Source of the DNA: Rhodobacterales bacterium
GTDB taxonomy: Bacteria > Pseudomonadota > Alphaproteobacteria > Rhodobacterales > Rhodobacteraceae
NCBI GenBank assembly: GCA_038233815.1
Contig: JBBSVE010000001.1
Span: 7,341 to 71,340, forward strand
DNA length: 64,000 nt
Direction of reading: 5' to 3'
Every line of letters begins with the position of its first letter. Position 1 is the first letter of the stretch. Shown piece by piece: positions 1 through 64,000 of this stretch. The position numbers were made by a program, and so were the translations under genes. The notes under the pieces are model-generated. The model made no database searches. It was not told the origin of the DNA and saw only the letters and a list, made by a program, of their open reading frames with translations.

Positions 1-104
1 AATCATGGCAAACTCCGGACGGGCGCATCTGGCTGTCATATGGTGGAAGCCGCGCGAAACTCTGCGTAGAATTATGGTGGTCTCTGGCGCTAATAAGCAA
101 CGGC

Positions 105-1082
105 ATGACGCTGACCGGAAAGGCGACACCAGTGCCCACCCCCGAACGCCCCGCCCAGGAGCGGCGCAAGCCCCTTCCGCCGCTCGACTATATCCTCGCC
201 TTCGAGGCCGCGGCCAACAACGGCAGCTTCGCGCGCGCGGCCCGGCAGATGAACCTGAGCGAGACCGCGATCAGCCGGAAGGTCCGCCTGCTGGAGCAGC
301 ATTTCGGCCTCGCCTTCTTTACCCGCGGGCATCGCTCCATCGACCTCACCCCTTACGGGCGCGAATTCCTCGCCCGCATCGCCCCCGCGATCGAGAAGTT
401 GCGCGATGCCGCCGACGATGCGCTGAAAATCGGACGCCAGCGCCCGGTGATTCTTGCGGCCACCAATTCGGTCGCCTCGCTCTGGCTTTCGCCCCGGCTG
501 CATGCGTTCCAGCAGGGCGAAGGCGCGCCGGGCATCATGCTCGTGGCGTCCGACGTCGATGCGGAATGTCTCGCCGATACGGTCGACCTCGCGATTCTGC
601 GGGGCGACGGAGCATGGAAGGATCACGACAGCCGGCTGTTGTTCGGGGAGACGGTGTTCCCGGTCTGCGCGCCTGATTTCCTCGCCCGCAATCCGGCGCT
701 GACGGACCTGTCCGCACTTGCATCGTCCGCGCTGATCGAGGTGGCGAGCGCGCATACCGAATGGATGAACTGGCATGTCTGGCTGGAGCGCGCCGGAACC
801 CGGCCCCACCGGCTGGAGCGGCCGCTTCTGGTCAACACCTATCCGCTCTCGATCCAGGCGGCGATCGATGGCGTGGGTGTGGCGCTGGGGTGGGGGCATC
901 TCGTCGACCCGCTGCTGGACAGCGGCAGGCTGGTGCGGCCCCTGGGCGCTATGCAGGTCCGCACCGACGCGGGCTACTATCTGCTGACCCCGCGCGCCCA
1001 TTCCGCCTTTGCTGCGCGCAGTGCGGTGGAGGACTGGCTGATCGGGATCAGTGCCAAACGCACGAAATATTCCGACGATTGA
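105..1082 (+). CDS. LysR-family transcriptional regulator
   Basis: N-terminal LysR wHTH signature (LDYILAFEAAANNGSFARAARQMNLSETAISRKVRLLEQHFG) followed by a LysR substrate-binding-type domain. ATG at 105. Lies directly upstream of, and co-directional with, the sox/mgd-like operon. Confidence 0.85.
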   Translation: MTLTGKATPVPTPERPAQERRKPLPPLDYILAFEAAANNGSFARAARQMNLSETAISRKVRLLEQHFGLAFFTRGHRSIDLTPYGREFLARIAPAIEKLRDAADDALKIGRQRPVILAATNSVASLWLSPRLHAFQQGEGAPGIMLVASDVDAECLADTVDLAILRGDGAWKDHDSRLLFGETVFPVCAPDFLARNPALTDLSALASSALIEVASAHTEWMNWHVWLERAGTRPHRLERPLLVNTYPLSIQAAIDGVGVALGWGHLVDPLLDSGRLVRPLGAMQVRTDAGYYLLTPRAHSAFAARSAVEDWLIGISAKRTKYSDD

Positions 1083-1089
1083 CGACCCT

Positions 1090-1122
1090 GTCGGATTTCG
1101 CATCGGATTTGTCCGATCCGAC
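1090..1122. promoter_or_regulatory. nested inverted repeat, candidate LysR-type operator upstream of soxB/mgdA
   Basis: Sequence is GTCGGAT-ttcgc-ATCGGA-tttg-TCCGAT-CCGAC. Perfect 6-bp arms ATCGGA/TCCGAT are nested inside 7-bp arms GTCGGAT/ATCCGAC, and TCGGATTT occurs twice as a direct repeat. It lies in the 96-bp gap between the LysR stop (1082) and the MHYSGF start (1179). Confidence 0.35.
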
Positions 1123-1178
1123 CCTATCGCCCGGCGCGCCGAAGGGGCATGTATCGTCCCGAACGCGCCGGAGATGAC

Positions 1179-2429
1179 ATGCACTATTCGGGTTTCAGGG
1201 TAATCAAGGAAGCGCTGACCGGTCACAAGGGCTGGAAGCCCGCGTGGCGCGATCCTGCACCCAAGGCACGCTACGACATCATCGTGGTGGGCGGCGGCGG
1301 GCACGGTCTGGCCACCGCCTATTACCTCGCGAAGATCCACAGCGAGGCGAGTGTCGCGGTGGTGGAGAAGGGCTGGATCGGCGGCGGCAACGTCGGCCGG
1401 AACACGACGATCGTCCGCTCGAACTACCTCCTCGACGGCAACGAGCCGTTCTACGAGCTGTCGATGAAGCTCTGGGAAGGGCTGGAACAGGATTTCAACT
1501 TCAACGCGATGGTGAGCCAGCGCGGTGTGCTGAACCTCTGCCATTCGGACGGGCAGCGCGACGCCTACCGCCGCCGCGGTAACGCGATGCGGATGAACGG
1601 GGTCGATGCGGAGCTTCTCGATACCGAAGGGGTGCGCAAACTCGCGCCGTTCCTCAATTTCGACAGCGCGCGGTTCCCGATCAAGGGCGGTCTCTTGCAG
1701 CCGCGCGGTGGGACCGTGCGGCACGACGCCGTGGCTTGGGGCTACGCACGCGGGGCGGATCGGCGCGGCGTCGATATCCTTCAGAACTGCGAGGTAATGG
1801 GCTTTCGGATCGAGGGCGGCAAGTGCCTCGGGATCGAGACCACGCGCGGCTTCATCGGCGCGGGCAAGGTCGGCGTCGCGGTCGCGGGTAATTCGGGGCA
1901 GGTGATGGCCAAGGCGGGCATCCGTCTGCCGATCGAGAGCCATGTGTTGCAGGCGTTCGTCTCCGAAGGGCTGAAGCCGCTGATCCCCAACGTCATCACC
2001 TACGGTGCGGGGCATTTCTACGTCAGCCAGTCCGACAAGGGCGGTCTGGTGTTCGGCGGCGATATCGACAGCTACAATTCCTACGCCCAGCGCGGCAACC
2101 TGCCGATGGTGGAGGATGTCTGCGAAGGCGGGATGAGCCTGATGCCGATGATCGGTCGCGCGCGGCTTTTGCGGATGTGGGGCGGGATCATGGACATGTC
2201 GATGGACGGCTCGCCGATCATCGACCGGACCGGGGTGGACGGGCTCTTCTTCAACGGCGGCTGGTGCTATGGCGGGTTCAAGGCGACGCCGGCCTCGGGC
2301 TGGTGCTTTGCGCACCTTCTGGCCACGGGCAAACCGCACGAGACGGCCACCGCCTACCGTTTCGACCGGTTCCGCACGGGGCTCATGATCGACGAAAAAG
2401 GCATGGGCGCGCAGCCCAACCTTCATTGA
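1179..2429 (+). CDS. soxB: heterotetrameric sarcosine oxidase beta-subunit family protein (context: N-methylglutamate dehydrogenase subunit MgdA)
   Basis: MHYSGFRVIKEALTGHKGWKPAWRDPAPKARYDIIVVGGGGHGLATAYYL is the family-typical N-terminus with a GGGGHG dinucleotide fold. GGAG lies upstream of ATG 1179. The track ORF starts 10 codons earlier, at 1149. Confidence 0.9.
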   Translation: MHYSGFRVIKEALTGHKGWKPAWRDPAPKARYDIIVVGGGGHGLATAYYLAKIHSEASVAVVEKGWIGGGNVGRNTTIVRSNYLLDGNEPFYELSMKLWEGLEQDFNFNAMVSQRGVLNLCHSDGQRDAYRRRGNAMRMNGVDAELLDTEGVRKLAPFLNFDSARFPIKGGLLQPRGGTVRHDAVAWGYARGADRRGVDILQNCEVMGFRIEGGKCLGIETTRGFIGAGKVGVAVAGNSGQVMAKAGIRLPIESHVLQAFVSEGLKPLIPNVITYGAGHFYVSQSDKGGLVFGGDIDSYNSYAQRGNLPMVEDVCEGGMSLMPMIGRARLLRMWGGIMDMSMDGSPIIDRTGVDGLFFNGGWCYGGFKATPASGWCFAHLLATGKPHETATAYRFDRFRTGLMIDEKGMGAQPNLH

Positions 2430-2450
2430 CCAACCTTTAGGACAGTCCCG

Positions 2451-2738
2451 ATGATCATTCCCCACCCGCTTCTGGGTCCGCGCGACGCGCAGGAATTCAC
2501 TTACATGGGCGACGAGAGCCTGATCGACCGGCCCGACTGGCAGGCCCCGGATGCGAACGAGTTGTTCCATGACTATCTCTACCTGCGCGACAATCCGGCG
2601 GGTCTGCACCGCGAGCTCTGGTATCACGAGCAGGGCGACCGGAGCTGGCTCGTCGTCACCCGCAACACGGTCACGCATGAGGTGATCTCCGCCGAACTCG
2701 CCCGCGATGTGGCGCGCGCAAAGGGACGCAGCCGATGA
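2451..2738 (+). CDS. soxD: sarcosine oxidase delta-subunit family protein (MgdB-like), cysteine-free
   Basis: 95 aa in the canonical position between the beta and alpha subunits. Delta-family motifs are present (FTYMGDESLIDRP, YLRDNPAG.HRE.W.H..G). Its stop overlaps the next start (ATGA at 2735-2738). Confidence 0.85.
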   Translation: MIIPHPLLGPRDAQEFTYMGDESLIDRPDWQAPDANELFHDYLYLRDNPAGLHRELWYHEQGDRSWLVVTRNTVTHEVISAELARDVARAKGRSR

Positions 2739-5689
2739 GCCCGAGCAACCGGATCGAAGGCGGCCTGATCGACCGCGCGCGCAGCGTCAGTTTCCGCTTC
2801 GACGGCCGGAGCTACACGGGCTTCGGGGGCGATACGCTGGCCTCCGCGCTGCTCGCCAACGGGGTCCGCCTGATGGGCCGGTCGTTCAAGTATCACCGTC
2901 CACGCGGCCCCCTCACCGCAGGGTCGGAAGAGCCGAACGCGCTGGTGGAGCTGCGCACCGGCGCGCGTCAGGAGCCGAACACCCGTGCCACCGTCGCGGA
3001 GCTGTTCGACGGTCTGGACGCGCGGAGCCAGAACCATGTGGGACCGCTGTCTTTCGACATGCTGGCGGTGAACGATCTGCTGTCGCCGTTCTTTGCCGCG
3101 GGGTTCTATTACAAGACCTTCATGTGGCCGAAAGCCTTCTGGGAAAAGCTCTACGAGCCGATGATCCGCCATGCCGCGGGCCTCGGCCGCCTGACGGGCG
3201 AGGATGATCCCGACCTCTACGACAAGGGCTTCCTGCACTGCGATCTGCTCATCATCGGGGCCGGGCCTACGGGTCTTGCCGCCGCTTTGACGGCGGGTCG
3301 GGCGGGTGCCGACGTGATCCTCGCCGACGAGGATTTCCTGCTCGGCGGACGGCTCAACGCGGAGACGCACGGGCTGGGCGCCATGTCCGGCGCCGACTGG
3401 GCGAGGGCGACGCTGGCGGAACTGGCAAGCCTGCCCAACGTCCGCGTGATGGCGCGCACCACGGTCATCGGGGCGATGGACCACGGCATCTTCGGCGCGC
3501 TGGAGCGCAACGCCGACCACCTCGCCACACCCGGTCCGGGCAAGCCCCGCCAGACGCTGTGGCGGATCTACACAAAGCGCAGCCTGCTCTGCGCCGGGGC
3601 GATCGAGCGGCCCATCGCGTTCCGGAACAACGACCGTCCGGGCATCATGCTCGGCTCCGCGATCCGCAGCTATGCCAACCGCTGGGCCGCCCTTCCGGGG
3701 CGCGAGGTGGCGATCTTCACCAACAACGACGACGGCCATCGGACGGCCGACGACCTTGTCGCCAAGGGCGTCCATATCGCGGCGGTGATCGACAGCCGCG
3801 CCGATGCGCCGGATTCCAAGCGTTACGAGGTGCTGAAAGGTGCCGTCGTCACGGATACGGCGGGGCGACTGGGCCTCAGCTCTGTTTCGGTGCGGATGGC
3901 GGGGGGGGAGACGCGGCACATTCCCTGCCTTGCCCTTGGTGTCTCCGGCGGGTGGAACCCGAACGTCCATCTCACCTGCCACCAGCGCGGGCGTCCGGTC
4001 TGGGACGCCGATCTTGCGGCCTTTGTTCCGGGCGGCACGCTTCCGCCGGGGATGTTGGTGGCGGGGGCATCAAAGGGCATCCTCTCCACCGCCGGCGCGC
4101 TGTCGTCTGGTGTTGAGGCCGCCATTCAGGTGCTCGACGGCCTTGGCATCGCCGCCAGATCCGTGGACCTGCCGGAGGCGGAGGATGCGCCGGTGCGGAT
4201 CACGCCGCTGTTCCACGTCCCGGGCAAGGGCCGTGCGTGGGTCGACCAGCAAAACGACGTGACGGTGAAGGATATCAAGCTCTCCCATCAGGAAGGCTAC
4301 ATCTCCGTCGAGCATCTCAAACGCTACACGACGCTCGGGATGGCCACCGATCAGGGCAAGACGGCGAATGTCACCGGCCTCGCCGTGATGGCGGAGATGA
4401 CCGGCAAATCCATCCCCGAGACCGGCACAACGATCTACCGCCCGCCTTATACGCCGGTGCCGATCGCCGCCTTCGCAGGCCGGTCGGCGGGCAAGGATTT
4501 CCGCCCCGTCCGCCTGCCGCCGAGCCACCATTTTGCCACCGAACGCGGCGCCGTCTTCGTCGAGGCCGGAATGTGGCTGCGCGCGCAGTGGTTCACGCGC
4601 GACGGCGAGACGACCTGGCGTCAGTCCGTCGACCGCGAGGTTCTGGCCACGCGCAAGTCCGTCGGCATCTGCGACGTGACGACGCTCGGCAAGATCGACG
4701 TGCAGGGCGTGGATGCTGCTGATTTCCTCAACCGCGTCTATGCCAACCCGTTCGCCAAGCTGGCCGTCGGCAAGATCCGCTACGGAATCATGCTGCGCGA
4801 GGACGGCATCGTCATGGATGACGGCACCACCGCGCGGCTGGCGGAGGATCATTTCGTCCTGACGACGACCACCGCCAATGCCGTGGGCGTCTATCGCCAC
4901 ATGGAGTTCTGTCGCCAGTGCCTCTGGCCCGATCTTGACGTGCAGATCATTTCCACCACCGAGGCGTGGGCGCAGTATTCGGTAGCGGGGCCGAACGCGC
5001 GCAGGCTGTTGCAAAAGATCGTCGACCCCGCCTGCGACATCTCCAACGAGGCGTTTCCGTACATGGGATGCGGCGAGATCACCGTCTGCGGCGGGCTTCG
5101 CGCAAGGCTCTTCCGGATCTCCTTCTCCGGCGAGCTGGCGTTCGAGATCGCAGTGCCGACGCGCTACGGCGACGCGCTCGTGCGGCGCATGATGGAGGCT
5201 GGGGCACAGTTCGACGCGGTGATCTACGGCACCGAGGCGCTCGGCGTGATGCGGATCGAGAAAGGCCATGCGGCGGGCAACGAGCTGAACGGCACGACGA
5301 GCGCCGTGAACCTCGGGATGGGCGGCATGGTTTCGAAGAAGAAGGACTCCATCGGCTCCACCCTGTCGGAGCGCGAGGGGATGAACCGCAAGGACGAGTT
5401 CGGCCTTGTGGGCTTCCGCCCGGTCGATCCCGCGGACAGGTTCGAATCCGGCTCCCATCTGATCGTGCGGGAAGAGGAGGCGACGATCGCCAACGATCAG
5501 GGCTATCTCACCTCCGTCGCCTTCTCTCCGAACCTCGGCTACATGATCGGCCTCGGATTCCTGAAGAATGGCGCGGCCCGCAAGGGCGAGGTCCTGCGTG
5601 CCGTGAACCCGGTGCAGAATGCCGAGACGCTGGTCGAGGTGGTCAGCGCCCATTTCATCGATCCCGAGGGGGAGCGTCTTCGTGCATGA
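2735..5689 (+). CDS. soxA: sarcosine oxidase alpha-subunit family protein (MgdC-like)
   Basis: 984 aa. N-terminal SFRFDGRSYTGFGGDTLASALLANGVRLMGRSFKYHRPRG, a GAGPTGLAAAL dinucleotide fold, and a C-terminal GcvT-like folate-binding region. Confidence 0.92.
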   Translation: MSPSNRIEGGLIDRARSVSFRFDGRSYTGFGGDTLASALLANGVRLMGRSFKYHRPRGPLTAGSEEPNALVELRTGARQEPNTRATVAELFDGLDARSQNHVGPLSFDMLAVNDLLSPFFAAGFYYKTFMWPKAFWEKLYEPMIRHAAGLGRLTGEDDPDLYDKGFLHCDLLIIGAGPTGLAAALTAGRAGADVILADEDFLLGGRLNAETHGLGAMSGADWARATLAELASLPNVRVMARTTVIGAMDHGIFGALERNADHLATPGPGKPRQTLWRIYTKRSLLCAGAIERPIAFRNNDRPGIMLGSAIRSYANRWAALPGREVAIFTNNDDGHRTADDLVAKGVHIAAVIDSRADAPDSKRYEVLKGAVVTDTAGRLGLSSVSVRMAGGETRHIPCLALGVSGGWNPNVHLTCHQRGRPVWDADLAAFVPGGTLPPGMLVAGASKGILSTAGALSSGVEAAIQVLDGLGIAARSVDLPEAEDAPVRITPLFHVPGKGRAWVDQQNDVTVKDIKLSHQEGYISVEHLKRYTTLGMATDQGKTANVTGLAVMAEMTGKSIPETGTTIYRPPYTPVPIAAFAGRSAGKDFRPVRLPPSHHFATERGAVFVEAGMWLRAQWFTRDGETTWRQSVDREVLATRKSVGICDVTTLGKIDVQGVDAADFLNRVYANPFAKLAVGKIRYGIMLREDGIVMDDGTTARLAEDHFVLTTTTANAVGVYRHMEFCRQCLWPDLDVQIISTTEAWAQYSVAGPNARRLLQKIVDPACDISNEAFPYMGCGEITVCGGLRARLFRISFSGELAFEIAVPTRYGDALVRRMMEAGAQFDAVIYGTEALGVMRIEKGHAAGNELNGTTSAVNLGMGGMVSKKKDSIGSTLSEREGMNRKDEFGLVGFRPVDPADRFESGSHLIVREEEATIANDQGYLTSVAFSPNLGYMIGLGFLKNGAARKGEVLRAVNPVQNAETLVEVVSAHFIDPEGERLRA

Positions 5690-6248
5690 CCTGAAAAGCC
5701 TGACCCCGCTTGGCGCCGCGGCGCCGAGGGTCGACCGGATCGGCGCGGTGTCCATCGCCGAGGTGACGGACATGGCGCTGGCGTCGCTTTCCGCCCGGAG
5801 CGGGAAGGTGGAGGCGTTGGGGACGGCCATGACGGCCCTGACCGGTGCCAAGCTTCCCGAGCCGGGGACATGGGTGGACGGCGCGCCTTGGTCGGTGATC
5901 TGGACCGGACCGGAGCAGTGGTTCGTCGAGGCGCCCTTCGCCAGCCATGAGGACATCTCCCGCGCGCTGAAGGACGCGGTGGGGGAGGCGGCCTCCGTCA
6001 CCGAACAGACCGACGGCTGGGTCCGGTTCGATCTGGAAGGCGCAGGAACCGTTGACATGCTGGAGCGGCTCTGCGCCGCCCCGTCCCGGCGGATGGAGGC
6101 GGGAATGGCCACCCGCACCGTGATCGAGCATATGGGGTGTCTCGTCATCTGCCGTGCTGCGGCCGAGCGGTTCAGCATCCTCGCCCCCCGGTCCTACGCG
6201 CGGTCGCTGCATTATGGGCTGACCGGCGCCGCGCGCTCTATCGCCTGA
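5682..6248 (+). CDS. soxG: sarcosine oxidase gamma-subunit family protein (MgdD-like)
   Basis: Fourth gene of the conserved B-D-A-G order. GTG at 5682 overlaps the soxA stop (GTGCATGA). The track ORF's upstream extension from 5619 lies inside soxA. Confidence 0.8.
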   Translation: MHDLKSLTPLGAAAPRVDRIGAVSIAEVTDMALASLSARSGKVEALGTAMTALTGAKLPEPGTWVDGAPWSVIWTGPEQWFVEAPFASHEDISRALKDAVGEAASVTEQTDGWVRFDLEGAGTVDMLERLCAAPSRRMEAGMATRTVIEHMGCLVICRAAAERFSILAPRSYARSLHYGLTGAARSIA

Positions 6249-6253
6249 ACGGC

Positions 6254-7276
6254 TCAGACCGACGGCAGGGGTCGGTTGTCCTCCACCCGGAAGCGGTTGA
6301 TGGTCCGGCGATCCTCCGCCGGGGTCACGCCGAACTCCGCGCGGTAATGGCGCACCAGCGGGGGCACCGTCTCATACCCCACGCCGGCCGCGATCCGCAC
6401 CATCGGATCGCGGGTATAGAGGACGAGCTGTCTTGCCGCCTTCATCCGCAGCGTCCGGTAGTAGCGCGACGGACTTTTGCCGGTGGCTTTCTTGAACAAC
6501 CGTTCCAGCTGGCGCGGTGAGATGCCGACATGAGCTGCCACATCCTCCATCGGAACGGGATCGGCAAGGCGGTCGCCCAGAAGGTCGATGGCCTTGGCGA
6601 CGGGCGGGACAAGCGTGTCGGCGGTGTCGGGACGGTGGAAGGTCGGCGTCTTCTGCCGCACGCCGCGCCCGCGCACGACCGGGTGCTGGAACCAGCAGGC
6701 CACCTCCGTCGCGATGTCAGGACCAAGGCGCCTCTCGATGAAGTCGAGCATCAGGTCGAACGCCGCGTCGGCCCCGGATACGGTGTAGAACGGATGGTCG
6801 AAGAGGATCACGTCCGAGGATACGCGCAAATCGGGGAAAGCCTGCGTGAAGGCGGTCTCGTAGCACCAGTGGACGGAGACGAGGCGACCGTCCAGCAGGC
6901 CCGACCGCGCCAGGGGGAAGACGCCGCCGCTGACGCCGCCCAATGCCGTGCCGTGACGTGACAGGCGGCGCAGATGGCCCTCCGACGGTTTCCGGTCAGT
7001 GAACGTCGCGGCCGGGCTGCTCAGCAGGAACAGGTAGTCGATCCCCTCCGCCATTGAGAGCGGCAGGTCCGGGTCGAACGTCACGGCGGCGCTGGAGGTT
7101 ACGCGCGCGCCGGTTTCGGAGACGATGGTCCATCCGAAAGCCTTGCGGTTCGCGATCTCGTTCGCGGCGCGCAAAGGCTCGATCATCGAGGTCAGGCAGG
7201 CCATCGGAAAGCCGGGGAAGATCAGGAAGCCGACTTCCGTGATGCGGTTGACTTGCAGTTCACTCTCAGGAAACAT
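6254..7276 (-). CDS. GlxA-family (DJ-1/PfpI-like N-domain + AraC HTH) transcriptional regulator
   Basis: N-terminal FLIFPGFPMACLTSMIEPLRAANE (GATase1-like fold) and a C-terminal AraC-type HTH (ISPRQLERLFKKATGKSPSRYYRTLRMKAARQLV). Same architecture as the GbdR/CdhR/SouR class. Start is ambiguous between 7276 (MFPESE) and 7294. Confidence 0.85.
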   Translation of the reverse strand: MFPESELQVNRITEVGFLIFPGFPMACLTSMIEPLRAANEIANRKAFGWTIVSETGARVTSSAAVTFDPDLPLSMAEGIDYLFLLSSPAATFTDRKPSEGHLRRLSRHGTALGGVSGGVFPLARSGLLDGRLVSVHWCYETAFTQAFPDLRVSSDVILFDHPFYTVSGADAAFDLMLDFIERRLGPDIATEVACWFQHPVVRGRGVRQKTPTFHRPDTADTLVPPVAKAIDLLGDRLADPVPMEDVAAHVGISPRQLERLFKKATGKSPSRYYRTLRMKAARQLVLYTRDPMVRIAAGVGYETVPPLVRHYRAEFGVTPAEDRRTINRFRVEDNRPLPSV

Positions 7277-7304
7277 GCGACGATGCGGACCCATGGAGGT
7301 TTCG

Positions 7305-7934
7305 ATGACAACGCCCGTTCTCGCACAGAACCCCCACAAGGTCACGGAGGAGCGTGAGAACGTCCTCGAAGTCGCCATCGGTCGTGAGGTGCGCGCCTTT
7401 CGCCATCAAAGCGCGCTGACCATTGCGGATCTCTCCGCGCGCACGGGTCTGTCGATTGGGATGCTGTCGAAGATCGAGAATGGCAACACCTCGCCGTCGC
7501 TCTCCACCCTGCAGGCGCTGGCCCATGCAATGAGCGTGCCGCTCACCTCCTTCTTCCGGCGGTTCGAGGATGTGCATGTCGCGATCCACACCAAATCCGG
7601 CGAAGGTGCGGAGACGACGCGTCGCGGCACGCGTGCGGGGCACCAGTATAACCTTCTGGGCCATATCGGCGCCAACACGAGCGGTGTGGTGGTGGAGCCC
7701 TACCTCATCACGCTCACATCGGATTCGGATGTGTTCCCGACCTTCCAGCACGACGGGATCGAGATGCTCTACATGCTGGAGGGCGAGGTCGACTATCGCC
7801 ACGGGCACTACGTCTACCGGCTGGAACCGGGCGATACGCTCTTTTTCGACGCCGACGCGCCGCACGGGCCGGAAACCCTGACAAAGCTTCCGGCGCGCTA
7901 TCTTTCGGTCATCTCCTATGTCCAGACCCGGTAG
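7305..7934 (+). CDS. XRE-family HTH + cupin domain transcriptional regulator (PuuR-like architecture)
   Basis: HTH_3 motif (IGREVRAFRHQSALTIADLSARTGLSIGMLSKIENGNTSPSLSTLQALA) plus a C-terminal cupin (GEVDYRHG...GDTLFFDADAPHG). GGAGG lies 6 nt before ATG 7305. Confidence 0.85.
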   Translation: MTTPVLAQNPHKVTEERENVLEVAIGREVRAFRHQSALTIADLSARTGLSIGMLSKIENGNTSPSLSTLQALAHAMSVPLTSFFRRFEDVHVAIHTKSGEGAETTRRGTRAGHQYNLLGHIGANTSGVVVEPYLITLTSDSDVFPTFQHDGIEMLYMLEGEVDYRHGHYVYRLEPGDTLFFDADAPHGPETLTKLPARYLSVISYVQTR

Positions 7935-7937
7935 GGA

Positions 7938-8978
7938 TCAGTCCGCGAAGATGCCTGGGGTCGTGGGCGCGCCGTCGTCGTATCGCGACAGGTAATCGAC
8001 GATCATCGTTCGGTTCCGCGCAAAGCCCTTGTAGGTGGCAAGCTCGTCGGGCAGGTCGCGCAGGACGCGGTGCAGGCGGCGGCCCCATTTCGGCACCGTC
8101 ACCAGATCGTCGAGCCGGATCAGGTAACAGCGGATCGGGAACACCATCGCGTTGGACCGCGGCAGGCGGAAGAAGGTCTGCAACTCGACCCGCAGATACT
8201 GCTTCTGGCCTACGTTGTCGGGCGTCACGCTGGCCTTCTGCACGCCCCATACGTGATAATTCTCGGGGCTGGTGTCCAGAAGCGGATTGACCGTCATCGT
8301 CCAGTTCAGCCGCCGCACGGGCGCACCTTGCTGGATGTTGAGAAGAAACTTCAAGGCGCGCTTGAAGATCCCCATTTCGTGCGCCAGCGGCACCGGCGCG
8401 TGCCATTCGAAGAAGTTCATCCCGATGTCGAAATCGAGCGACCAGTCCGCCTGCGTCGTGACCGTGCCCGCATCCATCCAGAGGTTGTCGTCGCGCTGGT
8501 CCAGCAACGCGAAATCGCCCTGCGTCTGGCGTGTAATATATTCCATCGGACCGCAGGGCAGGGTGGCCTCGTCGAGGAAGGTGAAGCGTTGCTCGATGCC
8601 CAGCGGGCGGTTGATCCAGTGCCAGCGGTCGCCGTCGCGGTGAAGCTCGAAAAGATCGGGATAATCCTGCGCCTTCGCGACCATGATGAGTTCCAGCAGG
8701 TCCCAGCCCGCCAGCGTCATGTGCGGCAGCGTTTGGCAACGCAGCGGATCGGCGGCGAGAACGCGGGCGCGGTCCTTCATCTCCGACACGTAGTGCTCGT
8801 CCACGTCGAACGCATGCTCGAAGATCGAGCCTTCCCGGCGCGGGACATGCGCCTCCATGTTGACGGAATACATGTAGCCGTCCTCGTGGAACGGGAACGG
8901 ATAGCGTTGGATCGCCCAGTCGGAGTTGCGGAAGGTGAAGGTGTCGTGAAACGTCTCGTCGCGGAACTGGATCGTCAT
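7938..8978 (-). CDS. dmmC: DUF3445 / heme-dependent oxidative N-demethylase alpha-like subunit (dimethylamine monooxygenase DmmC)
   Basis: 346 aa. Last gene of a D-A-B-C operon whose subunit sizes (about 22, 35 and 40 kDa) and order match the described dmmDABC. Sequence recognised as DUF3445-type (MTIQFRDETFHDTFTFRNSDWAIQRYPFPFHEDGYMY). Confidence 0.75.
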   Translation of the reverse strand: MTIQFRDETFHDTFTFRNSDWAIQRYPFPFHEDGYMYSVNMEAHVPRREGSIFEHAFDVDEHYVSEMKDRARVLAADPLRCQTLPHMTLAGWDLLELIMVAKAQDYPDLFELHRDGDRWHWINRPLGIEQRFTFLDEATLPCGPMEYITRQTQGDFALLDQRDDNLWMDAGTVTTQADWSLDFDIGMNFFEWHAPVPLAHEMGIFKRALKFLLNIQQGAPVRRLNWTMTVNPLLDTSPENYHVWGVQKASVTPDNVGQKQYLRVELQTFFRLPRSNAMVFPIRCYLIRLDDLVTVPKWGRRLHRVLRDLPDELATYKGFARNRTMIVDYLSRYDDGAPTTPGIFAD

Positions 8979-8988
8979 TCTGTCGCTC

Positions 8989-9951
8989 CTATCGGTCGAT
9001 CACGAGGGACGGACCCTCGAAGCGGGACACGCAGGGCATGATCTTGCGCCCGCCCGCCTTTTCCTCGTCGGTGAGCCAGTGGTCGCGGTGGAGGAACGTG
9101 CCCTCATGGCTCAGCACATCGGTTTCGCACTGCCCGCAGGCCCCACCACGGCAGAGATAGGGTGGTTCCAGCCCCGCAGCCTCCAGTGCCTCGAGAAAGC
9201 TCTGGTTCTCCCCCACCGTGAGGGTCCGGCCGGACCTGGCCAGCGTCACCTCGAAAGGCTTGCCGGGCTGGGGTGCCAGAAACTCCTCATGGTGCACGGT
9301 GGCGTCGGGCCAGCCGAGGCCGCGCGCCGTGTCGCGGACCCAGTCGATCATGCCCTTGGGTCCGCAGACATAAAGATGCGTGCCGAGGGGCTGCCCGGTC
9401 AAAAGCGCGTCGAGGTCGATCTTCTGGCCCATATCGTTGAGGTAGAGGCGCACATGGCCGGGATATTGCGCGGCCAGATCCTCGGCATAGGCACCGATCG
9501 CCGCAGACCGCACGGAATAGTGCAGCTCGAAATGGCCATCCGTCGCACCGAGCTGCTGCATCTGCGCGATAAACGGCGTTATGCCGATCCCGCCCGCGAT
9601 CATCAGGTGTTTCTTCGCCCGGTGATCCAGCGGGAAGAGGTTGACCGGCATGCTCAGCACCATCCGGTCCCCGGCATTCACGGTGCGGTGCATGAAGAGC
9701 GACCCGCCACGCCCCGCCTCGTCGCGCCGGACGGAGATCATGAAGCCGGAAAGGTCGTGTGGGTCCGACATCAGCGAATAGGGGTTGAGCCGCGTGACCT
9801 CGCCGTCGCGCATCTCGATCACCGTATGCGCGCCGCCGGAGAAGGCGGGCATCGGCGCGCCGTCCGTCCGCTCGAAGCGGAAGCGTTTCACGAGATCGTT
9901 GACCTCGATAACCTCGGCCACGGTCACGTCGATCTTGCGGGAGGCGGTCAT
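8989..9951 (-). CDS. dmmB: PDR/VanB-type FMN/NAD(P)H reductase with C-terminal plant-type 2Fe-2S ferredoxin (DmmB)
   Basis: Internal start MTASRKIDVTVAEV at 9951 overlaps the dmmA stop (ATGA). Flavin reductase fold (RLNPYSLMS, IAGGIGITP) and a C-terminal CRGGACGQCE...C cluster motif. The 482-aa track ORF is over-extended. Confidence 0.85.
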   Translation of the reverse strand: MTASRKIDVTVAEVIEVNDLVKRFRFERTDGAPMPAFSGGAHTVIEMRDGEVTRLNPYSLMSDPHDLSGFMISVRRDEAGRGGSLFMHRTVNAGDRMVLSMPVNLFPLDHRAKKHLMIAGGIGITPFIAQMQQLGATDGHFELHYSVRSAAIGAYAEDLAAQYPGHVRLYLNDMGQKIDLDALLTGQPLGTHLYVCGPKGMIDWVRDTARGLGWPDATVHHEEFLAPQPGKPFEVTLARSGRTLTVGENQSFLEALEAAGLEPPYLCRGGACGQCETDVLSHEGTFLHRDHWLTDEEKAGGRKIMPCVSRFEGPSLVIDR

Positions 9952-10553
9952 GGGTAGATCGCTTTCACGGGCGGGATGAGGCCCGGATCCTCGGCATCGA
10001 CGCGCACGCCCTGAAACGCGGCGAGCCGGTGCGAGTAATGGTCCCGGACATAAAGGTGTAGCCCGCAATGGGCGCAGACGAAGGGATCGGTCGCGACGTC
10101 CTCGGTGATTCCCTTGCAATGGACGCACTGCATCCGCCGTGCGGTCGATCCGCGATGCTCGCGCTGGATCGCCTCCATGGGAAAGCCCGCGATCACCGCC
10201 TCCTGCATTGCCTGACCGATGAAGCCTTCGGTCCCGGCGATGTAGATCCGGAGACCCATGTGCGCGTCCGTCAGCGCCTTGCGAAGAACCGGCACCGCGG
10301 CCAGATAGGTCGGGGCCACGTAAAGCTGCGCGGGCGCCAGCGCTTCTACCCTTTCCCGTCCTGCCGCGTGATCCCCGGCGACGTAGATCACATGCGCGCC
10401 GGCCATCAGATCCGGTGCGGCCTCTGCGAGATCGCACAAGGCCTTCACGCCTTCACCGCTCGCCAGCATCAGATGCGCCGTGCCGGGCCCGGCCGCGAGC
10501 GCCGCATAGACAGGCCGGCTCTCGATCGATTTTGGAAACTGGAATGCGGGCAT
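9948..10553 (-). CDS. dmmA: dimethylamine monooxygenase subunit DmmA-family protein
   Basis: 201 aa, positioned between the GcvT-like and reductase genes. C-terminal CVHC-N13-CAHC four-cysteine motif. ATG at 10553. Confidence 0.7.
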   Translation of the reverse strand: MPAFQFPKSIESRPVYAALAAGPGTAHLMLASGEGVKALCDLAEAAPDLMAGAHVIYVAGDHAAGRERVEALAPAQLYVAPTYLAAVPVLRKALTDAHMGLRIYIAGTEGFIGQAMQEAVIAGFPMEAIQREHRGSTARRMQCVHCKGITEDVATDPFVCAHCGLHLYVRDHYSHRLAAFQGVRVDAEDPGLIPPVKAIYP

Positions 10554-10622
10554 CGTCCGGACATCCCCCTTTGCTGATACGGGATCGAACCGGCGGACGC
10601 TTCGGCCCGCCGGTCTTGCGGC

Positions 10623-11762
10623 CTACCCTTTCGCGGTGCGGCGCTTCTTGTCGGTGTCGTAGAACGGCATCGAATGGGTCGTGGCGGCGATGTCGCCATG
10701 CGTCCCACATTTCACCGTCAGCTTCGTGCCGTCGTTGGCGCAATCCACGGGCAGGCGGGCGATGGCGATCGTGTGCTCGTTCAGCGGCGAATACATCGCC
10801 TGCGTCACGACCCCCACCTTTTCGTCGCCCCGGAATACCGGTGCGCCGTTGCCGGGCGCGTTCTTGCCCTCCAGCGTCAGACCCCAGATCTTGAAGCGTT
10901 CGTGGCCCTTCAGGCGGTAATGCTCCTCCGCGCCGCGAAAGCCAGTCTTGCCGGGCGAAACGGTGAAGTCGAGACCCAGTTCCCACAGCGTATCGCCGGG
11001 GCCTTCGTCGGCAAAGGGATACATCTCCGAATTGTCGTAGGGGAAAAACAGCAGGTAGCTCTCGGTGCGGAGCAGATCGAGCGTGGTGAAGCGGCAGGGT
11101 ATGATGCCCATGTCCTTTCCCTCGTCGAGGATGCGGTCCCAGATCCGCCCCGCCTCCTGCGCGCGGCAGAAGATCTCGTAGCCACGCTCCCCGGTATAGC
11201 CGGTGCGCGAGATCATCACCGGAAAGCCGAAGAGCTGCGTCTGCATGTGGCTGAAGTAGTTGAGATTGCGGATGCCCTCGACATGCTTTTGCAGGAAATC
11301 GACGGCGAGCGGGCCTTGCAGCGAGAGGTCGTGCAGATTGTCGTCAAAGCGGACGGACACATCGCGACCGTTCGCCGCCATGGTCAGCTGCTCGAACCCC
11401 GCGCCCGCGCCGTGGACCACCATCCAGGCGTTCGGCCCGGTGCGGTAGATCACACAATCGTCGACGAACTTGCCCGCGTCGTTCAGCATCGCGGCATAGG
11501 TCGACCGACCCGGCATGATCTTCTCGACGTTGCGGGTGGTCGCGCGGTCGATGACGTGGCTCGCACCCGCGCCGGTGATGTGGACCTTCTTCAGCCCCGA
11601 CACGTCCATCAGCCCCGCCTTCGTGCGGATCGCGAGATATTCCTGTTCCGGGTCGCCGGTCGTGTAGGACCAGGCCGTGCCCATGCCGCTCCAGTCCTCG
11701 AGCTCCGATCCCATGGCCCGGTGACGATCGGCCAGGGCCGAAATCCTCCAAGATGCCGTCAT
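10623..11762 (-). CDS. dmmD: GcvT-family aminomethyltransferase-like, tetrahydrofolate-binding protein (DmmD)
   Basis: MTASWRISALADRHRAMGSELEDWSGMGTAWSY... shows glycine-cleavage T-protein family features (GLMDVSGLKKVHITG, GYTGERGYEIF). GAGGAG RBS precedes ATG 11762. The track ORF is extended to 11927. Confidence 0.85.
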   Translation of the reverse strand: MTASWRISALADRHRAMGSELEDWSGMGTAWSYTTGDPEQEYLAIRTKAGLMDVSGLKKVHITGAGASHVIDRATTRNVEKIMPGRSTYAAMLNDAGKFVDDCVIYRTGPNAWMVVHGAGAGFEQLTMAANGRDVSVRFDDNLHDLSLQGPLAVDFLQKHVEGIRNLNYFSHMQTQLFGFPVMISRTGYTGERGYEIFCRAQEAGRIWDRILDEGKDMGIIPCRFTTLDLLRTESYLLFFPYDNSEMYPFADEGPGDTLWELGLDFTVSPGKTGFRGAEEHYRLKGHERFKIWGLTLEGKNAPGNGAPVFRGDEKVGVVTQAMYSPLNEHTIAIARLPVDCANDGTKLTVKCGTHGDIAATTHSMPFYDTDKKRRTAKG

Positions 11763-11855
11763 TGAAGTCTCCTCAAGCAATTTGTGGTCCCGGAGGTCCG
11801 GTTCCGGTTCTATGCGGCGCCCGCACACCATGGCCCCTAAACGCCGACGTGGGGC

Positions 11856-11884
11856 GTATAGTTTTCGCGGCCAAAGCCGTCGAA
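11856..11884 (-). promoter_or_regulatory. candidate sigma70-type promoter for dmmDABC
   Basis: The minus strand reads TTCGAC-N17-CTATAC, close to the alphaproteobacterial CTTGAC-N17-CTATAT housekeeping consensus. It lies about 90 nt upstream of the dmmD ATG. Confidence 0.25.
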
Positions 11885-11958
11885 ATCCTGAGCCTGTGTG
11901 CTTCGGCTGGCGGACCAGAGCGCCCATTCGGCCGACACCAGAGAGCCCACGCGCTGCT

Positions 11959-11987
11959 TTGTCAAATATTTCTTTGAGGAAATAATT
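11959..11987 (+). promoter_or_regulatory. candidate mgsA promoter (TTGTCA-N16-AATAAT) with embedded inverted repeat operator
   Basis: This is the only AT-rich patch in the 294-bp divergent dmmD/mgsA spacer. -35 TTGTCA is at 11959-11964 and -10 AATAAT at 11981-11986. An imperfect inverted repeat AAATATTTC-N6-GAAATAATT (8/9) spans the spacer. Confidence 0.35.
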
Positions 11988-12056
11988 ATTCCCTTATTGT
12001 TGCCGGACGCTGCGCCGACTGCTAGCGTAAGCCATCCTCATGCAGGGAATCGAGAT

Positions 12057-12953
12057 ATGTGCGGCATCGTCGGACTCTTCCTCAAGGACAAATCGCTGGA
12101 GCCGCAGTTGGGCGCCATGCTGACAGACATGCTCGTCACCATGACCGACCGCGGCCCCGACAGTGCGGGCATCGCGATCTATGGCGGCGCGGGCGACGGT
12201 CGGGCCAAGATGACGATCCAGTCCTCCGACCCGGATAGTGATTTCACCGGTCTGGATGGCATCCTCGGCGACGCGATCGGATCGCCCGTGTCGATCCGTG
12301 TAAAGAGCTCCCATGCCGTGCTCGACATTCCCGAAGGCAAGGCCGACGCCGTGCGCGCCTCCCTGCGCGGAAGTCATCCCGACGTGAAGGTGATGAGCGT
12401 CGGCGACAGCCTCGAGATCTACAAGGAGGTGGGTCTGCCCAAGGACGTGGCGGCGCGCTTCGATCTGGCCTCGATGGGCGGCACGCACGGGATCGGCCAT
12501 ACGCGGATGGCGACCGAATCCGCCGTGACGACGATGGGGGCGCACCCGTTCTCCACCGGTTCCGACCAGTGCCTCGTGCACAACGGCTCGCTGTCGAACC
12601 ACAACAGCTTGCGCCGGATGCTGGCGCATGAGGGCATCTTCACCGAGACGATGAACGATACCGAGGTCGGCGCGGCCTACCTCACATGGAAAATGAAAAC
12701 CGGCTCCACGCTGGGCGAGGCGCTCGAAAGCAGCCTCGACGATCTGGACGGGTTCTTCACCTTCGTTGTCGGTACCCATGACGGGTTCGGTGTGGTGCGC
12801 GATCCCATCGCCTGCAAGCCTGCCGTGATGGCGGAAACCGACCGGTATGTGGCCTTCGGGACCGAATATCGCGCGCTCGTGAACCTGCCGGGCATCGACG
12901 CCGCCCGCGTGTGGGAGCCCGAGCCCGCCACCGTCTATTTCTGGAAGCACTGA
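12057..12953 (+). CDS. mgsA: class-II glutamine amidotransferase, N-methylglutamate synthase subunit A
   Basis: Starts MCGIVGLF (Ntn Cys2, GltB N-domain type). First of three genes that together resemble a split glutamate synthase large subunit. The track ORF is over-extended from 11898. Confidence 0.85.
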   Translation: MCGIVGLFLKDKSLEPQLGAMLTDMLVTMTDRGPDSAGIAIYGGAGDGRAKMTIQSSDPDSDFTGLDGILGDAIGSPVSIRVKSSHAVLDIPEGKADAVRASLRGSHPDVKVMSVGDSLEIYKEVGLPKDVAARFDLASMGGTHGIGHTRMATESAVTTMGAHPFSTGSDQCLVHNGSLSNHNSLRRMLAHEGIFTETMNDTEVGAAYLTWKMKTGSTLGEALESSLDDLDGFFTFVVGTHDGFGVVRDPIACKPAVMAETDRYVAFGTEYRALVNLPGIDAARVWEPEPATVYFWKH

Positions 12954-12958
12954 ACGCC

Positions 12959-13648
12959 ATGCAGACATTCGACCTCGAGGCGCAGGGCCTGCGCGCCCTG
13001 AACTCCGCCCTCCACGCACTGAAGGGCCAGACCAACGAGACGGCGTGGGAGGTGATCAACCCCAAGGGCGCGCATTCCATCGCGGTGGCGCTCGATGCGC
13101 CGATCGAGGTGACGGTGCGCGGGCCGACGGGCTATTACTGTGCCGGCATGAACAAGCAGGCGACGGTGCGGGTCGAGGGCTCCGTCGGGCCGGGCGTCGC
13201 GGAAAACATGATGTCGGGCGCGGTGATCGTGGACGGCAATGCCTCGCAATATGCCGGGGCCACCGGGCGCGGCGGGCTGCTGGTCATTAAGGGCAACGCC
13301 AGTTCGCGTTGCGGCGTGTCGATGAAAGGCATCGACATCGTGGTGCATGGCAATATCGGCCATATGTCCGCGTTCATGGCGCAGTCGGGCAACCTCGTCG
13401 TGCTGGGCGATGCGGGCGACGCCCTTGGCGACAGCCTCTACGAGGCGCGGCTCTTCGTGCGCGGATCGGTCAAATCGCTCGGCTCGGACTGTATCGAGAA
13501 GGAGATGCGGCCGGAGCATCTGGAGATCCTAGGCGATCTGCTGAAAGCAGGGGAGGCGGATCATCTGGCCCGTCCCGAGGATTTCAAACGCTATGGCTCG
13601 GCCCGCAAGCTCTATACCTTCAATATCGACAATGCGTCGGACTACTGA
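12959..13648 (+). CDS. mgsB: GXGXG-motif (GltB C-terminal domain-like) protein, N-methylglutamate synthase subunit B
   Basis: Beta-helix GXGXG-type repeats (EGSVGPGVAENMMSG, GNASQYAGATGRGG, GNASSRCGVSMKG, GNIGHMSAFMAQSG, GDAGDALGDS). ATG at 12959, 6 nt after the mgsA stop. Confidence 0.85.
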   Translation: MQTFDLEAQGLRALNSALHALKGQTNETAWEVINPKGAHSIAVALDAPIEVTVRGPTGYYCAGMNKQATVRVEGSVGPGVAENMMSGAVIVDGNASQYAGATGRGGLLVIKGNASSRCGVSMKGIDIVVHGNIGHMSAFMAQSGNLVVLGDAGDALGDSLYEARLFVRGSVKSLGSDCIEKEMRPEHLEILGDLLKAGEADHLARPEDFKRYGSARKLYTFNIDNASDY

Positions 13649-13654
13649 GGTTCC

Positions 13655-14980
13655 ATGACCGAATTTCCCAAGACCCCCCCGCGCTACTCCGCCACCTTCA
13701 CCCCTGCCGTCAACGCCGAGATCCGGCGCGCGGCGGCGTCGGGCATCTATGATATCCGGGGCGGTGGCACGAAACGCCACCTGCCGCATTTCGACGACCT
13801 GCTGTTCCTCGGCGCCTCGATCAGCCGCTATCCGCTGGAAGGCTACCGCGAGAAATGCGCGACTGACGTATGGCTCGGCACGCGGTTCGCGAAAAAGCCG
13901 ATCCATCTGGAGATCCCCGTGACCATCGCGGGCATGTCCTTTGGCGCTTTGTCGGGGCCTGCGAAAGAGGCATTGGGGCGCGGCGCGTCGGAGGCCGGAA
14001 CCTCCACCACCACCGGCGACGGCGGCATGACGGAGGAGGAGCGCGGCCATTCCCGCACCCTCGTCTACCAGTATCTGCCGAGCCGCTACGGCATGAACCC
14101 GGACGATCTGCGCCGCGCCGATGCGATCGAGGTCGTAGTGGGGCAGGGCGCCAAACCCGGCGGCGGCGGAATGCTTCTGGGACAGAAGATCTCCGATCGC
14201 GTGGCGAAGATGCGCAACTTGCCCAAGGGCATCGACCAGCGTTCGGCCTGCCGTCACCCCGACTGGACCGGCCCGGACGATCTGGAAATCAAGATCGCCG
14301 AGTTGCGCGAGATCACGGATTGGGAAAAGCCGATCTACGTCAAGATCGGCGGCTCGCGGCCCTATTACGACACGGCGCTGGCGGTGAAGGCCGGTGCGGA
14401 CGTGGTGGTCCTCGACGGGATGCAAGGCGGCACGGCGGCGACGCAGGATGTGTTCATCGAGCATGTCGGCATGCCGATCCTCGCCTGTATACCGCAGGCC
14501 GTGAAGGCATTGCAGGAACTGGGGATGCACCGGAAGGTGCAACTGATCGTGTCGGGCGGCATCCGAACCGGCGCGGATGTGGCGAAGGCGATGGCGCTCG
14601 GGGCCGATGCGGTGTCGATCGGGACCGCCGCGCTGATCGCACTCGGCGACAACGATCCGAAATGGGAGGCTGAATATCAGAAGCTCGGCACCACGGCGGA
14701 CGCCTATGACGACTGGCACGAGGGCCGCGACCCTGCGGGCATCACCACGCAGGATCCCGAACTTGCGGCGCGGTTCGATCCGGTGCTCGGCGGGCGGCGT
14801 CTGAAGAATTACCTCAAGGTCATGACACTGGAGGCGCAGACCATAGCGCGCGCCTGCGGCAAGAACCACCTCCACAACCTGGAGCCGGAAGACCTCTGCG
14901 CCCTGACGATGGAGGCGGCGGCGATGGCGCGTATTCCTCTCGCCGGCACTGACTGGTATCCGGGCAAGGCTGGATTCTGA
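13655..14980 (+). CDS. mgsC: FMN-binding glutamate synthase family protein, N-methylglutamate synthase subunit C
   Basis: 441 aa with GltB FMN-domain features (GAKPGGGGML, VLDGMQGGTAA, SGGIRTGADVAKAMALGADAV). Confidence 0.88.
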   Translation: MTEFPKTPPRYSATFTPAVNAEIRRAAASGIYDIRGGGTKRHLPHFDDLLFLGASISRYPLEGYREKCATDVWLGTRFAKKPIHLEIPVTIAGMSFGALSGPAKEALGRGASEAGTSTTTGDGGMTEEERGHSRTLVYQYLPSRYGMNPDDLRRADAIEVVVGQGAKPGGGGMLLGQKISDRVAKMRNLPKGIDQRSACRHPDWTGPDDLEIKIAELREITDWEKPIYVKIGGSRPYYDTALAVKAGADVVVLDGMQGGTAATQDVFIEHVGMPILACIPQAVKALQELGMHRKVQLIVSGGIRTGADVAKAMALGADAVSIGTAALIALGDNDPKWEAEYQKLGTTADAYDDWHEGRDPAGITTQDPELAARFDPVLGGRRLKNYLKVMTLEAQTIARACGKNHLHNLEPEDLCALTMEAAAMARIPLAGTDWYPGKAGF

Positions 14981-15005
14981 CGCAAACGGCGGGAGGCTTT
15001 GAGGC

Positions 15006-16313
15006 ATGGCCAAGACACTGGCTGACTACGCGACGAAGAACGGGATCAAGTTCTTCATGATCTCCTACACCGACCTGTTTGGCAGCCAGCGCGCCAAGCT
15101 CGTGCCCGCGCGGATGATCGGCGATATGGAGGAGGACGGCGCGGGCTTTGCCGGTTTTGCCACATGGCTCGACCTGACCGCCGCCCATCCCGACATGATG
15201 GCGGTGCCCGATGCCTCGGCAGCGATCCAGTTGCCGTGGAAGCCGGAGGTTGCGTGGCTTCCCGCCAACCCGGTGATGGAAGGGCGACCCGTCGATCAGG
15301 CGCCGCGCAACGTGCTGCGCCGTCTGGTGGACGAGGCCGCGAAGGAAGGTCTGCGCGTCAAGACCGGGGTAGAGCCGGAATTTTTCCTTCTGGCACCCTG
15401 CGGCACCAAGGTCGCCGACGAGAACGACACCGCGAAAAAGCCCTGCTACGACCAGCAGGCGATCATGCGCATGTATGACGTGATCACACAAGTCAGCGAC
15501 TACATGCAGGATCTGGGGTGGGAGCACTACCAGAGCGACCATGAGGACGCGACCGGCCAGTTCGAGATGAACTGGAAATATGACGACGTGCTGGCCACGG
15601 CCGACAAGCTTTCCTTCTTCAAGTTCATGCTCAAATCGGTGGCGGAGCAGCATGGCCTGCGCGCGACCTTCATGCCGAAGCCCTTTGAGGGCCTGACCGG
15701 CAACGGGATGCACGCGCACATTTCGGTCTGGTCGACGGACGGCAAGACCAACGCCTTCGCCGACGAGGCGCACCCGCTGGGCCTGTCAAAGCAGGGGCAC
15801 CATTTCCTTGGCGGGATCATGAAACACGGCTCCGCCATGACCGCGATCTGCAACCCGACGGTCAACAGCTACAAGCGGATCAACGCGCCGCGCACCGCGT
15901 CGGGGGCGACATGGGCGCCCAATTCGCTGACATGGACCGGCAACAATCGCACGCACATGGTGCGTGTTCCTGGTCCAGGTCGGTTCGAACTGCGCCTGCC
16001 CGACGGGGCCACAAACCCTTACCTTCTGAACGCCGTGATCCTCGCGGCAGGTCTCGACGGCGTGCGGTCCAAGGCCGATCCCGGCCCACGGTCGGACATC
16101 AACATGTATACCGAAGGCCACACGATCACCGGGGGGCCGAAGCTGCCGCTGAACCTTCTGGACGCACTGCGCGCCTATGACGGCGACACGGTGCTGAAAT
16201 CCATGATGGGGGAGGAATTCTCCGCCGCCTTCGTCAAGCTCAAGCGCGAGGAATGGAACAGCTACGTCTCCCACTTCTCCGCGTGGGAGCGGCAGAACAC
16301 GCTCGACATCTGA
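15006..16313 (+). CDS. gmaS: glutamine synthetase family protein, gamma-glutamylmethylamide synthetase
   Basis: 435-aa GS-type catalytic domain (EPEFFL, NGMHAHISVW, NSYKRI, RVPGPGRFELRLPDG) immediately downstream of mgsABC, as in described NMG-pathway clusters. Confidence 0.8.
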   Translation: MAKTLADYATKNGIKFFMISYTDLFGSQRAKLVPARMIGDMEEDGAGFAGFATWLDLTAAHPDMMAVPDASAAIQLPWKPEVAWLPANPVMEGRPVDQAPRNVLRRLVDEAAKEGLRVKTGVEPEFFLLAPCGTKVADENDTAKKPCYDQQAIMRMYDVITQVSDYMQDLGWEHYQSDHEDATGQFEMNWKYDDVLATADKLSFFKFMLKSVAEQHGLRATFMPKPFEGLTGNGMHAHISVWSTDGKTNAFADEAHPLGLSKQGHHFLGGIMKHGSAMTAICNPTVNSYKRINAPRTASGATWAPNSLTWTGNNRTHMVRVPGPGRFELRLPDGATNPYLLNAVILAAGLDGVRSKADPGPRSDINMYTEGHTITGGPKLPLNLLDALRAYDGDTVLKSMMGEEFSAAFVKLKREEWNSYVSHFSAWERQNTLDI

Positions 16314-16452
16314 GGCTTTTGCCATTCGGGTGGACTGTCGGCGTCATTCTTTGTAGGGGAGCGGCAGGGATCGCCCGCCGACACCGATTGCACGGGGCGC
16401 GCGCTGTCCGGTGGGGCAGGCCCGCAATCCGGCCTCGGAGGGGCGAAGTTTC

Positions 16453-17943
16453 GTGATATCACTCGACGACTACCGCGATCAGTGGTTCGGCAACGTCCGC
16501 AACGACCTGATGGCGGGAATGGTGGTGGCGCTGGCGCTGATCCCGGAGGCCATCGCCTTTTCGATCATCGCGGGGGTGGACCCGAAGGTCGGGCTCTACG
16601 CCAGCTTTTCCATCTCGGTGCTGATCGCCTTTGTGGGCGGGCGACCCGGCATGATTTCTGCCGCGACGGCCGCGACGGCGGTGCTGATGGTGACGCTGGT
16701 GCGCGACCACGGGCTGCAATATCTGCTGGCGGCGACCGTGCTGGCGGGATTGCTGCAGATCGGGATGGGCCTTCTGAAGCTGGGCTTTGTCATGCGCTAT
16801 GTTTCGAAATCGGTGATGACCGGATTCGTTAATGCGCTGGCGATCCTGATCTTTCTGGCGCAGTTGCCGGAGCTTGACCCCTCCCGGGTGCCGATGCTGA
16901 CCTATGTTCTGGTCGCGGCGGGACTTGGCATCATCTACCTCTTCCCCCGGCTGACGAAGGCCGTTCCATCGCCGCTGGTCACGATCGTCGTGCTGACCGC
17001 GCTGACGCTGGGTTTCGGCCTCGAGGTGCGGACGGTGGGCGACATGGGCGCGCTGCCCGACACGCTGCCGATCTTCATGATCCCGCAGATCCCGCTGACG
17101 CTGAAGACGCTGCTGATCATCCTTCCCTATTCCATCGCCGTGGCGGTGGTGGGGCTTCTTGAAAGCCTGATGACGCAGACCATCGTCGACGATCTGACCG
17201 ACACAACGTCCAGCCGGGATCAGGAGTGCATCGGGCAGGGCATCGCGAACTCCGTGACCGGGTTCATCGGCGGCATGGCAGGATGCGCCATGATCGGCCA
17301 GTCCACGATCAACGTGAAGTCCGGCGGGCGGGGGCGGCTTTCCACGTTCGTCGCGGGATTGCTGCTGCTGATCCTCGTGACGGCGCTTGGCGATTTCGTC
17401 AGCCGGATCCCCATGGCGGCGCTTGTTGCGATCATGATCATGGTCAGCATCGGCACATTCTCCTGGTCGTCGATCAAGGCGCTGAGGACGCATCCGAAAT
17501 CGTCCTCGGTCGTGATGCTCTCCACCGTCGTGGCGGTGGTCTGGACCCACAATCTCGCCATCGGCGTGCTGGTCGGCGTGCTGTTGTCGGGCATCTTCTT
17601 CGCGGCCAAGATCGCGCAGCTTTTCCGCATCACGTCGGAGGCGAGCGCCGACGGGCGGGTCCGCACCTACCGCGTGGAGGGCCAGATGTTCTACGGCTCG
17701 GTCGAGGATTTCATGGCCGCCTTCGACTTCCGCGAGGCGCTCGACCGCGTGGTGATCGACGTGTCGGCGGCGCATATCTGGGACATCTCCTCGGTGCAGG
17801 CGCTCGACATGGCAGTGCTGAAATTCCGCCGCGACGGTGCCGAGGTGGAGATCGTCGGCATGAACGCGGCCTCGGAGACCATCGTCGACAAGCTCGCCGC
17901 CCATGATAAACCGGGGGCAATGGACAAGATGATGGCGCATTGA
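16453..17943 (+). CDS. SulP-family anion permease with C-terminal STAS domain
   Basis: [24 protein letters not shown] is the SulP signature region. A STAS domain follows ([15 protein letters not shown]...[15 protein letters not shown]). GTG 16453 has GGAGGGG about 9 nt upstream. An alternative GTG lies at 16411. Confidence 0.85.
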
Positions 17944-17957
17944 TGGAGGCCGGTGAC

Positions 17958-18797
17958 ATGAGCGAGCCCGCACGCAGGATCGTGGCTCTCGTGGACGAGG
18001 GCGCGACATCGGGTTCGGTCTACGACCTCGCGGCCTTCGTTGCGGTGCGGACGGGGGCGGCTGTCGACCTCCTCCATGTTCTGGGCCGCGGGGAGGGTGG
18101 GGCGCAGGATCTGTCGGGTGCGATCCGGCTCGGTGCGCGATCTTCCCTGATGGAGGAACTGACGGCGCGCGACGAGCAGCAGGCCAAAGGCGCCGTGGCG
18201 GCCGGGTGGGTGCTGCTGGACGCGGCGCGGGCCAAGCTTGCCGCACACGGGATCGACACGCCGACCGCTCGACTGCGCCACGGCGAGCTGGCCCCGACCG
18301 TGGCCGAGGCCGCGCAGGACGTGGATATTGTCCTCTGCGGTCGGCCCAGTGACGTGACGACGGTGGAACGTATCGTGCGGGCGGTCCACAAGCCGGTTCT
18401 CGTGGCACCAGACTCCTTCCGTCCCATTGCGAGGGTGTTGGTCGGATACGACGCCAGCACCCCGGCGCAGCGGGCGGTAGACCATGTTCTCCACGATCCT
18501 TTGTTCCGGGGTCTCGCCGTGCATGTAGTCACCGTGGGCGAAGATACGGCATCGGCACGGAAGGATCTGGACCGCGTGCGGGTGCGGTTGGCGGACACCG
18601 GGATCGACGCCGAGATATCCATCGTTCCGGGTCAACCGGGACACGCGCTCGCCAGGCTGATCGACGAGGGCCGTTTCGACATGCTCGTGATCGGAGCTTA
18701 CGGCCACAGCCGCCTGAGGCGTCTCTTCACCGGCTCGACGACAACCGAGACCCTGCGCGCCTGCAAGGTCGCGGCCCTCATCGTCGGCGGGGGATAG
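17958..18797 (+). CDS. tandem universal stress protein (UspA-family)
   Basis: Two Usp domains ending in the typical GAYGHSRLRRLFTGSTTTETL motif. GGAGG precedes ATG 17958. Confidence 0.8.
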   Translation: MSEPARRIVALVDEGATSGSVYDLAAFVAVRTGAAVDLLHVLGRGEGGAQDLSGAIRLGARSSLMEELTARDEQQAKGAVAAGWVLLDAARAKLAAHGIDTPTARLRHGELAPTVAEAAQDVDIVLCGRPSDVTTVERIVRAVHKPVLVAPDSFRPIARVLVGYDASTPAQRAVDHVLHDPLFRGLAVHVVTVGEDTASARKDLDRVRVRLADTGIDAEISIVPGQPGHALARLIDEGRFDMLVIGAYGHSRLRRLFTGSTTTETLRACKVAALIVGGG

Positions 18798-18814
18798 ATT
18801 TCGCGTTCAGAGGA

Positions 18815-18888
18815 TGGAGCGGGTGAAGGGAATCGAACCCTCGTCATCAGCTTGGGAAGCTGCTTCTCTACCATTGAGATACACCCGC
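18815..18888 (-). tRNA. tRNA-Gly (anticodon CCC)
   Basis: Reverse complement is GCGGGTGTATCTCAATGGTAGAGAAGCAGCTTCCCAAGCTGATGACGAGGGTTCGATTCCCTTCACCCGCTCCA. It folds into a cloverleaf with acceptor GCGGGTG/CACCCGC, anticodon loop TTCCCAA, T-loop GGTTCGATTCC and an encoded CCA. Near-identical in layout to E. coli glyU. Confidence 0.93.
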
Positions 18889-18934
18889 GACGGATTCGAC
18901 CTACGGGAAAGCCCCGACAGCGTCAAGCGCGCAG

Positions 18935-19966
18935 CTACCCGACACGCACCACCATCTTGCCGAAGGACCGCCCCGCCAGCAGGTCGTTGAGCGCGGAGGG
19001 CGCGTTTTCCAGACCCTCCACGACCTGTTCGGTATAGGTGATGCGATCGTCCGTCAGCCAGCCGGTCATCGCCGTGCGGAACTCCTTCTGGAGATCGGGG
19101 CCGAAACTGTCGAAGACGATGAACCCCTCCATCCGAACCTTCATCCTGAGGACCGTGCCCATGATGGCCGGACCGTGATCGGGGCCAGACGGCTGGCCAT
19201 GCTCGTTATACCACGCGACCAGACCGCAGACCGGGACGCGGGCAAAGGGGTTGAGCAGGGGCAGGACGGCATAGAGCACCTTGCCGCCGACATTCTCGAA
19301 ATAGACGTCGATGCCGTCCGGGCAGGCCGCCGCCAGACGCTCGGCGAAATCCTCGGCGTGATGGTCGATGCAGGCATCGAAACCGAGCGTATCCACGACA
19401 TGCGCGCATTTCTCCGGCCCGCCTGCGATCCCCACGGCACGGCAGCCCTTGATCTTTGCGATCTGGCCCACGGTGGCGCCGACCGGGCCAGAGGCCGCAG
19501 CGACGACCACCGTCTCACCTTCCTTGGGTGCACCGATCTGCGTCAGGCCGGCCCATGCGGTAAACCCGGGCATGCCCAGAACGCCGAGGTTCCAAGACGC
19601 ATTCTCCGGCGCCTTGCCGAGGCTCTTGACGCCGGTCCCGTCCGACAGGGCATAGTCCTGCCATCCGGAGCCCGCGAGAACATGATCGCCGGGCGCGAAC
19701 CCCTCCAGCCGCGACCGCACCACCTCGGCCACGACCTGCGCGGTCATCACCTCGCCGATGGCCACGGGCTTTGCGTAACTTTTGGTGTCGTTCATCCGGC
19801 CGCGCATATAGGGGTCAAGCGAGAGCCAGACGGTCCGCAGCAGCATCTGCCCGTCGGCGGGGTCCGGCACATCCCCCGTCTCCAGCCGCAGGGTGTCGTC
19901 GTCGGGGGCGCCTTGCGGCCGCTGGGCCAGAACGATGCGCCGATTTACGTCGGATGATTGCGGCAT
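18935..19966 (-). CDS. NADP-dependent MDR-superfamily oxidoreductase (YncB/CurA/PTGR-like)
   Basis: MPQSSDVNRRIVLAQRPQGAPDDDTLRLE... followed by AASGPVGATVGQIAKIKGCRAVGIAG, the nucleotide fold typical of the family. ATG at 19966 is preceded by GAGGAGA. Confidence 0.85.
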   Translation of the reverse strand: MPQSSDVNRRIVLAQRPQGAPDDDTLRLETGDVPDPADGQMLLRTVWLSLDPYMRGRMNDTKSYAKPVAIGEVMTAQVVAEVVRSRLEGFAPGDHVLAGSGWQDYALSDGTGVKSLGKAPENASWNLGVLGMPGFTAWAGLTQIGAPKEGETVVVAAASGPVGATVGQIAKIKGCRAVGIAGGPEKCAHVVDTLGFDACIDHHAEDFAERLAAACPDGIDVYFENVGGKVLYAVLPLLNPFARVPVCGLVAWYNEHGQPSGPDHGPAIMGTVLRMKVRMEGFIVFDSFGPDLQKEFRTAMTGWLTDDRITYTEQVVEGLENAPSALNDLLAGRSFGKMVVRVG

Positions 19967-20046
19967 GATCTCTCCTCGATGAACAGGGAGGGTAGGGCGC
20001 ATGACCGGGGCGGACAAGGGCCTGTCGTGCGACGGGGCCGTGTCAC

Positions 20047-20077
20047 GAAAACAGCCCCCGGCAGATGCCGGAGGCTG
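20047..20077 (-). terminator. intrinsic terminator after the fasciclin gene
   Basis: The minus strand reads CAGCCUCCGGCA-UC-UGCCGGGGGCUG followed by UUUUCGUG. The stem is 11 bp with one mismatch and lies about 45 nt past the stop at 20122. Confidence 0.6.
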
Positions 20078-20121
20078 AGATCAGAGGGGTGCGGATACCC
20101 CCTCGGTTCGAAGGGCGCCGA

Positions 20122-20676
20122 TTACTTCTTCGGCGTCATCACGGCGTCGATCACGTGGACCACGCCGTTCGACTGCTTCACGTCGGCCGTCTCGACGGTC
20201 GCGACAGTGCCGTTTTCGTCGGTCAGCGTGATGTTCTCGCCGTCCATCGCAGCTTCCAGCTTGCAGCCGCCGAGCGTGTCGACCTCGGCCTTGCCGCCAT
20301 CATCCTTGATCATCTTGGCAAGCGCCTCAGACGAAACGTCCGCGCCGACGACGTGGCACTTCAGGATCGTGGCCAGCATCTCCTTGTTCTCGGGCTTCAG
20401 CAGCGTGTCGACGGTGCCTGCGGGCAGTTTTGCGAAGGCATCGTCGGTCGGCGCGAAGATCGTGAAGGGACCGGCGCCCGAGAGCGTCTCGGCCAGACCT
20501 GCGGCCTTCACGGCGGCAACGAGCGTGCTGAGGTTCGGTGCTGCGGATGCATTCTCCACGGCGTTCTTCTCGGGCGACATCTCGGCGCCACCGACCATCG
20601 GGTTCATCTGGGCGAACGCTGCGCCTGCGATGAGGATTGCGGTGCCTGCGAGCGGTGCGATACGTGCGAAATTCAT
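20122..20676 (-). CDS. secreted fasciclin (FAS1) domain protein, Mpt70/Mpt83-like
   Basis: Signal peptide MNFARIAPLAGTAILIAGAAFA, then FAS1 motifs (LSTLVAAVKAAGLAETLSGAGPFTIFAPTDDAFAKLP, VVHVIDAVM). Confidence 0.88.
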   Translation of the reverse strand: MNFARIAPLAGTAILIAGAAFAQMNPMVGGAEMSPEKNAVENASAAPNLSTLVAAVKAAGLAETLSGAGPFTIFAPTDDAFAKLPAGTVDTLLKPENKEMLATILKCHVVGADVSSEALAKMIKDDGGKAEVDTLGGCKLEAAMDGENITLTDENGTVATVETADVKQSNGVVHVIDAVMTPKK

Positions 20677-20798
20677 GGACTTCTCCCTGAGTGTAGCGAG
20701 GGGGATCCCCGCCGTCTTTGTCAGCTACGAGGTGATATGGCCCGCAGTTTCAGGACGTCCAGAATTAATGACGTTTGAACCTTACGCACGGTCACAAG

Positions 20799-21464
20799 TC
20801 AGAGCGTCTGCGCGACCTTGCCCGTTACGAGGATCGGCCCCGTAGGCGCACCCGTGGGCGACCCTCCGGCAGGCTCCAGACTGACCGCGAAAACCATCCC
20901 GTCGGCGAGGGCAGGGACCGCGACCGTCTCCGACCCGTCATCGACGAGCCCGAGCGGAACCGGGGCATTCTCGCCCACGATCAGCCAGAGCTGGTGCGAC
21001 TTGCCTGTCGCGGGGCCTGGTCCGGCGACACGGGTGACTGTGACCTGATCGCCCTTGCGAGCCACGTCAAAGCGCAGATCCTGTCCTTCGCCCGAGAGCA
21101 CGGCGACCGGGACGGACGGCTGCGGCGAGACCATCGGCAGCACTGCCACGACGACCGCAGCCAAGGCGGCGGCTGCGACCGCACCGGCGAGCCATGTCCA
21201 CCAGAACGGACGCCTCGGCGCGGTCTGTCCGAAGAGGCGCGCCTCGATCTGCGGCATGAGGTCGGGCACCGGCGCATCGGGATAGCCGTCGTTCAGACCG
21301 GCAAGCCGATTTTCCCAAGCCAGCACGGCTGCCGCGAAGGCAGGCTCGCTCTGCAACCGTCGTTCGGCCGCGAGCCGGTCGGGCAGGGTGCCGACGCCCA
21401 GCACATATTCGGCGGCGGCGATGTCGTCCTCGTCACGCGGCGACAGGGGGGGGAGATCGGTCAT
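20799..21464 (-). CDS. anti-sigma-K factor RskA-family membrane protein
   Basis: N-terminal anti-sigma helix region (AAEYVLG...ERRLQSEPAFAAAVLAWENRLAGL), a single TM segment (WWTWLAGAVAAAALAAVVVAVL), and a C-terminal RskA-type domain (KSHQLWLI...VFAVSLEPAGGSPTGAPTGP). The start at 21464 overlaps the sigma gene stop. Confidence 0.8.
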   Translation of the reverse strand: MTDLPPLSPRDEDDIAAAEYVLGVGTLPDRLAAERRLQSEPAFAAAVLAWENRLAGLNDGYPDAPVPDLMPQIEARLFGQTAPRRPFWWTWLAGAVAAAALAAVVVAVLPMVSPQPSVPVAVLSGEGQDLRFDVARKGDQVTVTRVAGPGPATGKSHQLWLIVGENAPVPLGLVDDGSETVAVPALADGMVFAVSLEPAGGSPTGAPTGPILVTGKVAQTL

Positions 21465-22012
21465 TGGTCCAGACACTCCCGCAGCTTGAGGAGCGAGCGG
21501 CGCAGCCATGTGCGCATCGTGTTGAGCGGGACGTCGAACCGCCGTGCCAGATCGTCATAGGACCAGCCGTCGAGATAGGCACCCTGCACGCAACTCGCGC
21601 GATCCGGCTCCAGCGTTCCCATGCAGTCCACGATGCGCCGCGCCTCACCCCGCGCCACCAGCGCATCGAGCGCGCCGGGCCGGTCGTCGGCAAGCCGGTC
21701 CACGGCGTCGCCATCCGCGCCCGCACTCACGGGGGTGGCGGGACGCGCGCGCAGCCGATCGATGGCATGATTACGCGCGATGGCGATGAGCCAGGTCATG
21801 CCGCGACCCTTGGCGGCGTCGAACCGGTTCGCCCTGAGCCAGATGCGCGTGAAGACCTCCTGCAACGCATCCTCCGCCTCTGCCCTGTCCTTCAGGATAC
21901 GCAGTATGACGCCCATGAGTTTCGCCGAGGCCGCCGGATAGATGTCCCGGAACGCCGCACGATCCTGACCCGCTATGCGGGTGAGCAGCACGGCAATCGG
22001 ATCGTCGGTCAT
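21461..22012 (-). CDS. ECF (sigma-70 family) RNA polymerase sigma factor, SigK-like
   Basis: 183 aa with region 2 (ALQEVFTRIWLRANRFD...WLIAIARNHAIDRLR) and region 4 (SYDDLARRFDVPLNTMRTWLRRSLLKLRECL). Confidence 0.88.
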   Translation of the reverse strand: MTDDPIAVLLTRIAGQDRAAFRDIYPAASAKLMGVILRILKDRAEAEDALQEVFTRIWLRANRFDAAKGRGMTWLIAIARNHAIDRLRARPATPVSAGADGDAVDRLADDRPGALDALVARGEARRIVDCMGTLEPDRASCVQGAYLDGWSYDDLARRFDVPLNTMRTWLRRSLLKLRECLDQ

Positions 22013-22078
22013 CGGGTATCTCTCCGTCGCGGGCCGGCTTGCCGAGCTTATAGCAGGAATGACGGACGCGCCAAGCCT

Positions 22079-24115
22079 TCAGGCACCCCGCCTGCGCCGC
22101 CGGGTGCCGTCCGTGTCAGAGCCTGCGTTGAAATTGATCTCCGGCAGCGTCACGATGGAGCGCAGGATCGGGAATGGCTCCACCGCGTTGGGGATGTTCG
22201 AGGCATTGACGAAATGCTCCTGAAAGCGCGGCTCGATGGCGGTTTCGATCTTGTGGATATGGCGCACCGTCGTCTCGATCTCGGCCCGCGCGCGGCGATT
22301 CAGCAGGGCGATCCGCGCGCCCGTGCCCGCGGCATTTCCTGCCGACGTCACGCGGTCAAGCGGCGCATCCGGGATCATGCCCAGCACCATCGCGTGCTTG
22401 GGGCTGATATGCGCGCCAAACGCGCCGGCGAGCACCACGCGGTCCACCTTGTCCACGCCGAACTTGTCCATCAGCAGCCGCGCGCCGGAATAGAGCGCCG
22501 CTTTCGCCATCTGGATCTCGCGGATGTCGCGGTTGGTGACGGTGATCTTCGGACCGCCCGCATCCGTGCCGTCATGGACGAGGTAGCTGTGCGTGCGGCC
22601 GTCCAGAAATACCCGGTCCGATCCGGTCTGCTGGGGCGAGCCTATGAGCCCCGGCCCGTCCACGATTCCCGCCATCCGCATCTCCGCCACCATCTCTATG
22701 ATGCCGGAGCCGCAGATCCCGGTCACGCCGGTCGACTTCGTCTCCTCCCAGAACCCGTCCTCGTCAGACCAGAGGTCGCAGCCGATCACCTTGAAGCGCG
22801 GCGCCTTGGTGACAGGGTCGATCTCCACCCGTTCGATCGCGCCGGGCGCCGCGCGCTGGCCGGAGGAGATCTGCGCCCCCTCGAACGCGGGCCCGGTGGG
22901 CGACGAGCAGGCGAGCACCTTTTCCGTATTCCCCAGCAGGATCTCCGCATTGGTGCCCACGTCGACGACGAGCATCAGGTCGGCGGACTTGTCAGGCGCC
23001 TCCGACAGGGCCACCGCTGCCGCGTCCGCCCCCACATGCCCCGCGATGCAAGGAAGGATATAGACCCGCGCCGCCGGATGCAGGTCGAGGTCGAGGTCAC
23101 GCGCCGTCAGCCGCAGCGCGTTGGAGGTGGCGAGCGCGAAGGGCGCCTGTCCCAGCTCGTAGGGGTCGATGCCGAGAAACAAATGGTGCATCACCGGATT
23201 GCAGACGAAGACCGCATCCATGACCAGCGCCCGCGCCACGTCCGCTTCAACGCAGAGCTGGCCGAAGAGCGTGTTCATGCCCGCCCGCACGGCCGCCGTC
23301 ATCTCGGCGGCACCCGACGGGTTCATCATCGAATAGCTCACCCGGCTCATCAGATCCTCGCCAAAGCGGATCTGCGGGTTCATCAGACCCGACGACGACA
23401 CAACAGCGCCCGAGCGCAGGTCGCACAGATGCCCCGCGATGGTGGTGGAGCCGAGATCAACCGCGACGCCGTAGACCGAACCCTCGTAGAGCCCCGGCCA
23501 GATCTGCATGATGCGGGGTGCATCGGCATCCTCCACCCGGTGCAGCGCCACGGTGACGTGCCACTCCCCCTTGCGCAGCGCGGGTTGCAGCATCGTCAGG
23601 ACAGCGAGGTCGATCTCGACCCGCTCGATCCCCCATTGTGCACGCAGCGCATCCGACAGCCGCTCCAGATCGCCGGAGGGGTCGTGCATGTCCGGCTCCG
23701 CCACCTCGACGAAGCGCAGCGTGACGGACGGGTCCATGTGGATCTCGCGCGCCTCGACCCGCTTGCGGATCACCTGCTTGTGGAGCTGGCTTTCGGGCGG
23801 CACGTCGATCACCACGTCGCCTTCGACGCGCGCCTGACAGCCGAGCCTGCGCCCGGGGGCCAGGCCGCGCTTGGAGCGGTAGCGTTCCTCCACCGCGTTC
23901 CAGTCGGACAGCGCATCGGGCCGCACCGTGACGCCGTGCTTGGCAAACTCGCCGTAGCCCGGCGTGATCTGGCATTTGGAGCAGATGCCACGCCCGCCGC
24001 AGACCGAATCGAGGTCCACACCAAGCTGGCGCGCGGCCTGGAGCACCGGCGTGCCGTGCGCGAACCGCCCGCGCTTGCCGGAGGGGGTGAAGATCACGAG
24101 CGCGTCGTCGGTCAT
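22079..24115 (-). CDS. ASKHA-fold protein with N-terminal plant-type 2Fe-2S ferredoxin (DUF4445, RACo-like corrinoid reductive activase family)
   Basis: 678 aa. N-terminal CGGRGICSKCQ...LGCQARV ferredoxin motif and a long C-terminal actin/HSP70-like ATPase region (VAVDLGSTTIAG, VVDVGTNAEI, GICGSGIIE). Confidence 0.75.
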   Translation of the reverse strand: MTDDALVIFTPSGKRGRFAHGTPVLQAARQLGVDLDSVCGGRGICSKCQITPGYGEFAKHGVTVRPDALSDWNAVEERYRSKRGLAPGRRLGCQARVEGDVVIDVPPESQLHKQVIRKRVEAREIHMDPSVTLRFVEVAEPDMHDPSGDLERLSDALRAQWGIERVEIDLAVLTMLQPALRKGEWHVTVALHRVEDADAPRIMQIWPGLYEGSVYGVAVDLGSTTIAGHLCDLRSGAVVSSSGLMNPQIRFGEDLMSRVSYSMMNPSGAAEMTAAVRAGMNTLFGQLCVEADVARALVMDAVFVCNPVMHHLFLGIDPYELGQAPFALATSNALRLTARDLDLDLHPAARVYILPCIAGHVGADAAAVALSEAPDKSADLMLVVDVGTNAEILLGNTEKVLACSSPTGPAFEGAQISSGQRAAPGAIERVEIDPVTKAPRFKVIGCDLWSDEDGFWEETKSTGVTGICGSGIIEMVAEMRMAGIVDGPGLIGSPQQTGSDRVFLDGRTHSYLVHDGTDAGGPKITVTNRDIREIQMAKAALYSGARLLMDKFGVDKVDRVVLAGAFGAHISPKHAMVLGMIPDAPLDRVTSAGNAAGTGARIALLNRRARAEIETTVRHIHKIETAIEPRFQEHFVNASNIPNAVEPFPILRSIVTLPEINFNAGSDTDGTRRRRRGA

Positions 24116-24218
24116 GGCGGAAGTCCTCGATATACAGTCCCGGTTCTAGGCCGTCCCCGGAACGGGGGACGGGCCGGAAACGGCAGTTCGGTGAATGGTT
24201 TCGCCGGATCGCTGTCCG

Positions 24219-25529
24219 TCAGAGCTTGCGAATATGCAGCCGCACGATGCGGTTGTCCTTCTTGGCCGCCACCTCGAACCGAAAGCCATGGAAGGAAAAC
24301 GCCTGCCCCTCGTTGGGGATCATCTGCGCCTCGTGGATGACCAGCCCCGCAACCGTGTTCGCCTCGTCATCGGGCAGGCCCCAGTCGGTCAGCCGGTTGA
24401 GGTCGCGGATCGTCATGGCACCCTCCACGATGAAATCGCCGTTCTCGGCGCGGGCGAGGGTCTGGTCCTTTTCCACGATGTCGAACTCGTCGCGAATCTC
24501 GCCCACGATCTCCTCCAGGATATCCTCCAGCGTGATGAGACCGCGGAGCGCGCCATACTCGTCCACCACGAGTGCGAAATGCGTGCGCCGCTTCAGGAAC
24601 TGGCGCATCTGTTCGTCGAGCGGCGTCGTCTCCGGGACGAAATAGGGCTTCATCGCGATCTTCAGGATGTCGAGGTCGGAGAGCCGCGCAATATCACCCG
24701 ACGCGCCCCGGATCAGGCGGTCCACCTCGCGCAGCAGATCCTTGGCATGGACCACGCCAAGGATATTCTCGTCATCGCCCCGATAGACCGGAAGGCGCGT
24801 GTGGGGCGAGGCCAGCGCCTGCGTGATGATGTCGCCCGGCGCCTTTTCGGCGTCGATCATCTCCACCTCGCGGCGGTGGCGCATGATCTCCTCCACCGTG
24901 CGATCATGCAGGTCGAGCGCGCCCAGCAGGCGGTCGCGGTCCTCCTTCTCGACGGCGCCCTCGGAATGGCCGAGGGTGATGGCGCCGAGGATCTCCTCCC
25001 TCGCCGACAGTACGTCGGTGTCGGGGTCGGTCTGCACACCGAACAGCCGCAGCGTGCTGCGCACCACGACGCGCACGAAGGCCACGAACGGCGACAGGAT
25101 GCGGATTACCCAGATCACGAACTTTGCGGACACCGCGGAGGCGGAGGCGGCGCGCGTGATGGCATAGGTCTTGGGCAGCACCTCGGCAAAGATCAGGATC
25201 AGCACCGTCATCACGAGCGAGGCCAGCGCCACCCCGTTCACGCCGAAGATCTTCGTGAGCGCCGCCGTCGCAAGCGAGGTCGCGACCACGTTCGCGATGT
25301 TGTTGCCCATCAGGATCGCGCCGATGAACTTCTCCTGATCCTCCTTGATCTCCAGCGCTTGCGCGGCCCCCCGGTCGCCCCGGTCGGCCATCGAGCGCAA
25401 CTTGCTGCGCGACGCGGCGGTCAACGCCGTCTCGGTCCCCGAAAAGAACGCCGATACCATGAGGAGCAGAAGGACGACGCCGCAGGTGAGCCAGAACCAG
25501 AGGTTGATCGCGTTGGGTGAGGTATCCAT
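24219..25529 (-). CDS. CNNM/HlyC-CorC family membrane protein (DUF21 + CBS pair + CorC_HlyC domain)
   Basis: N-terminal four-TM DUF21 domain (FFSGTETALTA), a CBS pair, and a C-terminal transporter-associated domain (TVAGLVIHEAQMIPNEGQAFSFHGFRFEV). Confidence 0.88.
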   Translation of the reverse strand: MDTSPNAINLWFWLTCGVVLLLLMVSAFFSGTETALTAASRSKLRSMADRGDRGAAQALEIKEDQEKFIGAILMGNNIANVVATSLATAALTKIFGVNGVALASLVMTVLILIFAEVLPKTYAITRAASASAVSAKFVIWVIRILSPFVAFVRVVVRSTLRLFGVQTDPDTDVLSAREEILGAITLGHSEGAVEKEDRDRLLGALDLHDRTVEEIMRHRREVEMIDAEKAPGDIITQALASPHTRLPVYRGDDENILGVVHAKDLLREVDRLIRGASGDIARLSDLDILKIAMKPYFVPETTPLDEQMRQFLKRRTHFALVVDEYGALRGLITLEDILEEIVGEIRDEFDIVEKDQTLARAENGDFIVEGAMTIRDLNRLTDWGLPDDEANTVAGLVIHEAQMIPNEGQAFSFHGFRFEVAAKKDNRIVRLHIRKL

Positions 25530-25611
25530 AGCTCCGGTCTGCGCGAGGGAAATGGGAAGGGCCGTGTATAGGTTTCACCCACGCGCGGCACAAGCGCGCG
25601 GGTGGGCGCGA

Positions 25612-26574
25612 TTACCGCCGGGCCAGCGGGTGACGGGTGAGCACGAGGTCGCGCAGATGCGCGTCGAGAACGTGGGTATAGATCTCGGTCGTCGCGAGGT
25701 CCGCGTGACCCAGCAGCGTCTGGATCACCCGCAGGTCCGCGCCACCGGCCAGCAGATGCGTGGCGAAGGCGTGGCGCAGCGTGTGCGGCGTCACCCGTGC
25801 CGGGTCGAGCCCGGCACGGATCGCCACCTGCTTGATCAGCACGAAGAGATGCTGGCGCGTCACATGGCCCGTAATCCCCCGTCCGGGAAAGAGATGCTTC
25901 GAGGGTGCGCGCCCCGCCGTCACGGTCTCCGCCTCCGCCCGGTCGCGGTCCGCCAGCCACAGACCCAGTGCGGCGCGGGCGGGCGATGATAGCGGCACCA
26001 TCCGTTCCCTACCGCCCTTGCCGCGCACGAGGATCATCGCGGGCGCGCCGCGCGCCGCCGCGACCGGTAGCTCAACCAACTCGGACACGCGCATCCCAGT
26101 GGCATAGAGGAGTTCCAGCAGGCAGCGGTTGCGCACCCTGTCGGCCGCGTCGCCCATAGTTTCCACGGCCGAGAGCATTGCCTCCACCTCCGCCAGCTCC
26201 AGCGTCTGCGGCAGGCTCTTGGCGCGCCCCGGACCCTTCAGGCGCAGCGCAGGATTGTCAGCGCGCCAGCCCTCCTCCACTGCGAAGCGGTAAAGTTGGC
26301 GGATCGAGGACAGCCGGCGCGCGCGGGTCGCCTTCGACAGCCCATGCGCCTCGCAGTGGACGAGGTAATCCTCCACATCAGACCGCGAGGCCTGTGCGAA
26401 ACCGCTGCCCCTGCGGGAAAGCCACAGGGCGACGTCGGACAGATCGCGCCCGTAGGCGAGCTGGGTGTTGCGCGCGGCCCCACGCTCGGCCGACTGCGCC
26501 TCCAGAAACGCAGAGATCCAGCGCGCCGCCGTGGTGTCCGGGGCAGGGGGGGCGTCATCCCCCGGCCCGGTCAT
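25612..26574 (-). CDS. xerD: site-specific tyrosine recombinase XerD
   Basis: SAM-like N-domain and catalytic domain with R...HTLRHAFATHLLAGGADLRVIQTLLGHADLATTEIYTHV (RHRY set). Classic alphaproteobacterial position divergent from aroK-aroB. Confidence 0.8.
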   Translation of the reverse strand: MTGPGDDAPPAPDTTAARWISAFLEAQSAERGAARNTQLAYGRDLSDVALWLSRRGSGFAQASRSDVEDYLVHCEAHGLSKATRARRLSSIRQLYRFAVEEGWRADNPALRLKGPGRAKSLPQTLELAEVEAMLSAVETMGDAADRVRNRCLLELLYATGMRVSELVELPVAAARGAPAMILVRGKGGRERMVPLSSPARAALGLWLADRDRAEAETVTAGRAPSKHLFPGRGITGHVTRQHLFVLIKQVAIRAGLDPARVTPHTLRHAFATHLLAGGADLRVIQTLLGHADLATTEIYTHVLDAHLRDLVLTRHPLARR

Positions 26575-28118
26575 CCGCGCCGCTCCAGCACCATGAGTTG
26601 CAGCGCGGTGCGGCGGGCGACAGACTCCAGCCCGATGCGGCGCAGGAGCGTCAGCCCTTCGGTCACGCCACGCACATCGCCTTCGGTGCCGGTGGCGATC
26701 CGGTCCATGGCGTCGAGCACCGCCTCACCGATGCGCTTCTGGTCCAGCAGGGCCGCCAGATCGGCGGGCAGGGTTGCGTCGCCGAATGCGGCGGCGATCG
26801 CGCGGGCCATGCCGTCGGGGACCGGAACGCCCACCAGATCGCCGCGCGCGAGGCCGGACAGGAACCGTTCCTCGTCGTCCACCGGGGTCCGCGCCCGCGC
26901 CGCAGTCTCGTAGAGCGGAGAGATCAATGCCACGCGAAAGGCCACCGCAGATTCGCGCGCGGGCAGGTCCGGTCGCAACAATCGTGCGGCGAAGAGGCGC
27001 GCGAACGGGGCCTCCGTTTCCGCCTCCTTCATCGCGCCCCACGCCGGGGGCAAGGCCGAGGCTATCGCCTCCGCCTTGCCCGAACGCGCCGCTGCATCGA
27101 GCCGTTGAAAGGCAGCAATCCGGTCCCAGATGCCGCCCGAGGCCGCCGGTTCGCGCGCGGTCAGGATCGCCTCCATCACGCTGGGGTCCAGATCGCCGGC
27201 CCGTGCCAACCGCTCCACCGCCTCGCACTGCGCTTTCCAGCCCGCGGTATCGCGCAGGTCGATATGCGAAAAGGCCAGCGGCAGCGTCGCCGTCGGCGGC
27301 GCCTCGCCCGAGGCGTCGAGCATGCGCCATACCAGCGGCGTGATCCGGGGCGGCGGCAACAGGTCGTCGCCCTCCTCCGCCAGATCGGGATCGAGAAACC
27401 GCGAGACGAGGCGGTCTTCCGACGGGGTCACGTAATCCAGCGCCTGCGCCATACGAAGGGTCAGGGCCGCCGCATTCCAGTCCCCGGTGCGCGCAAGGCA
27501 GAAAATACGCGCGGGATAGGTCGGCGACAGGTCCGGGGTCGCGCGCAGAATCTCGCAGGCATGATCCTCGGTCCCGAGCAGCAGCGCCACGTCGAATGCA
27601 CGGCGAAAGAGCGTCGGTGTCATCGGTCCCGACGCATCGAGCAGCGCCTGTGCCTGATCGAGAGCGCCGAGTTCCAAGAGCTTGTCGATCCGCGCCAGCA
27701 GCAGCGTGCTGCCATTGGCCGAATCGGCCGGTGCCCGGGCGCGGGCCAGAAGTACCGAGATCAGCAGATCCTGCAGTGCCGGCACCGCACCCGGCCGCTC
27801 CCGCGTGATCCGGGCCGCGATTTCCGCCGTCCGCCCGATGCCCCAGAGGTCGCGCGGCAGACCCGTCTGCGCCGGGACGAGCACGCCCGAGCCGTCCGGT
27901 GCCGGCCCGTCGAGCGTCGACGTCACGACGTCCTGCGGCAGCGCCTTGCCTTCGGGCGCCACCGCTTTTTCCGATCCGCGGGTGCGGACCTTGGAACCCG
28001 CCGGCATCACCACCGATTTGGAAAGCCAGTCGATTGCACTCAGCGGTTGCTGGGCGCCGAGCGGCGTCGCGAGCACCAGCGCCGCACAGACCAAGATAGG
28101 CAGCCGCCTATCGGGCAT
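26571..28118 (-). CDS. secreted alpha-helical repeat protein of unknown function
   Basis: Signal peptide MPDRRLPILVCAALVLATPLGAQQ. Ala/Leu-rich helical composition. Its stop overlaps the xerD start (ATGA at 26571-26574). No catalytic motif recognised. Confidence 0.65.
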   Translation of the reverse strand: MPDRRLPILVCAALVLATPLGAQQPLSAIDWLSKSVVMPAGSKVRTRGSEKAVAPEGKALPQDVVTSTLDGPAPDGSGVLVPAQTGLPRDLWGIGRTAEIAARITRERPGAVPALQDLLISVLLARARAPADSANGSTLLLARIDKLLELGALDQAQALLDASGPMTPTLFRRAFDVALLLGTEDHACEILRATPDLSPTYPARIFCLARTGDWNAAALTLRMAQALDYVTPSEDRLVSRFLDPDLAEEGDDLLPPPRITPLVWRMLDASGEAPPTATLPLAFSHIDLRDTAGWKAQCEAVERLARAGDLDPSVMEAILTAREPAASGGIWDRIAAFQRLDAAARSGKAEAIASALPPAWGAMKEAETEAPFARLFAARLLRPDLPARESAVAFRVALISPLYETAARARTPVDDEERFLSGLARGDLVGVPVPDGMARAIAAAFGDATLPADLAALLDQKRIGEAVLDAMDRIATGTEGDVRGVTEGLTLLRRIGLESVARRTALQLMVLERRG

Positions 28119-28245
28119 CGAGCACCACGGGCTTGGAGACGGTTTCCTGACGCGGCGACAGATCGCCCAGATACGCGTAGGCCACGAGGCCGATCAGCGC
28201 CAGAACGACAAGCAGCAGCAGGAACCGGATCAGCTTTCCCATCAT
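28108..28245 (-). CDS. 45-aa single-pass membrane micro-protein (hypothetical)
   Basis: Not in the track (under 60 aa). Reverse-strand translation is MMGKLIRFLLLLVVLALIGLVAYAYLGDLSPRQETVSKPVVLDAR. GGAGAG lies upstream. Its 3' end overlaps the next gene's start by 11 nt. Confidence 0.4.
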   Translation of the reverse strand: MMGKLIRFLLLLVVLALIGLVAYAYLGDLSPRQETVSKPVVLDAR

Positions 28246-28351
28246 CGCCGCACTCTCCCGCCTCGTCGTTCCGACCGCGTGGGGCTATGCCCCCGCAATG
28301 CTCGTTTGCGGCAGACTATAGCGGGCATGCCGCGCGACTTCACGCCCCTTC

Positions 28352-28366
28352 GGCGATATTATCGCC
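28352..28366. promoter_or_regulatory. perfect 15-bp palindrome GGCGATA-T-TATCGCC in the divergent xerD-operon/aroK spacer
   Basis: Read directly from the sequence. 7-bp arms around a single central base, positioned between start 28245 (minus) and start 28484 (plus). Confidence 0.3.
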
Positions 28367-28483
28367 GGGCGTGCGCGAAAGACGCGCGCACCGGGTCCGG
28401 TCCGCTTGCCCGCGACGGGACTGGACAGGGATCGGACGCGCCCGCTATTGGGTCAGGGACGGTCTCACGCCGGGCGGGGCGGC

Positions 28484-29020
28484 ATGCGTTTGATGAAACC
28501 GGTGGTGATGGTTGGCATGATGGGGGCGGGCAAGACTGCCGTCGGCTCCCAGCTTGCACGCACGCTCCGCGTTCCCTTCCTCGATTCGGACGAGGAGATC
28601 GTGCGCGCGGCCAACCTCTCCATCGCCGAGATTTTCGAGCGCGAGGGCGAGCCGTTCTTTCGCGAGAAGGAGGCGCTGGTCCTGTCGCGCCTGCTTGACG
28701 GGCAGCCCGCGATCCTTTCCACCGGGGGCGGGGCGTTTTTGTCGGCGGACAACCGCGCGCGGATCGCGGCCGCCGGGGTCTCCGTCTGGCTGCGCGCCGA
28801 CCTCGACCTGCTGTGGCAGCGGGTCCGGCACCGCACGACACGACCACTTTTGCAGACCCCGGAACCGAAGGAAACCTTGCGCGCGCTGGTCCGGACCCGC
28901 GATCCGGTCTATGCGCTGGCCGACCTCGCCGTGGATGCGGAGCCGGGCCTGTCGATCGAAGCCACGGCGCGGCGCGTGGTGGAGGCGCTGCGTGGGCGCG
29001 AGGATATGCTGGAGGTGTGA
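28484..29020 (+). CDS. aroK: shikimate kinase
   Basis: MRLMKPVVMVGMMGAGKTAVGSQLAR Walker A and LSTGGGAF motif. The track ORF is over-extended from 28406. Confidence 0.9.
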   Translation: MRLMKPVVMVGMMGAGKTAVGSQLARTLRVPFLDSDEEIVRAANLSIAEIFEREGEPFFREKEALVLSRLLDGQPAILSTGGGAFLSADNRARIAAAGVSVWLRADLDLLWQRVRHRTTRPLLQTPEPKETLRALVRTRDPVYALADLAVDAEPGLSIEATARRVVEALRGREDMLEV

Positions 29021-30132
29021 TGGGGCAGGTGGACCGGATCGCGGTGGAGCTGGGCGCGCGCCGCTACGAGGTGCGGATCGGGTCGGGACTGATCGACCGC
29101 GCCGGGGTCGAGGTGGCGCCGTTGCTGCGCCGCCCCCGCGTCGCGGTGGTGACGGATGAGACGGTGGCCGCGCTCCATCTGGACCGGCTCCGGGCGGCGT
29201 TTGCGGGGCAGGGGATCGCGGTGGCGTCGCTCTCCCTGCCGCCGGGCGAGAGCACCAAGAGCTGGGACCATCTGGGCCGCACGGTGGAGTGGCTGCTATC
29301 CGAACGGATCGAGCGGCGCGATGTCGTCGTGGCCGTCGGCGGCGGCGTCATCGGCGACCTTGCGGGCTTTGCGGCGGCGATCCTGCGCCGCGGCGTGCGG
29401 TTCGTGCAGATCCCCACGACGCTGCTGGCGCAGGTCGACAGCTCCGTCGGCGGCAAGACGGGGATCAACTCCGGCTACGGCAAGAACCTGATCGGCGCGT
29501 TCCACCAGCCCTCACTCGTGTTGGCCGACGTGGATGCGCTGGGCACGCTGTCCTCCCGCGATTTCCTCGCGGGCTACGGCGAGGTCGTGAAATACGGGCT
29601 GTTGGGCGATGCCGATTTCTTCGACTGGCTGGAGGCGAACGCGCCCGCGATGGCCGCGGGCGACACGGCGTTGCGTCAGCGCGCCATCGTGCGGTCGGTG
29701 GAAATGAAGGCCGCCATCGTCGCGCGGGACGAGACGGAGGAAGGCGAGCGCGCACTTCTCAACCTCGGCCACACCTTCTGTCATGCGTTGGAAAAGGCCA
29801 CCGGCTACGGCGACCGCCTTCTCCATGGCGAGGGCGTGGCGATCGGCTGCGCGCTGGCCTTCGATCTGAGCGCGCGGCTCGGCCTGTGCTCGCAGGAGGA
29901 GCCGGGGCGGGTCCGCGCGCATCTGTCACGGCTCGGGATGCGCACCGATCCGCGCGACATTCCGGGCGATCTGCCGGGGCCGGAGGCGCTGCTGGCACTG
30001 ATGGGACAGGATAAGAAGGTGGTGGACGGGCGCCTGCGCTTTATCCTCGCCCGTGGGATCGGGAAGGCGTTCGTGGCCGACGACGTGCCCGAGGCCGCCG
30101 TGCTGGACACGCTGCGCAACGTCGGTCTGTAA
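29020..30132 (+). CDS. aroB: 3-dehydroquinate synthase
   Basis: ATG overlaps the aroK stop (GTGATGG). Family motifs VAVGGGVIGDLAGFAAA, IPTTLLAQVDSSVGGKT and LNLGHTFCHALE. Confidence 0.92.
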   Translation: MGQVDRIAVELGARRYEVRIGSGLIDRAGVEVAPLLRRPRVAVVTDETVAALHLDRLRAAFAGQGIAVASLSLPPGESTKSWDHLGRTVEWLLSERIERRDVVVAVGGGVIGDLAGFAAAILRRGVRFVQIPTTLLAQVDSSVGGKTGINSGYGKNLIGAFHQPSLVLADVDALGTLSSRDFLAGYGEVVKYGLLGDADFFDWLEANAPAMAAGDTALRQRAIVRSVEMKAAIVARDETEEGERALLNLGHTFCHALEKATGYGDRLLHGEGVAIGCALAFDLSARLGLCSQEEPGRVRAHLSRLGMRTDPRDIPGDLPGPEALLALMGQDKKVVDGRLRFILARGIGKAFVADDVPEAAVLDTLRNVGL

Positions 30133-30138
30133 GGGCAG

Positions 30139-30213
30139 TGGCTGGGGCGGGAGGGATCGAACCTCCGTATGTCGGTACCAAAAACCGATGCCTTACCGCT
30201 TGGCTACGCCCCA
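30139..30213 (-). tRNA. tRNA-Gln (anticodon UUG)
   Basis: Reverse complement is TGGGGCGTAGCCAAGCGGTAAGGCATCGGTTTTTGGTACCGACATACGGAGGTTCGATCCCTCCCGCCCCAGCCA. Acceptor TGGGGCG/CGCCCCA, anticodon stem TCGGT/ACCGA with loop TTTTGGT, and an encoded CCA. Confidence 0.93.
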
Positions 30214-30317
30214 ACTGAGCCGGGTTCTAGCGAAGCGATCCTGAGCCTGCAAGGGGGCTTGGGGCACATTGTTCGTGTGCCGTTGGCGGGACCGGACCGC
30301 CATGCTAGAGGGCTGCG

Positions 30318-31493
30318 ATGCAGGTCGATGTCGTCATCCTCGGGGCCGGTGCCGCGGGCCTTTTCGCGGCCATCGAGGCCGGTCGGCGCGGGCGGTCCGT
30401 CCTGCTCGTCGACCATGCAAAACGCGCGGGCGAGAAGATCCGCATCTCCGGCGGCGGGCGCTGCAACTTCACCAACACCGGGATCGTGACGGATCGGTTC
30501 CTGTCGCGCAATCCCCGGTTCGCGCTCTCCGCGCTCCGCCGCTACACCGACCGCGATTTCCTCGCGCGGGTGGAGGCGCGTGGCATCGCTTGGCACGAGA
30601 AGGCGCTGGGGCAGCTCTTTTGCGACGGACCCTCGACGCAGATCGTGGCGATGCTTTTGACGGAGATCGAGGAAGCGGGCGTAATGCTCTGGCTGTCCAC
30701 CGAAATCCAGAGCGTCGCGGCGGAGGGGAAGGGGTTCGCCGTTGCCACCTCCCGCGGCGTGGTTCGCGCGCAGGCTTGCGTCGTGGCGACCGGCGGCAAG
30801 TCGATCCCGAAAATGGGCGCCACCGCCTTCGGCTACCGGATCGCCGCGCAGTTCGGCGTGCCGGTGGTGGAGACGCGCCCGGCACTGGTGCCGCTGACCT
30901 TCGCCGCGCAGGATCTGGCGGGGCTGGCACCGCTCGCCGGTCTGTCGGTCGAAGGTGGCGTGACCTGCGACGGCACACGGTTCGACGAGGGGCTGCTTTT
31001 TACCCATCGCGGGCTATCGGGGCCTGCGGTGCTCCAGATCTCCTCCTACTGGCGCGAGGGAGGGGCGATCACGGTGGATCTGGCGCGCGGGATGGAGGCC
31101 GAGGCGGCCCTGCGGACCCAACGCGGCAAGGCCGGACGCATCGCGGTCCGCACGGCACTTGCAGGGTTCATGCCAGAACGGCTGGCGCGACATGTGGAGG
31201 ACATCTCGGGACTTACGGGAAACCTCGCCGACCAGAGCAATGCCGATCTCGCGCGGCTGGCGGGCCTCGTCCATGGCTGGCAGATGCGGCCGGTGGGCAC
31301 CGAAGGCTATCGCACCGCCGAGGTGACGCTGGGCGGCGTCGATACCGACGCGCTGGATGCGCGCACGATGGAGGCCACGGCGGTGCCGGGGCTGCATTTC
31401 GTGGGCGAGGTGGTGGACGTCACCGGCTGGCTCGGCGGATACAACTTTCAATGGGCCTGGTCGTCGGGTTGGGCGGCGGGTCAGGCCGTCTGA
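30318..31493 (+). CDS. NAD(P)/FAD-dependent oxidoreductase, HI0933/BaiN (YhiN)-like flavoprotein
   Basis: MQVDVVILGAGAAGLFAAIEAGRRGRSVLLVDHAKRAGEKIRISGGGRCNFTN is the family-typical N-terminus. C-terminal GEVVDVTGWLGGYNFQWAWSSG. Confidence 0.85.
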   Translation: MQVDVVILGAGAAGLFAAIEAGRRGRSVLLVDHAKRAGEKIRISGGGRCNFTNTGIVTDRFLSRNPRFALSALRRYTDRDFLARVEARGIAWHEKALGQLFCDGPSTQIVAMLLTEIEEAGVMLWLSTEIQSVAAEGKGFAVATSRGVVRAQACVVATGGKSIPKMGATAFGYRIAAQFGVPVVETRPALVPLTFAAQDLAGLAPLAGLSVEGGVTCDGTRFDEGLLFTHRGLSGPAVLQISSYWREGGAITVDLARGMEAEAALRTQRGKAGRIAVRTALAGFMPERLARHVEDISGLTGNLADQSNADLARLAGLVHGWQMRPVGTEGYRTAEVTLGGVDTDALDARTMEATAVPGLHFVGEVVDVTGWLGGYNFQWAWSSGWAAGQAV

Positions 31494-31506
31494 TCCTCCC
31501 ATCTGA

Positions 31507-31534
31507 ATGTCTGATAATCTATATTATGTAATCG
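31507..31534. other. dif-like XerC/XerD chromosome dimer resolution site (candidate)
   Basis: 28-mer AATGTCTGATAA-TCTATA-TTATGTAATC(G). The right arm TTATGTAA matches the conserved XerD-arm core of E. coli (TTATGTTAAAT) and B. subtilis (TTATGTAAACT) dif. The left arm ends in GATAA. There is ATAAT/ATTAT dyad symmetry around a 6-bp centre. It sits in an AT-rich 51-bp spacer between convergent genes and coincides with the GGGNAGGG polarity switch. Confidence 0.55.
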
Positions 31535-31544
31535 GTACGTATCC

Positions 31545-33356
31545 TCAGAACGGCCAGAAGATCAGCAGCAGCGGCATGGCAACGGCAACAATCAACGCCT
31601 CCAGCGGCAGGCCCACGCGCCAGTAATCGCCGAACCGGAAGCCGCTGGGCCCGAGGATCAGCGTGTTGTTCTGGTGTCCGATGGGTGTGAGGAACGCGCA
31701 GGATGCGCCGACCGCCACGGCCATCAGGAAGCTGTCGGGATTGGCCTTCAGCGCGCTCGCGGTCTGGATCGCGATCGGACACATCACGGCGGCGGTGGCT
31801 GCGTTGTTCATCACGTCCGACAGGAACATCGTGACGACGAGGATCAGAAGCAGCGCCACCACCGCATTGCCCTGTGCCAGCGTCTGCATCAGGAACTGCG
31901 CCACAAGCGCCGCGGTGCCCGTCGTCTCCATTGCGCCCGCCACGGGAAAGAGCGCGCCCAGAAGCACGACGACGGGCCAGTCGACGCTTTGGTAGACGTT
32001 GCGCAGCGGGATCGTGCCGAAGACCATCGCTGCCACGACGCCACCGGTGAACGCCACCGCAGCCGGCGCAAGCCCCAGTGCCGCGACCGCGATGGCGGCC
32101 AGCATGATACCCACCGCAAGCACGGCTTTCCGACGGTTCGGCACTGAAATATCGCGCTCCGCCAGTGGCACGCAGCCTTGGGCGGAGGCGAATTCCCCCA
32201 GCGCCTCGGGCCGGCCCTGCAACAGCAGCACGTCGCCCGCCTTGAAGCGGGTGTGACGCATCCGGGCACGGGTGTCGCGACCGCGCCGGGATAGCGCCAT
32301 CAGGGAAATGCTGTAGCGTGTGCGGAGCGTCAGCTCCGACGCGGAGCGCCCGATCAGATCGGCACCGGGCAGCACCACGACCTCGCGCAGCAGCGGCCCG
32401 TCATCGGGGTCCTCGGCGTCGTCCGCTTCCGGTTCCGGGGTTTTGGGCGCAATCTTTTCGACCTGCCTCAGCCCTTCGGCCTCCAGGCCAAGCGCGTCGA
32501 GCCCTTCATGCAACTCCTTCACGTCTGCCTCGAGAACGAGAATATCGTTGGCGAATATCCTGCGTCCACCATGCGGCGCTGACATCCGCACGCCGTTGCG
32601 GATCAGCGCCACGACCTGCGCCTCGGCGGACGAAAGCACCGCCTCGATCTGGCGCAGGGTCATGCCGACGACGCGGCCGCCTTCCTGTGCCGTGGCTTCG
32701 GTCAGGTAGCTGCCGGGGTCGAAATCCTCCGCCCGCGACGGATTGCGGACCGGGACAAGTCGCCAGCCGATAAGCACCAGAAACAGGATACCCGTGACCG
32801 CAACCACGCCGCCCACGGGGAGGAACGCGAACATCCCGAAGCCCTGCCCCGCGTCCGAGTTCGCCCGGAAGCCCGACACGATCAGGTTCGGCGGCGTGCC
32901 GATCAGCGTCGTCATGCCGCCGAGGATGGTCCCGAAGGCCAGCGGCATGAGCATCCGCCCCGGCGTGGTGCCGAGCTTGCGCGCCATCCGCACCGCCAGC
33001 GGCATCAGGAGCGCCAGCGCGCCCACGTTGTTCATCACGGCAGACAGCGCCGCGCCGAGCCCCACCACCGACGACATGCTTTTCAGCCGCCCGCCACGCT
33101 CCGGGATCACCCGCCGCGCAATCAGGTCGATCGCCCCCGAGGTCTGCAGCGAGCGGCTGAGGACGAGGACGCAGGCCACCGTGATGACCGCCGGATTGCC
33201 GAACCCGTCAAACGCCTTGCCCGCCGGGATCACGCCCGCCGCGACCCCGGCGAGAAGGGCCGCCAGCGACACGATGTCATGCCGGAACCGGCCCCAGACG
33301 AAAAGCGCGACCGTTGCCAGCAGGATCCCGAGGATGATATAGTTCTGCGCCGTCAT
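31545..33356 (-). CDS. SLC13/DASS-family permease with central tandem TrkA-C (RCK_C) domains
   Basis: 603 aa. Multi-TM N- and C-halves flank a soluble insert (GGRVVGMTLRQIE...ILVLEADVKEL; LIGRSASEL...GDVLLLQGRPEAL), typical of the citrate-transporter-like / TrkA-C family. Confidence 0.8.
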   Translation of the reverse strand: MTAQNYIILGILLATVALFVWGRFRHDIVSLAALLAGVAAGVIPAGKAFDGFGNPAVITVACVLVLSRSLQTSGAIDLIARRVIPERGGRLKSMSSVVGLGAALSAVMNNVGALALLMPLAVRMARKLGTTPGRMLMPLAFGTILGGMTTLIGTPPNLIVSGFRANSDAGQGFGMFAFLPVGGVVAVTGILFLVLIGWRLVPVRNPSRAEDFDPGSYLTEATAQEGGRVVGMTLRQIEAVLSSAEAQVVALIRNGVRMSAPHGGRRIFANDILVLEADVKELHEGLDALGLEAEGLRQVEKIAPKTPEPEADDAEDPDDGPLLREVVVLPGADLIGRSASELTLRTRYSISLMALSRRGRDTRARMRHTRFKAGDVLLLQGRPEALGEFASAQGCVPLAERDISVPNRRKAVLAVGIMLAAIAVAALGLAPAAVAFTGGVVAAMVFGTIPLRNVYQSVDWPVVVLLGALFPVAGAMETTGTAALVAQFLMQTLAQGNAVVALLLILVVTMFLSDVMNNAATAAVMCPIAIQTASALKANPDSFLMAVAVGASCAFLTPIGHQNNTLILGPSGFRFGDYWRVGLPLEALIVAVAMPLLLIFWPF

Positions 33357-33447
33357 GCCCCGTACCCTTTGTCTCTATCCACCCCCGGCGCCCGGGGCCC
33401 GCAGAACACGGAGCAGGGCCGCGCGCGAAAATTGCCCCGGCGGCATG

Positions 33448-33483
33448 CAAAAGGGCGCGGCACCGATCCGGCCGCGCCCTTTC
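33448..33483 (-). terminator. intrinsic (bidirectional-looking) terminator downstream of tsf
   Basis: GGGCGCGGC-N9-GCCGCGCCC forms a 9-bp GC stem flanked by AAAA on the left and TTT on the right. On the minus strand the stem is followed by UUUUGCAUG, about 20 nt past the tsf stop. Confidence 0.6.
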
Positions 33484-33499
33484 GCCGGATCGCTCCGGG

Positions 33500-34399
33500 T
33501 CAGTTGCCGCGTGTCTTGGCCACTTCCGCCGCGAAGTCTTCCTTTTCCTTCTCGATCCCCTCGCCCACCGCCATCCGCACGAAGCCGGTGACGGTCACGC
33601 CCGCCTCCTTTGCCGCCTGTTCCACGGTGATGTCAGGATTCATAACGAACTTCTGGCCCATCAGCGTGCTTTCCTCGAGAAACTTCTTCATCCGGCCGGG
33701 GATGATGTTGTTCTCGATCACGTTCGCAGGCTTCGGCTTGGCAGAGGCGCTGTTCTCTTCCATCGCCTTCTGGGTCTGGACGGTGCGCTCGCGCTCCATC
33801 ACCGCGGGGTCGAGATCGGCCTCCGACAGCGCCATCGGCGCGGTTGCCGCGATATGCATCGCTATCTGGCGCGCGATGCCCGTGTCGGTGCCCTTGATCG
33901 CCACCAGCACACCGATCTTGCCCATGCCGTCGGCGGCAGCGTTGTGGACGTAGGAGGCGACGCTGTCGCCCTCCACCACCGCCATCCGGCGCAGGGTCAG
34001 GTTCTCCCCGATCCGGGCGATGTTGGCGGTCATCGTCTCGGCGACCGTCTCCTCGCCCATCGGGGCCGCGCGGAGCGCCTCGATGTCGTCCACGGTCAGG
34101 GCCACCGCAGTGACGTTCTGCACAAGCTTCTGGAAATCGGCGTTCTTCGCCACGAAATCGGTCTCGGAGTTGATCTCGACCGCAACCCCCCTGCCCGCGC
34201 GCACGGCGACGCCGACGAGGCCTTCGGCAGCCACCCGGTCGGCCTTTTTCGCAGCCTTGGCGAGGCCTTTGGTGCGCAACCAGTCGACGGCCGCCTCCAT
34301 GTCGCCGTCCGTCTCGGTCAGTGCCTTCTTCGCGTCCATCATTCCGGCGCCGGTGCTTTCACGCAGCTCCTTCACCATCTGGGCCGTGATCGTCGCCAT
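33500..34399 (-). CDS. tsf: translation elongation factor Ts
   Basis: [45 protein letters not shown] is the canonical EF-Ts N-terminus. The start at 34399 is preceded by GGAGAG. The track ORF is over-extended. Confidence 0.95.
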
Positions 34400-34468
34400 C
34401 GTGGCTCTCCTTCGTCTCATCGGGAAACGCCCGGCAGGACCGTGCCTGCCGGGCAAGGATCTGGATCG

Positions 34469-35239
34469 TCAGGCCGTCGCGGGCTCTTCGGCCAGCGCCT
34501 CCTCGACGGGCGCCTCCTCCAGGGCACCGACGTCGATGCCCGCGGCCCCCATCTGCGCCGACATGCCGTCCAGCGCCGCGCGCGAGATCAGGTCGCAATA
34601 GAGCGCGATCGCCCGCGCCGCATCGTCATTGCCCGGAATGATGTATTCGATGTCGCGGGGCGAGCAGTTCGTGTCCACGATGCCCACGACCGGAATGCCA
34701 AGCTTCTTGGCCTCGAGGATCGCCAGATCCTCCTTGCCCACGTCGATCACGACCAGCAGATCGGGAACGCCGCCCATCTCCCGAATGCCGCCGAGCGAGG
34801 CCTGCAGCTTGCCCTGCTCGCGCTCCATGTTGAGGCGCTCCTTCTTCGTCATGCCCTCGGCACCCTGCCCCATCAGCTCATCGAGCTGTTTCAGACGCTG
34901 GATCGAGTTGGAGACGGTCTTCCAGTTCGTCAGCGTGCCACCGAGCCAGCGGTGGTTCATGTAGAACTGCGCCGACTTCTCGGCCGCCTCGGCCACGGCC
35001 TTCTGCGCCTGCCGCTTGGTGCCGACGAAGAGGATACGCCCGCCCTTGGCGACGGTGTCGCGCACGACCTTGAGCGCCTGATCCAGCAAAGGAACGGTCT
35101 GCGTCAGATCGACGATATGGATGCCGTTGCGCTCGCCATAGATGTATTCGCCCATCTTGGGGTTCCAGCGCGCGGTCTGGTGGCCGTAGTGAACGCCCGC
35201 TTCAAGAAGCTGACGCATGGTGAACTCGGGAAGAGCCAT
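34469..35239 (-). CDS. rpsB: 30S ribosomal protein S2
   Basis: [45 protein letters not shown] is the canonical S2 N-terminus. Start at 35239. Confidence 0.95.
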
Positions 35240-35490
35240 GCCTTTTCCTTTTCCGGTTTGATCCTCGGCAGCACCGTCTTCAGACCTTTCGGTCCAACCG
35301 GCGGACGGATGCGGGATGTCTCCCCGATCCACCCAGGCGCTGCCTGTGAAGTCCGCGGCTCATACGCGTCCGGTGCGCCGACCGCAAGCCTCGATCGCCG
35401 GGCTGCCGGACGGTCCGGGAAATCGACCGGCAGCCATTGTGGCCGCGCAGCGGGCCGCTTACCTTTGACGCGTTCCCCGAGGAGGCCTCG

Positions 35491-36231
35491 ATGTCCGAGC
35501 CGCACCCCCCGTCGCCGGTCATTCCGCCGACCTCTCCGCCAAAGAAACGCGGGCTCATCGGCGGGCTTCGGGGCAACTTCCTGACGGGGCTCGTGGTCCT
35601 GTTGCCGGTCGGCCTGACGCTCTGGCTGATCTGGACCTTCACGGGTTGGATCGACAGCTGGGTCATCCCCTTCATCCCCACCGCGTGGCGGCCCGAAACG
35701 CTGATCCGCACCTATACCGGCGACCGCTACGTGACCAACGTCCGCGGCGTCGGCGTCATCATCTTCCTCGTCTTCACGGTCGTCGTGGGCTGGGCTGCGC
35801 GCGGTTTGATCGGACGCAGCCTGATCGGGTTTGCGGAACGGCTCGTCGACCGGATGCCGGTCGTCCGCTCGGTCTACAATGGGCTGAAGCAGATCGCGGA
35901 GACGGTGTTCGCCCAGACCGACCAGAATTTCGAAAAGGCCTGCCTCGTCGAATATCCGCGCCCCGGAATCTGGGCCATCGGCTTCATCTCCACCCGCGCC
36001 AAGGGTGAGATCGCGGCACGGTTTCCCCCCGACACGGACCTGCTGTCGGTGTTTTTGCCCACCACGCCGAACCCTACGTCGGGGTTCCTTCTGTTCGTGC
36101 CGGAACGCGATGTGGTGCTGCTCGACATGAAGATCGAGGATGCGGCGAAGCTGATCATCTCCGCGGGGCTGGTGTACCCTCCGGGACAGATCGCGGGACT
36201 GGTCGCCCCTCCCGCCCGTGCCGCAGAATGA
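35491..36231 (+). CDS. DUF502 family membrane protein
   Basis: GLRGNFLTGLVVLLPVGLTLWLIW...VRSVYNGLKQI...LPTTPNPTSGFLLFVP are DUF502-typical motifs. GAGGAGG RBS precedes ATG 35491. Confidence 0.8.
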   Translation: MSEPHPPSPVIPPTSPPKKRGLIGGLRGNFLTGLVVLLPVGLTLWLIWTFTGWIDSWVIPFIPTAWRPETLIRTYTGDRYVTNVRGVGVIIFLVFTVVVGWAARGLIGRSLIGFAERLVDRMPVVRSVYNGLKQIAETVFAQTDQNFEKACLVEYPRPGIWAIGFISTRAKGEIAARFPPDTDLLSVFLPTTPNPTSGFLLFVPERDVVLLDMKIEDAAKLIISAGLVYPPGQIAGLVAPPARAAE

Positions 36232-36261
36232 TGACCCCCTGCGCGATCCACCCCACCGGCA

Positions 36262-36338
36262 TAAAAAAAGCGCCAGCCGAAGCTGGCGCCAAGTTATTGA
36301 GGCAGGTTCCATACAGGCAAGAAACCTATCGAGCAGTT
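36262..36338 (-). ncRNA. candidate orphan trans-acting sRNA (~77 nt), family not recognised
   Basis: A minus-strand promoter (CTTGGA-N17-GTATAT with a T7 tract just upstream of the -35) lies about 75-80 nt from a textbook terminator (GCGCCAGC-UUCG-GCUGGCGC-U7). An internal 7-bp hairpin AGGUUUC-N10-GGAACCU is complete only on the minus-strand RNA, where it uses a G-U pair that would be C-A on the plus strand. A single-stranded GCCUCAAUAACUU linker lies between the hairpins. No plausible ORF and no upstream minus-strand gene to terminate. Confidence 0.45.
36263..36290 (-). terminator. rho-independent terminator with UUCG tetraloop
   Basis: The plus strand reads AAAAAAA-GCGCCAGC-CGAA-GCTGGCGC, which on the minus strand is an 8-bp GC stem, a UUCG loop and U7. 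It may also stop plus-strand DUF502 transcripts, though only a weak T tract lies on that side. Confidence 0.75.
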
Positions 36339-36344
36339 GTTAAC

Positions 36345-36373
36345 ATATACGCCCTATGTCGCCGAAGTCCAAG
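36345..36373 (-). promoter_or_regulatory. candidate sigma70-type promoter of the orphan sRNA
   Basis: Minus strand -35 CTTGGA (36368-36373), a 17-nt spacer, and -10 GTATAT (36345-36350). Compare the alphaproteobacterial consensus CTTGAC-N17-CTATAT. A T7 UP-like tract lies at 36376-36382. Confidence 0.4.
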
Positions 36374-36436
36374 GCAAAAAAACCTTTCGCGAGGGGAATC
36401 TGCCGATTTCGTAACAGGTGCTACACGGAGCCGGGA

Positions 36437-38272
36437 ATGAGCCTGAGAAAGCGGGTTGATGCGCCAAGGGCATCGCTCGGGGCCGCCATTGCCCTCTTTC
36501 TGGGCGTTTTCTGCGGTCTGGCGCAGGCGGGGCCCGAAAATGGCATAGCTATGTATGGCAACCCCGCGTTACCACACGATTTTGTGTCCTTTCCCTATGC
36601 CAATCCCGACGCTCCGAAGGGCGGACGCATCGTGCTGGGGGAAACGGGGGGATTCGACTCGCTCAATCCCTTCATCCTGAAAGGCCGCGCCCCCGCAGAG
36701 CTTTCCGCGCTGACGGTGGAGACGCTGATGGTGCGCTCCATCGACGAGCCCTTCACGCTCTACGGCGCCCTCGCCGAATCGGTGGAGACGGATGCCGCGA
36801 GGAGCTACGTCGCCTTCACGCTGAGGGACGGCGCGCGGTTCTCCGACGGCAAGCCGGTGACGGTGGAGGATGTGCTCTGGTCCTTCCGCACGCTGGGCAC
36901 GGCGGGCAGCCCCCCGAATCCGCGCTATTCCGCGACCTGGTCCAAGGTGGCGCGGGCCGAGCAGACCGGCCCCCGCACGCTGCGTATCACTTTCACGGAG
37001 CCGGATCGGGAGTTGCCGCTGATCATGGCCGTGCGCCCGGTGCTGGAAAAGGCGCAGTGGGGGGGTCGGGATTTCGCAGCGGGCGGGATGGAGGCGCCCA
37101 TCGGCTCCGGCCCCTACGTCGTGGGCGCGTATGAGGCCGGGCGTTACATCACTTACGTCAAGAACCCTGACTGGTGGGGCAAGGATCTGCCGGTCAATCG
37201 CGGCCGCTGGAACTTCGACACGATCCGCACCGACTATTTCGGCGATGCGGACGTGATGTTCGAATCGTTCCGCGCCGGTGAGATCACCAGCTACCGGGAG
37301 AGCAATGCCGCGAAATGGGTGACGAACTACGATTTCCCCGCCGTCCGGTCTGGCACGATCGTGATGTCGGAGATCCCCCACCATCGCCCGTCCGGCATCG
37401 AGGGCTTCGTGATGAACACCCGTCGCCCGCTCTTCGCCGATTGGCAGGTGCGCGATGCGCTGATCCTCGCGTTCAATTCGGAACTGGCACAGAGGACGCT
37501 CGCGGGGGACGGGGCCCGGCGCATCCAGTCCTATTTCGGCAATTCGGACCTCGGCATGATGCCCGGAACGCCCGCGCCGGGTGCCGTTCGGGCGCTGCTG
37601 GCGCCCTACGCGGCGGACCTTATCCCCGGCGTGATGGAGGGTTACGCAGTGCCCGTGTCCGACGGCAGCCGCGCCAACCGCCGGAACCTGCGCGCGGCCA
37701 CGCGCGAACTGGCGGAGGCGGGCTGGACCAGCGCCGACGGCACGCTGCGGGACAGCCACGGCACGCCGTTCCGGTTCGAGATCCTGCTGACCAACGGTGC
37801 GGCGGAGACCGCCTCCATCGCCGCGATCTATGTCGATGCGCTGAAGCGGCTCGGGATCGAGGCGCGGATCACGACGGTCGATGCGGCCCAGATGAAGGCC
37901 CGGACCGACAGCTACGACTTCGACATGACCTACCTGATCCGCAACATGTCACTGTCGCCCGGCAACGAGCAGACGCTCTACTGGGGCTCGGACGGCGTCG
38001 CCTCTCCCGGCAGCCGCAACCTCATGGGGATGCATGTGCCCGCGGCGGAGGCGATCATTGCCCACATGCTCCGCGCCATCGACCGGGGCGATTTTGTGAC
38101 CTCGGTCAAGGCGCTGGACCGGATCCTGACGGCGGGGCGCTATGTGGTACCGTTCTGGTTCTCCACCGAAGGTCGGATCGCGCATGCGCGCACGCTGCAC
38201 TACCCCGACCGTATCCCGGTCTATGGCGACTGGCCCGGCTTTCAGCCCGATGTCTGGTGGTTCGCGCCCTGA
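36437..38272 (+). CDS. ABC transporter substrate-binding protein, family 5 (peptide/opine/microcin type, YejA-like)
   Basis: Signal peptide MSLRKRVDAPRASLGAAIALFLGVFCGLAQA and a roughly 580-aa SBP_bac_5-type body. GGAG precedes ATG 36437. The track ORF starts at 36356. Confidence 0.82.
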   Translation: MSLRKRVDAPRASLGAAIALFLGVFCGLAQAGPENGIAMYGNPALPHDFVSFPYANPDAPKGGRIVLGETGGFDSLNPFILKGRAPAELSALTVETLMVRSIDEPFTLYGALAESVETDAARSYVAFTLRDGARFSDGKPVTVEDVLWSFRTLGTAGSPPNPRYSATWSKVARAEQTGPRTLRITFTEPDRELPLIMAVRPVLEKAQWGGRDFAAGGMEAPIGSGPYVVGAYEAGRYITYVKNPDWWGKDLPVNRGRWNFDTIRTDYFGDADVMFESFRAGEITSYRESNAAKWVTNYDFPAVRSGTIVMSEIPHHRPSGIEGFVMNTRRPLFADWQVRDALILAFNSELAQRTLAGDGARRIQSYFGNSDLGMMPGTPAPGAVRALLAPYAADLIPGVMEGYAVPVSDGSRANRRNLRAATRELAEAGWTSADGTLRDSHGTPFRFEILLTNGAAETASIAAIYVDALKRLGIEARITTVDAAQMKARTDSYDFDMTYLIRNMSLSPGNEQTLYWGSDGVASPGSRNLMGMHVPAAEAIIAHMLRAIDRGDFVTSVKALDRILTAGRYVVPFWFSTEGRIAHARTLHYPDRIPVYGDWPGFQPDVWWFAP

Positions 38273-38351
38273 GGCCCCGCCTCGTCTGGCCATCCCGGAG
38301 CGGCGGCCTTATGGTCTCGGTCTTCCCTACCCACGTCCCCGGTGCCGCCTC

Positions 38352-38993
38352 ATGATTCGCCTCGACATCTTCTCCGACCCGGTCTGCCCCTGGTGCTATA
38401 TCGGCAAGGCCCATTTCGACCGGGCGCTGGAGGGACGTGCCGACCATCCGTTCGCGGTCGAATGGCATCCATTTCAGCTCAATCCCGATATGCCCGAGGG
38501 CGGCATGGACCGGCGCGACTATCTGGAGGCGAAGTTCGGCGGCAAGGCAAAGGCGGTGGATGTCTATGCCCGCATCGAGGCGGCCGCGAAGGAGGCGGGG
38601 GTGGAGATCGATTTTGCCGCCATGACGCGCACCCCGACCACGCTGGACGCGCACCGCCTGATCCATTGGGCCGGGCTGGAGGGGCGGCAAGGCGCGGTGG
38701 TTTCCGCGCTCTTTCGCGCCTATTTCCGCGACGGGCGCGATATCGGCGACCGGACTGTGCTGGAGGCGATCGCGACCGCATCCGGCATGGACGGCCCCGT
38801 GACGGCGCGCCTTCTGGCGACTGACGCCGACCGTGACGATCTGGCCGCGCGGGATCGGGACGCGCGCGCAAAGGGCGTCACCGCGGTGCCGACCTTCCTC
38901 GTGGCGCAGCAATATGTGCTGGCGGGCGCGCAGTCGCCGGAGGTCTGGCGCACCGTCATCGACGAGCTGTCCACGACGGCCGGGCCGGAATGA
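38352..38993 (+). CDS. DsbA-family thioredoxin-fold oxidoreductase (FrnE / 2-hydroxychromene-2-carboxylate isomerase-like)
   Basis: MIRLDIFSDPVCPWCYIGKAHFDRAL contains the CPWC active site. C-terminal VTAVPTFLV motif. The track ORF is over-extended from 38142. Confidence 0.85.
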   Translation: MIRLDIFSDPVCPWCYIGKAHFDRALEGRADHPFAVEWHPFQLNPDMPEGGMDRRDYLEAKFGGKAKAVDVYARIEAAAKEAGVEIDFAAMTRTPTTLDAHRLIHWAGLEGRQGAVVSALFRAYFRDGRDIGDRTVLEAIATASGMDGPVTARLLATDADRDDLAARDRDARAKGVTAVPTFLVAQQYVLAGAQSPEVWRTVIDELSTTAGPE

Positions 38994-40219
38994 CCGCCAC
39001 CCCGCGCGAGCAGATCCTCATCGCCCACACGCCGAGGCTCGACCCGCGCGAGTTCATCGCGCTCATCGCCATGCTCTTCGCAACCATCGCCTTCTCCATC
39101 GACGCGATGCTGCCCGCCCTGCCCCGGATCGCTGCCGAACTCACGCCGGACGCGCCCAACGCGGCGCAACTCATCATCACGAGCTTCGTTCTGGGCATGG
39201 GACTCGGCACGCTTGTCGCGGGTCCGCTGTCGGATGCGTTTGGCAGGAAGCGGATCATCGTCATCGGGGCGGCGCTCTACTGCACCGGGGCGCTGGCCGC
39301 GCATTTCGCGCCGACGTTGCCGTCACTGCTGGCCGCCCGCATCGTGATGGGGCTGGGTGCTGCGGGGCCACGCATCGTCTCGCTGGCTTTGGTGCGCGAC
39401 CTCTACAAGGGGCGAGAGATGGCGCGGGTCGTGAGCTTCGCCATGATGATCTTTACCCTCGTGCCCGCTGTGGCACCGCTTCTGGGAACCGCCATCATCG
39501 GTGCGTTCGGCTGGCGGTCGATCTTTCTGGCATTCCTCTTCTTCTCCGCCCTTTCAATGGTCTGGCTCTGCGTCCGCCAGCCGGAGACGCTGCCCGCCCC
39601 GCTCCGCCGTCCGCTGGAGGGCGCGCGTCTGTTGGCCGCCCTGCGCGAGGTGCTGTCCAACCGCACCATCGTGACCGCCATTGCTGTGCAGACGCTGATT
39701 TTCGGCGCGCTCTTCGGAGTGCTGTCCTCCACCCAGTCGATCTTCGATCAGACCTTCGGGCGCGCGGATACGTTCCCGGTCTGGTTCGCGATGATCGCGC
39801 TGATCGCGGGGATGGGGAGCTTTCTCAATGCGCATCTCGTGGGCAGGCTCGGGATGCGGTGGCTGATCACCACCACGCTGGGGGTGGAGATCGCGCTTTC
39901 CGCAACGATGGCGCTGATGACCGGCTTGGACCTCTGGCCCGAGGCAATGGCGTTCCCCGCGTTCCTTTTGTGGATGGTCAGCCTGTTTGCGATGACGGGC
40001 CTGACGCTCGGCAACCTCAACGCTCTGGCGCTGGAGCCTGTGGGCCACATCGCCGGCATGGCGGCCAGCGTCACGGGGTCGATCTCCACCGTGCTGGCGG
40101 TCGGTCTGGCGGCACCCCTCGGCCTCGCCTTCGACGGCACGCCGGAGCCGCTGGCCATCGGCGTGACGGTGCTGACCGTGGTTGCGTTTCTTCTGATGCG
40201 GTCGATGCCGCGAAGTTGA
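38990..40219 (+). CDS. MFS transporter, Bcr/CflA drug-resistance subfamily-like
   Basis: 12-TM MFS with GPLSDAFGRKRIIVIGAALY (motif A region). The ATG overlaps the preceding stop (ATGA). Confidence 0.85.
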   Translation: MTATPREQILIAHTPRLDPREFIALIAMLFATIAFSIDAMLPALPRIAAELTPDAPNAAQLIITSFVLGMGLGTLVAGPLSDAFGRKRIIVIGAALYCTGALAAHFAPTLPSLLAARIVMGLGAAGPRIVSLALVRDLYKGREMARVVSFAMMIFTLVPAVAPLLGTAIIGAFGWRSIFLAFLFFSALSMVWLCVRQPETLPAPLRRPLEGARLLAALREVLSNRTIVTAIAVQTLIFGALFGVLSSTQSIFDQTFGRADTFPVWFAMIALIAGMGSFLNAHLVGRLGMRWLITTTLGVEIALSATMALMTGLDLWPEAMAFPAFLLWMVSLFAMTGLTLGNLNALALEPVGHIAGMAASVTGSISTVLAVGLAAPLGLAFDGTPEPLAIGVTVLTVVAFLLMRSMPRS

Positions 40220-40224
40220 GCGGT

Positions 40225-43200
40225 TCAGGCCTTCTCGGCCCGCCGCGCCTCCGCCAGATCCTTCGCGATCCCGAACGCGCCCTTGATCCGGGCGCCTTCG
40301 GTCTTCCAGTCGGCCAGCAGCACGATCTTGTTGCCTGACACGCGGGCATCCGGTTGCGCCTTGATGAAATCGACGAGGCCTGCGGGATTGGCGAACTTGT
40401 CCTGATGGAACTGCACGGTCGCCCCCTTTGGCCCCGCGTCGAGCCGCGCGATCCCCGCCCGCTTGCACATCGCCTTGATACGGACGACCTGCAGCAACGT
40501 GTTGACCTCCTTCGGCACCGGGCCGAAGCGGTCGATCAGTTCGGCGGCGAATCCCTCCAGCTCCACCTTCGTCGAAAGGTTGGAAAGCCTGCGGTAGAGC
40601 CCCAGCCGCAGATCCAGATCCGGGACGTAAGCCTCCGGGATCAGCACTGGCACGCCGAGGTTCAGGTTCGGCGCCCACTGGTCGTCAACCTCCGCCAGCC
40701 CGCCGAGCTCGCCCGAGCGGAGCTTGGCGATCGTATCCTCCAGCATCGACTGGTAAAGCTCGTAGCCCACCTCCTTGATATGCCCCGACTGTTCTTCGCC
40801 CAGCAAATTCCCAGCACCCCGCAGATCGAGATCGTGCGAGGCGAGGTTGAACCCCGCGCCCAGGCTGTCGAGGCTGCCCAGCAGCCGAAGCCGCTTCAAC
40901 GCCTGCGGGGTCAGCGGCACGCGCGGCTTGGTGGTGAGGTAGCAATAGGCCCGGGTTTTGGCGCGCCCCACGCGGCCCCGGATCTGGTAGAGCTGGCTCA
41001 GCCCGAACATGTCCGGGCGGTGCACGATCATCGTGTTGGCGGTGGGGATGTCGAGGCCCGATTCCACGATAGAGGTGGCCACCAGCACATCCGCCTTGCC
41101 GTCGTAAAAATCGTTCATTCGCGCGTCGAGATCATTCGCCGCAAGCTGTCCGTGCGCCACGAGGTAGCTGACCTCCGGCACCTGGGTTTTCAGGAAATCC
41201 TCCACGAATGGCAGGTCGGAGATGCGCGGCACGACATAGAACGACTGCCCGCCCCGGTAGCGTTCGCGCAGCAAGGCCTCGCGGATCGTGACCGTGTCGA
41301 ACTCGGCTACATAGGTGCGGATCGCAAGCCGGTCGACCGGCGGCGTCGCGATGATGGAGAGGTCGCGCACGCCCGTGAGGCTCAGTTGAAGCGTCCGCGG
41401 GATCGGGGTCGCGGTAAGCGTCAGGACATGGACCTCGGCCCGCATCTCTTTCAACCGCTCCTTGTGGGAGACGCCGAAATGCTGCTCCTCGTCGATCACC
41501 AGAAGGCCGAGGTTCTTGAACCGGTTGCCCTTGGCAAAGACTGCATGGGTGCCGACGACGATATCGACCGATCCATCCGCCAGCCCCACGCGGGTCGCGG
41601 CGGCATCCTTTGCCGTAACAAACCGCGACAATGGGCGGATGTTGATGGGAAATCCGCGAAACCGCTCAGCGAAAGCGCGGAAATGCTGGCGCGCCAGAAG
41701 CGTCGTGGGGCAGACCACCGCGACCTGCATTCCAGACAGCGCCGCCACGAAGGCGGCGCGCATCGCCACCTCGGTCTTGCCGAAGCCCACGTCGCCCACG
41801 ATCAGCCGGTCCATCGGCGATCCCGCCTCCAGATCCGTCATCACGTCGGCGATGGCGGAGAGTTGGTCTTCCGTCTCCGTATAGGGGAACCGGGCGGCAA
41901 ACGCTTCCCACATCGCGTGGGGCGCGTCGAGGATCGGCGCTTTTCTCAGCAGCCGTTCGGCGGCGATCCGCATCAGGCGCTCCGCGATCTCGCGGATGCG
42001 GGCCTTCAGCTTAGCCTTCTTCGCCTGCCACGCACCGCCGCCCAGACGGTCGAGCAAGCCGTCCTCATGCCCGTAACGGCTCAGAAGTTCGATATTCTCC
42101 ACCGGCAGGTAAAGCTTCGCGCTCTCGGCATATTCGATGGCGAGACATTCGTGCGCGGCCCCCAGCGCCGTGATCGTCTCCAGCCCGTGATAGCGCCCGA
42201 CACCGTGCTCCACATGGACCACCAGATCGCCGGGCGACAGCGTTTCCACGTCGCGCAGGAAATTCTCGGCCTTCCGGCGGCGGCGCGGTTTCGTCACCAT
42301 CCGGTCGCCCAGAACGTCCTGTTCGGAGATTACCGCAAGTCCCGGTGCGGTGAAGCCGGCCTCCAGCGGCCAGATCAGCAGCGACAGGCCGCCCTTGCCA
42401 TCGGGCAGATCGCGCAGGTCTGCGCGCTCGATGAAACCTTCCACGCCCTCGTCGGCCAGAAGCCCGCCCAGCCGTTCCCGCGCGCCTTCGGACCAGCTGG
42501 CGATGACCACCTGTCCATCCTTGCGCAGTGCGCGAAGATGATCCGACAGCGCCTTGAAGAGGCTCACATTCTCCTGCTGGCGCTCGGGTGCAAAGCTGCG
42601 CCCGATGCGGCCGCCTGCATCCAGCACGCCTGGCCCCGGCGATTGCGCCAGCGGCGACATCTGGATGACGCGGAGCCCCTCCAGCGCCGCAGCCCACGCC
42701 GCATCGTCGAGATAGAGCAGCCCCGGCTCCACCGGCTTGTAGACCGTGTCCTGCCGGCCGCGGGCCGCCGACGCCTCCCGCCGCGCGTCATACTGGTCGT
42801 CGATCCCCTCCCAGCGCGCGACGCGGGCCGGTTCGACCTGATCGTCGAGCATCACGCAAGCGTCGGGGAGGTAGTCGAACACCGTCTCCAGTCGGTCATG
42901 GAAGAAGGGCAGCCAATGCTCCATCCCCTGATGCTTGCGCCCCGCGCTCACCGCCTCGTAGAGCGGATCGTCCGACCCGCCCGCGCCGAACGCGACGCGG
43001 TAATTCTGCCGGAAGCGGGCGATCGCGGCATCGTCGAGGATCACCTCGGACACCGGCGCGAAGTCGATGGATTTCAGCTTTTCCACGGTGCGCTGGGTCT
43101 CGGGGTCGAACCGCCGCGCGCCGTCCAGCACGTCGCCGAACAAATCGAGCCGGACCGGCCCCCCCGGTCCCGGCGGATAGATGTCGATGATCCCGCCCCG

Positions 43201-43680
43201 GATCGCATAATCGCCCGGCTCTGCCACCGTCGTGCTCGGCGTGAAGCCCATTCGCGTGAGGAACCCGCGCAGCCGCGCCTCATCCACCCGGTCGCCCACA
43301 TGGGCGGAGAAGGCCGCATCGCGCAGCACGTCGCGCGTGGGCAGCCGCTGGGTCGCGGCATTGAGCGTCGTCAGCAGGACCAGCGGGCCCCGCATCCCCT
43401 CCGCCAGGGCCGCGAGGGTCGCCATCCTGCGCGATACGATGTCGGGGTTGGGCGACACGCGGTCGAACGGCAGACAGTCCCACGCGGGAAGCTCCAGCAC
43501 CGCGAGACCCGGCGCAACCACGGCCAGCGAGGCGCGCGTCGCCTCCAGCCGTTTGTCGTCGCGGGCCACATGGATGACCGGCGCGCCGCGCGCGGCCTCG
43601 CGCGCGATCAGGATCGCGTCGAACCCCTCCGGCGCACCGCCGAGCGTGATCCGCGTGCCTGCCATCTTGCCATCCATCAT
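40225..43680 (-). CDS. mfd: transcription-repair coupling factor
   Basis: 1151 aa. CarD/RNAP-interaction domain (GDLVVHVEHGVGRY), superfamily-2 helicase motifs (GDVGFGKTEVAMRAAF, DEEQHFGV), and a TRCF C-terminal domain. Confidence 0.95.
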   Translation of the reverse strand: MMDGKMAGTRITLGGAPEGFDAILIAREAARGAPVIHVARDDKRLEATRASLAVVAPGLAVLELPAWDCLPFDRVSPNPDIVSRRMATLAALAEGMRGPLVLLTTLNAATQRLPTRDVLRDAAFSAHVGDRVDEARLRGFLTRMGFTPSTTVAEPGDYAIRGGIIDIYPPGPGGPVRLDLFGDVLDGARRFDPETQRTVEKLKSIDFAPVSEVILDDAAIARFRQNYRVAFGAGGSDDPLYEAVSAGRKHQGMEHWLPFFHDRLETVFDYLPDACVMLDDQVEPARVARWEGIDDQYDARREASAARGRQDTVYKPVEPGLLYLDDAAWAAALEGLRVIQMSPLAQSPGPGVLDAGGRIGRSFAPERQQENVSLFKALSDHLRALRKDGQVVIASWSEGARERLGGLLADEGVEGFIERADLRDLPDGKGGLSLLIWPLEAGFTAPGLAVISEQDVLGDRMVTKPRRRRKAENFLRDVETLSPGDLVVHVEHGVGRYHGLETITALGAAHECLAIEYAESAKLYLPVENIELLSRYGHEDGLLDRLGGGAWQAKKAKLKARIREIAERLMRIAAERLLRKAPILDAPHAMWEAFAARFPYTETEDQLSAIADVMTDLEAGSPMDRLIVGDVGFGKTEVAMRAAFVAALSGMQVAVVCPTTLLARQHFRAFAERFRGFPINIRPLSRFVTAKDAAATRVGLADGSVDIVVGTHAVFAKGNRFKNLGLLVIDEEQHFGVSHKERLKEMRAEVHVLTLTATPIPRTLQLSLTGVRDLSIIATPPVDRLAIRTYVAEFDTVTIREALLRERYRGGQSFYVVPRISDLPFVEDFLKTQVPEVSYLVAHGQLAANDLDARMNDFYDGKADVLVATSIVESGLDIPTANTMIVHRPDMFGLSQLYQIRGRVGRAKTRAYCYLTTKPRVPLTPQALKRLRLLGSLDSLGAGFNLASHDLDLRGAGNLLGEEQSGHIKEVGYELYQSMLEDTIAKLRSGELGGLAEVDDQWAPNLNLGVPVLIPEAYVPDLDLRLGLYRRLSNLSTKVELEGFAAELIDRFGPVPKEVNTLLQVVRIKAMCKRAGIARLDAGPKGATVQFHQDKFANPAGLVDFIKAQPDARVSGNKIVLLADWKTEGARIKGAFGIAKDLAEARRAEKA

Positions 43681-43695
43681 CCTGCGCGCCTCATC

Positions 43696-44217
43696 TCAGA
43701 CCGCCCCGAACGCGAGATTGTGCCACATCCCCCAGAGGGCTGTGACGAAGATGGAGATCATTCCGATGGCCTGCACGGTGATCCGGTGCCGCCCGAGGAT
43801 ATCGGCAATCTCGCCCGCCCCGTAGCCGCCAGCGTCGATGGCCCGCGCGGCGCGCAGGCTCAGCGCACCCACGATCGTCATCGGCACCGCAAGCAGAAAG
43901 AAAGCCTGCGCGATCTCAATGCCGTAGAGAAAGCCCAAAAGCCCGAGCAGCGTCAGCGCGAACGCCACCACCCCCACCAGCCACAGCCCCGCCACGGGGC
44001 CGATCCGCACGATACGGCGCACGTTGAGCGCGGTCATCGCCACCATGTCGTCGGCCGCCTGCCCGCCATGCCGCCGCGCCTCGGTCACCATGTCGTAAGG
44101 CACGCCAAGCACCCAATGGCTCAACGACGACCACAGCACCGCAAGCGAGATCCAGAACCAGAGGTTGGAAAAGGACCGCAGGTCGATCGTCGCGAATATC
44201 GTCTTCGTCACGTCCAA
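43696..44217 (-). CDS. polytopic membrane protein of unknown function
   Basis: 173 aa with about 4 predicted TM helices, 15 nt upstream of mfd on the same strand. Family not recognised. Confidence 0.6.
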   Translation of the reverse strand: MDVTKTIFATIDLRSFSNLWFWISLAVLWSSLSHWVLGVPYDMVTEARRHGGQAADDMVAMTALNVRRIVRIGPVAGLWLVGVVAFALTLLGLLGFLYGIEIAQAFFLLAVPMTIVGALSLRAARAIDAGGYGAGEIADILGRHRITVQAIGMISIFVTALWGMWHNLAFGAV

Positions 44218-44371
44218 GCGTCGGTTCCGCCCTCACATCCGCGGCCCGGACCGGACCTCTATCCCGCCCTTGAGCACCGGGCGTTTCCATGGCAGGCAGA
44301 GCCTTGCTGCGCAAGCCCCCCGGATGCCATGGTGCCGGGCGCTGCAGACGCCGCCGCACAGGACCCGCCCC

Positions 44372-45379
44372 ATGAGCCTCACGATCCCGTCCGCCCCATT
44401 CCCCGCCGCCCGCTTCCGCCGTCTGCGCCGCACCGATGCGCTGCGCCGCTTGGCACAGGAAAACGTGCTGAGCGTCAACGACCTGATCTGGCCGGTCTTC
44501 GTGACCGAAGGCGAGCGGGTCAGCGATCCGGTCACCTCCATGCCCGGCGTGGCACGCCAGTCCATCGACAACGTGGTCCGCCGGGCGGAGGAGGCGGCAT
44601 CGCTCGGCATCCCCGCGATCTGCCTCTTTCCCTACACCGATCCCGACCTCAGGACGGAAACCTGCGAGGAGGCGTGGAACCCCGAGAACCTCATCAACCG
44701 CGCGATCCGGGCGATCAAGGCCCGCGTGCCGGAGGTTGCGGTGATGACCGACATCGCGCTCGACCCCTATAATGCGCTGGGCCATGACGGGCTGGTGCAG
44801 GACGGGCTGATCGTGAACGACGAGACGGTGGAGGCGCTGGTCCGCATGGCGGTGGCGCAGGCGGACGCAGGCGCCGACATCCTCGGCCCCTCCGACATGA
44901 TGGACGGCCGCATCGGGGCGATGCGCAGCGCGCTGGAGGCTGCGGGCCACCGGGACGTAGCGATCCTGAGCTATGCGGCGAAATACGCCTCTGCCTTTTA
45001 CGGTCCGTTCCGGGATGCGGTGGGGGCGGGCACGCGGCTTGTCGGGGACAAAAAGACCTACCAGATGAACCCCGCCAATTCAGACGAGGCGCTGCGGCTT
45101 GTTGCGCGCGATCTGGCGGAGGGGGCTGACATGGTGATGGTGAAGCCCGGGATGCCCTATCTCGACATCGTGCGGCGGGTGAAGGATCGCTTCGGCGCGC
45201 CGACCTCCGCCTATCAGGTGTCGGGCGAATATGCGATGTTGCGGGCGGCGGCGCAGAACGGCTGGATCGACGGCGAGCGCGCCATGGTTGAAAGCCTGAT
45301 CGCGTTTCGCCGGGCAGGGTGCGATGCAGTGCTGACCTATTTCGCCGCCGATATGGCGCGCCTTTTGCGCGACGGCTGA
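44372..45379 (+). CDS. hemB: porphobilinogen synthase (delta-aminolevulinate dehydratase), Asp-rich metal-site type
   Basis: MSLTIPSAPFPAARFRRLRRTDALRRL start. DIALDPYNALGHDG stands in place of the Cys-rich zinc motif. The active-site lysine region VMVKPG is present. Confidence 0.93.
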   Translation: MSLTIPSAPFPAARFRRLRRTDALRRLAQENVLSVNDLIWPVFVTEGERVSDPVTSMPGVARQSIDNVVRRAEEAASLGIPAICLFPYTDPDLRTETCEEAWNPENLINRAIRAIKARVPEVAVMTDIALDPYNALGHDGLVQDGLIVNDETVEALVRMAVAQADAGADILGPSDMMDGRIGAMRSALEAAGHRDVAILSYAAKYASAFYGPFRDAVGAGTRLVGDKKTYQMNPANSDEALRLVARDLAEGADMVMVKPGMPYLDIVRRVKDRFGAPTSAYQVSGEYAMLRAAAQNGWIDGERAMVESLIAFRRAGCDAVLTYFAADMARLLRDG

Positions 45380-45507
45380 AGGCCGCCCCCGGCGCCTGCG
45401 AAACGGATGACAGTGCCGCGCTTTCGGGCTATGGTTGCTCCCGGGGCGCCGCAGAGCGTCCGGTGAGGCGCTGGCCCGATGGGGCCGTATCGGAGACGGG
45501 CAAAGAC

Positions 45508-46062
45508 ATGACCACAATGAACAGGCGCGCCTTCGTCGGTGCGGGCGGCATGACGGTATTTCTGGCTGGGTGCGGCAATGGTGTGGGCGGCTCCGGCCCC
45601 GCGCGGATCGACGCGCGGGTGGATGCCACTCGGAACTACCTCTTTTCGCGCTATCCCGGCACGCGCGATCTCGCCGCGAAATCCAAAGGCGTGCTTTACA
45701 TGCCGCTTATCACCGAAGCGGGCTTTGGGATCGGCGGCGCCTACGGGCAAGGCGCGCTCCGCATCAACAACGTGACGGTGGACTATTACTCTGCCACGCG
45801 TGCCACGATCGGCTTCCAGATCGGCGCGCAGCAATATGCCCATGCGCTGTTCTTCCTGACAGAGGATGCGCTGGGCGAGTTCCGCCGCTCGCAAGGTTGG
45901 GCGGTCGGCGCGGACGTGCGCTACGCCACGCCGGAGCAAGGCCAGTCACTGGGCAAGGACACGACCGAATTGCAGCCGGTCGTGGCGCTGGTTTTCGGGC
46001 AATCGGGGCTGATCGCGGGGGCGACGCTCGGCGGCGTCAAATACTCCCGGATCATTCCCTAA
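45508..46062 (+). CDS. SYLF (DUF500/Ysc84-like) domain lipoprotein
   Basis: MTTMNRRAFVGAGGMTVFLAGC gives an RR-containing signal with a LAGC lipobox. SYLF-like body (GFGIGGAYGQGAL, GFQIGAQQY, GADVRYA). Confidence 0.7.
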   Translation: MTTMNRRAFVGAGGMTVFLAGCGNGVGGSGPARIDARVDATRNYLFSRYPGTRDLAAKSKGVLYMPLITEAGFGIGGAYGQGALRINNVTVDYYSATRATIGFQIGAQQYAHALFFLTEDALGEFRRSQGWAVGADVRYATPEQGQSLGKDTTELQPVVALVFGQSGLIAGATLGGVKYSRIIP

Positions 46063-46063
46063 G

Positions 46064-46927
46064 TCAGGAGAGCCGCTTGATGAGGCTCGACGTGTCCCAG
46101 CGCCCGCCGCCCATCGCCTGTACGTCCTTGTAGAACTGATCGACAAGGGCGGTCACCGGCAGCGACGCGCCGATCTCGTTCGCGGTGGCGAGACAGATGC
46201 CCAGATCCTTGCGCATCCAGTCGACCGCGAACCCGTGGGTAAAATGGCCCTCCAGCATGGTGGAGGCGCGGTTCGCCATCTGCCAGCTTCCTGCGGCACC
46301 CTGGCTGATCACCTCGACCACCGCGTTGCCGTCGAGCCCCGCCTTGTGACCGAACGCCAACGCCTCGGAGAGACCCTGAACCAGCCCCGCGATGCAGATC
46401 TGGTTCATCATCTTGGCGATCTGCCCCGCCCCCGACGCACCCAGAAGCTTGCAGATCCGCGCATAGGCGTCGATCACCGGCGCTGCGCGGGCATAATCCT
46501 CCTCCGCCCCGCCGCACATGACGGAGAGCGCACCGTTCTGCGCCCCCGCCTGCCCGCCCGACACCGGCGCATCCACAAAGCCGAAGCCCGCCTCGCGCGC
46601 CATCCCCGCCATCTCGCGCGTGACCTGCGCCGAGACGGTGGTGTGGTCGACAAAAACCGCCCCCGCCTCCATCCCCGCGAACGCGCCGTCCGGCCCCGTA
46701 CAAACGGCGCGCAGATCGTCGTCGTTGCCGACGCAGGCCATCACGAATTCCTGCCCCCGGGCGGCCTCGCACGGGGTCTGCGCGGTTTTGCCGCCATGCT
46801 CCGCCGCCCAGTCCGAGGCCTTGGCCGCCGTGCGGTTATAGACCGTGACCTCGTGTCCCTTGGCCGCCAGATGCCCCGCCATCGGGTATCCCATGACCCC
46901 AAGTCCCAGAAATGTCACCCGTGCCAT
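46064..46927 (-). CDS. NAD(P)-dependent 3-hydroxyisobutyrate dehydrogenase-family oxidoreductase
   Basis: MARVTFLGLGVMGYPMAGHLAAKGHEVTVYNRT Rossmann start and a 6PGDH-like C-domain (KMMNQICIAG). Confidence 0.85.
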   Translation of the reverse strand: MARVTFLGLGVMGYPMAGHLAAKGHEVTVYNRTAAKASDWAAEHGGKTAQTPCEAARGQEFVMACVGNDDDLRAVCTGPDGAFAGMEAGAVFVDHTTVSAQVTREMAGMAREAGFGFVDAPVSGGQAGAQNGALSVMCGGAEEDYARAAPVIDAYARICKLLGASGAGQIAKMMNQICIAGLVQGLSEALAFGHKAGLDGNAVVEVISQGAAGSWQMANRASTMLEGHFTHGFAVDWMRKDLGICLATANEIGASLPVTALVDQFYKDVQAMGGGRWDTSSLIKRLS

Positions 46928-47025
46928 GCCGTCCCTCCCGATTGCCGCGCTTGCGTTCCCGTTGCCTCGTCCGGGAAGGTGGCATAGGAACCGAGCCTTA
47001 CCCAGCCGTCAAGAACGGACCCTCC

Positions 47026-49488
47026 ATGCTCACCGTCTTCCGCTGGTTGCTGCGCATCTTCGCGGGTCTGGTCGTCTTCTCGATGCTGTGCGTGGCGACG
47101 GCGTGGTTCTTCCTCTCCCGCTCGCTGCCCGACTATTCCGAGGATTTCACCCTGCCCGGCATCACCGCCCCGGTGGAGATCGTGCGCAACAACGCCTCCG
47201 TGCCGCATATCTTCGGCAAGACCGATGCGGACGTGTTCTTCGCGCTGGGATTCGCACATGCGCAGGACCGGCTCTGGCAGATGACGATGCTGCGGCGCAC
47301 CGTGCAGGGGCGGCTGTCGGAGGTCTTCGGCGAGCGCACGCTGCAGACGGATGAACTGTTGCGCCGGTATGACCTCTACAACCTCGCGGTGCGGTCGGTG
47401 GATGCGCAGGACGCGCGGACCAAGACGGCGCTGACGGCCTATTCCGCCGGGGTGAATGCGTGGATCGGTCAGGTCAACGCGAAGGCACGCGGGCGCGGTG
47501 CGCCGGAGATGTTCTTCTTTTCCAACGAGATCGCGGCGTGGCAGCCCGCCGACAGCATCGCCATCGTGAAACTGATGGCCTTGCAACTGTCGGGCCAGAT
47601 GCAGACCGAGATCCTGCGTGCCCGCACCTCGCTGCTGCTGCCCGACGCGCGCCTGCACGACATCCTGCCCGACGACCCCGACGCGCCCATCGTGGCGCTG
47701 CCGAAATATTCGCAAGTGATGCCCGATGCGGTTCCGGGCATAAAGCCCACGCGGCTTGCCGGCGACCCGCTGTCGCCCTTCCCCGAGCCGGGTCTCGCCG
47801 GGGCCTCGAACGCGTGGGCGGCGGCGCCGGGGCGCTCCTCCGCCGGGGGGTCGCTCTTGGCCAACGACCCGCATCTGGCCTTCACCGCGCCCTCGATCTG
47901 GTATCTGGCGCGGATGCAGTTGCAGTCCGGCGGGGTGATCGGTGCGACCATCCCCGGCATCCCCGCGATTCTGCTCGGGCGGTCCGACACGCTCGGCTGG
48001 GGGCTGACCTCCTCCTATCTCGACGATCAGGACGTGCTGATCGAGAAGCTGAACCCGGATAATCGCGAGGAATACGAGACCCCGGGCGGCTGGAAGCGGT
48101 TCGAGACCCGGCGCTCCATCATCCGGGTGAAGGACCACGACCCGGTGACGATCACGTTGCGCTGGTCGGACAATGGGCCGATCCTGCCGGGGTCGCATTT
48201 CGACCTGTCCACCATCACCCCGCCCGGCCATGTGGCGGCGCTGTCATGGACCGCGCTGCAACCCGACGACACCTCCATGACGGCCGCAATCCGGCTGATG
48301 GAATCGCCCGACATCCCGGCGGCGCTGGAGGCGGGGCGGCTCTTCGTGGCTCCGGCGCAGAACCTGATGCTGGCCGACAAGACCGGGATCGCCTTTCAGC
48401 TGATCGGCAAGATGCCGAAGCGCGATCCGGCGAGCCAGAGCAGGGGGCGGATGCCGGCGCTCGGCGCGCTGTCCCAGAACCGCTGGCAGGGCTTTTTCGA
48501 CTATGCCGAAAACCTGCGCGTGGTGAACCCCGCCTCCGGCCTTCTGGGCAACACCAACAACAAGACGACGGACGCGCCCTTCCCCCATCACGTGACCTTC
48601 GACTGGGGCGACACGCACCGGATCAAACGCTGGCTCTCCCTCATGCAGACGCGCGAGGTCCATACCCGCGAAAGCTTCATCGAGGCGCAACTCGACACCG
48701 TGAGCCCGGTCGCGCGCTCCGTTCTACCGCTGATCGGGGCCGACCTCTGGTTCACCGGCGAGGCGGCACCCGAGGGCACGCCCGAACGCTTGCGCCAGAA
48801 GGCGCTGGCGCTCCTGTCGCAATGGAACGGAGAGATGAACGAGCATCTGCCCGAGCCGCTGATCTATGCCGCATGGCTCCGCGCGTTGCAGGACCGTCTG
48901 ATCCGGGATGAGTTGGGCCCTCTCGCCGACGATTTCGCCCGCGTCGATCCGGTGTTTCTGGAACGGGTGTTCCGGGACGTCGACGGCGCCTCAAAATGGT
49001 GCGACGTGATCCAGTCCGCGGCGGTGGAGACTTGCACCGACATCGCGCGCATGTCGCTTGATGATGCGCTGCTGCGGCTGAAGGAGCGGTATGGGCCCGA
49101 TATCGAAAGCTGGCGCTGGGGCGACGCGCATCAGGCGACGCAGGACCATCCGGTGCTCGGACGCATCCCGGTCCTGCGTTACTTCGTCAACATCCGGCAA
49201 TCGACGTCGGGGGGCGATTTCACGCTGATGCGGGGTTCGACCTCGACGGTGGAGCCCGATCCGTTTCAGAACGTGCACGGGCCGGGCTACCGCGGGGTCT
49301 ATGATTTCGCCGATCCGGACAGTTCAGTCTTCATCATCTCGACGGGCGAATCCGGTCATCCGCTGTCGCGCCATTACGACGATCTGGGCGTCCTGTGGCG
49401 GCGCGGCGAATATATCCCGATGAGCCTTGACCCCGAGCTTGCCCGTGCGGCGGCCGTGGGTATCACACACCTGACGCCGGCGCCTTAG
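47026..49488 (+). CDS. penicillin acylase-family Ntn hydrolase (possible N-acyl-homoserine lactone acylase)
   Basis: N-terminal TM/signal anchor (MLTVFRWLLRIFAGLVVFSMLCVATAWFFL), alpha-subunit motif GFAHAQDRLWQM, and the autoprocessing/nucleophile motif G-SNAW (LAGASNAWAAAP). Track start trimmed from 46912. Confidence 0.85.
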   Translation: MLTVFRWLLRIFAGLVVFSMLCVATAWFFLSRSLPDYSEDFTLPGITAPVEIVRNNASVPHIFGKTDADVFFALGFAHAQDRLWQMTMLRRTVQGRLSEVFGERTLQTDELLRRYDLYNLAVRSVDAQDARTKTALTAYSAGVNAWIGQVNAKARGRGAPEMFFFSNEIAAWQPADSIAIVKLMALQLSGQMQTEILRARTSLLLPDARLHDILPDDPDAPIVALPKYSQVMPDAVPGIKPTRLAGDPLSPFPEPGLAGASNAWAAAPGRSSAGGSLLANDPHLAFTAPSIWYLARMQLQSGGVIGATIPGIPAILLGRSDTLGWGLTSSYLDDQDVLIEKLNPDNREEYETPGGWKRFETRRSIIRVKDHDPVTITLRWSDNGPILPGSHFDLSTITPPGHVAALSWTALQPDDTSMTAAIRLMESPDIPAALEAGRLFVAPAQNLMLADKTGIAFQLIGKMPKRDPASQSRGRMPALGALSQNRWQGFFDYAENLRVVNPASGLLGNTNNKTTDAPFPHHVTFDWGDTHRIKRWLSLMQTREVHTRESFIEAQLDTVSPVARSVLPLIGADLWFTGEAAPEGTPERLRQKALALLSQWNGEMNEHLPEPLIYAAWLRALQDRLIRDELGPLADDFARVDPVFLERVFRDVDGASKWCDVIQSAAVETCTDIARMSLDDALLRLKERYGPDIESWRWGDAHQATQDHPVLGRIPVLRYFVNIRQSTSGGDFTLMRGSTSTVEPDPFQNVHGPGYRGVYDFADPDSSVFIISTGESGHPLSRHYDDLGVLWRRGEYIPMSLDPELARAAAVGITHLTPAP

Positions 49489-50831
49489 AGGGCCGAGAAC
49501 TGGCGCGCCTGCGCTTCGGTCCAGCGCACGCGGGCGCGCCAGCCGGTCTCCAGCGTCTCCTCTGCCTCCACCACGCCAGCCTCGTGGAGCCAGGCGTGGC
49601 GGCGCCCGTCGGCAAAACCTACCTCCACGACCGCCTCGATGACCGCATCGCCCAGGATCTCCGCGACCGCCCCGAGAAGGGCCGGGATCCCGTCGCCGGT
49701 CAGCGCGGAGAGGGCAAAGATACGCTCCCCCTGCTCCGCCTGCGTCTCCAGCACACCGCGCGCCGTGGGGTCCACGAGGTCGAGCTTGTTCCAGACCTCC
49801 AGCATCGGCACGTCGGCCTTCACGCCAAGGGCACCAAGGATATCGGCCACATCCGCCGCCTGCTCGGCGCTTTCGGGGTGGGAGATGTCGCGGACATGGA
49901 GGATGAGGTCCGCCTCCAGCACCTCCTCCAGCGTGGCGCGAAAGGCGGCCACAAGCTGCGTCGGCAGCTCGGAGATGAAGCCCACCGTGTCGGACAGGAT
50001 CACCGTGGCGCCACCCTCCAGCGCCACCCCGCGCATGGTGGGATCGAGCGTGGCAAACAGCATGTCCTTGGCCAGCACCTCCGCCCCGGTGATCCGGTTG
50101 AAGAGCGTGGATTTGCCCGCATTGGTGTAGCCCACCAGCGCCACGACCGGGAACGGCACCTTGCGGCGCGAGGCCCGGTGCAGTTCCCGCGTCCGGGCGA
50201 CCTTCTCCAGCTGGCGCTTGATGCGGATCACCTGATCGTCGATGGCGCGACGGTCCGACTCGATCTGCGTCTCGCCCGGACCGCCGACAAACCCGAAGCC
50301 GCCGCGCTGACGCTCCAGATGGGTCCAGGCCCGCACCAGCCGCGTGCGCTGGTAGGAGAGGGCTGCCAGTTCCACCTGCAACACCCCCTCGCGGGTGCGG
50401 GCGCGGTCGGCGAAGATCTCGAGGATCAGCCCGGTCCGGTCCAGAAGCTTGACGCCCCATTCCTTTTCGAGGTTGCGTTGCTGCACCGGGCTCACCGGGC
50501 CGTCGACCAGCACCAGTTCGACTTCGGCGGCGGCAAAGGTCGCCTTCAGGTCCGCCACCTTGCCCGACCCGAAGAGCGTGCCGGGACTGACCCGCGCCAC
50601 GCGCACCACGTCGGCCCCCGCCACCTCGATCCCCGGCAAGGCCGCGGCGAGAGACACCGCCTCCGCCAGCGCATGGTCGGGCAGTCGGCGCTTGTGCGCG
50701 CCCTTCAGGTCGGGATGGACAACCCACGCCACCTGAGGCCGGGCCTCGGTATCGTGCCCCTGCCCGCGCGGGACGAACAGCCCGGTATCGTCCGGGGCGT
50801 CATCGTCCGGGATATCCGCGCGCCCGCTCAA
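49485..50831 (-). CDS. hflX: GTPase HflX
   Basis: HflX N-domain and G-domain ([22 protein letters not shown]). The annotated start codon at 50831 is TTG and overlaps the hfq stop, so the true start could be internal. Confidence 0.88.
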
Positions 50832-51061
50832 TCTTCAGCTTCATAGAGGCTGATCGGCGCGCCGGGCATGATCGTGGAGATGGCATGCTTGTAGACGAGC
50901 TGGCTTTGCCCGTCGCGGCGCAGCAGGACGCAGAAATTGTCGAACCAGGTGATGACACCCTGCAGTTTCACCCCGTTGATGAGGAAGATCGTGACCGGAA
51001 CCTTGGCCTTGCGCACATGGTTGAGAAACACGTCCTGCAGGTTCTGCTTGTCGGAAGCCAT
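50828..51061 (-). CDS. hfq: RNA chaperone Hfq
   Basis: [64 protein letters not shown] carries the Sm1/Sm2 motifs. Confidence 0.97.
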
Positions 51062-51182
51062 CGGATGCGCCTTTTTTTATTCTGATTGCTGATGCACCCC
51101 CGGTCCCCCCCGCGGGTCGTCGGATCACTATGAATTGCGATCTGGAGACATTCCAGCCCCAAATGCGACACGCATACCGGCC

Positions 51183-52700
51183 TCACCGCCGCCAGATGCC
51201 GGGGCCAATGAGCGCCAATATGGCCAGCACCTCCACCCGTCCGACCACCATCGCGGCGGCGAGCACCACTTTCGCCACCACCGCCAGATCGGCGGGCCGG
51301 ACCGGCACCGTCGTCGCCATGTCGATCAGCGGACCGGTGGTCGTGACGGAGGCGACGGTCAGCACCAGCGCAGGCTCGAAGTCGAGCCCGGTCAAGGCCA
51401 GAAGCGCCAAAACAACCGCGAAGGTCATGGCAAACAGCATGAAAAAGATCCACGCCACATAGGCCCCGCCGCGACGGAGCCTGCGCGCCGCTTCGCCCGA
51501 ACCGCCGATCGAGGAGGGATGGACGAGCCGGTCCAGCTCCCTCTCGCCGTGCCGGGCCAGCGCGTAGATCCGCAGCAGTTTCAGCCCCCCGGCGGTGGTC
51601 GCGATCCCGCCCCCGATCATCGAGAGGCCGACGAGCACCAGACCCGAGCTGTCCAGCCCCGACCACATCCGCGCCTGCGCCCAGCCGGCACTCTCGAACC
51701 CGGTGGTGGTCAGAAACGACATCGTGGTGAACAGCGCGCCCCAGAAGGCCAGCAAACCCGATCCCCATGTGCTCTCATCACCCTCCCCGATCTCCCCGAT
51801 CCAGTGCCGCGCGAGCACGATTGCAGGCACCGTCACGAGGAGGAGGACCGCGACCCGCACCTCGGGGTCTTGCCAGATGGGGCGTTCGCGGTCGGTCAGG
51901 CTGCGCCCGGGCAGGCTGCGCCGGGTCAGGGCCAGCGCCATGAAGAGGAAGATGAAGACCTCGCCCGTGAACCCCGCATAGGCCTTGCTGAATCCCACTC
52001 CGGGGGAAATGCCGGAGGTGGAGAGCGTCGACATCGCGTGGCTCAGCGCGACCAGACCCCGCTCCCCCGTCAGCAAAAGGCAGACCCAGAGCGCCAGCGT
52101 CAGCCCGGCATAAGCGGGAAAGATCGCCATCGAATGCCGGATCAGACGCCGGGCCGGGTTCGCCCCCCGCTCGATCTGATTGGCGCCCTTGGACCCCCGT
52201 CCCGGCACGCGTCCGGTCAGCACCTCCACCCCGCCGAGGTTCAGGGGGGCCAGAACCGCCACCGCCGTCAAAAGGACAAAATAGCCGCCCATCCAGCCCA
52301 CCAGCGCCCGCCAGAGATGGAGCGTGGCCGCGATCCTGGGACCGCTGTCATAGAGCGTTGTCCCCGTGGTGGTGAAACAGGACACCATTTCGAACCAGGC
52401 GTCGAGAAAGGACGTGTCGTGGATCGCCTGATGGAACGGCACCGCAAAAAGAACCGGAAGCCAGAGGTAGGCGCCGACCAGGGCGGCGAGCTGGCTGCGG
52501 GCAATGTTGCGGGGCCGGTGGTTCTGCGTGGCGATCCCCAGCACGACGGCCAGAACGAAGAAGATCAGCCCGTAGTAAAGGAACGGTCGCGCGGTGGCAT
52601 AGTCGCCCCGCGTTGCAGCATGGGCCGCCGGCAGCAGCATCGACGCGGCGCCAATCGCCGTCAGAATCACGAGGAAGGGAAGATCGCCGATCCGCCGCAT
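51183..52700 (-). CDS. trkH: TrkH-family potassium uptake membrane protein
   Basis: 505 aa, polytopic, with repeated selectivity-filter-like segments (TTTGTT, LSTSGIS, TTTGFE, TTTGPL). Confidence 0.88.
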   Translation of the reverse strand: MRRIGDLPFLVILTAIGAASMLLPAAHAATRGDYATARPFLYYGLIFFVLAVVLGIATQNHRPRNIARSQLAALVGAYLWLPVLFAVPFHQAIHDTSFLDAWFEMVSCFTTTGTTLYDSGPRIAATLHLWRALVGWMGGYFVLLTAVAVLAPLNLGGVEVLTGRVPGRGSKGANQIERGANPARRLIRHSMAIFPAYAGLTLALWVCLLLTGERGLVALSHAMSTLSTSGISPGVGFSKAYAGFTGEVFIFLFMALALTRRSLPGRSLTDRERPIWQDPEVRVAVLLLVTVPAIVLARHWIGEIGEGDESTWGSGLLAFWGALFTTMSFLTTTGFESAGWAQARMWSGLDSSGLVLVGLSMIGGGIATTAGGLKLLRIYALARHGERELDRLVHPSSIGGSGEAARRLRRGGAYVAWIFFMLFAMTFAVVLALLALTGLDFEPALVLTVASVTTTGPLIDMATTVPVRPADLAVVAKVVLAAAMVVGRVEVLAILALIGPGIWRR

Positions 52701-52703
52701 GGC

Positions 52704-54080
52704 TCAGAAAAAATCGATGGAGACCTGCAACAACCGCTCCACCTCCGGCACGTCGGCCGTCAGCGCAAAGAGGACGATCACGTCGCCCTCTTCCATCCTC
52801 AAATCGCCTCCGGGTTTCAGGACCTTGTCGCCTTTCATCAAGGCGGCCACCAGAACGCCTTCGGGGAACGACACATCGCGGATCAGCTTGCCCGCGAGCG
52901 GCGATGTCGATAGCACATGCGCCTCGATCACCTCGGCCTCGGCATCGCCGATGGAATAGACGGACTGGACGCGGCCATGACGGATATGGCGCAGGATCGA
53001 CGACACGGTCGTGGCGCGCGGGTTGATGAAGGCGTCGATGTCGAGCGCGCTCATCAGGGGCACCATCGAAGGATCGTTGACCAGTGCGACCGACATCGGA
53101 CAGCCCGCCTGCTTGGCGCGCACTGCAACCAGCAGATTGGTCTTGTCGTCGTCGGTCACGGTCAGCACCGCATCGGCGCGGTCGATCCCCGCCTCCAGCA
53201 GGATGTCCATGTCGAGCCCGTCACCGTTGAGCACGATCGTCCGCTCCAGCGCGTCCGCCGCCCGCTCGGCCCGGCCCCGGTCACGCTCGATTACCTTGCA
53301 GCGCAGCCGCTCGGTCCGGTTCTCCAGCGCCTTGGCGACCTCCAGCCCCACGTTGCCCGCCCCAACGATCACCACACGCTCCTGCTTGCGGGTCGTCTTG
53401 CCGAAGATTTCCAGCGTGCGGTTCAGATCCTGAGTATGGGCGAAGACGTAGATCCGGTCGCCGGCAAAGAGCTGGTCGTCGGGGTCCGGGACAAAGAGCC
53501 GGGCCTCGCGTCGCACGCCCACGACGATCGCGCGCAGGGTGGAGAAGAGCTCCGACAGCTGACGGAGCGAGGTGTTGAGGACCGGGCAATCCTCGTCCAG
53601 CACGATGCCCAGCAGCTGCGCCTTGCCGTTGAGGAAGCTCTCCGTGTCGAACGTCGCAGGCGCTGCCAGACGTTGCAGGGCCGCCTCCGCCACCTCCCGC
53701 TCGGGCGAGATCACGACGTCGATTGGCAGGTGATCGCGGCGGTAGAGATCGGCGTAGATCGCGTCGAGGTAGCTTTGCGCGCGCAGCCGCGCGATTTTCC
53801 TCGGCACCGAAAACACCGAATGCGCGACCTGACAAGTGACCATGTTCACCTCGTCCGAATGGGTCGCGGCGATGATCATGTCGGCATCCTTCGCCCCGGC
53901 GCGGGCGAGGATGTCAGGGTAGGACGCGAAGCCCACGATGCCTTGCACGTCGAGCGTATCGGTCGCGCGGCGCACCAGATCGGCGTTGTAGTCCACCACG
54001 GTGACGTCGTTCTTTTCGCCCGAGAGGTGGCGCGCGATCTGCCAGCCCACCTGCCCGGCCCCGCAGATGATGACTTTCAT
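52704..54080 (-). CDS. trkA: Trk system potassium uptake protein TrkA (tandem RCK)
   Basis: MKVIICGAGQVGWQIARHL, plus a second VVIVGAGNVGLEVAKAL Rossmann fold, each followed by a TrkA-C domain. Confidence 0.93.
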   Translation of the reverse strand: MKVIICGAGQVGWQIARHLSGEKNDVTVVDYNADLVRRATDTLDVQGIVGFASYPDILARAGAKDADMIIAATHSDEVNMVTCQVAHSVFSVPRKIARLRAQSYLDAIYADLYRRDHLPIDVVISPEREVAEAALQRLAAPATFDTESFLNGKAQLLGIVLDEDCPVLNTSLRQLSELFSTLRAIVVGVRREARLFVPDPDDQLFAGDRIYVFAHTQDLNRTLEIFGKTTRKQERVVIVGAGNVGLEVAKALENRTERLRCKVIERDRGRAERAADALERTIVLNGDGLDMDILLEAGIDRADAVLTVTDDDKTNLLVAVRAKQAGCPMSVALVNDPSMVPLMSALDIDAFINPRATTVSSILRHIRHGRVQSVYSIGDAEAEVIEAHVLSTSPLAGKLIRDVSFPEGVLVAALMKGDKVLKPGGDLRMEEGDVIVLFALTADVPEVERLLQVSIDFF

Positions 54081-54155
54081 GGCCCGCGCCTCCCCGGGAG
54101 GACAGGTGCCCCCGCAACTCCCCCGCTACTTGGCAGATGCGGCGGGGGGGGTCAA

Positions 54156-55583
54156 TCAGACCTCCTCAGCCGCATCCTCCTCCTCCATGTCCTCACCGAT
54201 CCGGGCCATCCGCGCGCCGGACTTCGAGGACGTGACGACGCCCAGCGATTTCAGCTTGCGGTGAAGCGCGGAGCGTTCCATCCCGACGAAGTTCGCCGTG
54301 CGGCTGATGTTGCCGCCGAAGCGGTTGATCTGGGTCAGCAGATACTCCTTTTCGAAAAGCTCGCGCGCCTCCCGGAGCGGCAGCGTGGCCAGCGCGCCGC
54401 CGAGGACAAGACGCCCGTCGGCGTCGCCCGGCATCTCCTGCCCCGGCAGTTCGCGCGCCTCCACCGGGCCGGACCCGTCGCCCAGGATCAGCACGCGCTC
54501 GATGACGTTGCGCAACTGGCGCACGTTGCCCGGCCATTCCATCGTCTGGAGCAGGGCCTCGGCCTCCGGCGTCATCATGCGGAGCGGCAGGCCCTGGACC
54601 TTGTGGAAGCCCTCGATGAACCAGGCGGTCAGCTCCGGTATGTCCTCCCGCCGGTCCTCGAGGCTCGGCACCGGGATCGGCACGACGTTGAGCCGGTCGT
54701 AAAGCTCTTGGCGGAACCGCCCCGCCTCGATCTCGCGCCGCAAATCACGGGAGGTGGAGGAGATCACGCGCAGATCGACGCGCACCTTGTCCACGCCACC
54801 GACGCGGGTGAAATGCTGTTCGGTCAGCACGCGCAGGATCTTGCCCTGGGTGCCGAGCGGCATGTCCGCCACCTCGTCGAAATAGACGACGCCGCTGTGC
54901 GCCTGTTCCAGCAGGCCCTTTTCCACCCCGCGACCGGGCGTCTCTCGGCCGAACAGCACCTCCTCCATCCGCTCGGGCTCGATCGAGGCGGAGGTGACGG
55001 TGACGAAGGGTGCGGCCGCGCGGGCGGAATGGCCGTGGATGAAGCGCGCGGCCAGCTCCTTGCCGGACCCCGCAGGCCCTGACAGCATCACCCGCCCGTT
55101 CGATTTCGTGACCTTGTCGAGGTTGGCCTTGAGACCCTTGAACGCCGGCGACGACCCCAGCATGTCGGAAGCGGTGACATCGCGGCGGCGCAGGTCGGAG
55201 TTTTCGCGCCTGAGCCGCGACGTCTCCATCGCGCGGGACACGACGACCATCAGCTGATCGATGTTGAAGGGTTTCTCGATAAAATCGTAGGCCCCCTGCT
55301 TGATCGCCGCCACCGCGATCTCGATGTTGCCGTGGCCCGAGATGATGACCACCGGCACATCCGGGTTGTCGCGCTTCACGGTTTTAAGGATGTCGATCCC
55401 GTCCATCCGGCTATCCTTCAGCCAGATGTCGAGGATCATCAGCGCGGGCTGCTCGGCCCCGATCTGTGCCATGCAGTCGTCGGAATTGCCCGCGAGACGG
55501 ACGGCGTAGCCCTCGTCCTTCAGGATGTCGCCGATCAGTTCGCGGATGTCGCGCTCGTCGTCTACGATCAGGATGCTGCTCAT
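54156..55583 (-). CDS. ntrX: two-component response regulator NtrX (REC + AAA+ + HTH, no GAFTGA)
   Basis: MSSILIVDDERDIRELIGDILKDEGY receiver domain, Walker A GPAGSGKE, C-terminal Fis-type HTH. The start overlaps the ntrY stop. Confidence 0.9.
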   Translation of the reverse strand: MSSILIVDDERDIRELIGDILKDEGYAVRLAGNSDDCMAQIGAEQPALMILDIWLKDSRMDGIDILKTVKRDNPDVPVVIISGHGNIEIAVAAIKQGAYDFIEKPFNIDQLMVVVSRAMETSRLRRENSDLRRRDVTASDMLGSSPAFKGLKANLDKVTKSNGRVMLSGPAGSGKELAARFIHGHSARAAAPFVTVTSASIEPERMEEVLFGRETPGRGVEKGLLEQAHSGVVYFDEVADMPLGTQGKILRVLTEQHFTRVGGVDKVRVDLRVISSTSRDLRREIEAGRFRQELYDRLNVVPIPVPSLEDRREDIPELTAWFIEGFHKVQGLPLRMMTPEAEALLQTMEWPGNVRQLRNVIERVLILGDGSGPVEARELPGQEMPGDADGRLVLGGALATLPLREARELFEKEYLLTQINRFGGNISRTANFVGMERSALHRKLKSLGVVTSSKSGARMARIGEDMEEEDAAEEV

Positions 55584-57853
55584 GTTTCCTCCATCGCGGT
55601 CTGTGCCGCCTGTCTGGTCCGTCTGCCGCTTGCGCGTTGCGCGTGCGGCAGCGTGATTTCCGCCATCGCGCCCGCATGGTCGTTGCCCTCGAAAATCTCC
55701 GCGTCGATCAGCGCCAGCGTGCCGCCATGCTCCTCGATGATCTTCTTGACGATGGGGAGGCCGAGGCCGGTCCCCTTCTCCCGCGTGGTGACATAGGGCT
55801 CAAAAAGCCGCGCGCGGTTCGGCGGCAGGCCCACGCCGTTGTCCGCGATGCGGATTATTGCACGGTCCTTTCCGGGGTCGAGAGAGATGCGGACCTCCGG
55901 CACATAGCCCTCCGGCGCGCCCTTTTCCCGCAGCGTCTCCGTCGCCTCGCCCGCGTTCTTGATGAGGTTCGTGAGCGCCTGCGAGATCATCGTGGCATCC
56001 AGATCGAGCCGGCACTCCCCCCCCGGCAGGTCGGCCACGATCCGCACGTCGGGCTGGCCCGCCTCCTGCAAGGTCACGGCGTCGCGCATGATCTTGGTCA
56101 GATCCTCCTCGCGCCGATCCGGTTCGGGCATTCGCGCGAACTTGGAGAATTCGTCGACGATCCGGCGCAGGTCGTTGGTCTGGCGGATGATGACGTCGGT
56201 ATATTGATCGAGGTCTGCGGCGAGATCGCCCAGCGGCACGCGGAACTTGCGCCGGATCCGTTCGGCGGAAAGCTGGATCGGGGTCAGCGGGTTCTTGATC
56301 TCGTGCGCGATGCGGCGTGCGACGTCGCCCCACGCGGCAGACCGCTGCGCGGAGACGAGGTCGGTCACGTCGTCGAAGGCCACCACATAGCCCTCGAGCT
56401 GCCCCGTCTCCGACCGCCGACCCGACATCCGCACCAGCAGGCTTTCCATGTGGCCCTTGCGGGTCAGACGGATCTCCTCCTGCACCGAAACGCCCAGACC
56501 GTCGCGCAACTTGCGGAACAGGGACGCAAATTCCGGCACAAGGATGCCCAGATCATGGCCATCGGGCGGTCCCTCCACGTCGAGGATGCGTTCCGCCGCG
56601 CGGTTGACAAAATCGACGCGGCCATCGGCATCAAGCCCGATCACCCCCGCCGTGACCGAGGACAGGACGGAATCGAACAGCCGCCGCCGTCCCTCAGTCT
56701 CGGCATTGCTGTCCACCAAAGCATCGCGCTGAACCTTCAGTTGCCGCGTCATCCGGTTGAAGAGCCGGCCCATCATCGCGATCTCGTCGTCGCCGTCCTC
56801 TTCCGGGATCTGAACGTCGAGATCGCCCGACCCGACCCGCTGCGCCGCCCCCGCTAGCTGTCCCACCGGGCGCGACAACCGCTCCGCGAACCACAGGCCG
56901 AGCCAGATCGCGGCAAGGATCAGGATCAGCGCGAACCCGAGGTAAAGCAGCCCGAATTCGAACAGGAGCCGCCCACGCTCGGACTCGAGCTGCTGGTAAA
57001 GTGCCACGGTCTGGCGCGTCTCGTCCAGCAGGCTCAGGATCGAGCCGTCGACCTTGCGGCTGACGTAAAGATAGCGGTCGACATAGGCGTTGAGGAACAC
57101 CAGTGCGCGCAGCTCGTCGTTGGGCCAGTCCTCGATCATCACGACCTTGCCCGACTTCGCGCGCGCGATCTCCGCCGCCGTTGGCTTCTCGAAGTCGAAA
57201 AGATAGGACCGCTCGCCCCGGGTCTTGATGTTGCCCGCACCGTCGATGAGGTAGGCCTCGCGCAGACCGCGCTGGATCAGCGCCTGCCCCTGCGTGAGGA
57301 TCGGGCGCAACTGGTCGTCGGCCAGCAGGAACGTCGACTGCTTGGCGGCGTCGAGATAGGCCGCGAGGCTCTCGGTATCCTCGGTCAGGTCGCGCCGGTG
57401 TTCGCCGTCGTAGGCCTGCGCCGCCGCCAGCGAATTGCCCACCACATTGCGCACCCGGTCGGAAAACCACCCCTCCAACCCCACGTTGAAGGTGAGCACC
57501 GCGAACACCGCGACCAGCACCGTGGGGATCAGCGCCAGCAGCGCGAACACGCCCGAGAGCCGCATGTGCAGGCGCGACCCCGCCGATTGCGACCGCCGGT
57601 CCGACACCATCCGCGCGACGCGCGCGAGCACCAGCGAGGCCACCACCAGCACATAGACGATGTCGGCCAGCACGATGATGCGAAGCGAGGCGGAACTCGC
57701 CCTTTGGTTGAATGTGCCAAGCGCCAGAAATGTCACGAACGCGAGCACCGGTCCCAGCGTGACCAGCGCAAGCGTGGAGATGGTCTGCACCCGCCGCTGA
57801 CGGCGCAACCGCGAGAAACGCGTCCATGTGGTGCTGCTTATAACGCCCGCCAC
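55580..57853 (-). CDS. ntrY: sensor histidine kinase NtrY
   Basis: 757 aa. N-terminal TM segments, HAMP and PAS domains, H-box HEIKNPLTPIQLSAERI, and HATPase motifs (DNGVGLP, GTGLGLPIVKKIIEEHGG). Confidence 0.9.
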   Translation of the reverse strand: MAGVISSTTWTRFSRLRRQRRVQTISTLALVTLGPVLAFVTFLALGTFNQRASSASLRIIVLADIVYVLVVASLVLARVARMVSDRRSQSAGSRLHMRLSGVFALLALIPTVLVAVFAVLTFNVGLEGWFSDRVRNVVGNSLAAAQAYDGEHRRDLTEDTESLAAYLDAAKQSTFLLADDQLRPILTQGQALIQRGLREAYLIDGAGNIKTRGERSYLFDFEKPTAAEIARAKSGKVVMIEDWPNDELRALVFLNAYVDRYLYVSRKVDGSILSLLDETRQTVALYQQLESERGRLLFEFGLLYLGFALILILAAIWLGLWFAERLSRPVGQLAGAAQRVGSGDLDVQIPEEDGDDEIAMMGRLFNRMTRQLKVQRDALVDSNAETEGRRRLFDSVLSSVTAGVIGLDADGRVDFVNRAAERILDVEGPPDGHDLGILVPEFASLFRKLRDGLGVSVQEEIRLTRKGHMESLLVRMSGRRSETGQLEGYVVAFDDVTDLVSAQRSAAWGDVARRIAHEIKNPLTPIQLSAERIRRKFRVPLGDLAADLDQYTDVIIRQTNDLRRIVDEFSKFARMPEPDRREEDLTKIMRDAVTLQEAGQPDVRIVADLPGGECRLDLDATMISQALTNLIKNAGEATETLREKGAPEGYVPEVRISLDPGKDRAIIRIADNGVGLPPNRARLFEPYVTTREKGTGLGLPIVKKIIEEHGGTLALIDAEIFEGNDHAGAMAEITLPHAQRASGRRTRQAAQTAMEET

Positions 57854-57947
57854 GGTCTCGTTCCCGCATTGGGGGGCGTCGTTGCCGCTGCCCCCGGATC
57901 TGGCGCGCCGCCGCCATGGGCGAAAGAGACACGCGTCTGTGGCGGTT

Positions 57948-59309
57948 TTACATCAGTTTGCGGCGGCGTGTCACGCGAATATCGAGGTCGGTGATTTTCT
58001 TGCGCAACGTATTGCGGTTGATCCCAAGGAGGTCGGCACAGCGCGCCTGATTGCCCGCCGTCGCGTCCAGCGCGATCTCGATCATCGGGGCCTCCACCTC
58101 GCGCAGGATGCGGGCGTAAACGCCGGGAGGCGGCAGCGTGCCGCCATGCAGGTCGAAATAGCGTTGCAGATGCCGCGCCACCGAGGCGGAGAGCTTCTCC
58201 CCCTCCCCCCCGCCGCGCAGGGGCTCCATTGCAGGCTGGCTGCCCAGAACCGCCTCGACCTCGGCGCGCGCAATCTCCGGCTCGGCGGAGGTGACGACGA
58301 GGCGGCGCAGGGTGTTTTCCAGCTGCCGCACGTTTCCGGGCCAGGAATAGGCGCGCACCAGATCCCGCGCGCCGGAGGAGAACCGCCGTGCCGTTCCCGT
58401 ATCCCGCTCCCCGCGGGCGAGGAAATGGTCCGCCAGAAGGGCCACGTCGTCCACCCGTTCGCGCAGTGACGGCACATGGAGAGACACGCCGCTGAGCCGG
58501 TAGAAGAGGTCGTGGCGAAAGCGCCCCGCCTCGATCCGCGCGCCGAGGTCGGACTGGCTGGTGGCCAGCACGCGGGGCGCCGTGTCGCCAAAGCCGTCGA
58601 GCATCCGCACGATCCGCGCCTGTGCGTCGGCATCATGGTCGCCCACCTCGTCAAAGACGAGACTGCCGCCCTTCGCACGCGCCAGCAATTGCTCCGGCGA
58701 GGAGAGGTCGGCGGCACGCGCCACGACGAAGGGCTGGCCGCGCCGGTCCGAAAAGTCGTGGATGGCGCGGGCGATCAGCGACTTCCCGGTGCCGGATTCG
58801 CCCGTCACCAAGACCGCAAGGTCGGTGTTCATCACCCGCGCGATCAGCAGATAGAGCGCCTGCATCGCGGGCGTCCGTCCGACCAGCGGCAAGTCCGCAC
58901 CCGCTTCCGCCAGCGGGGCGGATGGCCGACCGGCCGGCGCGCGCCGCTTCGCCTCCAGCGCGCGGGCGGAGCGTTTCATCAGATCGGGCAGATCGAACGG
59001 TTTGGGGAGGTAGTCGTAGGCCGCAGCCTCCGCCGCCTTGATCGCGGTCACGATGGTGTTCTGCGCCGAAATCACGATGACCGGCAGACCGGGGCGCAGC
59101 TTCGCGATCTCCGGCAGCGCCTCGATCCCGTTTCCGTCGGGCATCATCACGTCGGAGATCACCAGATCGCCCTTGCCCTCCTCCACCCAGCGCATCAGCG
59201 TGACCATGCTTGAGGTCGCATGGACCTTGCAGCCCGCCCGCGTCAGCGCCTGCGTGAGCACCGTGCGGATAGTGCGGTCGTCGTCGGCAACCAGAACCGT
59301 GCCATCCAT
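57948..59309 (-). CDS. ntrC: nitrogen regulation response regulator NtrC (GAFTGA-less type)
   Basis: [22 protein letters not shown] receiver domain, Walker [10 protein letters not shown]-terminal HTH ([20 protein letters not shown]). Start at 59309. The track ORF is over-extended to 59615. Confidence 0.9.
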
Positions 59310-59337
59310 CCGTCGTCTCCGATATTGTGCCGGGGCG

Positions 59338-60429
59338 TCACGCGCGACCGTCCTGCGGGGCGCGTGGCAGGGAAATGCGAAAGACCGTGCGTCCCGGCAC
59401 GGATTCGACGGCGATCCAGCCCTCGTGATCCGAGACGATGCGCGAGGTGAGGGCGAGGCCGAGCCCGGTGCCGTTCTCGCGGCCAGAGACGAACGGCTCG
59501 AAGATATTGGCGGCGAGGTCGGGCGGGATGCCGGGGCCGTCGTCCACCACCTCCTCCTGCAGGGCGAGCGGATTGCCGGACCCGTCCGTCCGCCGGAGCC
59601 GCAACGACAGGTCATAGTAGGTCCGCAGCCGGATCGTTCCGCCCTCCGGACCGGCGGCCTCGGTGGCGTTGCGGATCAGGTTCAGGAACACCTGCATCAG
59701 CTGGTCCGGGTCCGCGAACGTGGGGGGCAGCGAGGGGTCGTAATCCTCCTCGATCCGCATCCTTGCGGCAAACCCCAGAAGCGCGGAGCGTCGCGCGCGG
59801 TCGAGCGCGTCGTGGATGTTCACCGACCGGCGCTCGGGCGGGCGCAGGTTGCCGAACTGCTCCACCTGATCCAGCAGGGTGACGATGCGGCGGGTCTCCT
59901 CCACGATCAGATCGGACAGCGCGCGATCCTCCGGCGTGAGGGTCATCGCCAGAAGCTGCGCCGCACCCGAGATCCCGGCCAGCGGGTTCTTGATCTCGTG
60001 CGCGAGCATCTCCGCCATGCCGATCGCCGATCGTGAGGAGCCTTTGACGGCACTCGCCCGGCCGAGCCGTCCCGCAATCTCCCGCGGGGTGATCAGCAGC
60101 ATGATGACGCTGGGATTGTCGTTCATCGGCGCGATCTGGATGGTGCAGCGGACCGGCGCACGTTCCCCCGTGGTCACGTCCACGTCGTTGATGAAGAGCG
60201 GCGAGCGGTTGGCCCGCGCGCGCCGCAGCGCCTCCTCCATGGGCGCGTCGATATGAAGGCGGTCGAACGCGGGCTGGCCCGAGAGGCTCCGGTGCGAAGC
60301 GTTGAGGAAGAGTTCCGCCGCCGGATTTACCTCCGTGATCGTATCGGCGGCGTCGATCAGGAGGGCGGGCACGGGAAGCGAGGCCCAGATCGCGCCCGGC
60401 ACCGGATAGGGGGGGCGAAAGCCGTTCAC
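59338..60429 (-). CDS. ntrB: nitrogen regulation sensor histidine kinase NtrB
   Basis: PAS domain, H-box [17 protein letters not shown], and HATPase motifs ([20 protein letters not shown]). GTG at 60429 overlaps the dusB stop (GTGA). The 591-aa track ORF runs into dusB in another frame. Confidence 0.85.
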
Positions 60430-61445
60430 GCGACCGCTCGCGTCTCGACCGGCGCCTCGGTGAATGCCGTGCGGAGGGCGGCAATGACCACGGACGGATC
60501 GATCGCCGTGAGGATCGACGCGCGCGGGGTGCGGCACCCCGCCGCCTCCAGATACCAGCCCAGATGCTTGCGCGCGACGCGAACCCCGAGCGGGGTGCCG
60601 TAGAAGGAGAGCATCGCCTCGTAATGCCCGATCACCATGTCGGCCAGCGCGCCACCCTGCGGGATCACCGGCGCCGGGCGTCCGAACAGGGCCGCCGCGA
60701 TCTCCGCCAGACGCCACGGACGGCCCTGCGCGCCCCGTCCCACCATGACGCCGTCGGCTACTGACAGCGCCAGCGCGCGCCGGGCGGCGTTCGCGTCCGT
60801 CACGTCGCCGTTGGCCACCACCGGCACCCGGACCACTCGTTTCACCGCCGCGATCCCGGCCCAGTCCGCGTGGCCTTTGTAGAACTGGCACCGCGTCCGC
60901 CCATGCACCGTGATCATTCGCACGCCCGCAGCCTCCGCCCGGACGGCAATCGCGGCTGCGTTCAGCGACCCCTCGTCCCAGCCGAGCCGCATCTTCAGCG
61001 TCACCGGGACCGAGACCGCGCCCACCACCGCCTCGATCAGCCGCAGGGCGTGGTCCGGCTCGCGCATCAGGGCCGAGCCGGACCAGCCGTTCGTCACCTT
61101 CTTGGCCGGGCAACCCATGTTGATGTCGACGATCCGCGCACCCTGCCCTTCGACGTAACGCGCGGCCTCCGCCATCCAGTGCGCGTCCCGCCCCGCGATC
61201 TGGACGGAGGTGAGGGCTTGGCCATCGCCCAGCCCCAGATCCGCGCGTGCGCGCGCCTGGCGACCCGCCTGCACCACCTCTTGGCTCGCCACCATCTCGG
61301 ATACGGTGAGGCCAGCCCCGAACGAGGCCACGAGCCTGCGGAACGGAAGATCCGTGATCCCGGCCAGCGGAGCCAGAAGCACCGGGGGGTCGATGGAGAT
61401 GTCTGAAATCGTCAATGGCACGCGCACAATCCCGGAGTTCGCCAT
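60426..61445 (-). CDS. dusB: tRNA-dihydrouridine synthase B (NifR3)
   Basis: [27 protein letters not shown] and HGRTR motifs. Conserved dusB-ntrBC arrangement. Start taken at MANSGIV (61445). Confidence 0.9.
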
Positions 61446-61609
61446 CGGGCCTAGTCCTGCCCGGGACGGATTACAAACGCCTGTCACGCAATATGGCATG
61501 GTTTTCGCGCAAACGCCCAAAGATCAGGCATTCCGCCGACCGTTTGCACGCGATTGTATTGCGCGCCCCCGCAGCCTACCAAGGCGGATCAATGCGCCGG
61601 AGCCCCCGA

Positions 61610-62770
61610 ATGACCGTCACCGCTATCATCGTTGCCGCCGGACGCGGACTGCGTGCGGGCGGCGAGGTGCCAAAGCAGTGGCAGGCGATCGGGGATCGGT
61701 CGGTCGTGGCCCACAGTCTCACGTGCTTTCGGACCCATCCCGGCGTGGACCGGACGCTCCTCGTGATCCATCCCGACGATGCCGGACGCGCGGACGGCCT
61801 CGGCTTTCGGGTGGAGACGGTCTTCGGGGGTGTGGACCGTGCCGCCTCGGTGCGCGCAGCGCTGGAGCATCTGGCAGGCGATCCGCCCGATCACGTGCTG
61901 ATCCATGACGGTGCGCGGCCCTTCGCGAGTGCGGGACTGATCGGCCGGATGATCGCGGCGCTTGCGACGTCCGATGCAGCGGCTCCGGCGCTGGCGGTGA
62001 CGGACGCGCTCTGGCACGGTGCGGAGGGGCGGGTGCGGGGGGTGCAGGACCGCGATGGTCTTTGGCGCGCGCAGACGCCGCAGGCGTTCCGCTTCGCGCC
62101 GATCCTCGCCGCGCACCGCGCCCATCCCGGCGGGGCGGCAGACGACGTGGCCGTCGCCCGCGCGGCAGGGCTTGACGTGGCCATCGTCGAGGGGGAGGAG
62201 GCGAACGTGAAGCTCACCCTGCCCGGAGACGTGGAGCGGGCGACACAGCGGATGGGACCGACCATGGACGTGCGCTGCGGGAACGGCTTCGATGTCCACG
62301 CCTTTGGCGACGGCCATCATGTCACGCTCTGCGGCGTGGACATCCCGCACGACCGGGCGCTGGAAGGTCACTCGGACGCCGATGTGGGCATGCACGCGCT
62401 GACCGATGCAATCTACGGCGCGCTCGCGCTGGGCGATATCGGGCAGCATTTCCCTCCCTCCGATCCGCAATGGAAAGGGGCCGCCAGTCGCATTTTCCTC
62501 GCCCATGCGGCGGCAGAGGCGCGCGCGCGCGGCTACACCCTGACCCACGCCGATGTGACGCTGATCTGCGAGCGTCCGAAGATCGGCCCGCACGCCCCCG
62601 CGATGCGCGCGGCATTGGCGGAGATCATGGGCATCGCGGTGGGCCGCATCTCGGTCAAGGCCACCACGTCGGAACGACTGGGCTTCACCGGGCGGGAGGA
62701 GGGGATCGCGGCCATGGCCACCGCGTCGCTGGTCGGACCGGGCGAGGCCGCGCCAGAGGCGGACCCGTGA
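61610..62770 (+). CDS. ispDF: bifunctional MEP cytidylyltransferase / MEcPP synthase
   Basis: IspD N-half ([19 protein letters not shown]) fused to an IspF C-half (GNGFDVHAF...[15 protein letters not shown]). Alternative ATG at 61592. Confidence 0.92.
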
Positions 62771-63315
62771 TGCCGCACCCCGTCCGACCAGGCAAACCGT
62801 CTTCGGCGGCCAGCCGCATAATCTCGATCTTCTTCGGGGTTGGTCATCTGCGCCCTGCCCCCGGCACCTGGGCCTCGGCCGCTGCGACGGCGCTGGGGGT
62901 GCTGTTCTACCGGCTCGGGCAGTTTCCGCTGCTCTTCGCCGCCACCGCCGTGGCGACCGTCGCGGGCTTCTGGGCCTGCGGGCGCGAATTGCGCGGGCGC
63001 CCCGGCGTCGATCCGTCCGAGATTGTGATCGACGAGGTGGCGGGTCAGTGGACCGCACTCCTGTTTCCCGCCTTCGGCTTCTGGGTCATGGTCCCCGATG
63101 CGACCGTGATCGCGCCTGCTGGGTGGATCACCGCCTTTCTCGCCTTTCGCCTCTTCGACATCTGGAAGCCGTGGATCATCGGCCGGGCGGACCGGCGGAC
63201 GGACCCCGCGGGGGTAATGCTCGATGACCTGCTCGCGGGCGTCTGCGCGGGTCTCGTGACGATCCTGCTGGCGGGGATCTTCCACATCGCGATCCTGCCC
63301 ATGGTGATCCGGTGA
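62770..63315 (+). CDS. pgpA: phosphatidylglycerophosphatase A
   Basis: FFGVGHLRPAPGTWAS...IDEVAGQW...FRLFDIWKPW...DDLLAG are PgpA motifs. The ATG overlaps the ispDF stop (TGATG). Confidence 0.88.
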   Translation: MPHPVRPGKPSSAASRIISIFFGVGHLRPAPGTWASAAATALGVLFYRLGQFPLLFAATAVATVAGFWACGRELRGRPGVDPSEIVIDEVAGQWTALLFPAFGFWVMVPDATVIAPAGWITAFLAFRLFDIWKPWIIGRADRRTDPAGVMLDDLLAGVCAGLVTILLAGIFHIAILPMVIR

Positions 63316-63779
63316 CGCCCGAGGCCATCCTCGCCGCCGCCCGCGCCCAAGGCCTTCGCATCGCGACGGCCGAAAGCTGCACAGGCGGGCTGGTGGCCGC
63401 GGCCCTTACCGCCATTCCCGGCTCGTCGGATGTCTTCGACCGGGGTTTCGTCACCTACTCCAACGCCGCGAAATCCGACATACTCGGCGTCCTTCCCAAT
63501 ACGCTGGAGGCCCATGGCGCCGTATCGGAGCCGGTCGCCCACGAGATGGCGGAGGGCGCGCTCGCCCGCTCGGACGCCGGTCTGGCCGTGTCCGTCACCG
63601 GCATCGCGGGGCCCGGCGGGTCCGACCACAAGCCCGAGGGCCGCGTCTGCTTTGGCCTCGCGGCGACGGGTCGCGCGACCGTGACTGAAACGCAGGATTT
63701 CGGCGCGCAGGGCCGGGCCGAGGTCCGCAGGCTCTCCGCCGACCGGGCGCTGACGCTTCTGGCGGCGGCACTGGCCTGA
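63312..63779 (+). CDS. CinA-family (PncC-type nicotinamide-nucleotide amidohydrolase domain) protein
   Basis: IATAESCTGGLVAAALTAIPGSSDVFDRGFVTYSN...SVTGIAGPGG are CinA C-terminal domain signatures. Confidence 0.88.
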   Translation: MTPEAILAAARAQGLRIATAESCTGGLVAAALTAIPGSSDVFDRGFVTYSNAAKSDILGVLPNTLEAHGAVSEPVAHEMAEGALARSDAGLAVSVTGIAGPGGSDHKPEGRVCFGLAATGRATVTETQDFGAQGRAEVRRLSADRALTLLAAALA

Positions 63780-63872
63780 CCCGTCCCGCGCATCCTCCGC
63801 TATAAGCGCCGGCAGGCCGGGCCGGGGGGGCTCGATGCCCGCCCGGAACGGCAGCCCCCCACAGCCCTGCGG

Positions 63873-64000
63873 GCCGTAGAGCTCGGCCGCACGGCGTTCA
63901 AACGCGCGCACGATGCGCCGCATCGCGTCGTTGAAGACGACACCGATGATGCCCTGCAGAATCGCGTTGCGGAACTCGAAATCGACGAAGAAGTCGACCT
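63873..64000 (-). CDS. SRPBCC/START-fold RatA (CoQ-binding COQ10-like) family protein, C-terminal part only (gene continues past the window edge)
   Basis: Reverse translation ...VDFFVDFEFRNAILQGIIGVVFNDAMRRIVRAFERRAAELYG matches the conserved C-terminus of the RatA/polyketide-cyclase family. Only the conserved part is annotated, because the in-frame stop is not reached until 63045 (see findings). Confidence 0.5.

Follow-up and report, generated by a model that had tools for sequence, protein, structure and literature searches.

The FtsK-KOPS-XerCD-dif system of Escherichia coli, Vibrio cholerae and Pseudomonas aeruginosa is the closest described counterpart of the locus reported here. The MatP/matS and Tus/Ter systems are enterobacterial and not expected at this locus. 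In Paracoccus, Sinorhizobium and other Alphaproteobacteria the polarity of KOPS inverts at dif, and dif/KOPS maps have been published for Paracoccus, Sinorhizobium and Agrobacterium (PMC13342612). The same inversion at dif is reported for Azospirillum (bioRxiv 10.64898/2026.09.14.751567). Predictions of dif are available for Rhodobacter and Dinoroseobacter (Kono 2011, PMC3025954), and the dif of D. shibae has been described as well (PMC7901474). The dif site need not be identical to the point of termination, as on several Paracoccus replicons it is located apart from the coverage minimum, the inferred ter (PMC13342612). GGGCAGGG is reported to be a polar, AIMS-like architecture sequence in most Proteobacteria (PMC3384302). 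Summaries of the AIMS definition of Hendrickson and Lawrence require both skew and abundance to rise along the entire replichore as the terminus is approached (PMC5993296, PMC3384302).

The stretch of DNA analysed here, which is 64 kb long and referred to as the window, carries a motif identical to the KOPS of E. coli, V. cholerae and P. aeruginosa, 5'-GGGNAGGG-3', with GGGCAGGG as the dominant variant. As in these three species the motif is restricted to the leading strand, its two arms converge on a dif of 28 bp that has the 11-6-11 structure and is located at the switch in GC skew, and a XerD-type recombinase is encoded. Unlike in these species the motif is far denser, with approximately one copy per 2.3 kb, because the host is an alphaproteobacterium of 67% GC, and the arms of dif depart from the consensus of Gammaproteobacteria (E. 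coli dif is identical at 17 of 28 positions as judged by eye). The published alphaproteobacterial maps feature the same motif, which is likewise polar and inverts at dif; the genome of the window lies outside this published set, and identity to its nearest protein homologues is no more than about 76%. While dif and the coverage minimum are apart on several Paracoccus replicons (PMC13342612), dif and the skew maximum of the window are found within 320 bp of each other. Like an AIMS, GGGNAGGG is a skewed leading-strand octamer whose orientation flips at the terminus, but the AIMS definition spans a whole replichore whereas the likeness seen here rests on 64 kb, in which the density of the motif shows only a weak central peak (counts per 8 kb).

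Number and orientation of the motif

An exhaustive search of both strands of the window yields 28 matches to GGGNAGGG. All 13 copies left of 30.7 kb are on the top strand, and of the copies right of 32.8 kb 14 are on the bottom strand and one is on the top strand, which amounts to an orientation ratio of 27:1 over the window (binomial P = 2e-7). The left-arm KOPS-type array spans 1474..30733 on the plus strand and points rightward to dif, with copies starting at 1474, 8556, 14141, 17233, 18090, 19990, 20909, 21381, 25554, 26541, 26766, 29206 and 30726. The right-arm array spans 32842..62860 on the minus strand and points leftward to dif, with copies of CCCTNCCC starting at 32842, 34189, 34863, 38325, 39117, 47150, 47776, 48577, 50758, 51781, 58201, 61141, 62217 and 62853. 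The sole wrongly oriented, non-permissive copy is a GGGCAGGG at 45312..45319 on the plus strand, within the plus-strand porphobilinogen synthase gene (hemB). Polarity is uniform over about 30 kb on each arm, up to both ends of the window, and the pivot score is maximal at any position between 30731 and 32841. With a ratio of 27:1 and dif contained in this 2.1-kb switch interval, the motif displays the leading-strand restriction and the inversion at dif that characterise KOPS.

A preliminary description of this DNA, obtained by eye, had placed an orientation flip near 31.5 kb, and the exhaustive two-strand count locates the pivot in agreement with it. All of the 24 motif coordinates listed there are real and lie on the strands given. 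The tally of 23:1 had the right direction and too low a count; the nine copies reported for the left arm stand, and four further top-strand copies (8556, 20909, 26766 and 29206) had been missed. Comparable numbers on both strands, the outcome that had been named as contrary to the flip, are not seen on either side (13/0 left, 14/1 right).

Relative to the local gene, 14 copies are in sense and 14 in antisense orientation, which rules out a coding-strand or codon artefact as the cause of the polarity and bears out the earlier claim that the bias is independent of the coding strand. The gene-strand examples offered for that claim hold as well. The copies at 21381 and 26541 are located within minus-strand genes, for a RskA anti-sigma factor and a xerD-like protein respectively. 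On the plus strand, the copy at 39117 lies within a MFS transporter gene, those at 47150, 47776 and 48577 all within a single gene, and those at 62217 and 62853 within ispDF and pgpA, respectively.

The dif site

The dif site, at which XerC/XerD resolve chromosome dimers, is located at 31507..31534 on the plus strand, as supported by a position weight matrix (PWM), its neighbours and related genomes. Its sequence, ATGTCTGATAA-TCTATA-TTATGTAATCG, is composed of a putative XerC arm (ATGTCTGATAA, 31507-31517), a central region of 6 bp (TCTATA, 31518-31523) and a putative XerD arm (TTATGTAATCG, 31524-31534), all given for the plus strand. E. coli dif itself, with three mismatches allowed, has no match in the window since the sequences of the two have drifted too far apart, and therefore a PWM was used that was derived from 11 dif sites in the literature, none of which comes from the window. 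The site, with its two arms in imperfect inverted repeat around the centre, matches the 28-bp 11-6-11 consensus of XerCD/dif with 38.8 bits, against 11.8 bits for the next independent site (z = 8.1; 128 kb, both strands), and is the single PWM outlier in the window. It occurs once within the window and close to the shift in GC skew, 320 bp from the maximum of cumulative G-C, as is typical of dif. Published dif predictions for Rhodobacter sphaeroides are identical to it at 20-22 of 28 positions (Kono 2011 supplement), and its core TCTGATAA-N6-TTATGTAAT is shared with the predictions for R. sphaeroides ATCC 17025 and for chromosome II of strain 2.4.1.

The site occupies an AT-rich gap of 51 bp (37% GC) between two convergent genes. 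The gene for an aminoacetone-oxidase-family FAD enzyme (30318..31493, plus strand; TIGR00275, 379 bits) ends 13 bp before dif, and the right neighbour, a DASS/SLC13-type anion permease gene (31545..33356, minus strand), ends 10 bp after it.

Conservation in related genomes and identity of the replicon

Five related Paracoccaceae genomes were compared, namely Cereibacter changlensis (complete chromosome, 3.49 Mb), Pseudorhodobacter turbinis (2.56 Mb), Paracoccaceae bacterium Fryx2 (contig of 3.3 Mb), Gemmobacter aquatilis and an ENA MAG (locus L126). A dif with 25-42 bits is present at the orthologous locus and in the same orientation in all five, representing at least four genera, and this conservation is in keeping with a genuine XerCD/dif site. 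In four of the five it lies at most 40 bp from the 3' end of the FAD gene, and in P. turbinis at 1.1 kb. Copies of GGGNAGGG in the five relatives converge on dif with a ratio of 45:2. The gene order across the dif junction is kept in four genera, and the DASS/SLC13-type permease gene also follows directly after dif in the ENA MAG; an assembly chimera is ruled out by this synteny across the junction. A scan of genome contigs with the pattern TCTGATAATN5TTATGTAAT returned at least 119 loci, each in the form of a fixed 8-kb block. Among the matches listed, 10 loci with the dif core belong to Rhodobacterales and 48 to Acidobacteriota, and in the contigs of these 10 other Rhodobacterales GGGNAGGG converges with a ratio of 30:1.

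The window very probably belongs to the main chromosome of a member of the Paracoccaceae (Rhodobacterales, Alphaproteobacteria) from the Rhodobacter/Cereibacter/Gemmobacter group and spans its dif/terminus region. The idea that the KOPS-type switch marks a replication terminus, already put forward in the preliminary description, is supported by dif at 31507-31534, by the change in skew, by the convergence of the motifs and by the relatives. The window carries core housekeeping genes (rpsB, tsf, aroB, mfd, hemB, hflX, trkH, ispDF and tRNAs). The whole syntenic block, CNNM - xerD - aroK - aroB - FAD gene - dif - tsf - rpsB, resides in the closer relatives on records of 2.4-3.5 Mb, which is the size of a main chromosome and includes the complete chromosome of C. 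changlensis. These records argue against the site being the dif/terminus of a secondary chromosome (chromid), which we regard as very unlikely, even though large alphaproteobacterial secondary replicons also possess a dif with KOPS inversion (PMC13342612). Further points in favour of a chromid come from Paracoccus versutus and P. denitrificans, where an aroK-aroB/xerD block and a rpsB-tsf block are found on second replicons of about 1.7 Mb that are listed in a plasmid database. In these genomes, however, the two blocks are separate from each other and not beside dif, each in a region of single-strand polarity (17:1 and 9:1) away from a switch, which makes Paracoccus the rearranged case. The Paracoccus counterparts in the plasmid/chromid database are only segments of 69-81% identity, all of which lie within a replichore and away from any switch, and Paracoccus is therefore unusable as a synteny model. 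Since Paracoccus keeps these housekeeping genes on its second chromosome of about 1.7 Mb, the assignment of the window to a main chromosome is drawn from the closer relatives only.

Base composition and GC skew

GC skew is +0.015 in the left half of the window and -0.041 in the right half. The sign changes at 31800..31900, with the maximum of cumulative G-C at 31850, about 320 bp from dif. A comparison with GC skew had been recommended beforehand, and within the window the sign change indeed coincides with the motif switch. An origin of replication is ruled out, as the motifs on the two arms point toward and not away from each other and the sign of the skew runs from plus to minus.

The change of sign raises the question of whether the polarity is a by-product that replication-associated GC skew would confer on any G-rich word, in which case the motif would have neither a function of its own nor a connection with FtsK. 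G-rich octamers do lean the same way in general: the other 55 arrangements of G6+A+N, when pooled, are distributed 595:306 (66%), and GGGGCNGG is the top-skewed one-N octamer at 48:9, with all four N variants skewed. Against this background of 66%, the 27 of 28 copies of GGGNAGGG in the expected orientation correspond to P = 1.4e-4, and GGGNAGGG is the most skewed among all 56 arrangements. In an unbiased search for skewed octamers, which had likewise been proposed as a check, GGGNAGGG takes second place among 13,101 one-N octamers, and among exact octamers GGGCAGGG comes first.

The motif is also more frequent than expected. Dinucleotide shuffles predict 13.8 +/- 3.9 copies where 28 are observed, a 2-fold excess overall. 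On the permissive strand there are 13 copies versus 3.2-5.4 expected in the left half and 14 versus 3.3-4.9 in the right half under Markov models of order 1, 3 and 5, an enrichment of about 3-fold. These figures contradict the earlier statement that the density is what base composition predicts. Furthermore, the order-5 models were trained separately on each half of the window, so that GC skew is already included in the expectation. The non-permissive counts of 0 and 1, compared with 1.3-2.4 expected, do not amount to a significant depletion by themselves. Overall both the skew and the frequency of GGGNAGGG are higher than can be accounted for by GC skew, by the coding strand or by oligonucleotide composition, as in a KOPS. 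Pure GC-skew drift is ruled out by the permutation and Markov controls, and the switch falls precisely on dif in the window as well as in the five relatives and the 10 other genomes; a mere by-product of GC skew is highly improbable.

It is barely conceivable that the flip stems from the breakpoint of a local inversion, from a chimeric assembly or from horizontal acquisition of a block instead of a replichore junction: the view is limited to 64 kb, and in Azospirillum additional switches in polarity are known to result from inversions that span dif (bioRxiv 10.64898/2026.09.14.751567), but a unique canonical dif sits exactly at the switch, GC skew turns at the same point, both arms are uniform out to the window ends, and the junction, including the permease after dif in L126, recurs in other genera.

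Proposed mechanism and significance

It is proposed that two replichores meet in the window, with the top strand being the leading strand in the left half and the bottom strand in the right half. On each leading strand GGGNAGGG, mostly as GGGCAGGG, is enriched about 3-fold, and it is almost absent from the opposite strand, and owing to this restriction on both arms all copies but one point toward dif at 31507-31534. As in E. coli, V. cholerae and P. aeruginosa, the septum-anchored FtsK translocase may load onto the motifs in one orientation via its gamma domain and pump DNA until it meets XerC/XerD bound at dif. FtsK would then activate XerD at dif, by which chromosome dimers would be resolved and the sister chromosomes helped to unlink at division. 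That FtsK reads GGGNAGGG in a host of the Rhodobacter/Cereibacter/Gemmobacter group is suggested by this analogy. The locus is the point of convergence of the KOPS arms on dif and the site of a long-term switch in skew; with the GC-skew switch as a compositional proxy, the replication forks presumably also meet here physically.

The inversion of GGGNAGGG polarity at dif has already been published for Alphaproteobacteria including Paracoccus, and the window is an instance of this known, textbook architecture. Our understanding of chromosome segregation is unchanged because KOPS inversion at dif is already documented in this class. The locus provides a precise landmark for a draft genome that is otherwise unannotated, as it defines dif (31507-31534), the boundary between the replichores and the leading strand on each side. 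With it, a further lineage of high GC content is known in which GGGNAGGG, chiefly in the form GGGCAGGG, behaves like a polar guide. In practical terms this can be used for annotation, for the orientation of contigs in assemblies and as a positive control for the recognition of replichore architecture by eye.

Xer and FtsK genes

A xerD-type tyrosine recombinase gene is located at 25612..26574 on the minus strand, 5 kb from dif, and was identified by profile and structure matches. Its product matches the NCBIfam tyrosine recombinase family PRK00283 with 324 bits (cutoff 279). It fits the model for XerD better than that for XerC (299 versus 250 bits), but both scores are below the respective equivalog cutoffs. 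The best match among solved structures is E. coli XerD (1A0P, 4e-55), followed by a XerD-FtsK-gamma fusion (5DCF). No second Xer gene (xerC) is present among the window ORFs scanned, and no ftsK among about 37 of the larger ones, so that the window reveals only some of the proteins of the system. A tblastn search of the plasmid/chromid collection with the E. coli FtsK gamma domain, and then with the C-terminus of Shinella FtsK, gave no Paracoccaceae record among the matches listed. In the literature searched, no experimental evidence was found for binding of FtsK gamma to GGGNAGGG in Rhodobacterales.

The xerD gene forms an operon with a conserved gene encoding a signal-peptide protein of about 515 aa that belongs to no family and whose stop overlaps the xerD start. 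The distance between this operon and dif is approximately 5 kb in the window and in three of the five relatives. To our knowledge other XerCD systems generally have no linkage between xerD and dif, which is typical only of single-recombinase systems such as XerS/difSL and XerH/difH, and for this reason the linkage could be under selection. It could serve the local delivery of XerD or an accessory factor, or it could reflect plain inherited synteny near the terminus. Genetic anchoring of dif throughout the Rhodobacter/Cereibacter/Gemmobacter clade, following the same FAD gene and near the xerD operon, is an unlikely extension of this observation.

Polarity and enrichment of the motif

An exhaustive search of both strands finds 28 copies of the KOPS-type octamer GGGNAGGG in the window, with an orientation that is convergent in all but one case (27:1). 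The left arm (1474-30726) carries 13 top-strand copies and none on the bottom strand, and the right arm (32842-62853) carries 14 bottom-strand copies together with a single top-strand exception at 45312. The number of convergent copies is maximal for a pivot placed anywhere in 30731-32841. The preliminary description, which was based on a scan by eye, gave correct motif coordinates throughout and the right direction of the bias, but its tally of 23:1 overlooked four left-arm copies at 8556, 20909, 26766 and 29206, all in the expected orientation. Its view that the bias is unrelated to coding strand also holds: with gene strands taken from rough GC3-based calls and family searches, the motif runs in the sense of the local gene in 14 copies and against it in the other 14, each arm has copies of both kinds, and the examples named stand (21381 in an RskA gene and 26541 in xerD, both on the minus strand, and 62853 in pgpA on the plus strand).

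G-richness was controlled for by counting the 56 possible arrangements of six G, one A and one N. GGGNAGGG is the most skewed of them, and the remaining 55 pooled are 66% convergent (595:306), a lean that reflects the GC skew of +0.015 on the left and -0.041 on the right; against this background 27 of 28 copies correspond to P = 1.4e-4. In an unbiased skew search of the window with the pivot at 31520, the exact octamers are led by GGGCAGGG, the dominant variant of GGGNAGGG, and the heptamers by GGGCAGG. Of the 13,101 one-N octamers present in ten copies or more, GGGNAGGG itself ranks second (P = 2e-7) behind the G-rich and overlapping GGGGCNGG (48:9). The earlier impression that motif density is what base composition predicts is contradicted by the 28 copies observed versus 13.8 +/- 3.9 in dinucleotide shuffles, and by Markov models (order 1, 3 and 5) fitted to either half on its own, where the permissive strand, on which the motif points to dif, has 13 and 14 copies versus 3.2-5.4 expected per half. 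On the wrong strand, 0 and 1 copies versus 1.3-2.4 expected in these models are not individually significant, and the polarity signal is therefore mainly an approximately 3-fold enrichment of GGGNAGGG on the leading strand.

A dif site at the switch

Within the 2.1-kb switch interval lies a single intergenic gap of 51 bp with 37% GC, compared to 62-68% in its flanks. The gap lies between convergent genes encoding an aminoacetone-oxidase-family FAD enzyme on the left (30318-31493, plus strand) and a DASS/SLC13-type permease on the right (31545-33356, minus strand). A PWM built on 11 dif sites from the literature (Kono 2011 supplement, plus E. coli dif) identifies a dif inside this gap at 31507-31534, ATGTCTGATAA-TCTATA-TTATGTAATCG. 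It scores 38.8 bits, whereas the best of the other independent sites on both window strands reaches 11.8 bits. The core TCTGATAA-N6-TTATGTAAT is common to two published R. sphaeroides predictions, those of ATCC 17025 (20 of 28 positions shared with the window dif) and of 2.4.1 chromosome II (22 of 28). Sites have been predicted earlier for Rhodobacter and Dinoroseobacter (PMC3025954, PMC7901474).

The cumulative G-C curve has its maximum at 31850, 320 bp off dif. Converging motifs and a skew that passes from plus to minus argue against an origin of replication and for a terminus. The proposal that the flip near 31.5 kb marks a KOPS-type switch in a terminus region is hence supported, as is the motif observation behind it, since the switch holds a canonical dif and the GC skew changes sign there. 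As a proxy, the skew is also consistent with this being the place where forks meet, although coverage minimum and dif can differ (PMC13342612).

Conservation in relatives

The FAD protein has its nearest non-identical homologues in Pseudorhodobacter, Cereibacter changlensis and Gemmobacter, at identities of up to 76%, and the source organism is therefore a member of the Paracoccaceae. When the loci of five homologues were scored with the same PWM, all five had one strong dif (25-42 bits) 3' of the FAD-gene orthologue and oriented alike, with GGGNAGGG converging on dif 45:2. The dif starts within 40 bp of the FAD-gene 3' end in C. changlensis (3.49-Mb chromosome), Paracoccaceae bacterium Fryx2 (3.3-Mb contig), Gemmobacter aquatilis and an ENA MAG (2.4-Mb contig), and 1.1 kb from it in Pseudorhodobacter turbinis (2.56 Mb), where an inserted HTH_38 gene intervenes. 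The block CNNM - xerD - unknown protein - aroK - aroB - ... - FAD gene - dif - ... - tsf - rpsB is kept in C. changlensis, Fryx2 and the MAG, which places the locus on main-chromosome-sized replicons and excludes an assembly chimera or local inversion.

An independent pattern scan for the dif core, with one genome per species, recovered at least ten other Rhodobacterales contigs, where GGGNAGGG converges 30:1 among the matches listed. At the sequence level, the motif-dif arrangement is thus conserved across genera. [quoted passage not shown]

At about 6.8-12.3 kb of the P. turbinis locus (CP039964.1), the HTH_38 gene separates the FAD gene from dif, and upstream the aroKB/xerD block is replaced by an integrase (DUF6538 + Phage_integrase) and a transposase. 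These genes indicate apparent mobile-element traffic directly at this dif locus.

Proposed function

Polar, enriched GGGNAGGG on both leading strands converges on a canonical dif, and this convergence coincides with the skew switch; an xerD-type gene lies nearby. For most Proteobacteria, GGGCAGGG is reported to act as a polar architecture sequence (PMC3384302). By analogy with E. coli, V. cholerae and P. aeruginosa, the gamma domain would let FtsK load directionally on GGGNAGGG and translocate toward dif, where it would halt at XerCD-dif and activate XerD, leading to the resolution of chromosome dimers (PMC2680272, PMC2533119, PMC3384302). Neither ftsK nor xerC was found among the window genes scanned. 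The locus is an ordinary, well-understood chromosomal landmark, previously unannotated in this genome; minor leads are the conserved xerD-dif linkage with its family-less neighbour, the head-on rpsB-tsf on Paracoccus chromosome 2 and the convergence of GGGNAGGG in Acidobacteriota on a dif core identical to that of the window.

The xerD-type gene and its surroundings

The tyrosine recombinase gene (25612-26574, minus strand) scores higher with the XerD than with the XerC model; its product lies above the tyrosine-recombinase subfamily cutoff and below the XerD equivalog cutoff, and its best match among solved structures is E. coli XerD (1A0P, 4e-55). Its start is overlapped by 4 bp by the stop of a 515-aa ORF (26571-28118, minus strand), which appears to be translationally coupled to it. 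The N-terminus of this ORF resembles a signal peptide, and neither Pfam nor NCBIfam gives a match. A protein of ~490-520 aa, likewise without a Pfam match, occupies the same position beside an integrase-family gene in C. changlensis, Fryx2 and the MAG, in each case preceded by a 44-45-aa ORF. The xerD-to-dif distance is only ~5 kb in the window (25612-31534) and in these three loci. Linkage of this kind characterises Xer systems with a single recombinase and is generally not seen in XerCD systems; the proximity may be plain synteny near the terminus.

Housekeeping genes among those scanned comprise aroB, tRNA-Gln, tsf, rpsB, mfd, hemB, hflX, trkH, ispDF and pgpA. A left-arm cluster (1149-14980) is devoted to methylated-amine and one-carbon catabolism and includes sarcosine oxidase soxB/(D)/A/G, a GbdR-like regulator, a haem-dependent oxidative N-demethylase-like protein, a GcvT-like aminomethyltransferase and glutamine amidotransferase / GltB-like ORFs.

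Paracoccus and other lineages

The two halves of the window locus are separated in Paracoccus versutus and P. denitrificans and lie on ~1.7-Mb second replicons, each within a uniformly polar GGGNAGGG stretch (17:1 and 9:1) in which no dif was found, and Paracoccus is therefore rearranged relative to the window's clade. The P. denitrificans locus (NZ_CP141053.1, 336316-377094; 1.73-Mb second replicon) has nine top-strand copies, one bottom-strand copy and a positive GC skew. Its rpsB-tsf are on the strand opposite to both, so that transcription of these highly expressed genes would meet replication head-on. The window copies run in the direction of replication.

At least 48 loci from the dif-core scan belong to Acidobacteriota (Pyrinomonadaceae, Chloracidobacterium, Blastocatellia), many with the near-identical dif GCGTCTGATAATAGAGATTATGTAAT, which has the same core as the Rhodobacterales dif. 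Among the matches listed GGGNAGGG converges on dif 24:2 over 364 kb, which suggests that Acidobacteriota may use the same polar motif.

The FtsK gamma helix at the C-terminus of the Shinella sp. protein (NZ_CP069303.1) is GYNRAASLIERME and that of E. coli is GYNRAARIIEQME. R1300, presumably one KOPS-contacting Arg, is a Ser in the Shinella FtsK, with an Arg four residues on. Shinella and Sinorhizobium belong to the same family, the Rhizobiaceae, yet in Sinorhizobium GGGNAGGG is reported to be polar (PMC13342612).

Follow-up and report, generated by a model that had tools for sequence, protein, structure and literature searches.

The 64-kb stretch of DNA analysed here (the window) raises the question of whether a short AT-rich sequence between two convergent genes is the site at which the chromosome dimers of its host are resolved. 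On the basis of sequence comparisons, we consider it very probable that the 28-bp sequence ATGTCTGATAATCTATATTATGTAATCG, located at 31507-31534 on the + strand, is the main-chromosome dif site of a Paracoccaceae (Rhodobacterales) bacterium, that is, the site of dimer resolution by XerC/XerD. This reading had been proposed in an earlier note on the same DNA, and it is supported here by a published dif matrix, by the polarity of KOPS-type motifs and by the sites found in seven relatives.

The sequence occupies most of an intergenic gap of 51 bp (31494-31544) that separates two convergent stop codons. To its left is the gene of an aminoacetone-oxidase-family flavoprotein (30318-31493, + strand; TIGR00275, 379 bits), whose stop codon (31491-31493) lies 13 bp before the site; to its right is the gene of a DASS/SLC13-type anion transporter (31545-33356, − strand), whose stop codon lies 10 bp after it. 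The earlier note had placed a dif-like sequence in this gap, between the flavoprotein stop at 31493 and the SLC13 stop at 31545, and the letters confirm it. The site can be divided into a left arm, ATGTCTGATAA (31507-31517, + strand), which is a putative XerC half-site by homology to E. coli dif, a 6-bp centre, TCTATA (31518-31523, + strand), as the putative strand-exchange region, and a right arm, TTATGTAATCG (31524-31534, + strand), as the putative XerD half-site. The 11-6-11 layout is thereby satisfied by 31507-31534. C5, A8, T9, A10 and A11 of the dif consensus were all found in the left arm, and the invariant T18, T19, A20, T21 and G22 as well as A25 in the right arm; all 10 of the invariant or nearly invariant dif positions (A8, T9, A10 and A11; T18, T19, A20, T21 and G22; A25) were kept. 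The TCG at positions 26-28 departs from the majority bases of the pan-proteobacterial matrix; the ATC at positions 25-27 is common to the window site, the dif of chromosome 2 of Rhodobacter sphaeroides and the site of one of the relatives described below (L152). The interval 31507-31534 given in the earlier note is the right 28-mer and has the best matrix register, whereas the left arm written there, AATGTCTGATAA, contains 12 bases, includes 31506 and would give a 29-mer.

The gap contains 63% A+T in a window of ~67% G+C. Measured over 28 bp, it ranks second in AT-richness within the window (79% A+T versus 82% at 11952-12000), and the other convergent gaps in the window measure 5 bp, 5 bp and 684 bp, the last with 34% A+T. 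The earlier note was right that no other convergent spacer is strongly AT-rich, because the richer spot at 11952-12000 is a divergent one. The latter, the AT-richest spot of the window, separates a GCV_T-family gene (− strand) from a cluster (+ strand) resembling that of the N-methylglutamate pathway (amidotransferase, GXGXG, glutamate-synthase-like and glutamine-synthetase-like genes), and probably acts as a promoter or regulatory region for both.

The site was scored with the nucleotide frequencies of 161 proteobacterial dif sites (Table S2 of Carnoy & Roten 2009, PMC2731167), which were turned into a log-odds matrix against the base composition of the window. The published frequencies were used because Hamming distance to E. 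coli dif alone discriminated poorly: by this measure, a random site at 37918 did as well as dif. With the matrix, the + strand register of 31507-31534 scored 33.2 bits, against 21.6 bits for the reverse register; the difference of 11.6 bits agrees with the proposal that the XerC arm is on the left and the XerD arm on the right. The next independent position in the window reached 2.8 bits, and dif is thus unique within 64 kb. In 100 simulated 64-kb sequences, the best score per sequence was −1.3 ± 4.0 on average and 11.4 at the largest, and the accepted alphaproteobacterial dif sites in PMC2731167 scored 15-43 bits with the same matrix, a range that includes the window site. The exact tail probability at its score is 5e-12 per position, corresponding to ~7e-7 matches per window and ~4e-5 per 4-Mb genome. 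In addition, TTATGTAA occurs a single time on both strands of the 64 kb, and GATAA-N6-TTATGTAA with at most two mismatches was found once in the window (0.06 expected), so the suggestion that a correctly spaced AT-rich dyad of this kind is unlikely to arise by chance was well founded.

The position of the site was examined with GGGNAGGG, the FtsK-orienting motif (KOPS) of E. coli. Between 1474 and 30733, 13 copies on the + strand point rightward to dif (starting at 1474, 8556, 14141, 17233, 18090, 19990, 20909, 21381, 25554, 26541, 26766, 29206 and 30726), and between 32842 and 62860, 14 copies on the − strand point leftward to it (low coordinates 32842, 34189, 34863, 38325, 39117, 47150, 47776, 48577, 50758, 51781, 58201, 61141, 62217 and 62853). 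The sole exception is a + strand copy at 45312, to the right of dif; no − strand copy was found to its left within the window. Altogether, 27 of the 28 copies are directed toward dif (13/13 on the left and 14/15 on the right; Fisher p=7.5e-7), which bears out the convergence of KOPS-type motifs that the earlier note had described. The motif is twice as frequent in the window as in simulated sequences (28 versus 13.8 ± 3.8), and its polarity changes inside the 2.1-kb interval 30726-32842, which holds dif. When all octamers were compared without any prior and with the pivot at dif, GGGCAGGG was the top skewed one (17 toward and 1 away), an octamer that shows such polarity in most Proteobacteria (PMC3384302).

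GC skew also bears on this position. Within the window, both the cumulative G−C maximum and the best single change point were observed at 31850, 316 bp from dif. However, the support is weaker than the earlier note implied, because a second peak within the window, of 311 at 18830, comes close to that of 330 at 31850, and because GC3 skew does not differ significantly between the left and right sides of dif (p=0.09). Co-directionality with a terminus at dif holds for only 60% of the coding bases, a weak strand bias. The site very probably lies at the junction of two replication arms; given the weak skew statistics, the switch of the polarity motif is the main and strong positional evidence for this, and GC skew is just consistent with it.

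A candidate recombinase was found nearby. The gene at 25612-26574 (− strand), 4.9 kb from dif, encodes a tyrosine recombinase of 320 aa that scored 324 bits with NF001399, above the cutoff, as well as 299 bits with the XerD model and 250 bits with the XerC model; the equivalog cutoff of 330 for XerD was not reached. Its best match among solved structures is E. coli XerD (1A0P, E=4e-55). By these model scores, the product is a Xer-type recombinase closer to XerD than to XerC, and the xerD gene said to lie about 5 kb away is in place. Of the 43 genes predicted in the window, none was recognized as ftsK, xerC or any second tyrosine recombinase. The xerD gene follows a 515-aa ORF, and both are divergent from aroK-aroB. 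This ORF (26571-28118, − strand) begins with what resembles a signal peptide and matches nothing in Pfam or NCBIfam; the overlap of its stop with the start of xerD (ATGA) suggests that the two are probably co-transcribed. Two tRNA genes were observed in the window: tRNA-Gln(ttg) at 30139-30213 (− strand), between aroB and the flavoprotein gene and 1.3 kb from dif, and tRNA-Gly(ccc) at 18815-18888.

On the other side of dif, the transporter gene is followed by tsf (33500-34456, − strand) and then by rpsB (34469-35332, − strand), so that dif lies 2.0 kb downstream of tsf in the window. The closest Tsf homologues were those of Pseudorhodobacter, Pararhodobacter, Cereibacter, Thioclava and Szabonella (~78-85%) and of one metagenome assembly (92%), in the Paracoccaceae/Rhodobacteraceae, which assigns the host of the window to the Paracoccaceae. 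We scanned the tsf neighbourhoods of relatives with the same dif matrix and counted only loci that extended far enough. The seven Paracoccaceae relatives were L152 (an alphaproteobacterial MAG, found via a DNA-pattern scan), L181, L184 (Cereibacter sphaeroides), L185, L186 (Thioclava), L187 (Pararhodobacter) and L188 (Szabonella). Each of them (7/7) contained one strong dif match 2.5-4.6 kb downstream of tsf, with scores of 25.9, 27.3, 25.6, 30.2, 40.5, 34.7 and 42.2 bits, respectively (range 25.6-42.2 bits). The 28-mers of the relatives are identical to the window site at 19-24 of 28 positions, the highest value being that of L152 (24/28), and TTATGTAATC of the right arm is the same in L152 and in the dif of R. 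sphaeroides chromosome 2. Changes were observed mostly at positions 1-3, 13-16 and 26-28, with TCAGTA, TCAATA and TCTGTA as variants of the centre; such variability at the outer ends and in the centre of dif has been described by Carnoy & Roten (PMC2731167). In the loci of the seven relatives, 68 copies of GGGNAGGG are directed toward dif and 3 away from it. In L187 the site is inverted; in the other six relatives, its XerD arm is turned toward tsf.

The genes adjacent to dif vary by genome and include rpe, a sulfate permease gene, an aminotransferase gene, small ORFs and a prophage. Compared with L181, its closest relative, the window shows ~80% nucleotide homology throughout mfd...rpsB-tsf-transporter; this homology stops at 31543, on the border of the dif gap, so that synteny breaks exactly at dif. 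Across genera, considering the window and the seven relatives, dif has been kept within 2-5 kb of the rpsB-tsf operon, and the other side has been reshuffled.

The arms were also used as a search pattern. Scanning the genome collection for TCTGATAA-N6-TTATGTAATC gave 46 loci in many phyla (Acidobacteriota, Desulfobacteria, Rhodobacterales and others), among which only L152 was syntenic with the window. A metagenome scan for GTCTGATAAT-N4-ATTATGTAATC gave 14 matches, mostly with 37-57% GC and acidobacterial-type 28-mers, and none of them was homologous to the window. It was observed that members of Acidobacteriota (Pyrinomonadaceae/Blastocatellia) have a near-identical dif-type 28-mer, GCGTCTGATAATAGAGATTATGTAATC, in common, and that CCATCTGATAATCCACATTATGTAATCG is common to Desulfobacteria; these 28-mers were derived from L122, L125, L127, L128, L139, L145, L147, L155, L157, L159 and L163 together with the metagenome loci L167-L180. 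The arm cores of both are the same as in the Rhodobacterales site of the window. In a contig of a Firmicute (L137; Acutalibacteraceae, CAVDAL010000017.1), three dif-like 28-mers of the form G[CT]GTCTGATAATATAAATTATGTAATCC with a conserved 3' flank were found at 2706-6096, within 7.2 kb; these copies may be Xer-dependent modules or a repeat family.

The alternative that survives best, although we consider it unlikely, is that 31507-31534 is a secondary Xer site, namely either a junction that a dif-integrating element (an IMEX or a filamentous prophage) left behind, or the site at which a secondary replicon (chromid) is resolved. It is well known that dif sites are integration targets of filamentous-phage-type elements, and such elements duplicate dif-like sites. 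An example was found in a relative, Szabonella alba (L188, JAESVN010000003.1, 14142-20351), in which ~6.2 kb of small genes, all on one strand, lie between the strong dif (42.2 bits) and a second, degenerate copy, TAATCCGATAATCAATAAATTGTAAAAT, that scores 18.9 bits. One of these genes encodes a filamentous-phage replication protein (REP_ORF2-G2P), and the segment probably represents an inovirus-type element that XerCD has inserted at dif. The identity of the arm cores with those of the dif of R. sphaeroides chromosome 2 would also fit a secondary replicon. However, no second dif-like sequence above 2.8 bits was present within ±31 kb of the window site, and no phage-like, integrase, plasmid or mobile-element genes adjoin it, its neighbours being housekeeping and metabolic genes; the junction of an integrated element is unlikely because of these two findings. 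A secondary replicon is unlikely because the window contains core chromosomal genes (rpsB, tsf, mfd, hemB, hflX, ntrYX, trkAH, aroKB, ispDF and dusB) and shares its gene order with the region around the main-chromosome dif of the relatives. That KOPS polarity and the skew maximum meet at the site also argues against both versions. With regard to viral sequences, the matches listed for viral contigs (IMG/VR) were mostly on AT-rich contigs; among them, L021, L055, L083, L092 and L072 (55-58% GC) carry Rhodobacterales-like dif sequences (TTATCCGATAATCCCCATTATGTAATGT; ACATCCGATAATCACTATTATGTAATGT). These high-GC contigs may represent phages that integrate at dif, or else prophage predictions in which a host dif has been included.

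Another possibility, which appears very unlikely, is that the sequence only resembles dif and acts in transcription within the convergent gap, as a bidirectional terminator or as the binding site of a regulator. Its location between convergent stop codons, its partly palindromic nature and the fact that the 71-nt region folds slightly better than shuffled sequences (z=−1.97) could be explained in this way. However, no terminator-like, promoter-like or RNA feature was detected in the 51-bp gap, the fold is unremarkable, and in relatives members of the same 28-mer family separate gene pairs that are quite different and in some cases not convergent. A stem of 5 bp that consists of A/T only and has no T-tract, together with such varied gene pairs, is a poor fit to a terminator or operator specific to these genes. 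The ends of the two genes were noticed to form an imperfect inverted repeat that encloses the dif gap (31485-31493, GCCGTCTGA, and 31545-31554, TCAGAACGGC); it makes up the outer stem of the predicted fold and may be a coincidence. Finally, although short AT-rich intergenic stretches do occur in GC-rich genomes, as at 11952-12000, a chance near-palindrome without function is hardly conceivable, since 7e-7 matches are expected per window at this score, since the KOPS switch falls at this very site (p=7.5e-7) and since its position is kept in relatives, and a chance origin of the 28-mer is statistically excluded.

If the window site is the main-chromosome dif, its use can be envisaged by analogy with E. 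coli. After replication, septal FtsK would pump DNA, in a direction set by GGGNAGGG, until dif is reached. XerC would then occupy the left arm and XerD the right arm, and two sister dif sites would be brought into synapsis. Activated by FtsK, XerD would swap one pair of strands first, at the margin of the 6-bp TCTATA, and XerC would then swap the other, so that a chromosome dimer would be converted into two monomers. Protein binding, the cleavage positions, FtsK dependence and a single copy of dif per replicon are inferred here. Whether the placement of dif has a meaning of its own is a separate matter. Its proximity to rpsB-tsf, the distance of 4.9 kb to xerD and the squeeze between convergent genes, in a gap where no terminator was detected, might reflect a selected anchor of the terminus, or a coupling of local transcription, recombinase supply and use of dif; we regard this idea as unlikely, and the placement could equally be due to simple inheritance.

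As a probable marker of the replication terminus and of the junction of the two arms, dif is useful for annotation, for the orientation of contigs and for the reading of strand biases in the window. It also predicts the point at which dif-integrating phages or islands would be inserted, as in the Szabonella relative. No new biology arises from the window dif itself.

Comparison with known Xer sites helps to define what kind of site this is. The dif of E. coli, GGTGCGCATAA TGTATA TTATGTTAAAT, is an experimentally defined XerCD/FtsK site. The window site has in common with it the 11-6-11 layout, the inner-arm ATAA/TTATGT, the location at a junction of GGGNAGGG polarity and the presence of an XerD homologue (1A0P, E=4e-55). 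However, only 17 of 28 positions are identical, and the outer arm bases are unlike those of E. coli, which suggests that the recombinase-DNA contacts probably differ in detail. The likeness to E. coli and B. subtilis dif emphasized in the earlier note therefore holds for the conserved inner part and not for the rest. Plasmid Xer sites (cer, psi and pdif modules) and the attP sites of dif-mimicking phages have the same type of 28-bp core recognised by XerC/XerD; they often need accessory sequences and lie outside chromosomal polarity switches. Unlike these, the window site is surrounded by core chromosomal genes, coincides with a KOPS junction and has no mobile-element genes nearby.

Within the Alphaproteobacteria, the dif of Caulobacter crescentus has been studied experimentally (Jensen 2006, cited in PMC2731167). 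It comes from the same bacterial class and from the region of the terminus, and its right arm reads TTATGTAAAGT; it is identical to the window site at 15 of 28 positions, has an atypical left arm and scores 17.7 bits, compared with 33.2 bits for the window site, which is nearer to the general consensus. The exact 28-mer of the window is absent from the published dif lists searched, that of Kono et al. 2011 among them. Much closer counterparts are the dif sites predicted for R. (Cereibacter) sphaeroides 2.4.1, GAGTCGGATAATCTGTATTATGTATTCT on chromosome 1 and TTATCTGATAAGCAAGATTATGTAATCA on chromosome 2 (Carnoy & Roten 2009, PMC2731167), each of which is identical to the window site at 22 of 28 positions. 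The arm cores of the chromosome 2 site, TCTGATAA and TTATGTAATC, are the same as those of the window, and the centre of the chromosome 1 site, TCTGTA, is one base off TCTATA; all of these sites, including that of the window, are intergenic and near a skew maximum, which for the window is the maximum within its 64 kb. In the C. sphaeroides assembly, dif lies 2.5 kb downstream of tsf and beside rpe, in the same neighbourhood as in the window. On the other hand, the outer bases and the centre differ between the R. sphaeroides sites and that of the window, all of which are computational predictions. The genes on the side of the left arm are also different (those for the flavoprotein and tRNA-Gln, aroKB and xerD in the window; rpe, lipA and others in R. 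sphaeroides), as is the distance between xerD and dif (4.9 kb in the window versus ~60 kb in R. sphaeroides 2.4.1). As far as its sequence indicates, the window site is a standard chromosomal dif of the Rhodobacterales type, a type of site that has been predicted and catalogued for the order since 2009-2011.

Follow-up and report, generated by a model that had tools for sequence, protein, structure and literature searches.

The window analysed here, by which we mean the whole 64,000-nucleotide stretch of Rhodobacterales DNA, carries a compact transcription unit on its minus strand at 36372-36263, comprising a sigma-70-type promoter, a predicted start, a 7-bp hairpin, a short linker, and an intrinsic terminator. 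The unit is situated between two genes on the plus strand: a divergent gene for a family-5 (YejA-like) SBP (36437-38272; Pfam SBP_bac_5, E=3.5e-63), which is not part of the RNA, and a convergent DUF502 gene (35491-36231; Pfam DUF502, E=2.7e-34), which occupies the place usually taken by bdhA. An initial sequence-only reading had described the unit as an orphan with no minus-strand gene upstream of it. This holds, as the neighbour on that side is the plus-strand SBP gene and the minus-strand ORFs upstream of the RNA gene are shadows. The RNA gene is present in one copy in this genome. The gene for hfq, which had likewise been placed in the window, is found at about 50849-51061 on the minus strand.

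We set the promoter register and the start site, A36337, by aligning the upstream regions of about 185 relatives. In this register, the -35 element is TTGGAC (36367-36372, minus strand) and the -10 element is TATATG (36344-36349, minus strand), with a 17-nt spacer between them and the -10 element 6 nt ahead of the conserved A(+1). The promoter had been read from the single sequence as CTTGGA-N17-GTATAT (CTTGGA at 36373-36368, GTATAT at 36350-36345); these elements are present and conserved, but the register is corrected to TTGGAC-N17-TATATG by the alignment. The consensus of 185 distinct upstream regions is cttttcAAAcTTTtagCTTGGa-N17-TATAaag-N5-A(+1)CUGCUCG. Most of them have CTTGG at the same position (TTGG in 167/185), and the -10 hexamer follows the family consensus TATAAA in 107/185, with TATATG occurring in 2/185, this genome included. 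The T7 UP-like tract proposed as part of the promoter is present but particular to this genome, the relatives carrying CAAACTTTTAG at that spot. Just upstream of the -35 element, the relatives share a conserved TTTCAAAC, which reads TTGAAA on the strand opposite to the RNA and is there 17 nt from a TAGcNT-like hexamer, and for this reason it is probably the -35 element of a back-to-back SBP promoter; this genome lacks the TTTCAAAC element.

With the start at A36337, the RNA is predicted to be about 72-75 nt long (36263-36337, minus strand, from A36337 into the U-run), and the original estimate of ~77 nt is corrected accordingly, the start being 4 nt further downstream. The transcript opens with a 10-nt single-stranded 5′ tail, ACUGCUCGAU (36328-36337, minus strand), which is unpaired in both the MFE and the centroid folds and is a candidate seed. 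Hairpin 1 (36304-36327, minus strand), defined by fold and alignment, pairs AGGUUUC with GGAACCU around the 10-nt loop UUGCCUGUAU. It is separated by the linker GCCUCAAUAACUU (36291-36303, minus strand), made up of an invariant GCCUCA and a variable, A/U-rich remainder, from the Rho-independent terminator (36263-36290, minus strand), which has a 9-bp stem, a UUCG loop, and a U7 run. The terminator stem, GGCGCCAGC-UUCG-GCUGGCGCU, spans 36290-36269 and overlaps the U7 run at 36269-36263. A 79-nt RNA folds into these two hairpins with a free energy of -26.6 kcal/mol (z=-3.3 relative to dinucleotide shuffles).

The terminator had been called the strongest of the window and oriented to the minus strand, and both statements are borne out. 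In a consensus scan of the 30-45 kb region it ranks first among terminator-like sites, and when all four T6+ runs of the whole 64-kb window, the only ones it contains, are compared for hairpin stability, the hairpin ahead of this run is by far the most stable (-18.5 vs -10.5 kcal/mol for the runner-up). The hairpin is located 38 nt past the DUF502 stop codon, and it could in principle do no more than end the plus-strand DUF502 mRNA, the promoter hexamers then being due to chance. However, the plus strand has A7 ahead of the hairpin and CAAGTTATTG behind it, and therefore no U-tract exists on that strand; DUF502 is the immediate neighbour in just 11 of 167 loci; and conservation on the minus strand extends over the 75 nt that precede the hairpin. 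With DUF502 a minority neighbour and the U-tract on the strand of the RNA, we reject a DUF502 terminator, and the claim of an sRNA stands against the objection originally raised to it. We regard it as very improbable that the locus is not an RNA gene, whether it were such a terminator or the micro-peptide unit considered below.

Conservation and strand of the RNA

Conservation in relatives is decisive in making this arrangement more than chance. A BLASTN search with the 209-bp spacer matched 29 of 41 relatives at 77-93% identity, and in almost all of them the aligned block is query 104-178, corresponding to 36337-36263, which is exactly the predicted transcript, while the flanks fail to align. 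The 12 non-matching genomes comprise 10 from other families of the class and 2 incomplete assemblies. A covariance model (R1), for which 105 distinct sequences of relatives were used, detects the RNA in 301/301 sampled genomes of the order, representing 113/113 genera, with E values from 1e-24 to 1e-11, and scores the window at 98.4 bits over model positions 1-76; beyond the order, it gives only weak, terminator-driven matches of at most 35 bits. The 39-mer 5′ core, CTGCTCGATAGGTTTCTTGCCTGTATGAAACCTGCCTCA, occurs as an exact match in 380 of the 401 genera of the family (one genome per genus) and in 343 of 356 high-quality genomes, and the reversed 39-mer used as a control gives 0 matches.

Scanning named genomes for the exact pattern gave at least 119 records. 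Among the matches listed, nearly all are named Rhodobacterales or are without an order-level name, and the genera include Paracoccus, Ruegeria, Sulfitobacter, Roseobacter, Yoonia, and Tabrizicola, as well as Leisingera, Thioclava, Rhodovulum, Jannaschia, Amaricoccus, and Neomegalonema. One odd label appears among the matches listed, a 604-bp contig in a Cellvibrionaceae MAG.

The frozen region of the RNA is the entire 5′ 40 nt, with the stem of hairpin 1 included. The window agrees with the invariant 5′ domain, ACUGCUCGAUAGGUUUCUUGCCUGUAUGAAACCUGCCUCA, at 39 of 40 positions, the exception being A29->G. Even the lowest-scoring members of the family are identical over the 5′ 40 nt, and their low R1 scores arise because the linker and the terminator diverge. 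The 5′ tail ACUGCUCGAU is invariant in two alignments, save for U10->G in three sequences of a sister family, which departs only at this position and in the loop of hairpin 1 (GUAUG -> GUGAG). The loop change bears on the possibility of a micro-peptide, because the AUG in hairpin 1 that opens a frame is lost in the sister family; in addition, the frame has no SD, and its length shifts with indels in the linker. The linker had been put forward as the pairing seed, and the pattern of conservation fits this only in part: CCUC falls inside the invariant portion, but the A/U-rich remainder is the least conserved stretch of the RNA, with variants among relatives including AAUAACUU, AUGACUU, and AACACCU.

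The pattern of substitutions is that of an RNA and identifies its strand. The terminator stem shows compensatory changes at 7 of its 8 pairs in the alignment of relatives, and the stem of hairpin 1 is without any variation across the order and never covaries, so that the covariation looked for in both hairpins is seen in one of them. The relatives have G-U pairs, 13 of them at one terminator position and others elsewhere, and both the G-U pairs and the U-run exist only on the strand of the RNA. In this genome, A29->G converts a U-A pair of hairpin 1 to U-G, the plus-strand equivalent of which would be C-A. The G-U pair that had been taken as specific to the minus-strand transcript is thus real, and the alignment identifies it as a rare derived substitution, with U-A in 104 of the 105 aligned sequences and U-G in this genome only. 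Together, these data show that the feature is an independent RNA gene on this strand under extreme purifying selection, and that the RNA is a single-copy core RNA of the order Rhodobacterales.

The order includes the marine roseobacters, Paracoccus, and the Rhodobacter models, and alphaproteobacterial sRNA biology has been worked out largely in the latter. An RNA that each genome of the order carries once and that is frozen over ~40 nt should be among the central post-transcriptional players of the Rhodobacterales, and it has neither a name nor an Rfam family. Several model species can be manipulated genetically (R. sphaeroides, R. capsulatus, P. denitrificans, R. pomeroyi, and D. shibae), and its function is therefore directly testable; R1 could serve for its annotation.

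Described small RNAs and expression in Paracoccus denitrificans

No family in Rfam 15 reaches its gathering score on the strand of the RNA, in agreement with the impression from the sequence that it belongs to no named sRNA family. The only matches are sub-threshold, the best being to SorY (22.9 bits) and the second to suhB/MmgR (20.8 bits). SorY (RF02651) was rejected as a family for this RNA, the match having E=0.12 and lying far from the gathering score of 111. It resembles the window RNA in being a Rhodobacterales sRNA of similar length, matched over its full length, with a CCUC linker and ACUUGG before the terminator. The 5′ halves of the two RNAs, in contrast, are unrelated, and SorY is transcribed in R. 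sphaeroides from an RpoHI/HII stress promoter (PMC4615379), whereas the promoter of the window RNA is sigma-70-like.

StsR of R. sphaeroides (RSs0827) was also considered, as an RNA of ~72 nt that is highly conserved, has conserved synteny in Rhodobacteraceae, and possesses its own terminator (PMC8266604). Its ends, deduced from T7 primers, are CCGTTCTACCTTCACTGTC at the 5′ end and GTCAGGGCGCTTTTTTTTT at the 3′ end (PMC8307010, supplement). Since both of these primer-derived ends are unrelated to the window RNA, identity with StsR is excluded. The StsR seed, ACUU, is within the first 28 nt of StsR.

The suhB/MmgR match raises the question of whether the RNA belongs to the alpha-r8/MmgR family as a strongly diverged member, or is its functional analogue, limiting PHB through repression of phasin mRNA. 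MmgR of Sinorhizobium meliloti is Hfq-dependent, PHB-linked, and controlled by PhaR/AniA (PMC8401924), and the family of the window RNA is linked by its position to the PHB-degradation gene bdhA. Both are stand-alone alphaproteobacterial sRNAs of ~77 nt with two hairpins, in which a 5′ hairpin is followed by a single-stranded C/U-rich linker and the terminator, and the Rfam match extends over the full length. Its score, however, is half of the gathering score of 41 (20.8 bits, E=0.35), and on this basis membership in RF00519 (suhB) was rejected. The Rfam consensus of MmgR contains UUUcCUCCCU, whereas the window linker GCCUCAAUAACUU is without a CCUCCC-type anti-SD motif, which is replaced by CCUGCCUC. 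The two RNAs also differ in promoter architecture and genomic context, and the window RNA is restricted to Rhodobacterales. MmgR has an AniA(PhaR)/NtrC dyad between -35 and -10 (PMC8401924); no TGC-N3-GCA dyad is present in the spacer consensus of the 185 promoters, and PhaR boxes are found downstream, ahead of bdhA. Finally, the leaders of 18 phaP genes show neither conserved complementarity to the RNA nor a shared motif, and several RNA-bearing genomes are without this type of phasin. An MmgR-like function is accordingly improbable.

Evidence of expression is provided by small-RNA-seq of P. denitrificans PD1222, which yielded 167 candidates including 'sRNA 46' (Gaimster et al. 2016, Front Microbiol 7:1806, PMC5107571, Supplementary Table 1). 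This entry, CUGCUCGAUAGGUUUCUUGCCU, maps to chromosome 1 at 912922-912944 (+), is intergenic, and peaks at 2088, 915, and 487 reads under the three conditions, with a predicted terminator at 912968-912988, 24 nt downstream (PMC5107571); it is outside the 16 candidates confirmed by RT-PCR (PMC5107571). Its 22-nt sequence is identical to nt 2-23 of the window RNA, and the reads begin at the equivalent CUGCUCG; strand and 5′ end match our prediction. We conclude that sRNA 46 belongs to the same gene family, with the same strand relative to the downstream terminator, and that the RNA is expressed, abundantly in all three conditions, in a relative of the organism studied here. In PMC5107571, sRNA 46 is listed only as a 22-nt 5′ fragment and is neither named nor modelled, nor examined for conservation or function. 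With order-wide conservation, covariation, the promoter, and these reads, the proposal of an orphan promoter-to-terminator sRNA unit on the minus strand is strongly supported.

In the literature that we searched, to which subscription journals were external, no paper naming or characterising the RNA was found, and a mention in a supplement is possible (e.g., in R. sphaeroides sRNA lists). The sequence is present in none of the main texts and R. pomeroyi supplements searched, and is carried by the P. denitrificans supplement. Searches on bdhA together with sRNA, on Paracoccus Hfq RIP-seq, and on Dinoroseobacter and Phaeobacter sRNAs returned nothing relevant. The kind of RNA is known, and the family is uncatalogued, and undescribed save for the 22-nt entry in a supplementary table.

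Genomic neighbourhood and the positional link to bdhA

In 128 of 139 loci, the window included, the upstream neighbour is the YejA-like SBP gene in divergent orientation. On the other side, 128 of 167 loci have bdhA (at least 66% identical) downstream on the strand of the RNA, as a rule 40-200 nt past the U-run, and the remaining 39 (23%) lack it there. In the relatives, the interval between the terminator and bdhA contains a recurring TGC-N3-GCA box (e.g., TTTGCAGGTGCAGCATGG) and promoter-like sequence. The same kind of box flanks phaP promoters, and we take it to be a PhaR box by its likeness to R. sphaeroides PhaR sites. This PhaR-type box and the promoter-like sequence after the terminator imply that bdhA has its own control. 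The genome studied here has no bdhA orthologue, its best SDR being 38% identical compared with at least 66% among orthologues, and it carries a phaZ-phaC-phaP cluster. Its locus is thus without bdhA, yet the RNA, the promoter, and the terminator are intact. Because this genome has lost bdhA and keeps the RNA, the RNA must be more than a leader of bdhA, and these observations show that the RNA gene is independent of the downstream gene.

This evidence has to be set against a cis-acting role, in which the RNA would be a bdhA leader (a UpsM-like 5′-UTR sRNA, an attenuator, or a riboswitch) and, in this genome, a relic of the bdhA loss. The frequency, strand, and short distance of the downstream bdhA would fit such a role, as would the succession of an invariant 5′ domain and a variable terminator, which resembles an aptamer with its expression platform. 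There is also a precedent in Rhodobacteraceae, UpsM, a terminated sRNA in the 5′ UTR of the next gene, upstream of mraZ (PMC8266604). Unlike mraZ behind UpsM, however, bdhA has its own promoter, and the conserved PhaR-type box and promoter-like sequence lie between it and the terminator. Absence of bdhA, whether from the downstream position (23% of loci) or from the genome as here, goes along with an unchanged RNA; a relic would be expected to decay rather than to retain promoter, RNA, and terminator, as this genome does. Moreover, the terminator stems vary between species, and therefore the invariant domain cannot form a conserved anti-terminator. In our view, a leader function is about as improbable as the MmgR-like function. 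The almost universal position of the RNA beside the PhaR-controlled bdhA may point to a connection with the physiology of carbon storage and uptake, and the bdhA and YejA-like SBP neighbourhood is a first physiological lead.

Mode of action and target searches

Our preferred reading is that of a complete, independent sRNA gene of ~75 nt, most likely encoding an Hfq-assisted, trans-acting base-pairing RNA, to which we assign a probability of roughly 0.6, the mechanism being deduced from sequence features. Transcription from the housekeeping-type promoter TTGGAC-N17-TATATG would begin at A36337 and end at the GC hairpin and U7. The RNA would then act in trans as an Hfq-assisted regulator, binding mRNAs through the invariant 5′ tail, the loop, or the GCCUCA stretch. 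An Hfq-assisted regulator is rated most likely because the layout fits an Hfq-binding module and because hfq is present. This layout, in which the 5′ tail is free and an A/U-rich stretch leads into a GC hairpin followed by at least 7 U, agrees with the earlier suggestion of the usual Hfq-binding arrangement of A/U-rich linker, GC hairpin, and U7, and a role for Hfq may be expected on these grounds.

The extent of the frozen region points to a second, less favoured possibility. The 40 frozen positions, with a stem that does not covary, exceed what a 7-12-nt seed needs, and may reflect a partner that is a protein or another macromolecule. The RNA could thus be a protein-binding or structural 'housekeeping' RNA (a decoy, a sponge, or the partner of a machine), with the frozen 40 nt as a recognition surface, an explanation to which we give perhaps one chance for every three given to base pairing. 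Slightly less probable still is its more specific form, a lineage-specific housekeeping RNA in which an invariant partner, such as a core protein or a ribonucleoprotein machine, would recognise the 5′ domain of 40 nt in its entirety. An invariant partner would account both for the identity of 39 out of 39 positions in ~95% of 401 genera and for a hairpin 1 stem that never covaries, whereas the terminator does so freely; such constancy of sequence is unusual even among ribosomal RNA segments. The constitutive sigma-70 type of the promoter, the high reads in all three P. denitrificans conditions, and target searches that gave no signal are in keeping with this explanation. If it is true, the RNA would represent a new, Rhodobacterales-specific class of RNAs that are essential or nearly so. 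However, the RNA contains no known protein-binding motif, the GGA in its loop being unique to this genome, and in size and layout it corresponds to classical Hfq sRNAs. Strong constraint is also possible for sRNAs with multiple targets, which can be strongly constrained, and base pairing assisted by Hfq remains for us the more probable mode of action.

Targets of the predicted base pairing were sought at several levels. An ungapped wobble scan revealed no long complementarity to the RNA anywhere in the genome. The best wobble match besides the locus itself (C47, score 43) is gappy and GC-rich and was judged to be due to chance. The same judgement was made for the only site at which 13 nt match perfectly (C142, 13+7 nt, score 40), which is antisense to a predicted 193-codon ORF, the mRNA of which therefore carries an sRNA-like sense sequence and not its complement. 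The leader of the adjacent SBP gene was rejected as a target, with a mean duplex energy of -28.3 kcal/mol compared with -29.7 kcal/mol for control segments. A sense similarity of 17/23 between hairpin 1 and some SBP starts is at chance level by a rough estimate and is not conserved. Within the phaP leaders, the 9-mer CUGCUCGAU of this genome was likewise dismissed as a target site and attributed to chance, because it is absent from the 17 other leaders examined. Mimicry of the 16S 3′ end, or pairing with it, was also considered; the assembly is without a 16S gene. Across ~3,900 start regions, defined by crude gene calls, seed counts are within about 1-2.4 SD of those of shuffled seeds, and the excess of the linker seed in these regions arises because CCUC pairs with SD sequences.

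Probable divergent promoters of the sRNA and the SBP gene

The sRNA, an RNA of about 75 nt encoded on the minus strand (predicted start A36337, terminator 36290-36263), diverges from SBP, the gene of a YejA-like family-5 solute-binding protein (36437-38272, plus strand). In relatives, a conserved element, TTTCAAAC, occupies positions -36 to -50, immediately 5' of the sRNA -35 hexamer, and its opposite strand reads TTGAAA, with a TAGcNT-like hexamer at a distance of 17 nt. The arrangement suggests that in these genomes the sRNA and the SBP gene are transcribed from divergent promoters placed back-to-back. At 36376-36382 (minus strand), the window carries GGTTTTTTTGC in place of TTTCAAAC, and, judged from this substitution, the SBP promoter of the source genome must differ from that of the relatives. 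The SBP leader itself, aACAAAAcAAGG..GGGATTGTTGCCAAAATG, is strongly conserved in many roseobacter-type genomes (e.g., loci L002, L003, L005 and L006). It maps to the strand opposite the sRNA, some 100 nt 5' of the sRNA start, and its SD-like GGGA stands unusually far from the AUG. The SBP gene of the window lacks this conserved leader.

PhaR-type operators and polyhydroxybutyrate genes

On the other side of the sRNA, most relatives carry bdhA, a 3-hydroxybutyrate dehydrogenase gene, at the place held by DUF502 in the window. Across the homologous loci (L002-L219), a PhaR-type operator, TGC-N3-GCA (e.g., TTTGCAGGTGCAGCATGG and ATGCTGCACCTGCAAA), is conserved 5' of bdhA in many genera, 40-200 nt 3' of the sRNA terminator, which implies that bdhA is a putative member of the PhaR regulon across Rhodobacterales. 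The source genome encodes a phaZ / phaC / phaP cluster outside the window (contig C120, 179-4094) with two CTGC-N3-GCAG PhaR boxes, both overlapping the phaP promoter. A bdhA orthologue was not found in this genome, the best SDR being 38% identical; from its gene content, PHB synthesis and depolymerisation are apparently possible without the usual 3-hydroxybutyrate dehydrogenase.

A 16S-complementary sequence and a probably misbinned sRNA copy

Also outside the window, contig C3 of the source genome contains AAAGGAGGTGATCC (approximately 7776-7788), which is complementary to the 16S rRNA 3' tail over 13-14 nt and is followed a few bases later by CAT (ATG on that strand). The site resembles a small mRNA of the rre type, whose Shine-Dalgarno sequence is extended. 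Among the 303 contigs of the assembly, no 16S rRNA gene was detected with our search motifs.

An exact copy of the sRNA occurs on a 604-bp contig (L124, JAOXRT010000096.1) binned into a Cellvibrionaceae MAG; this contig is most likely a binning contaminant of Rhodobacterales origin.
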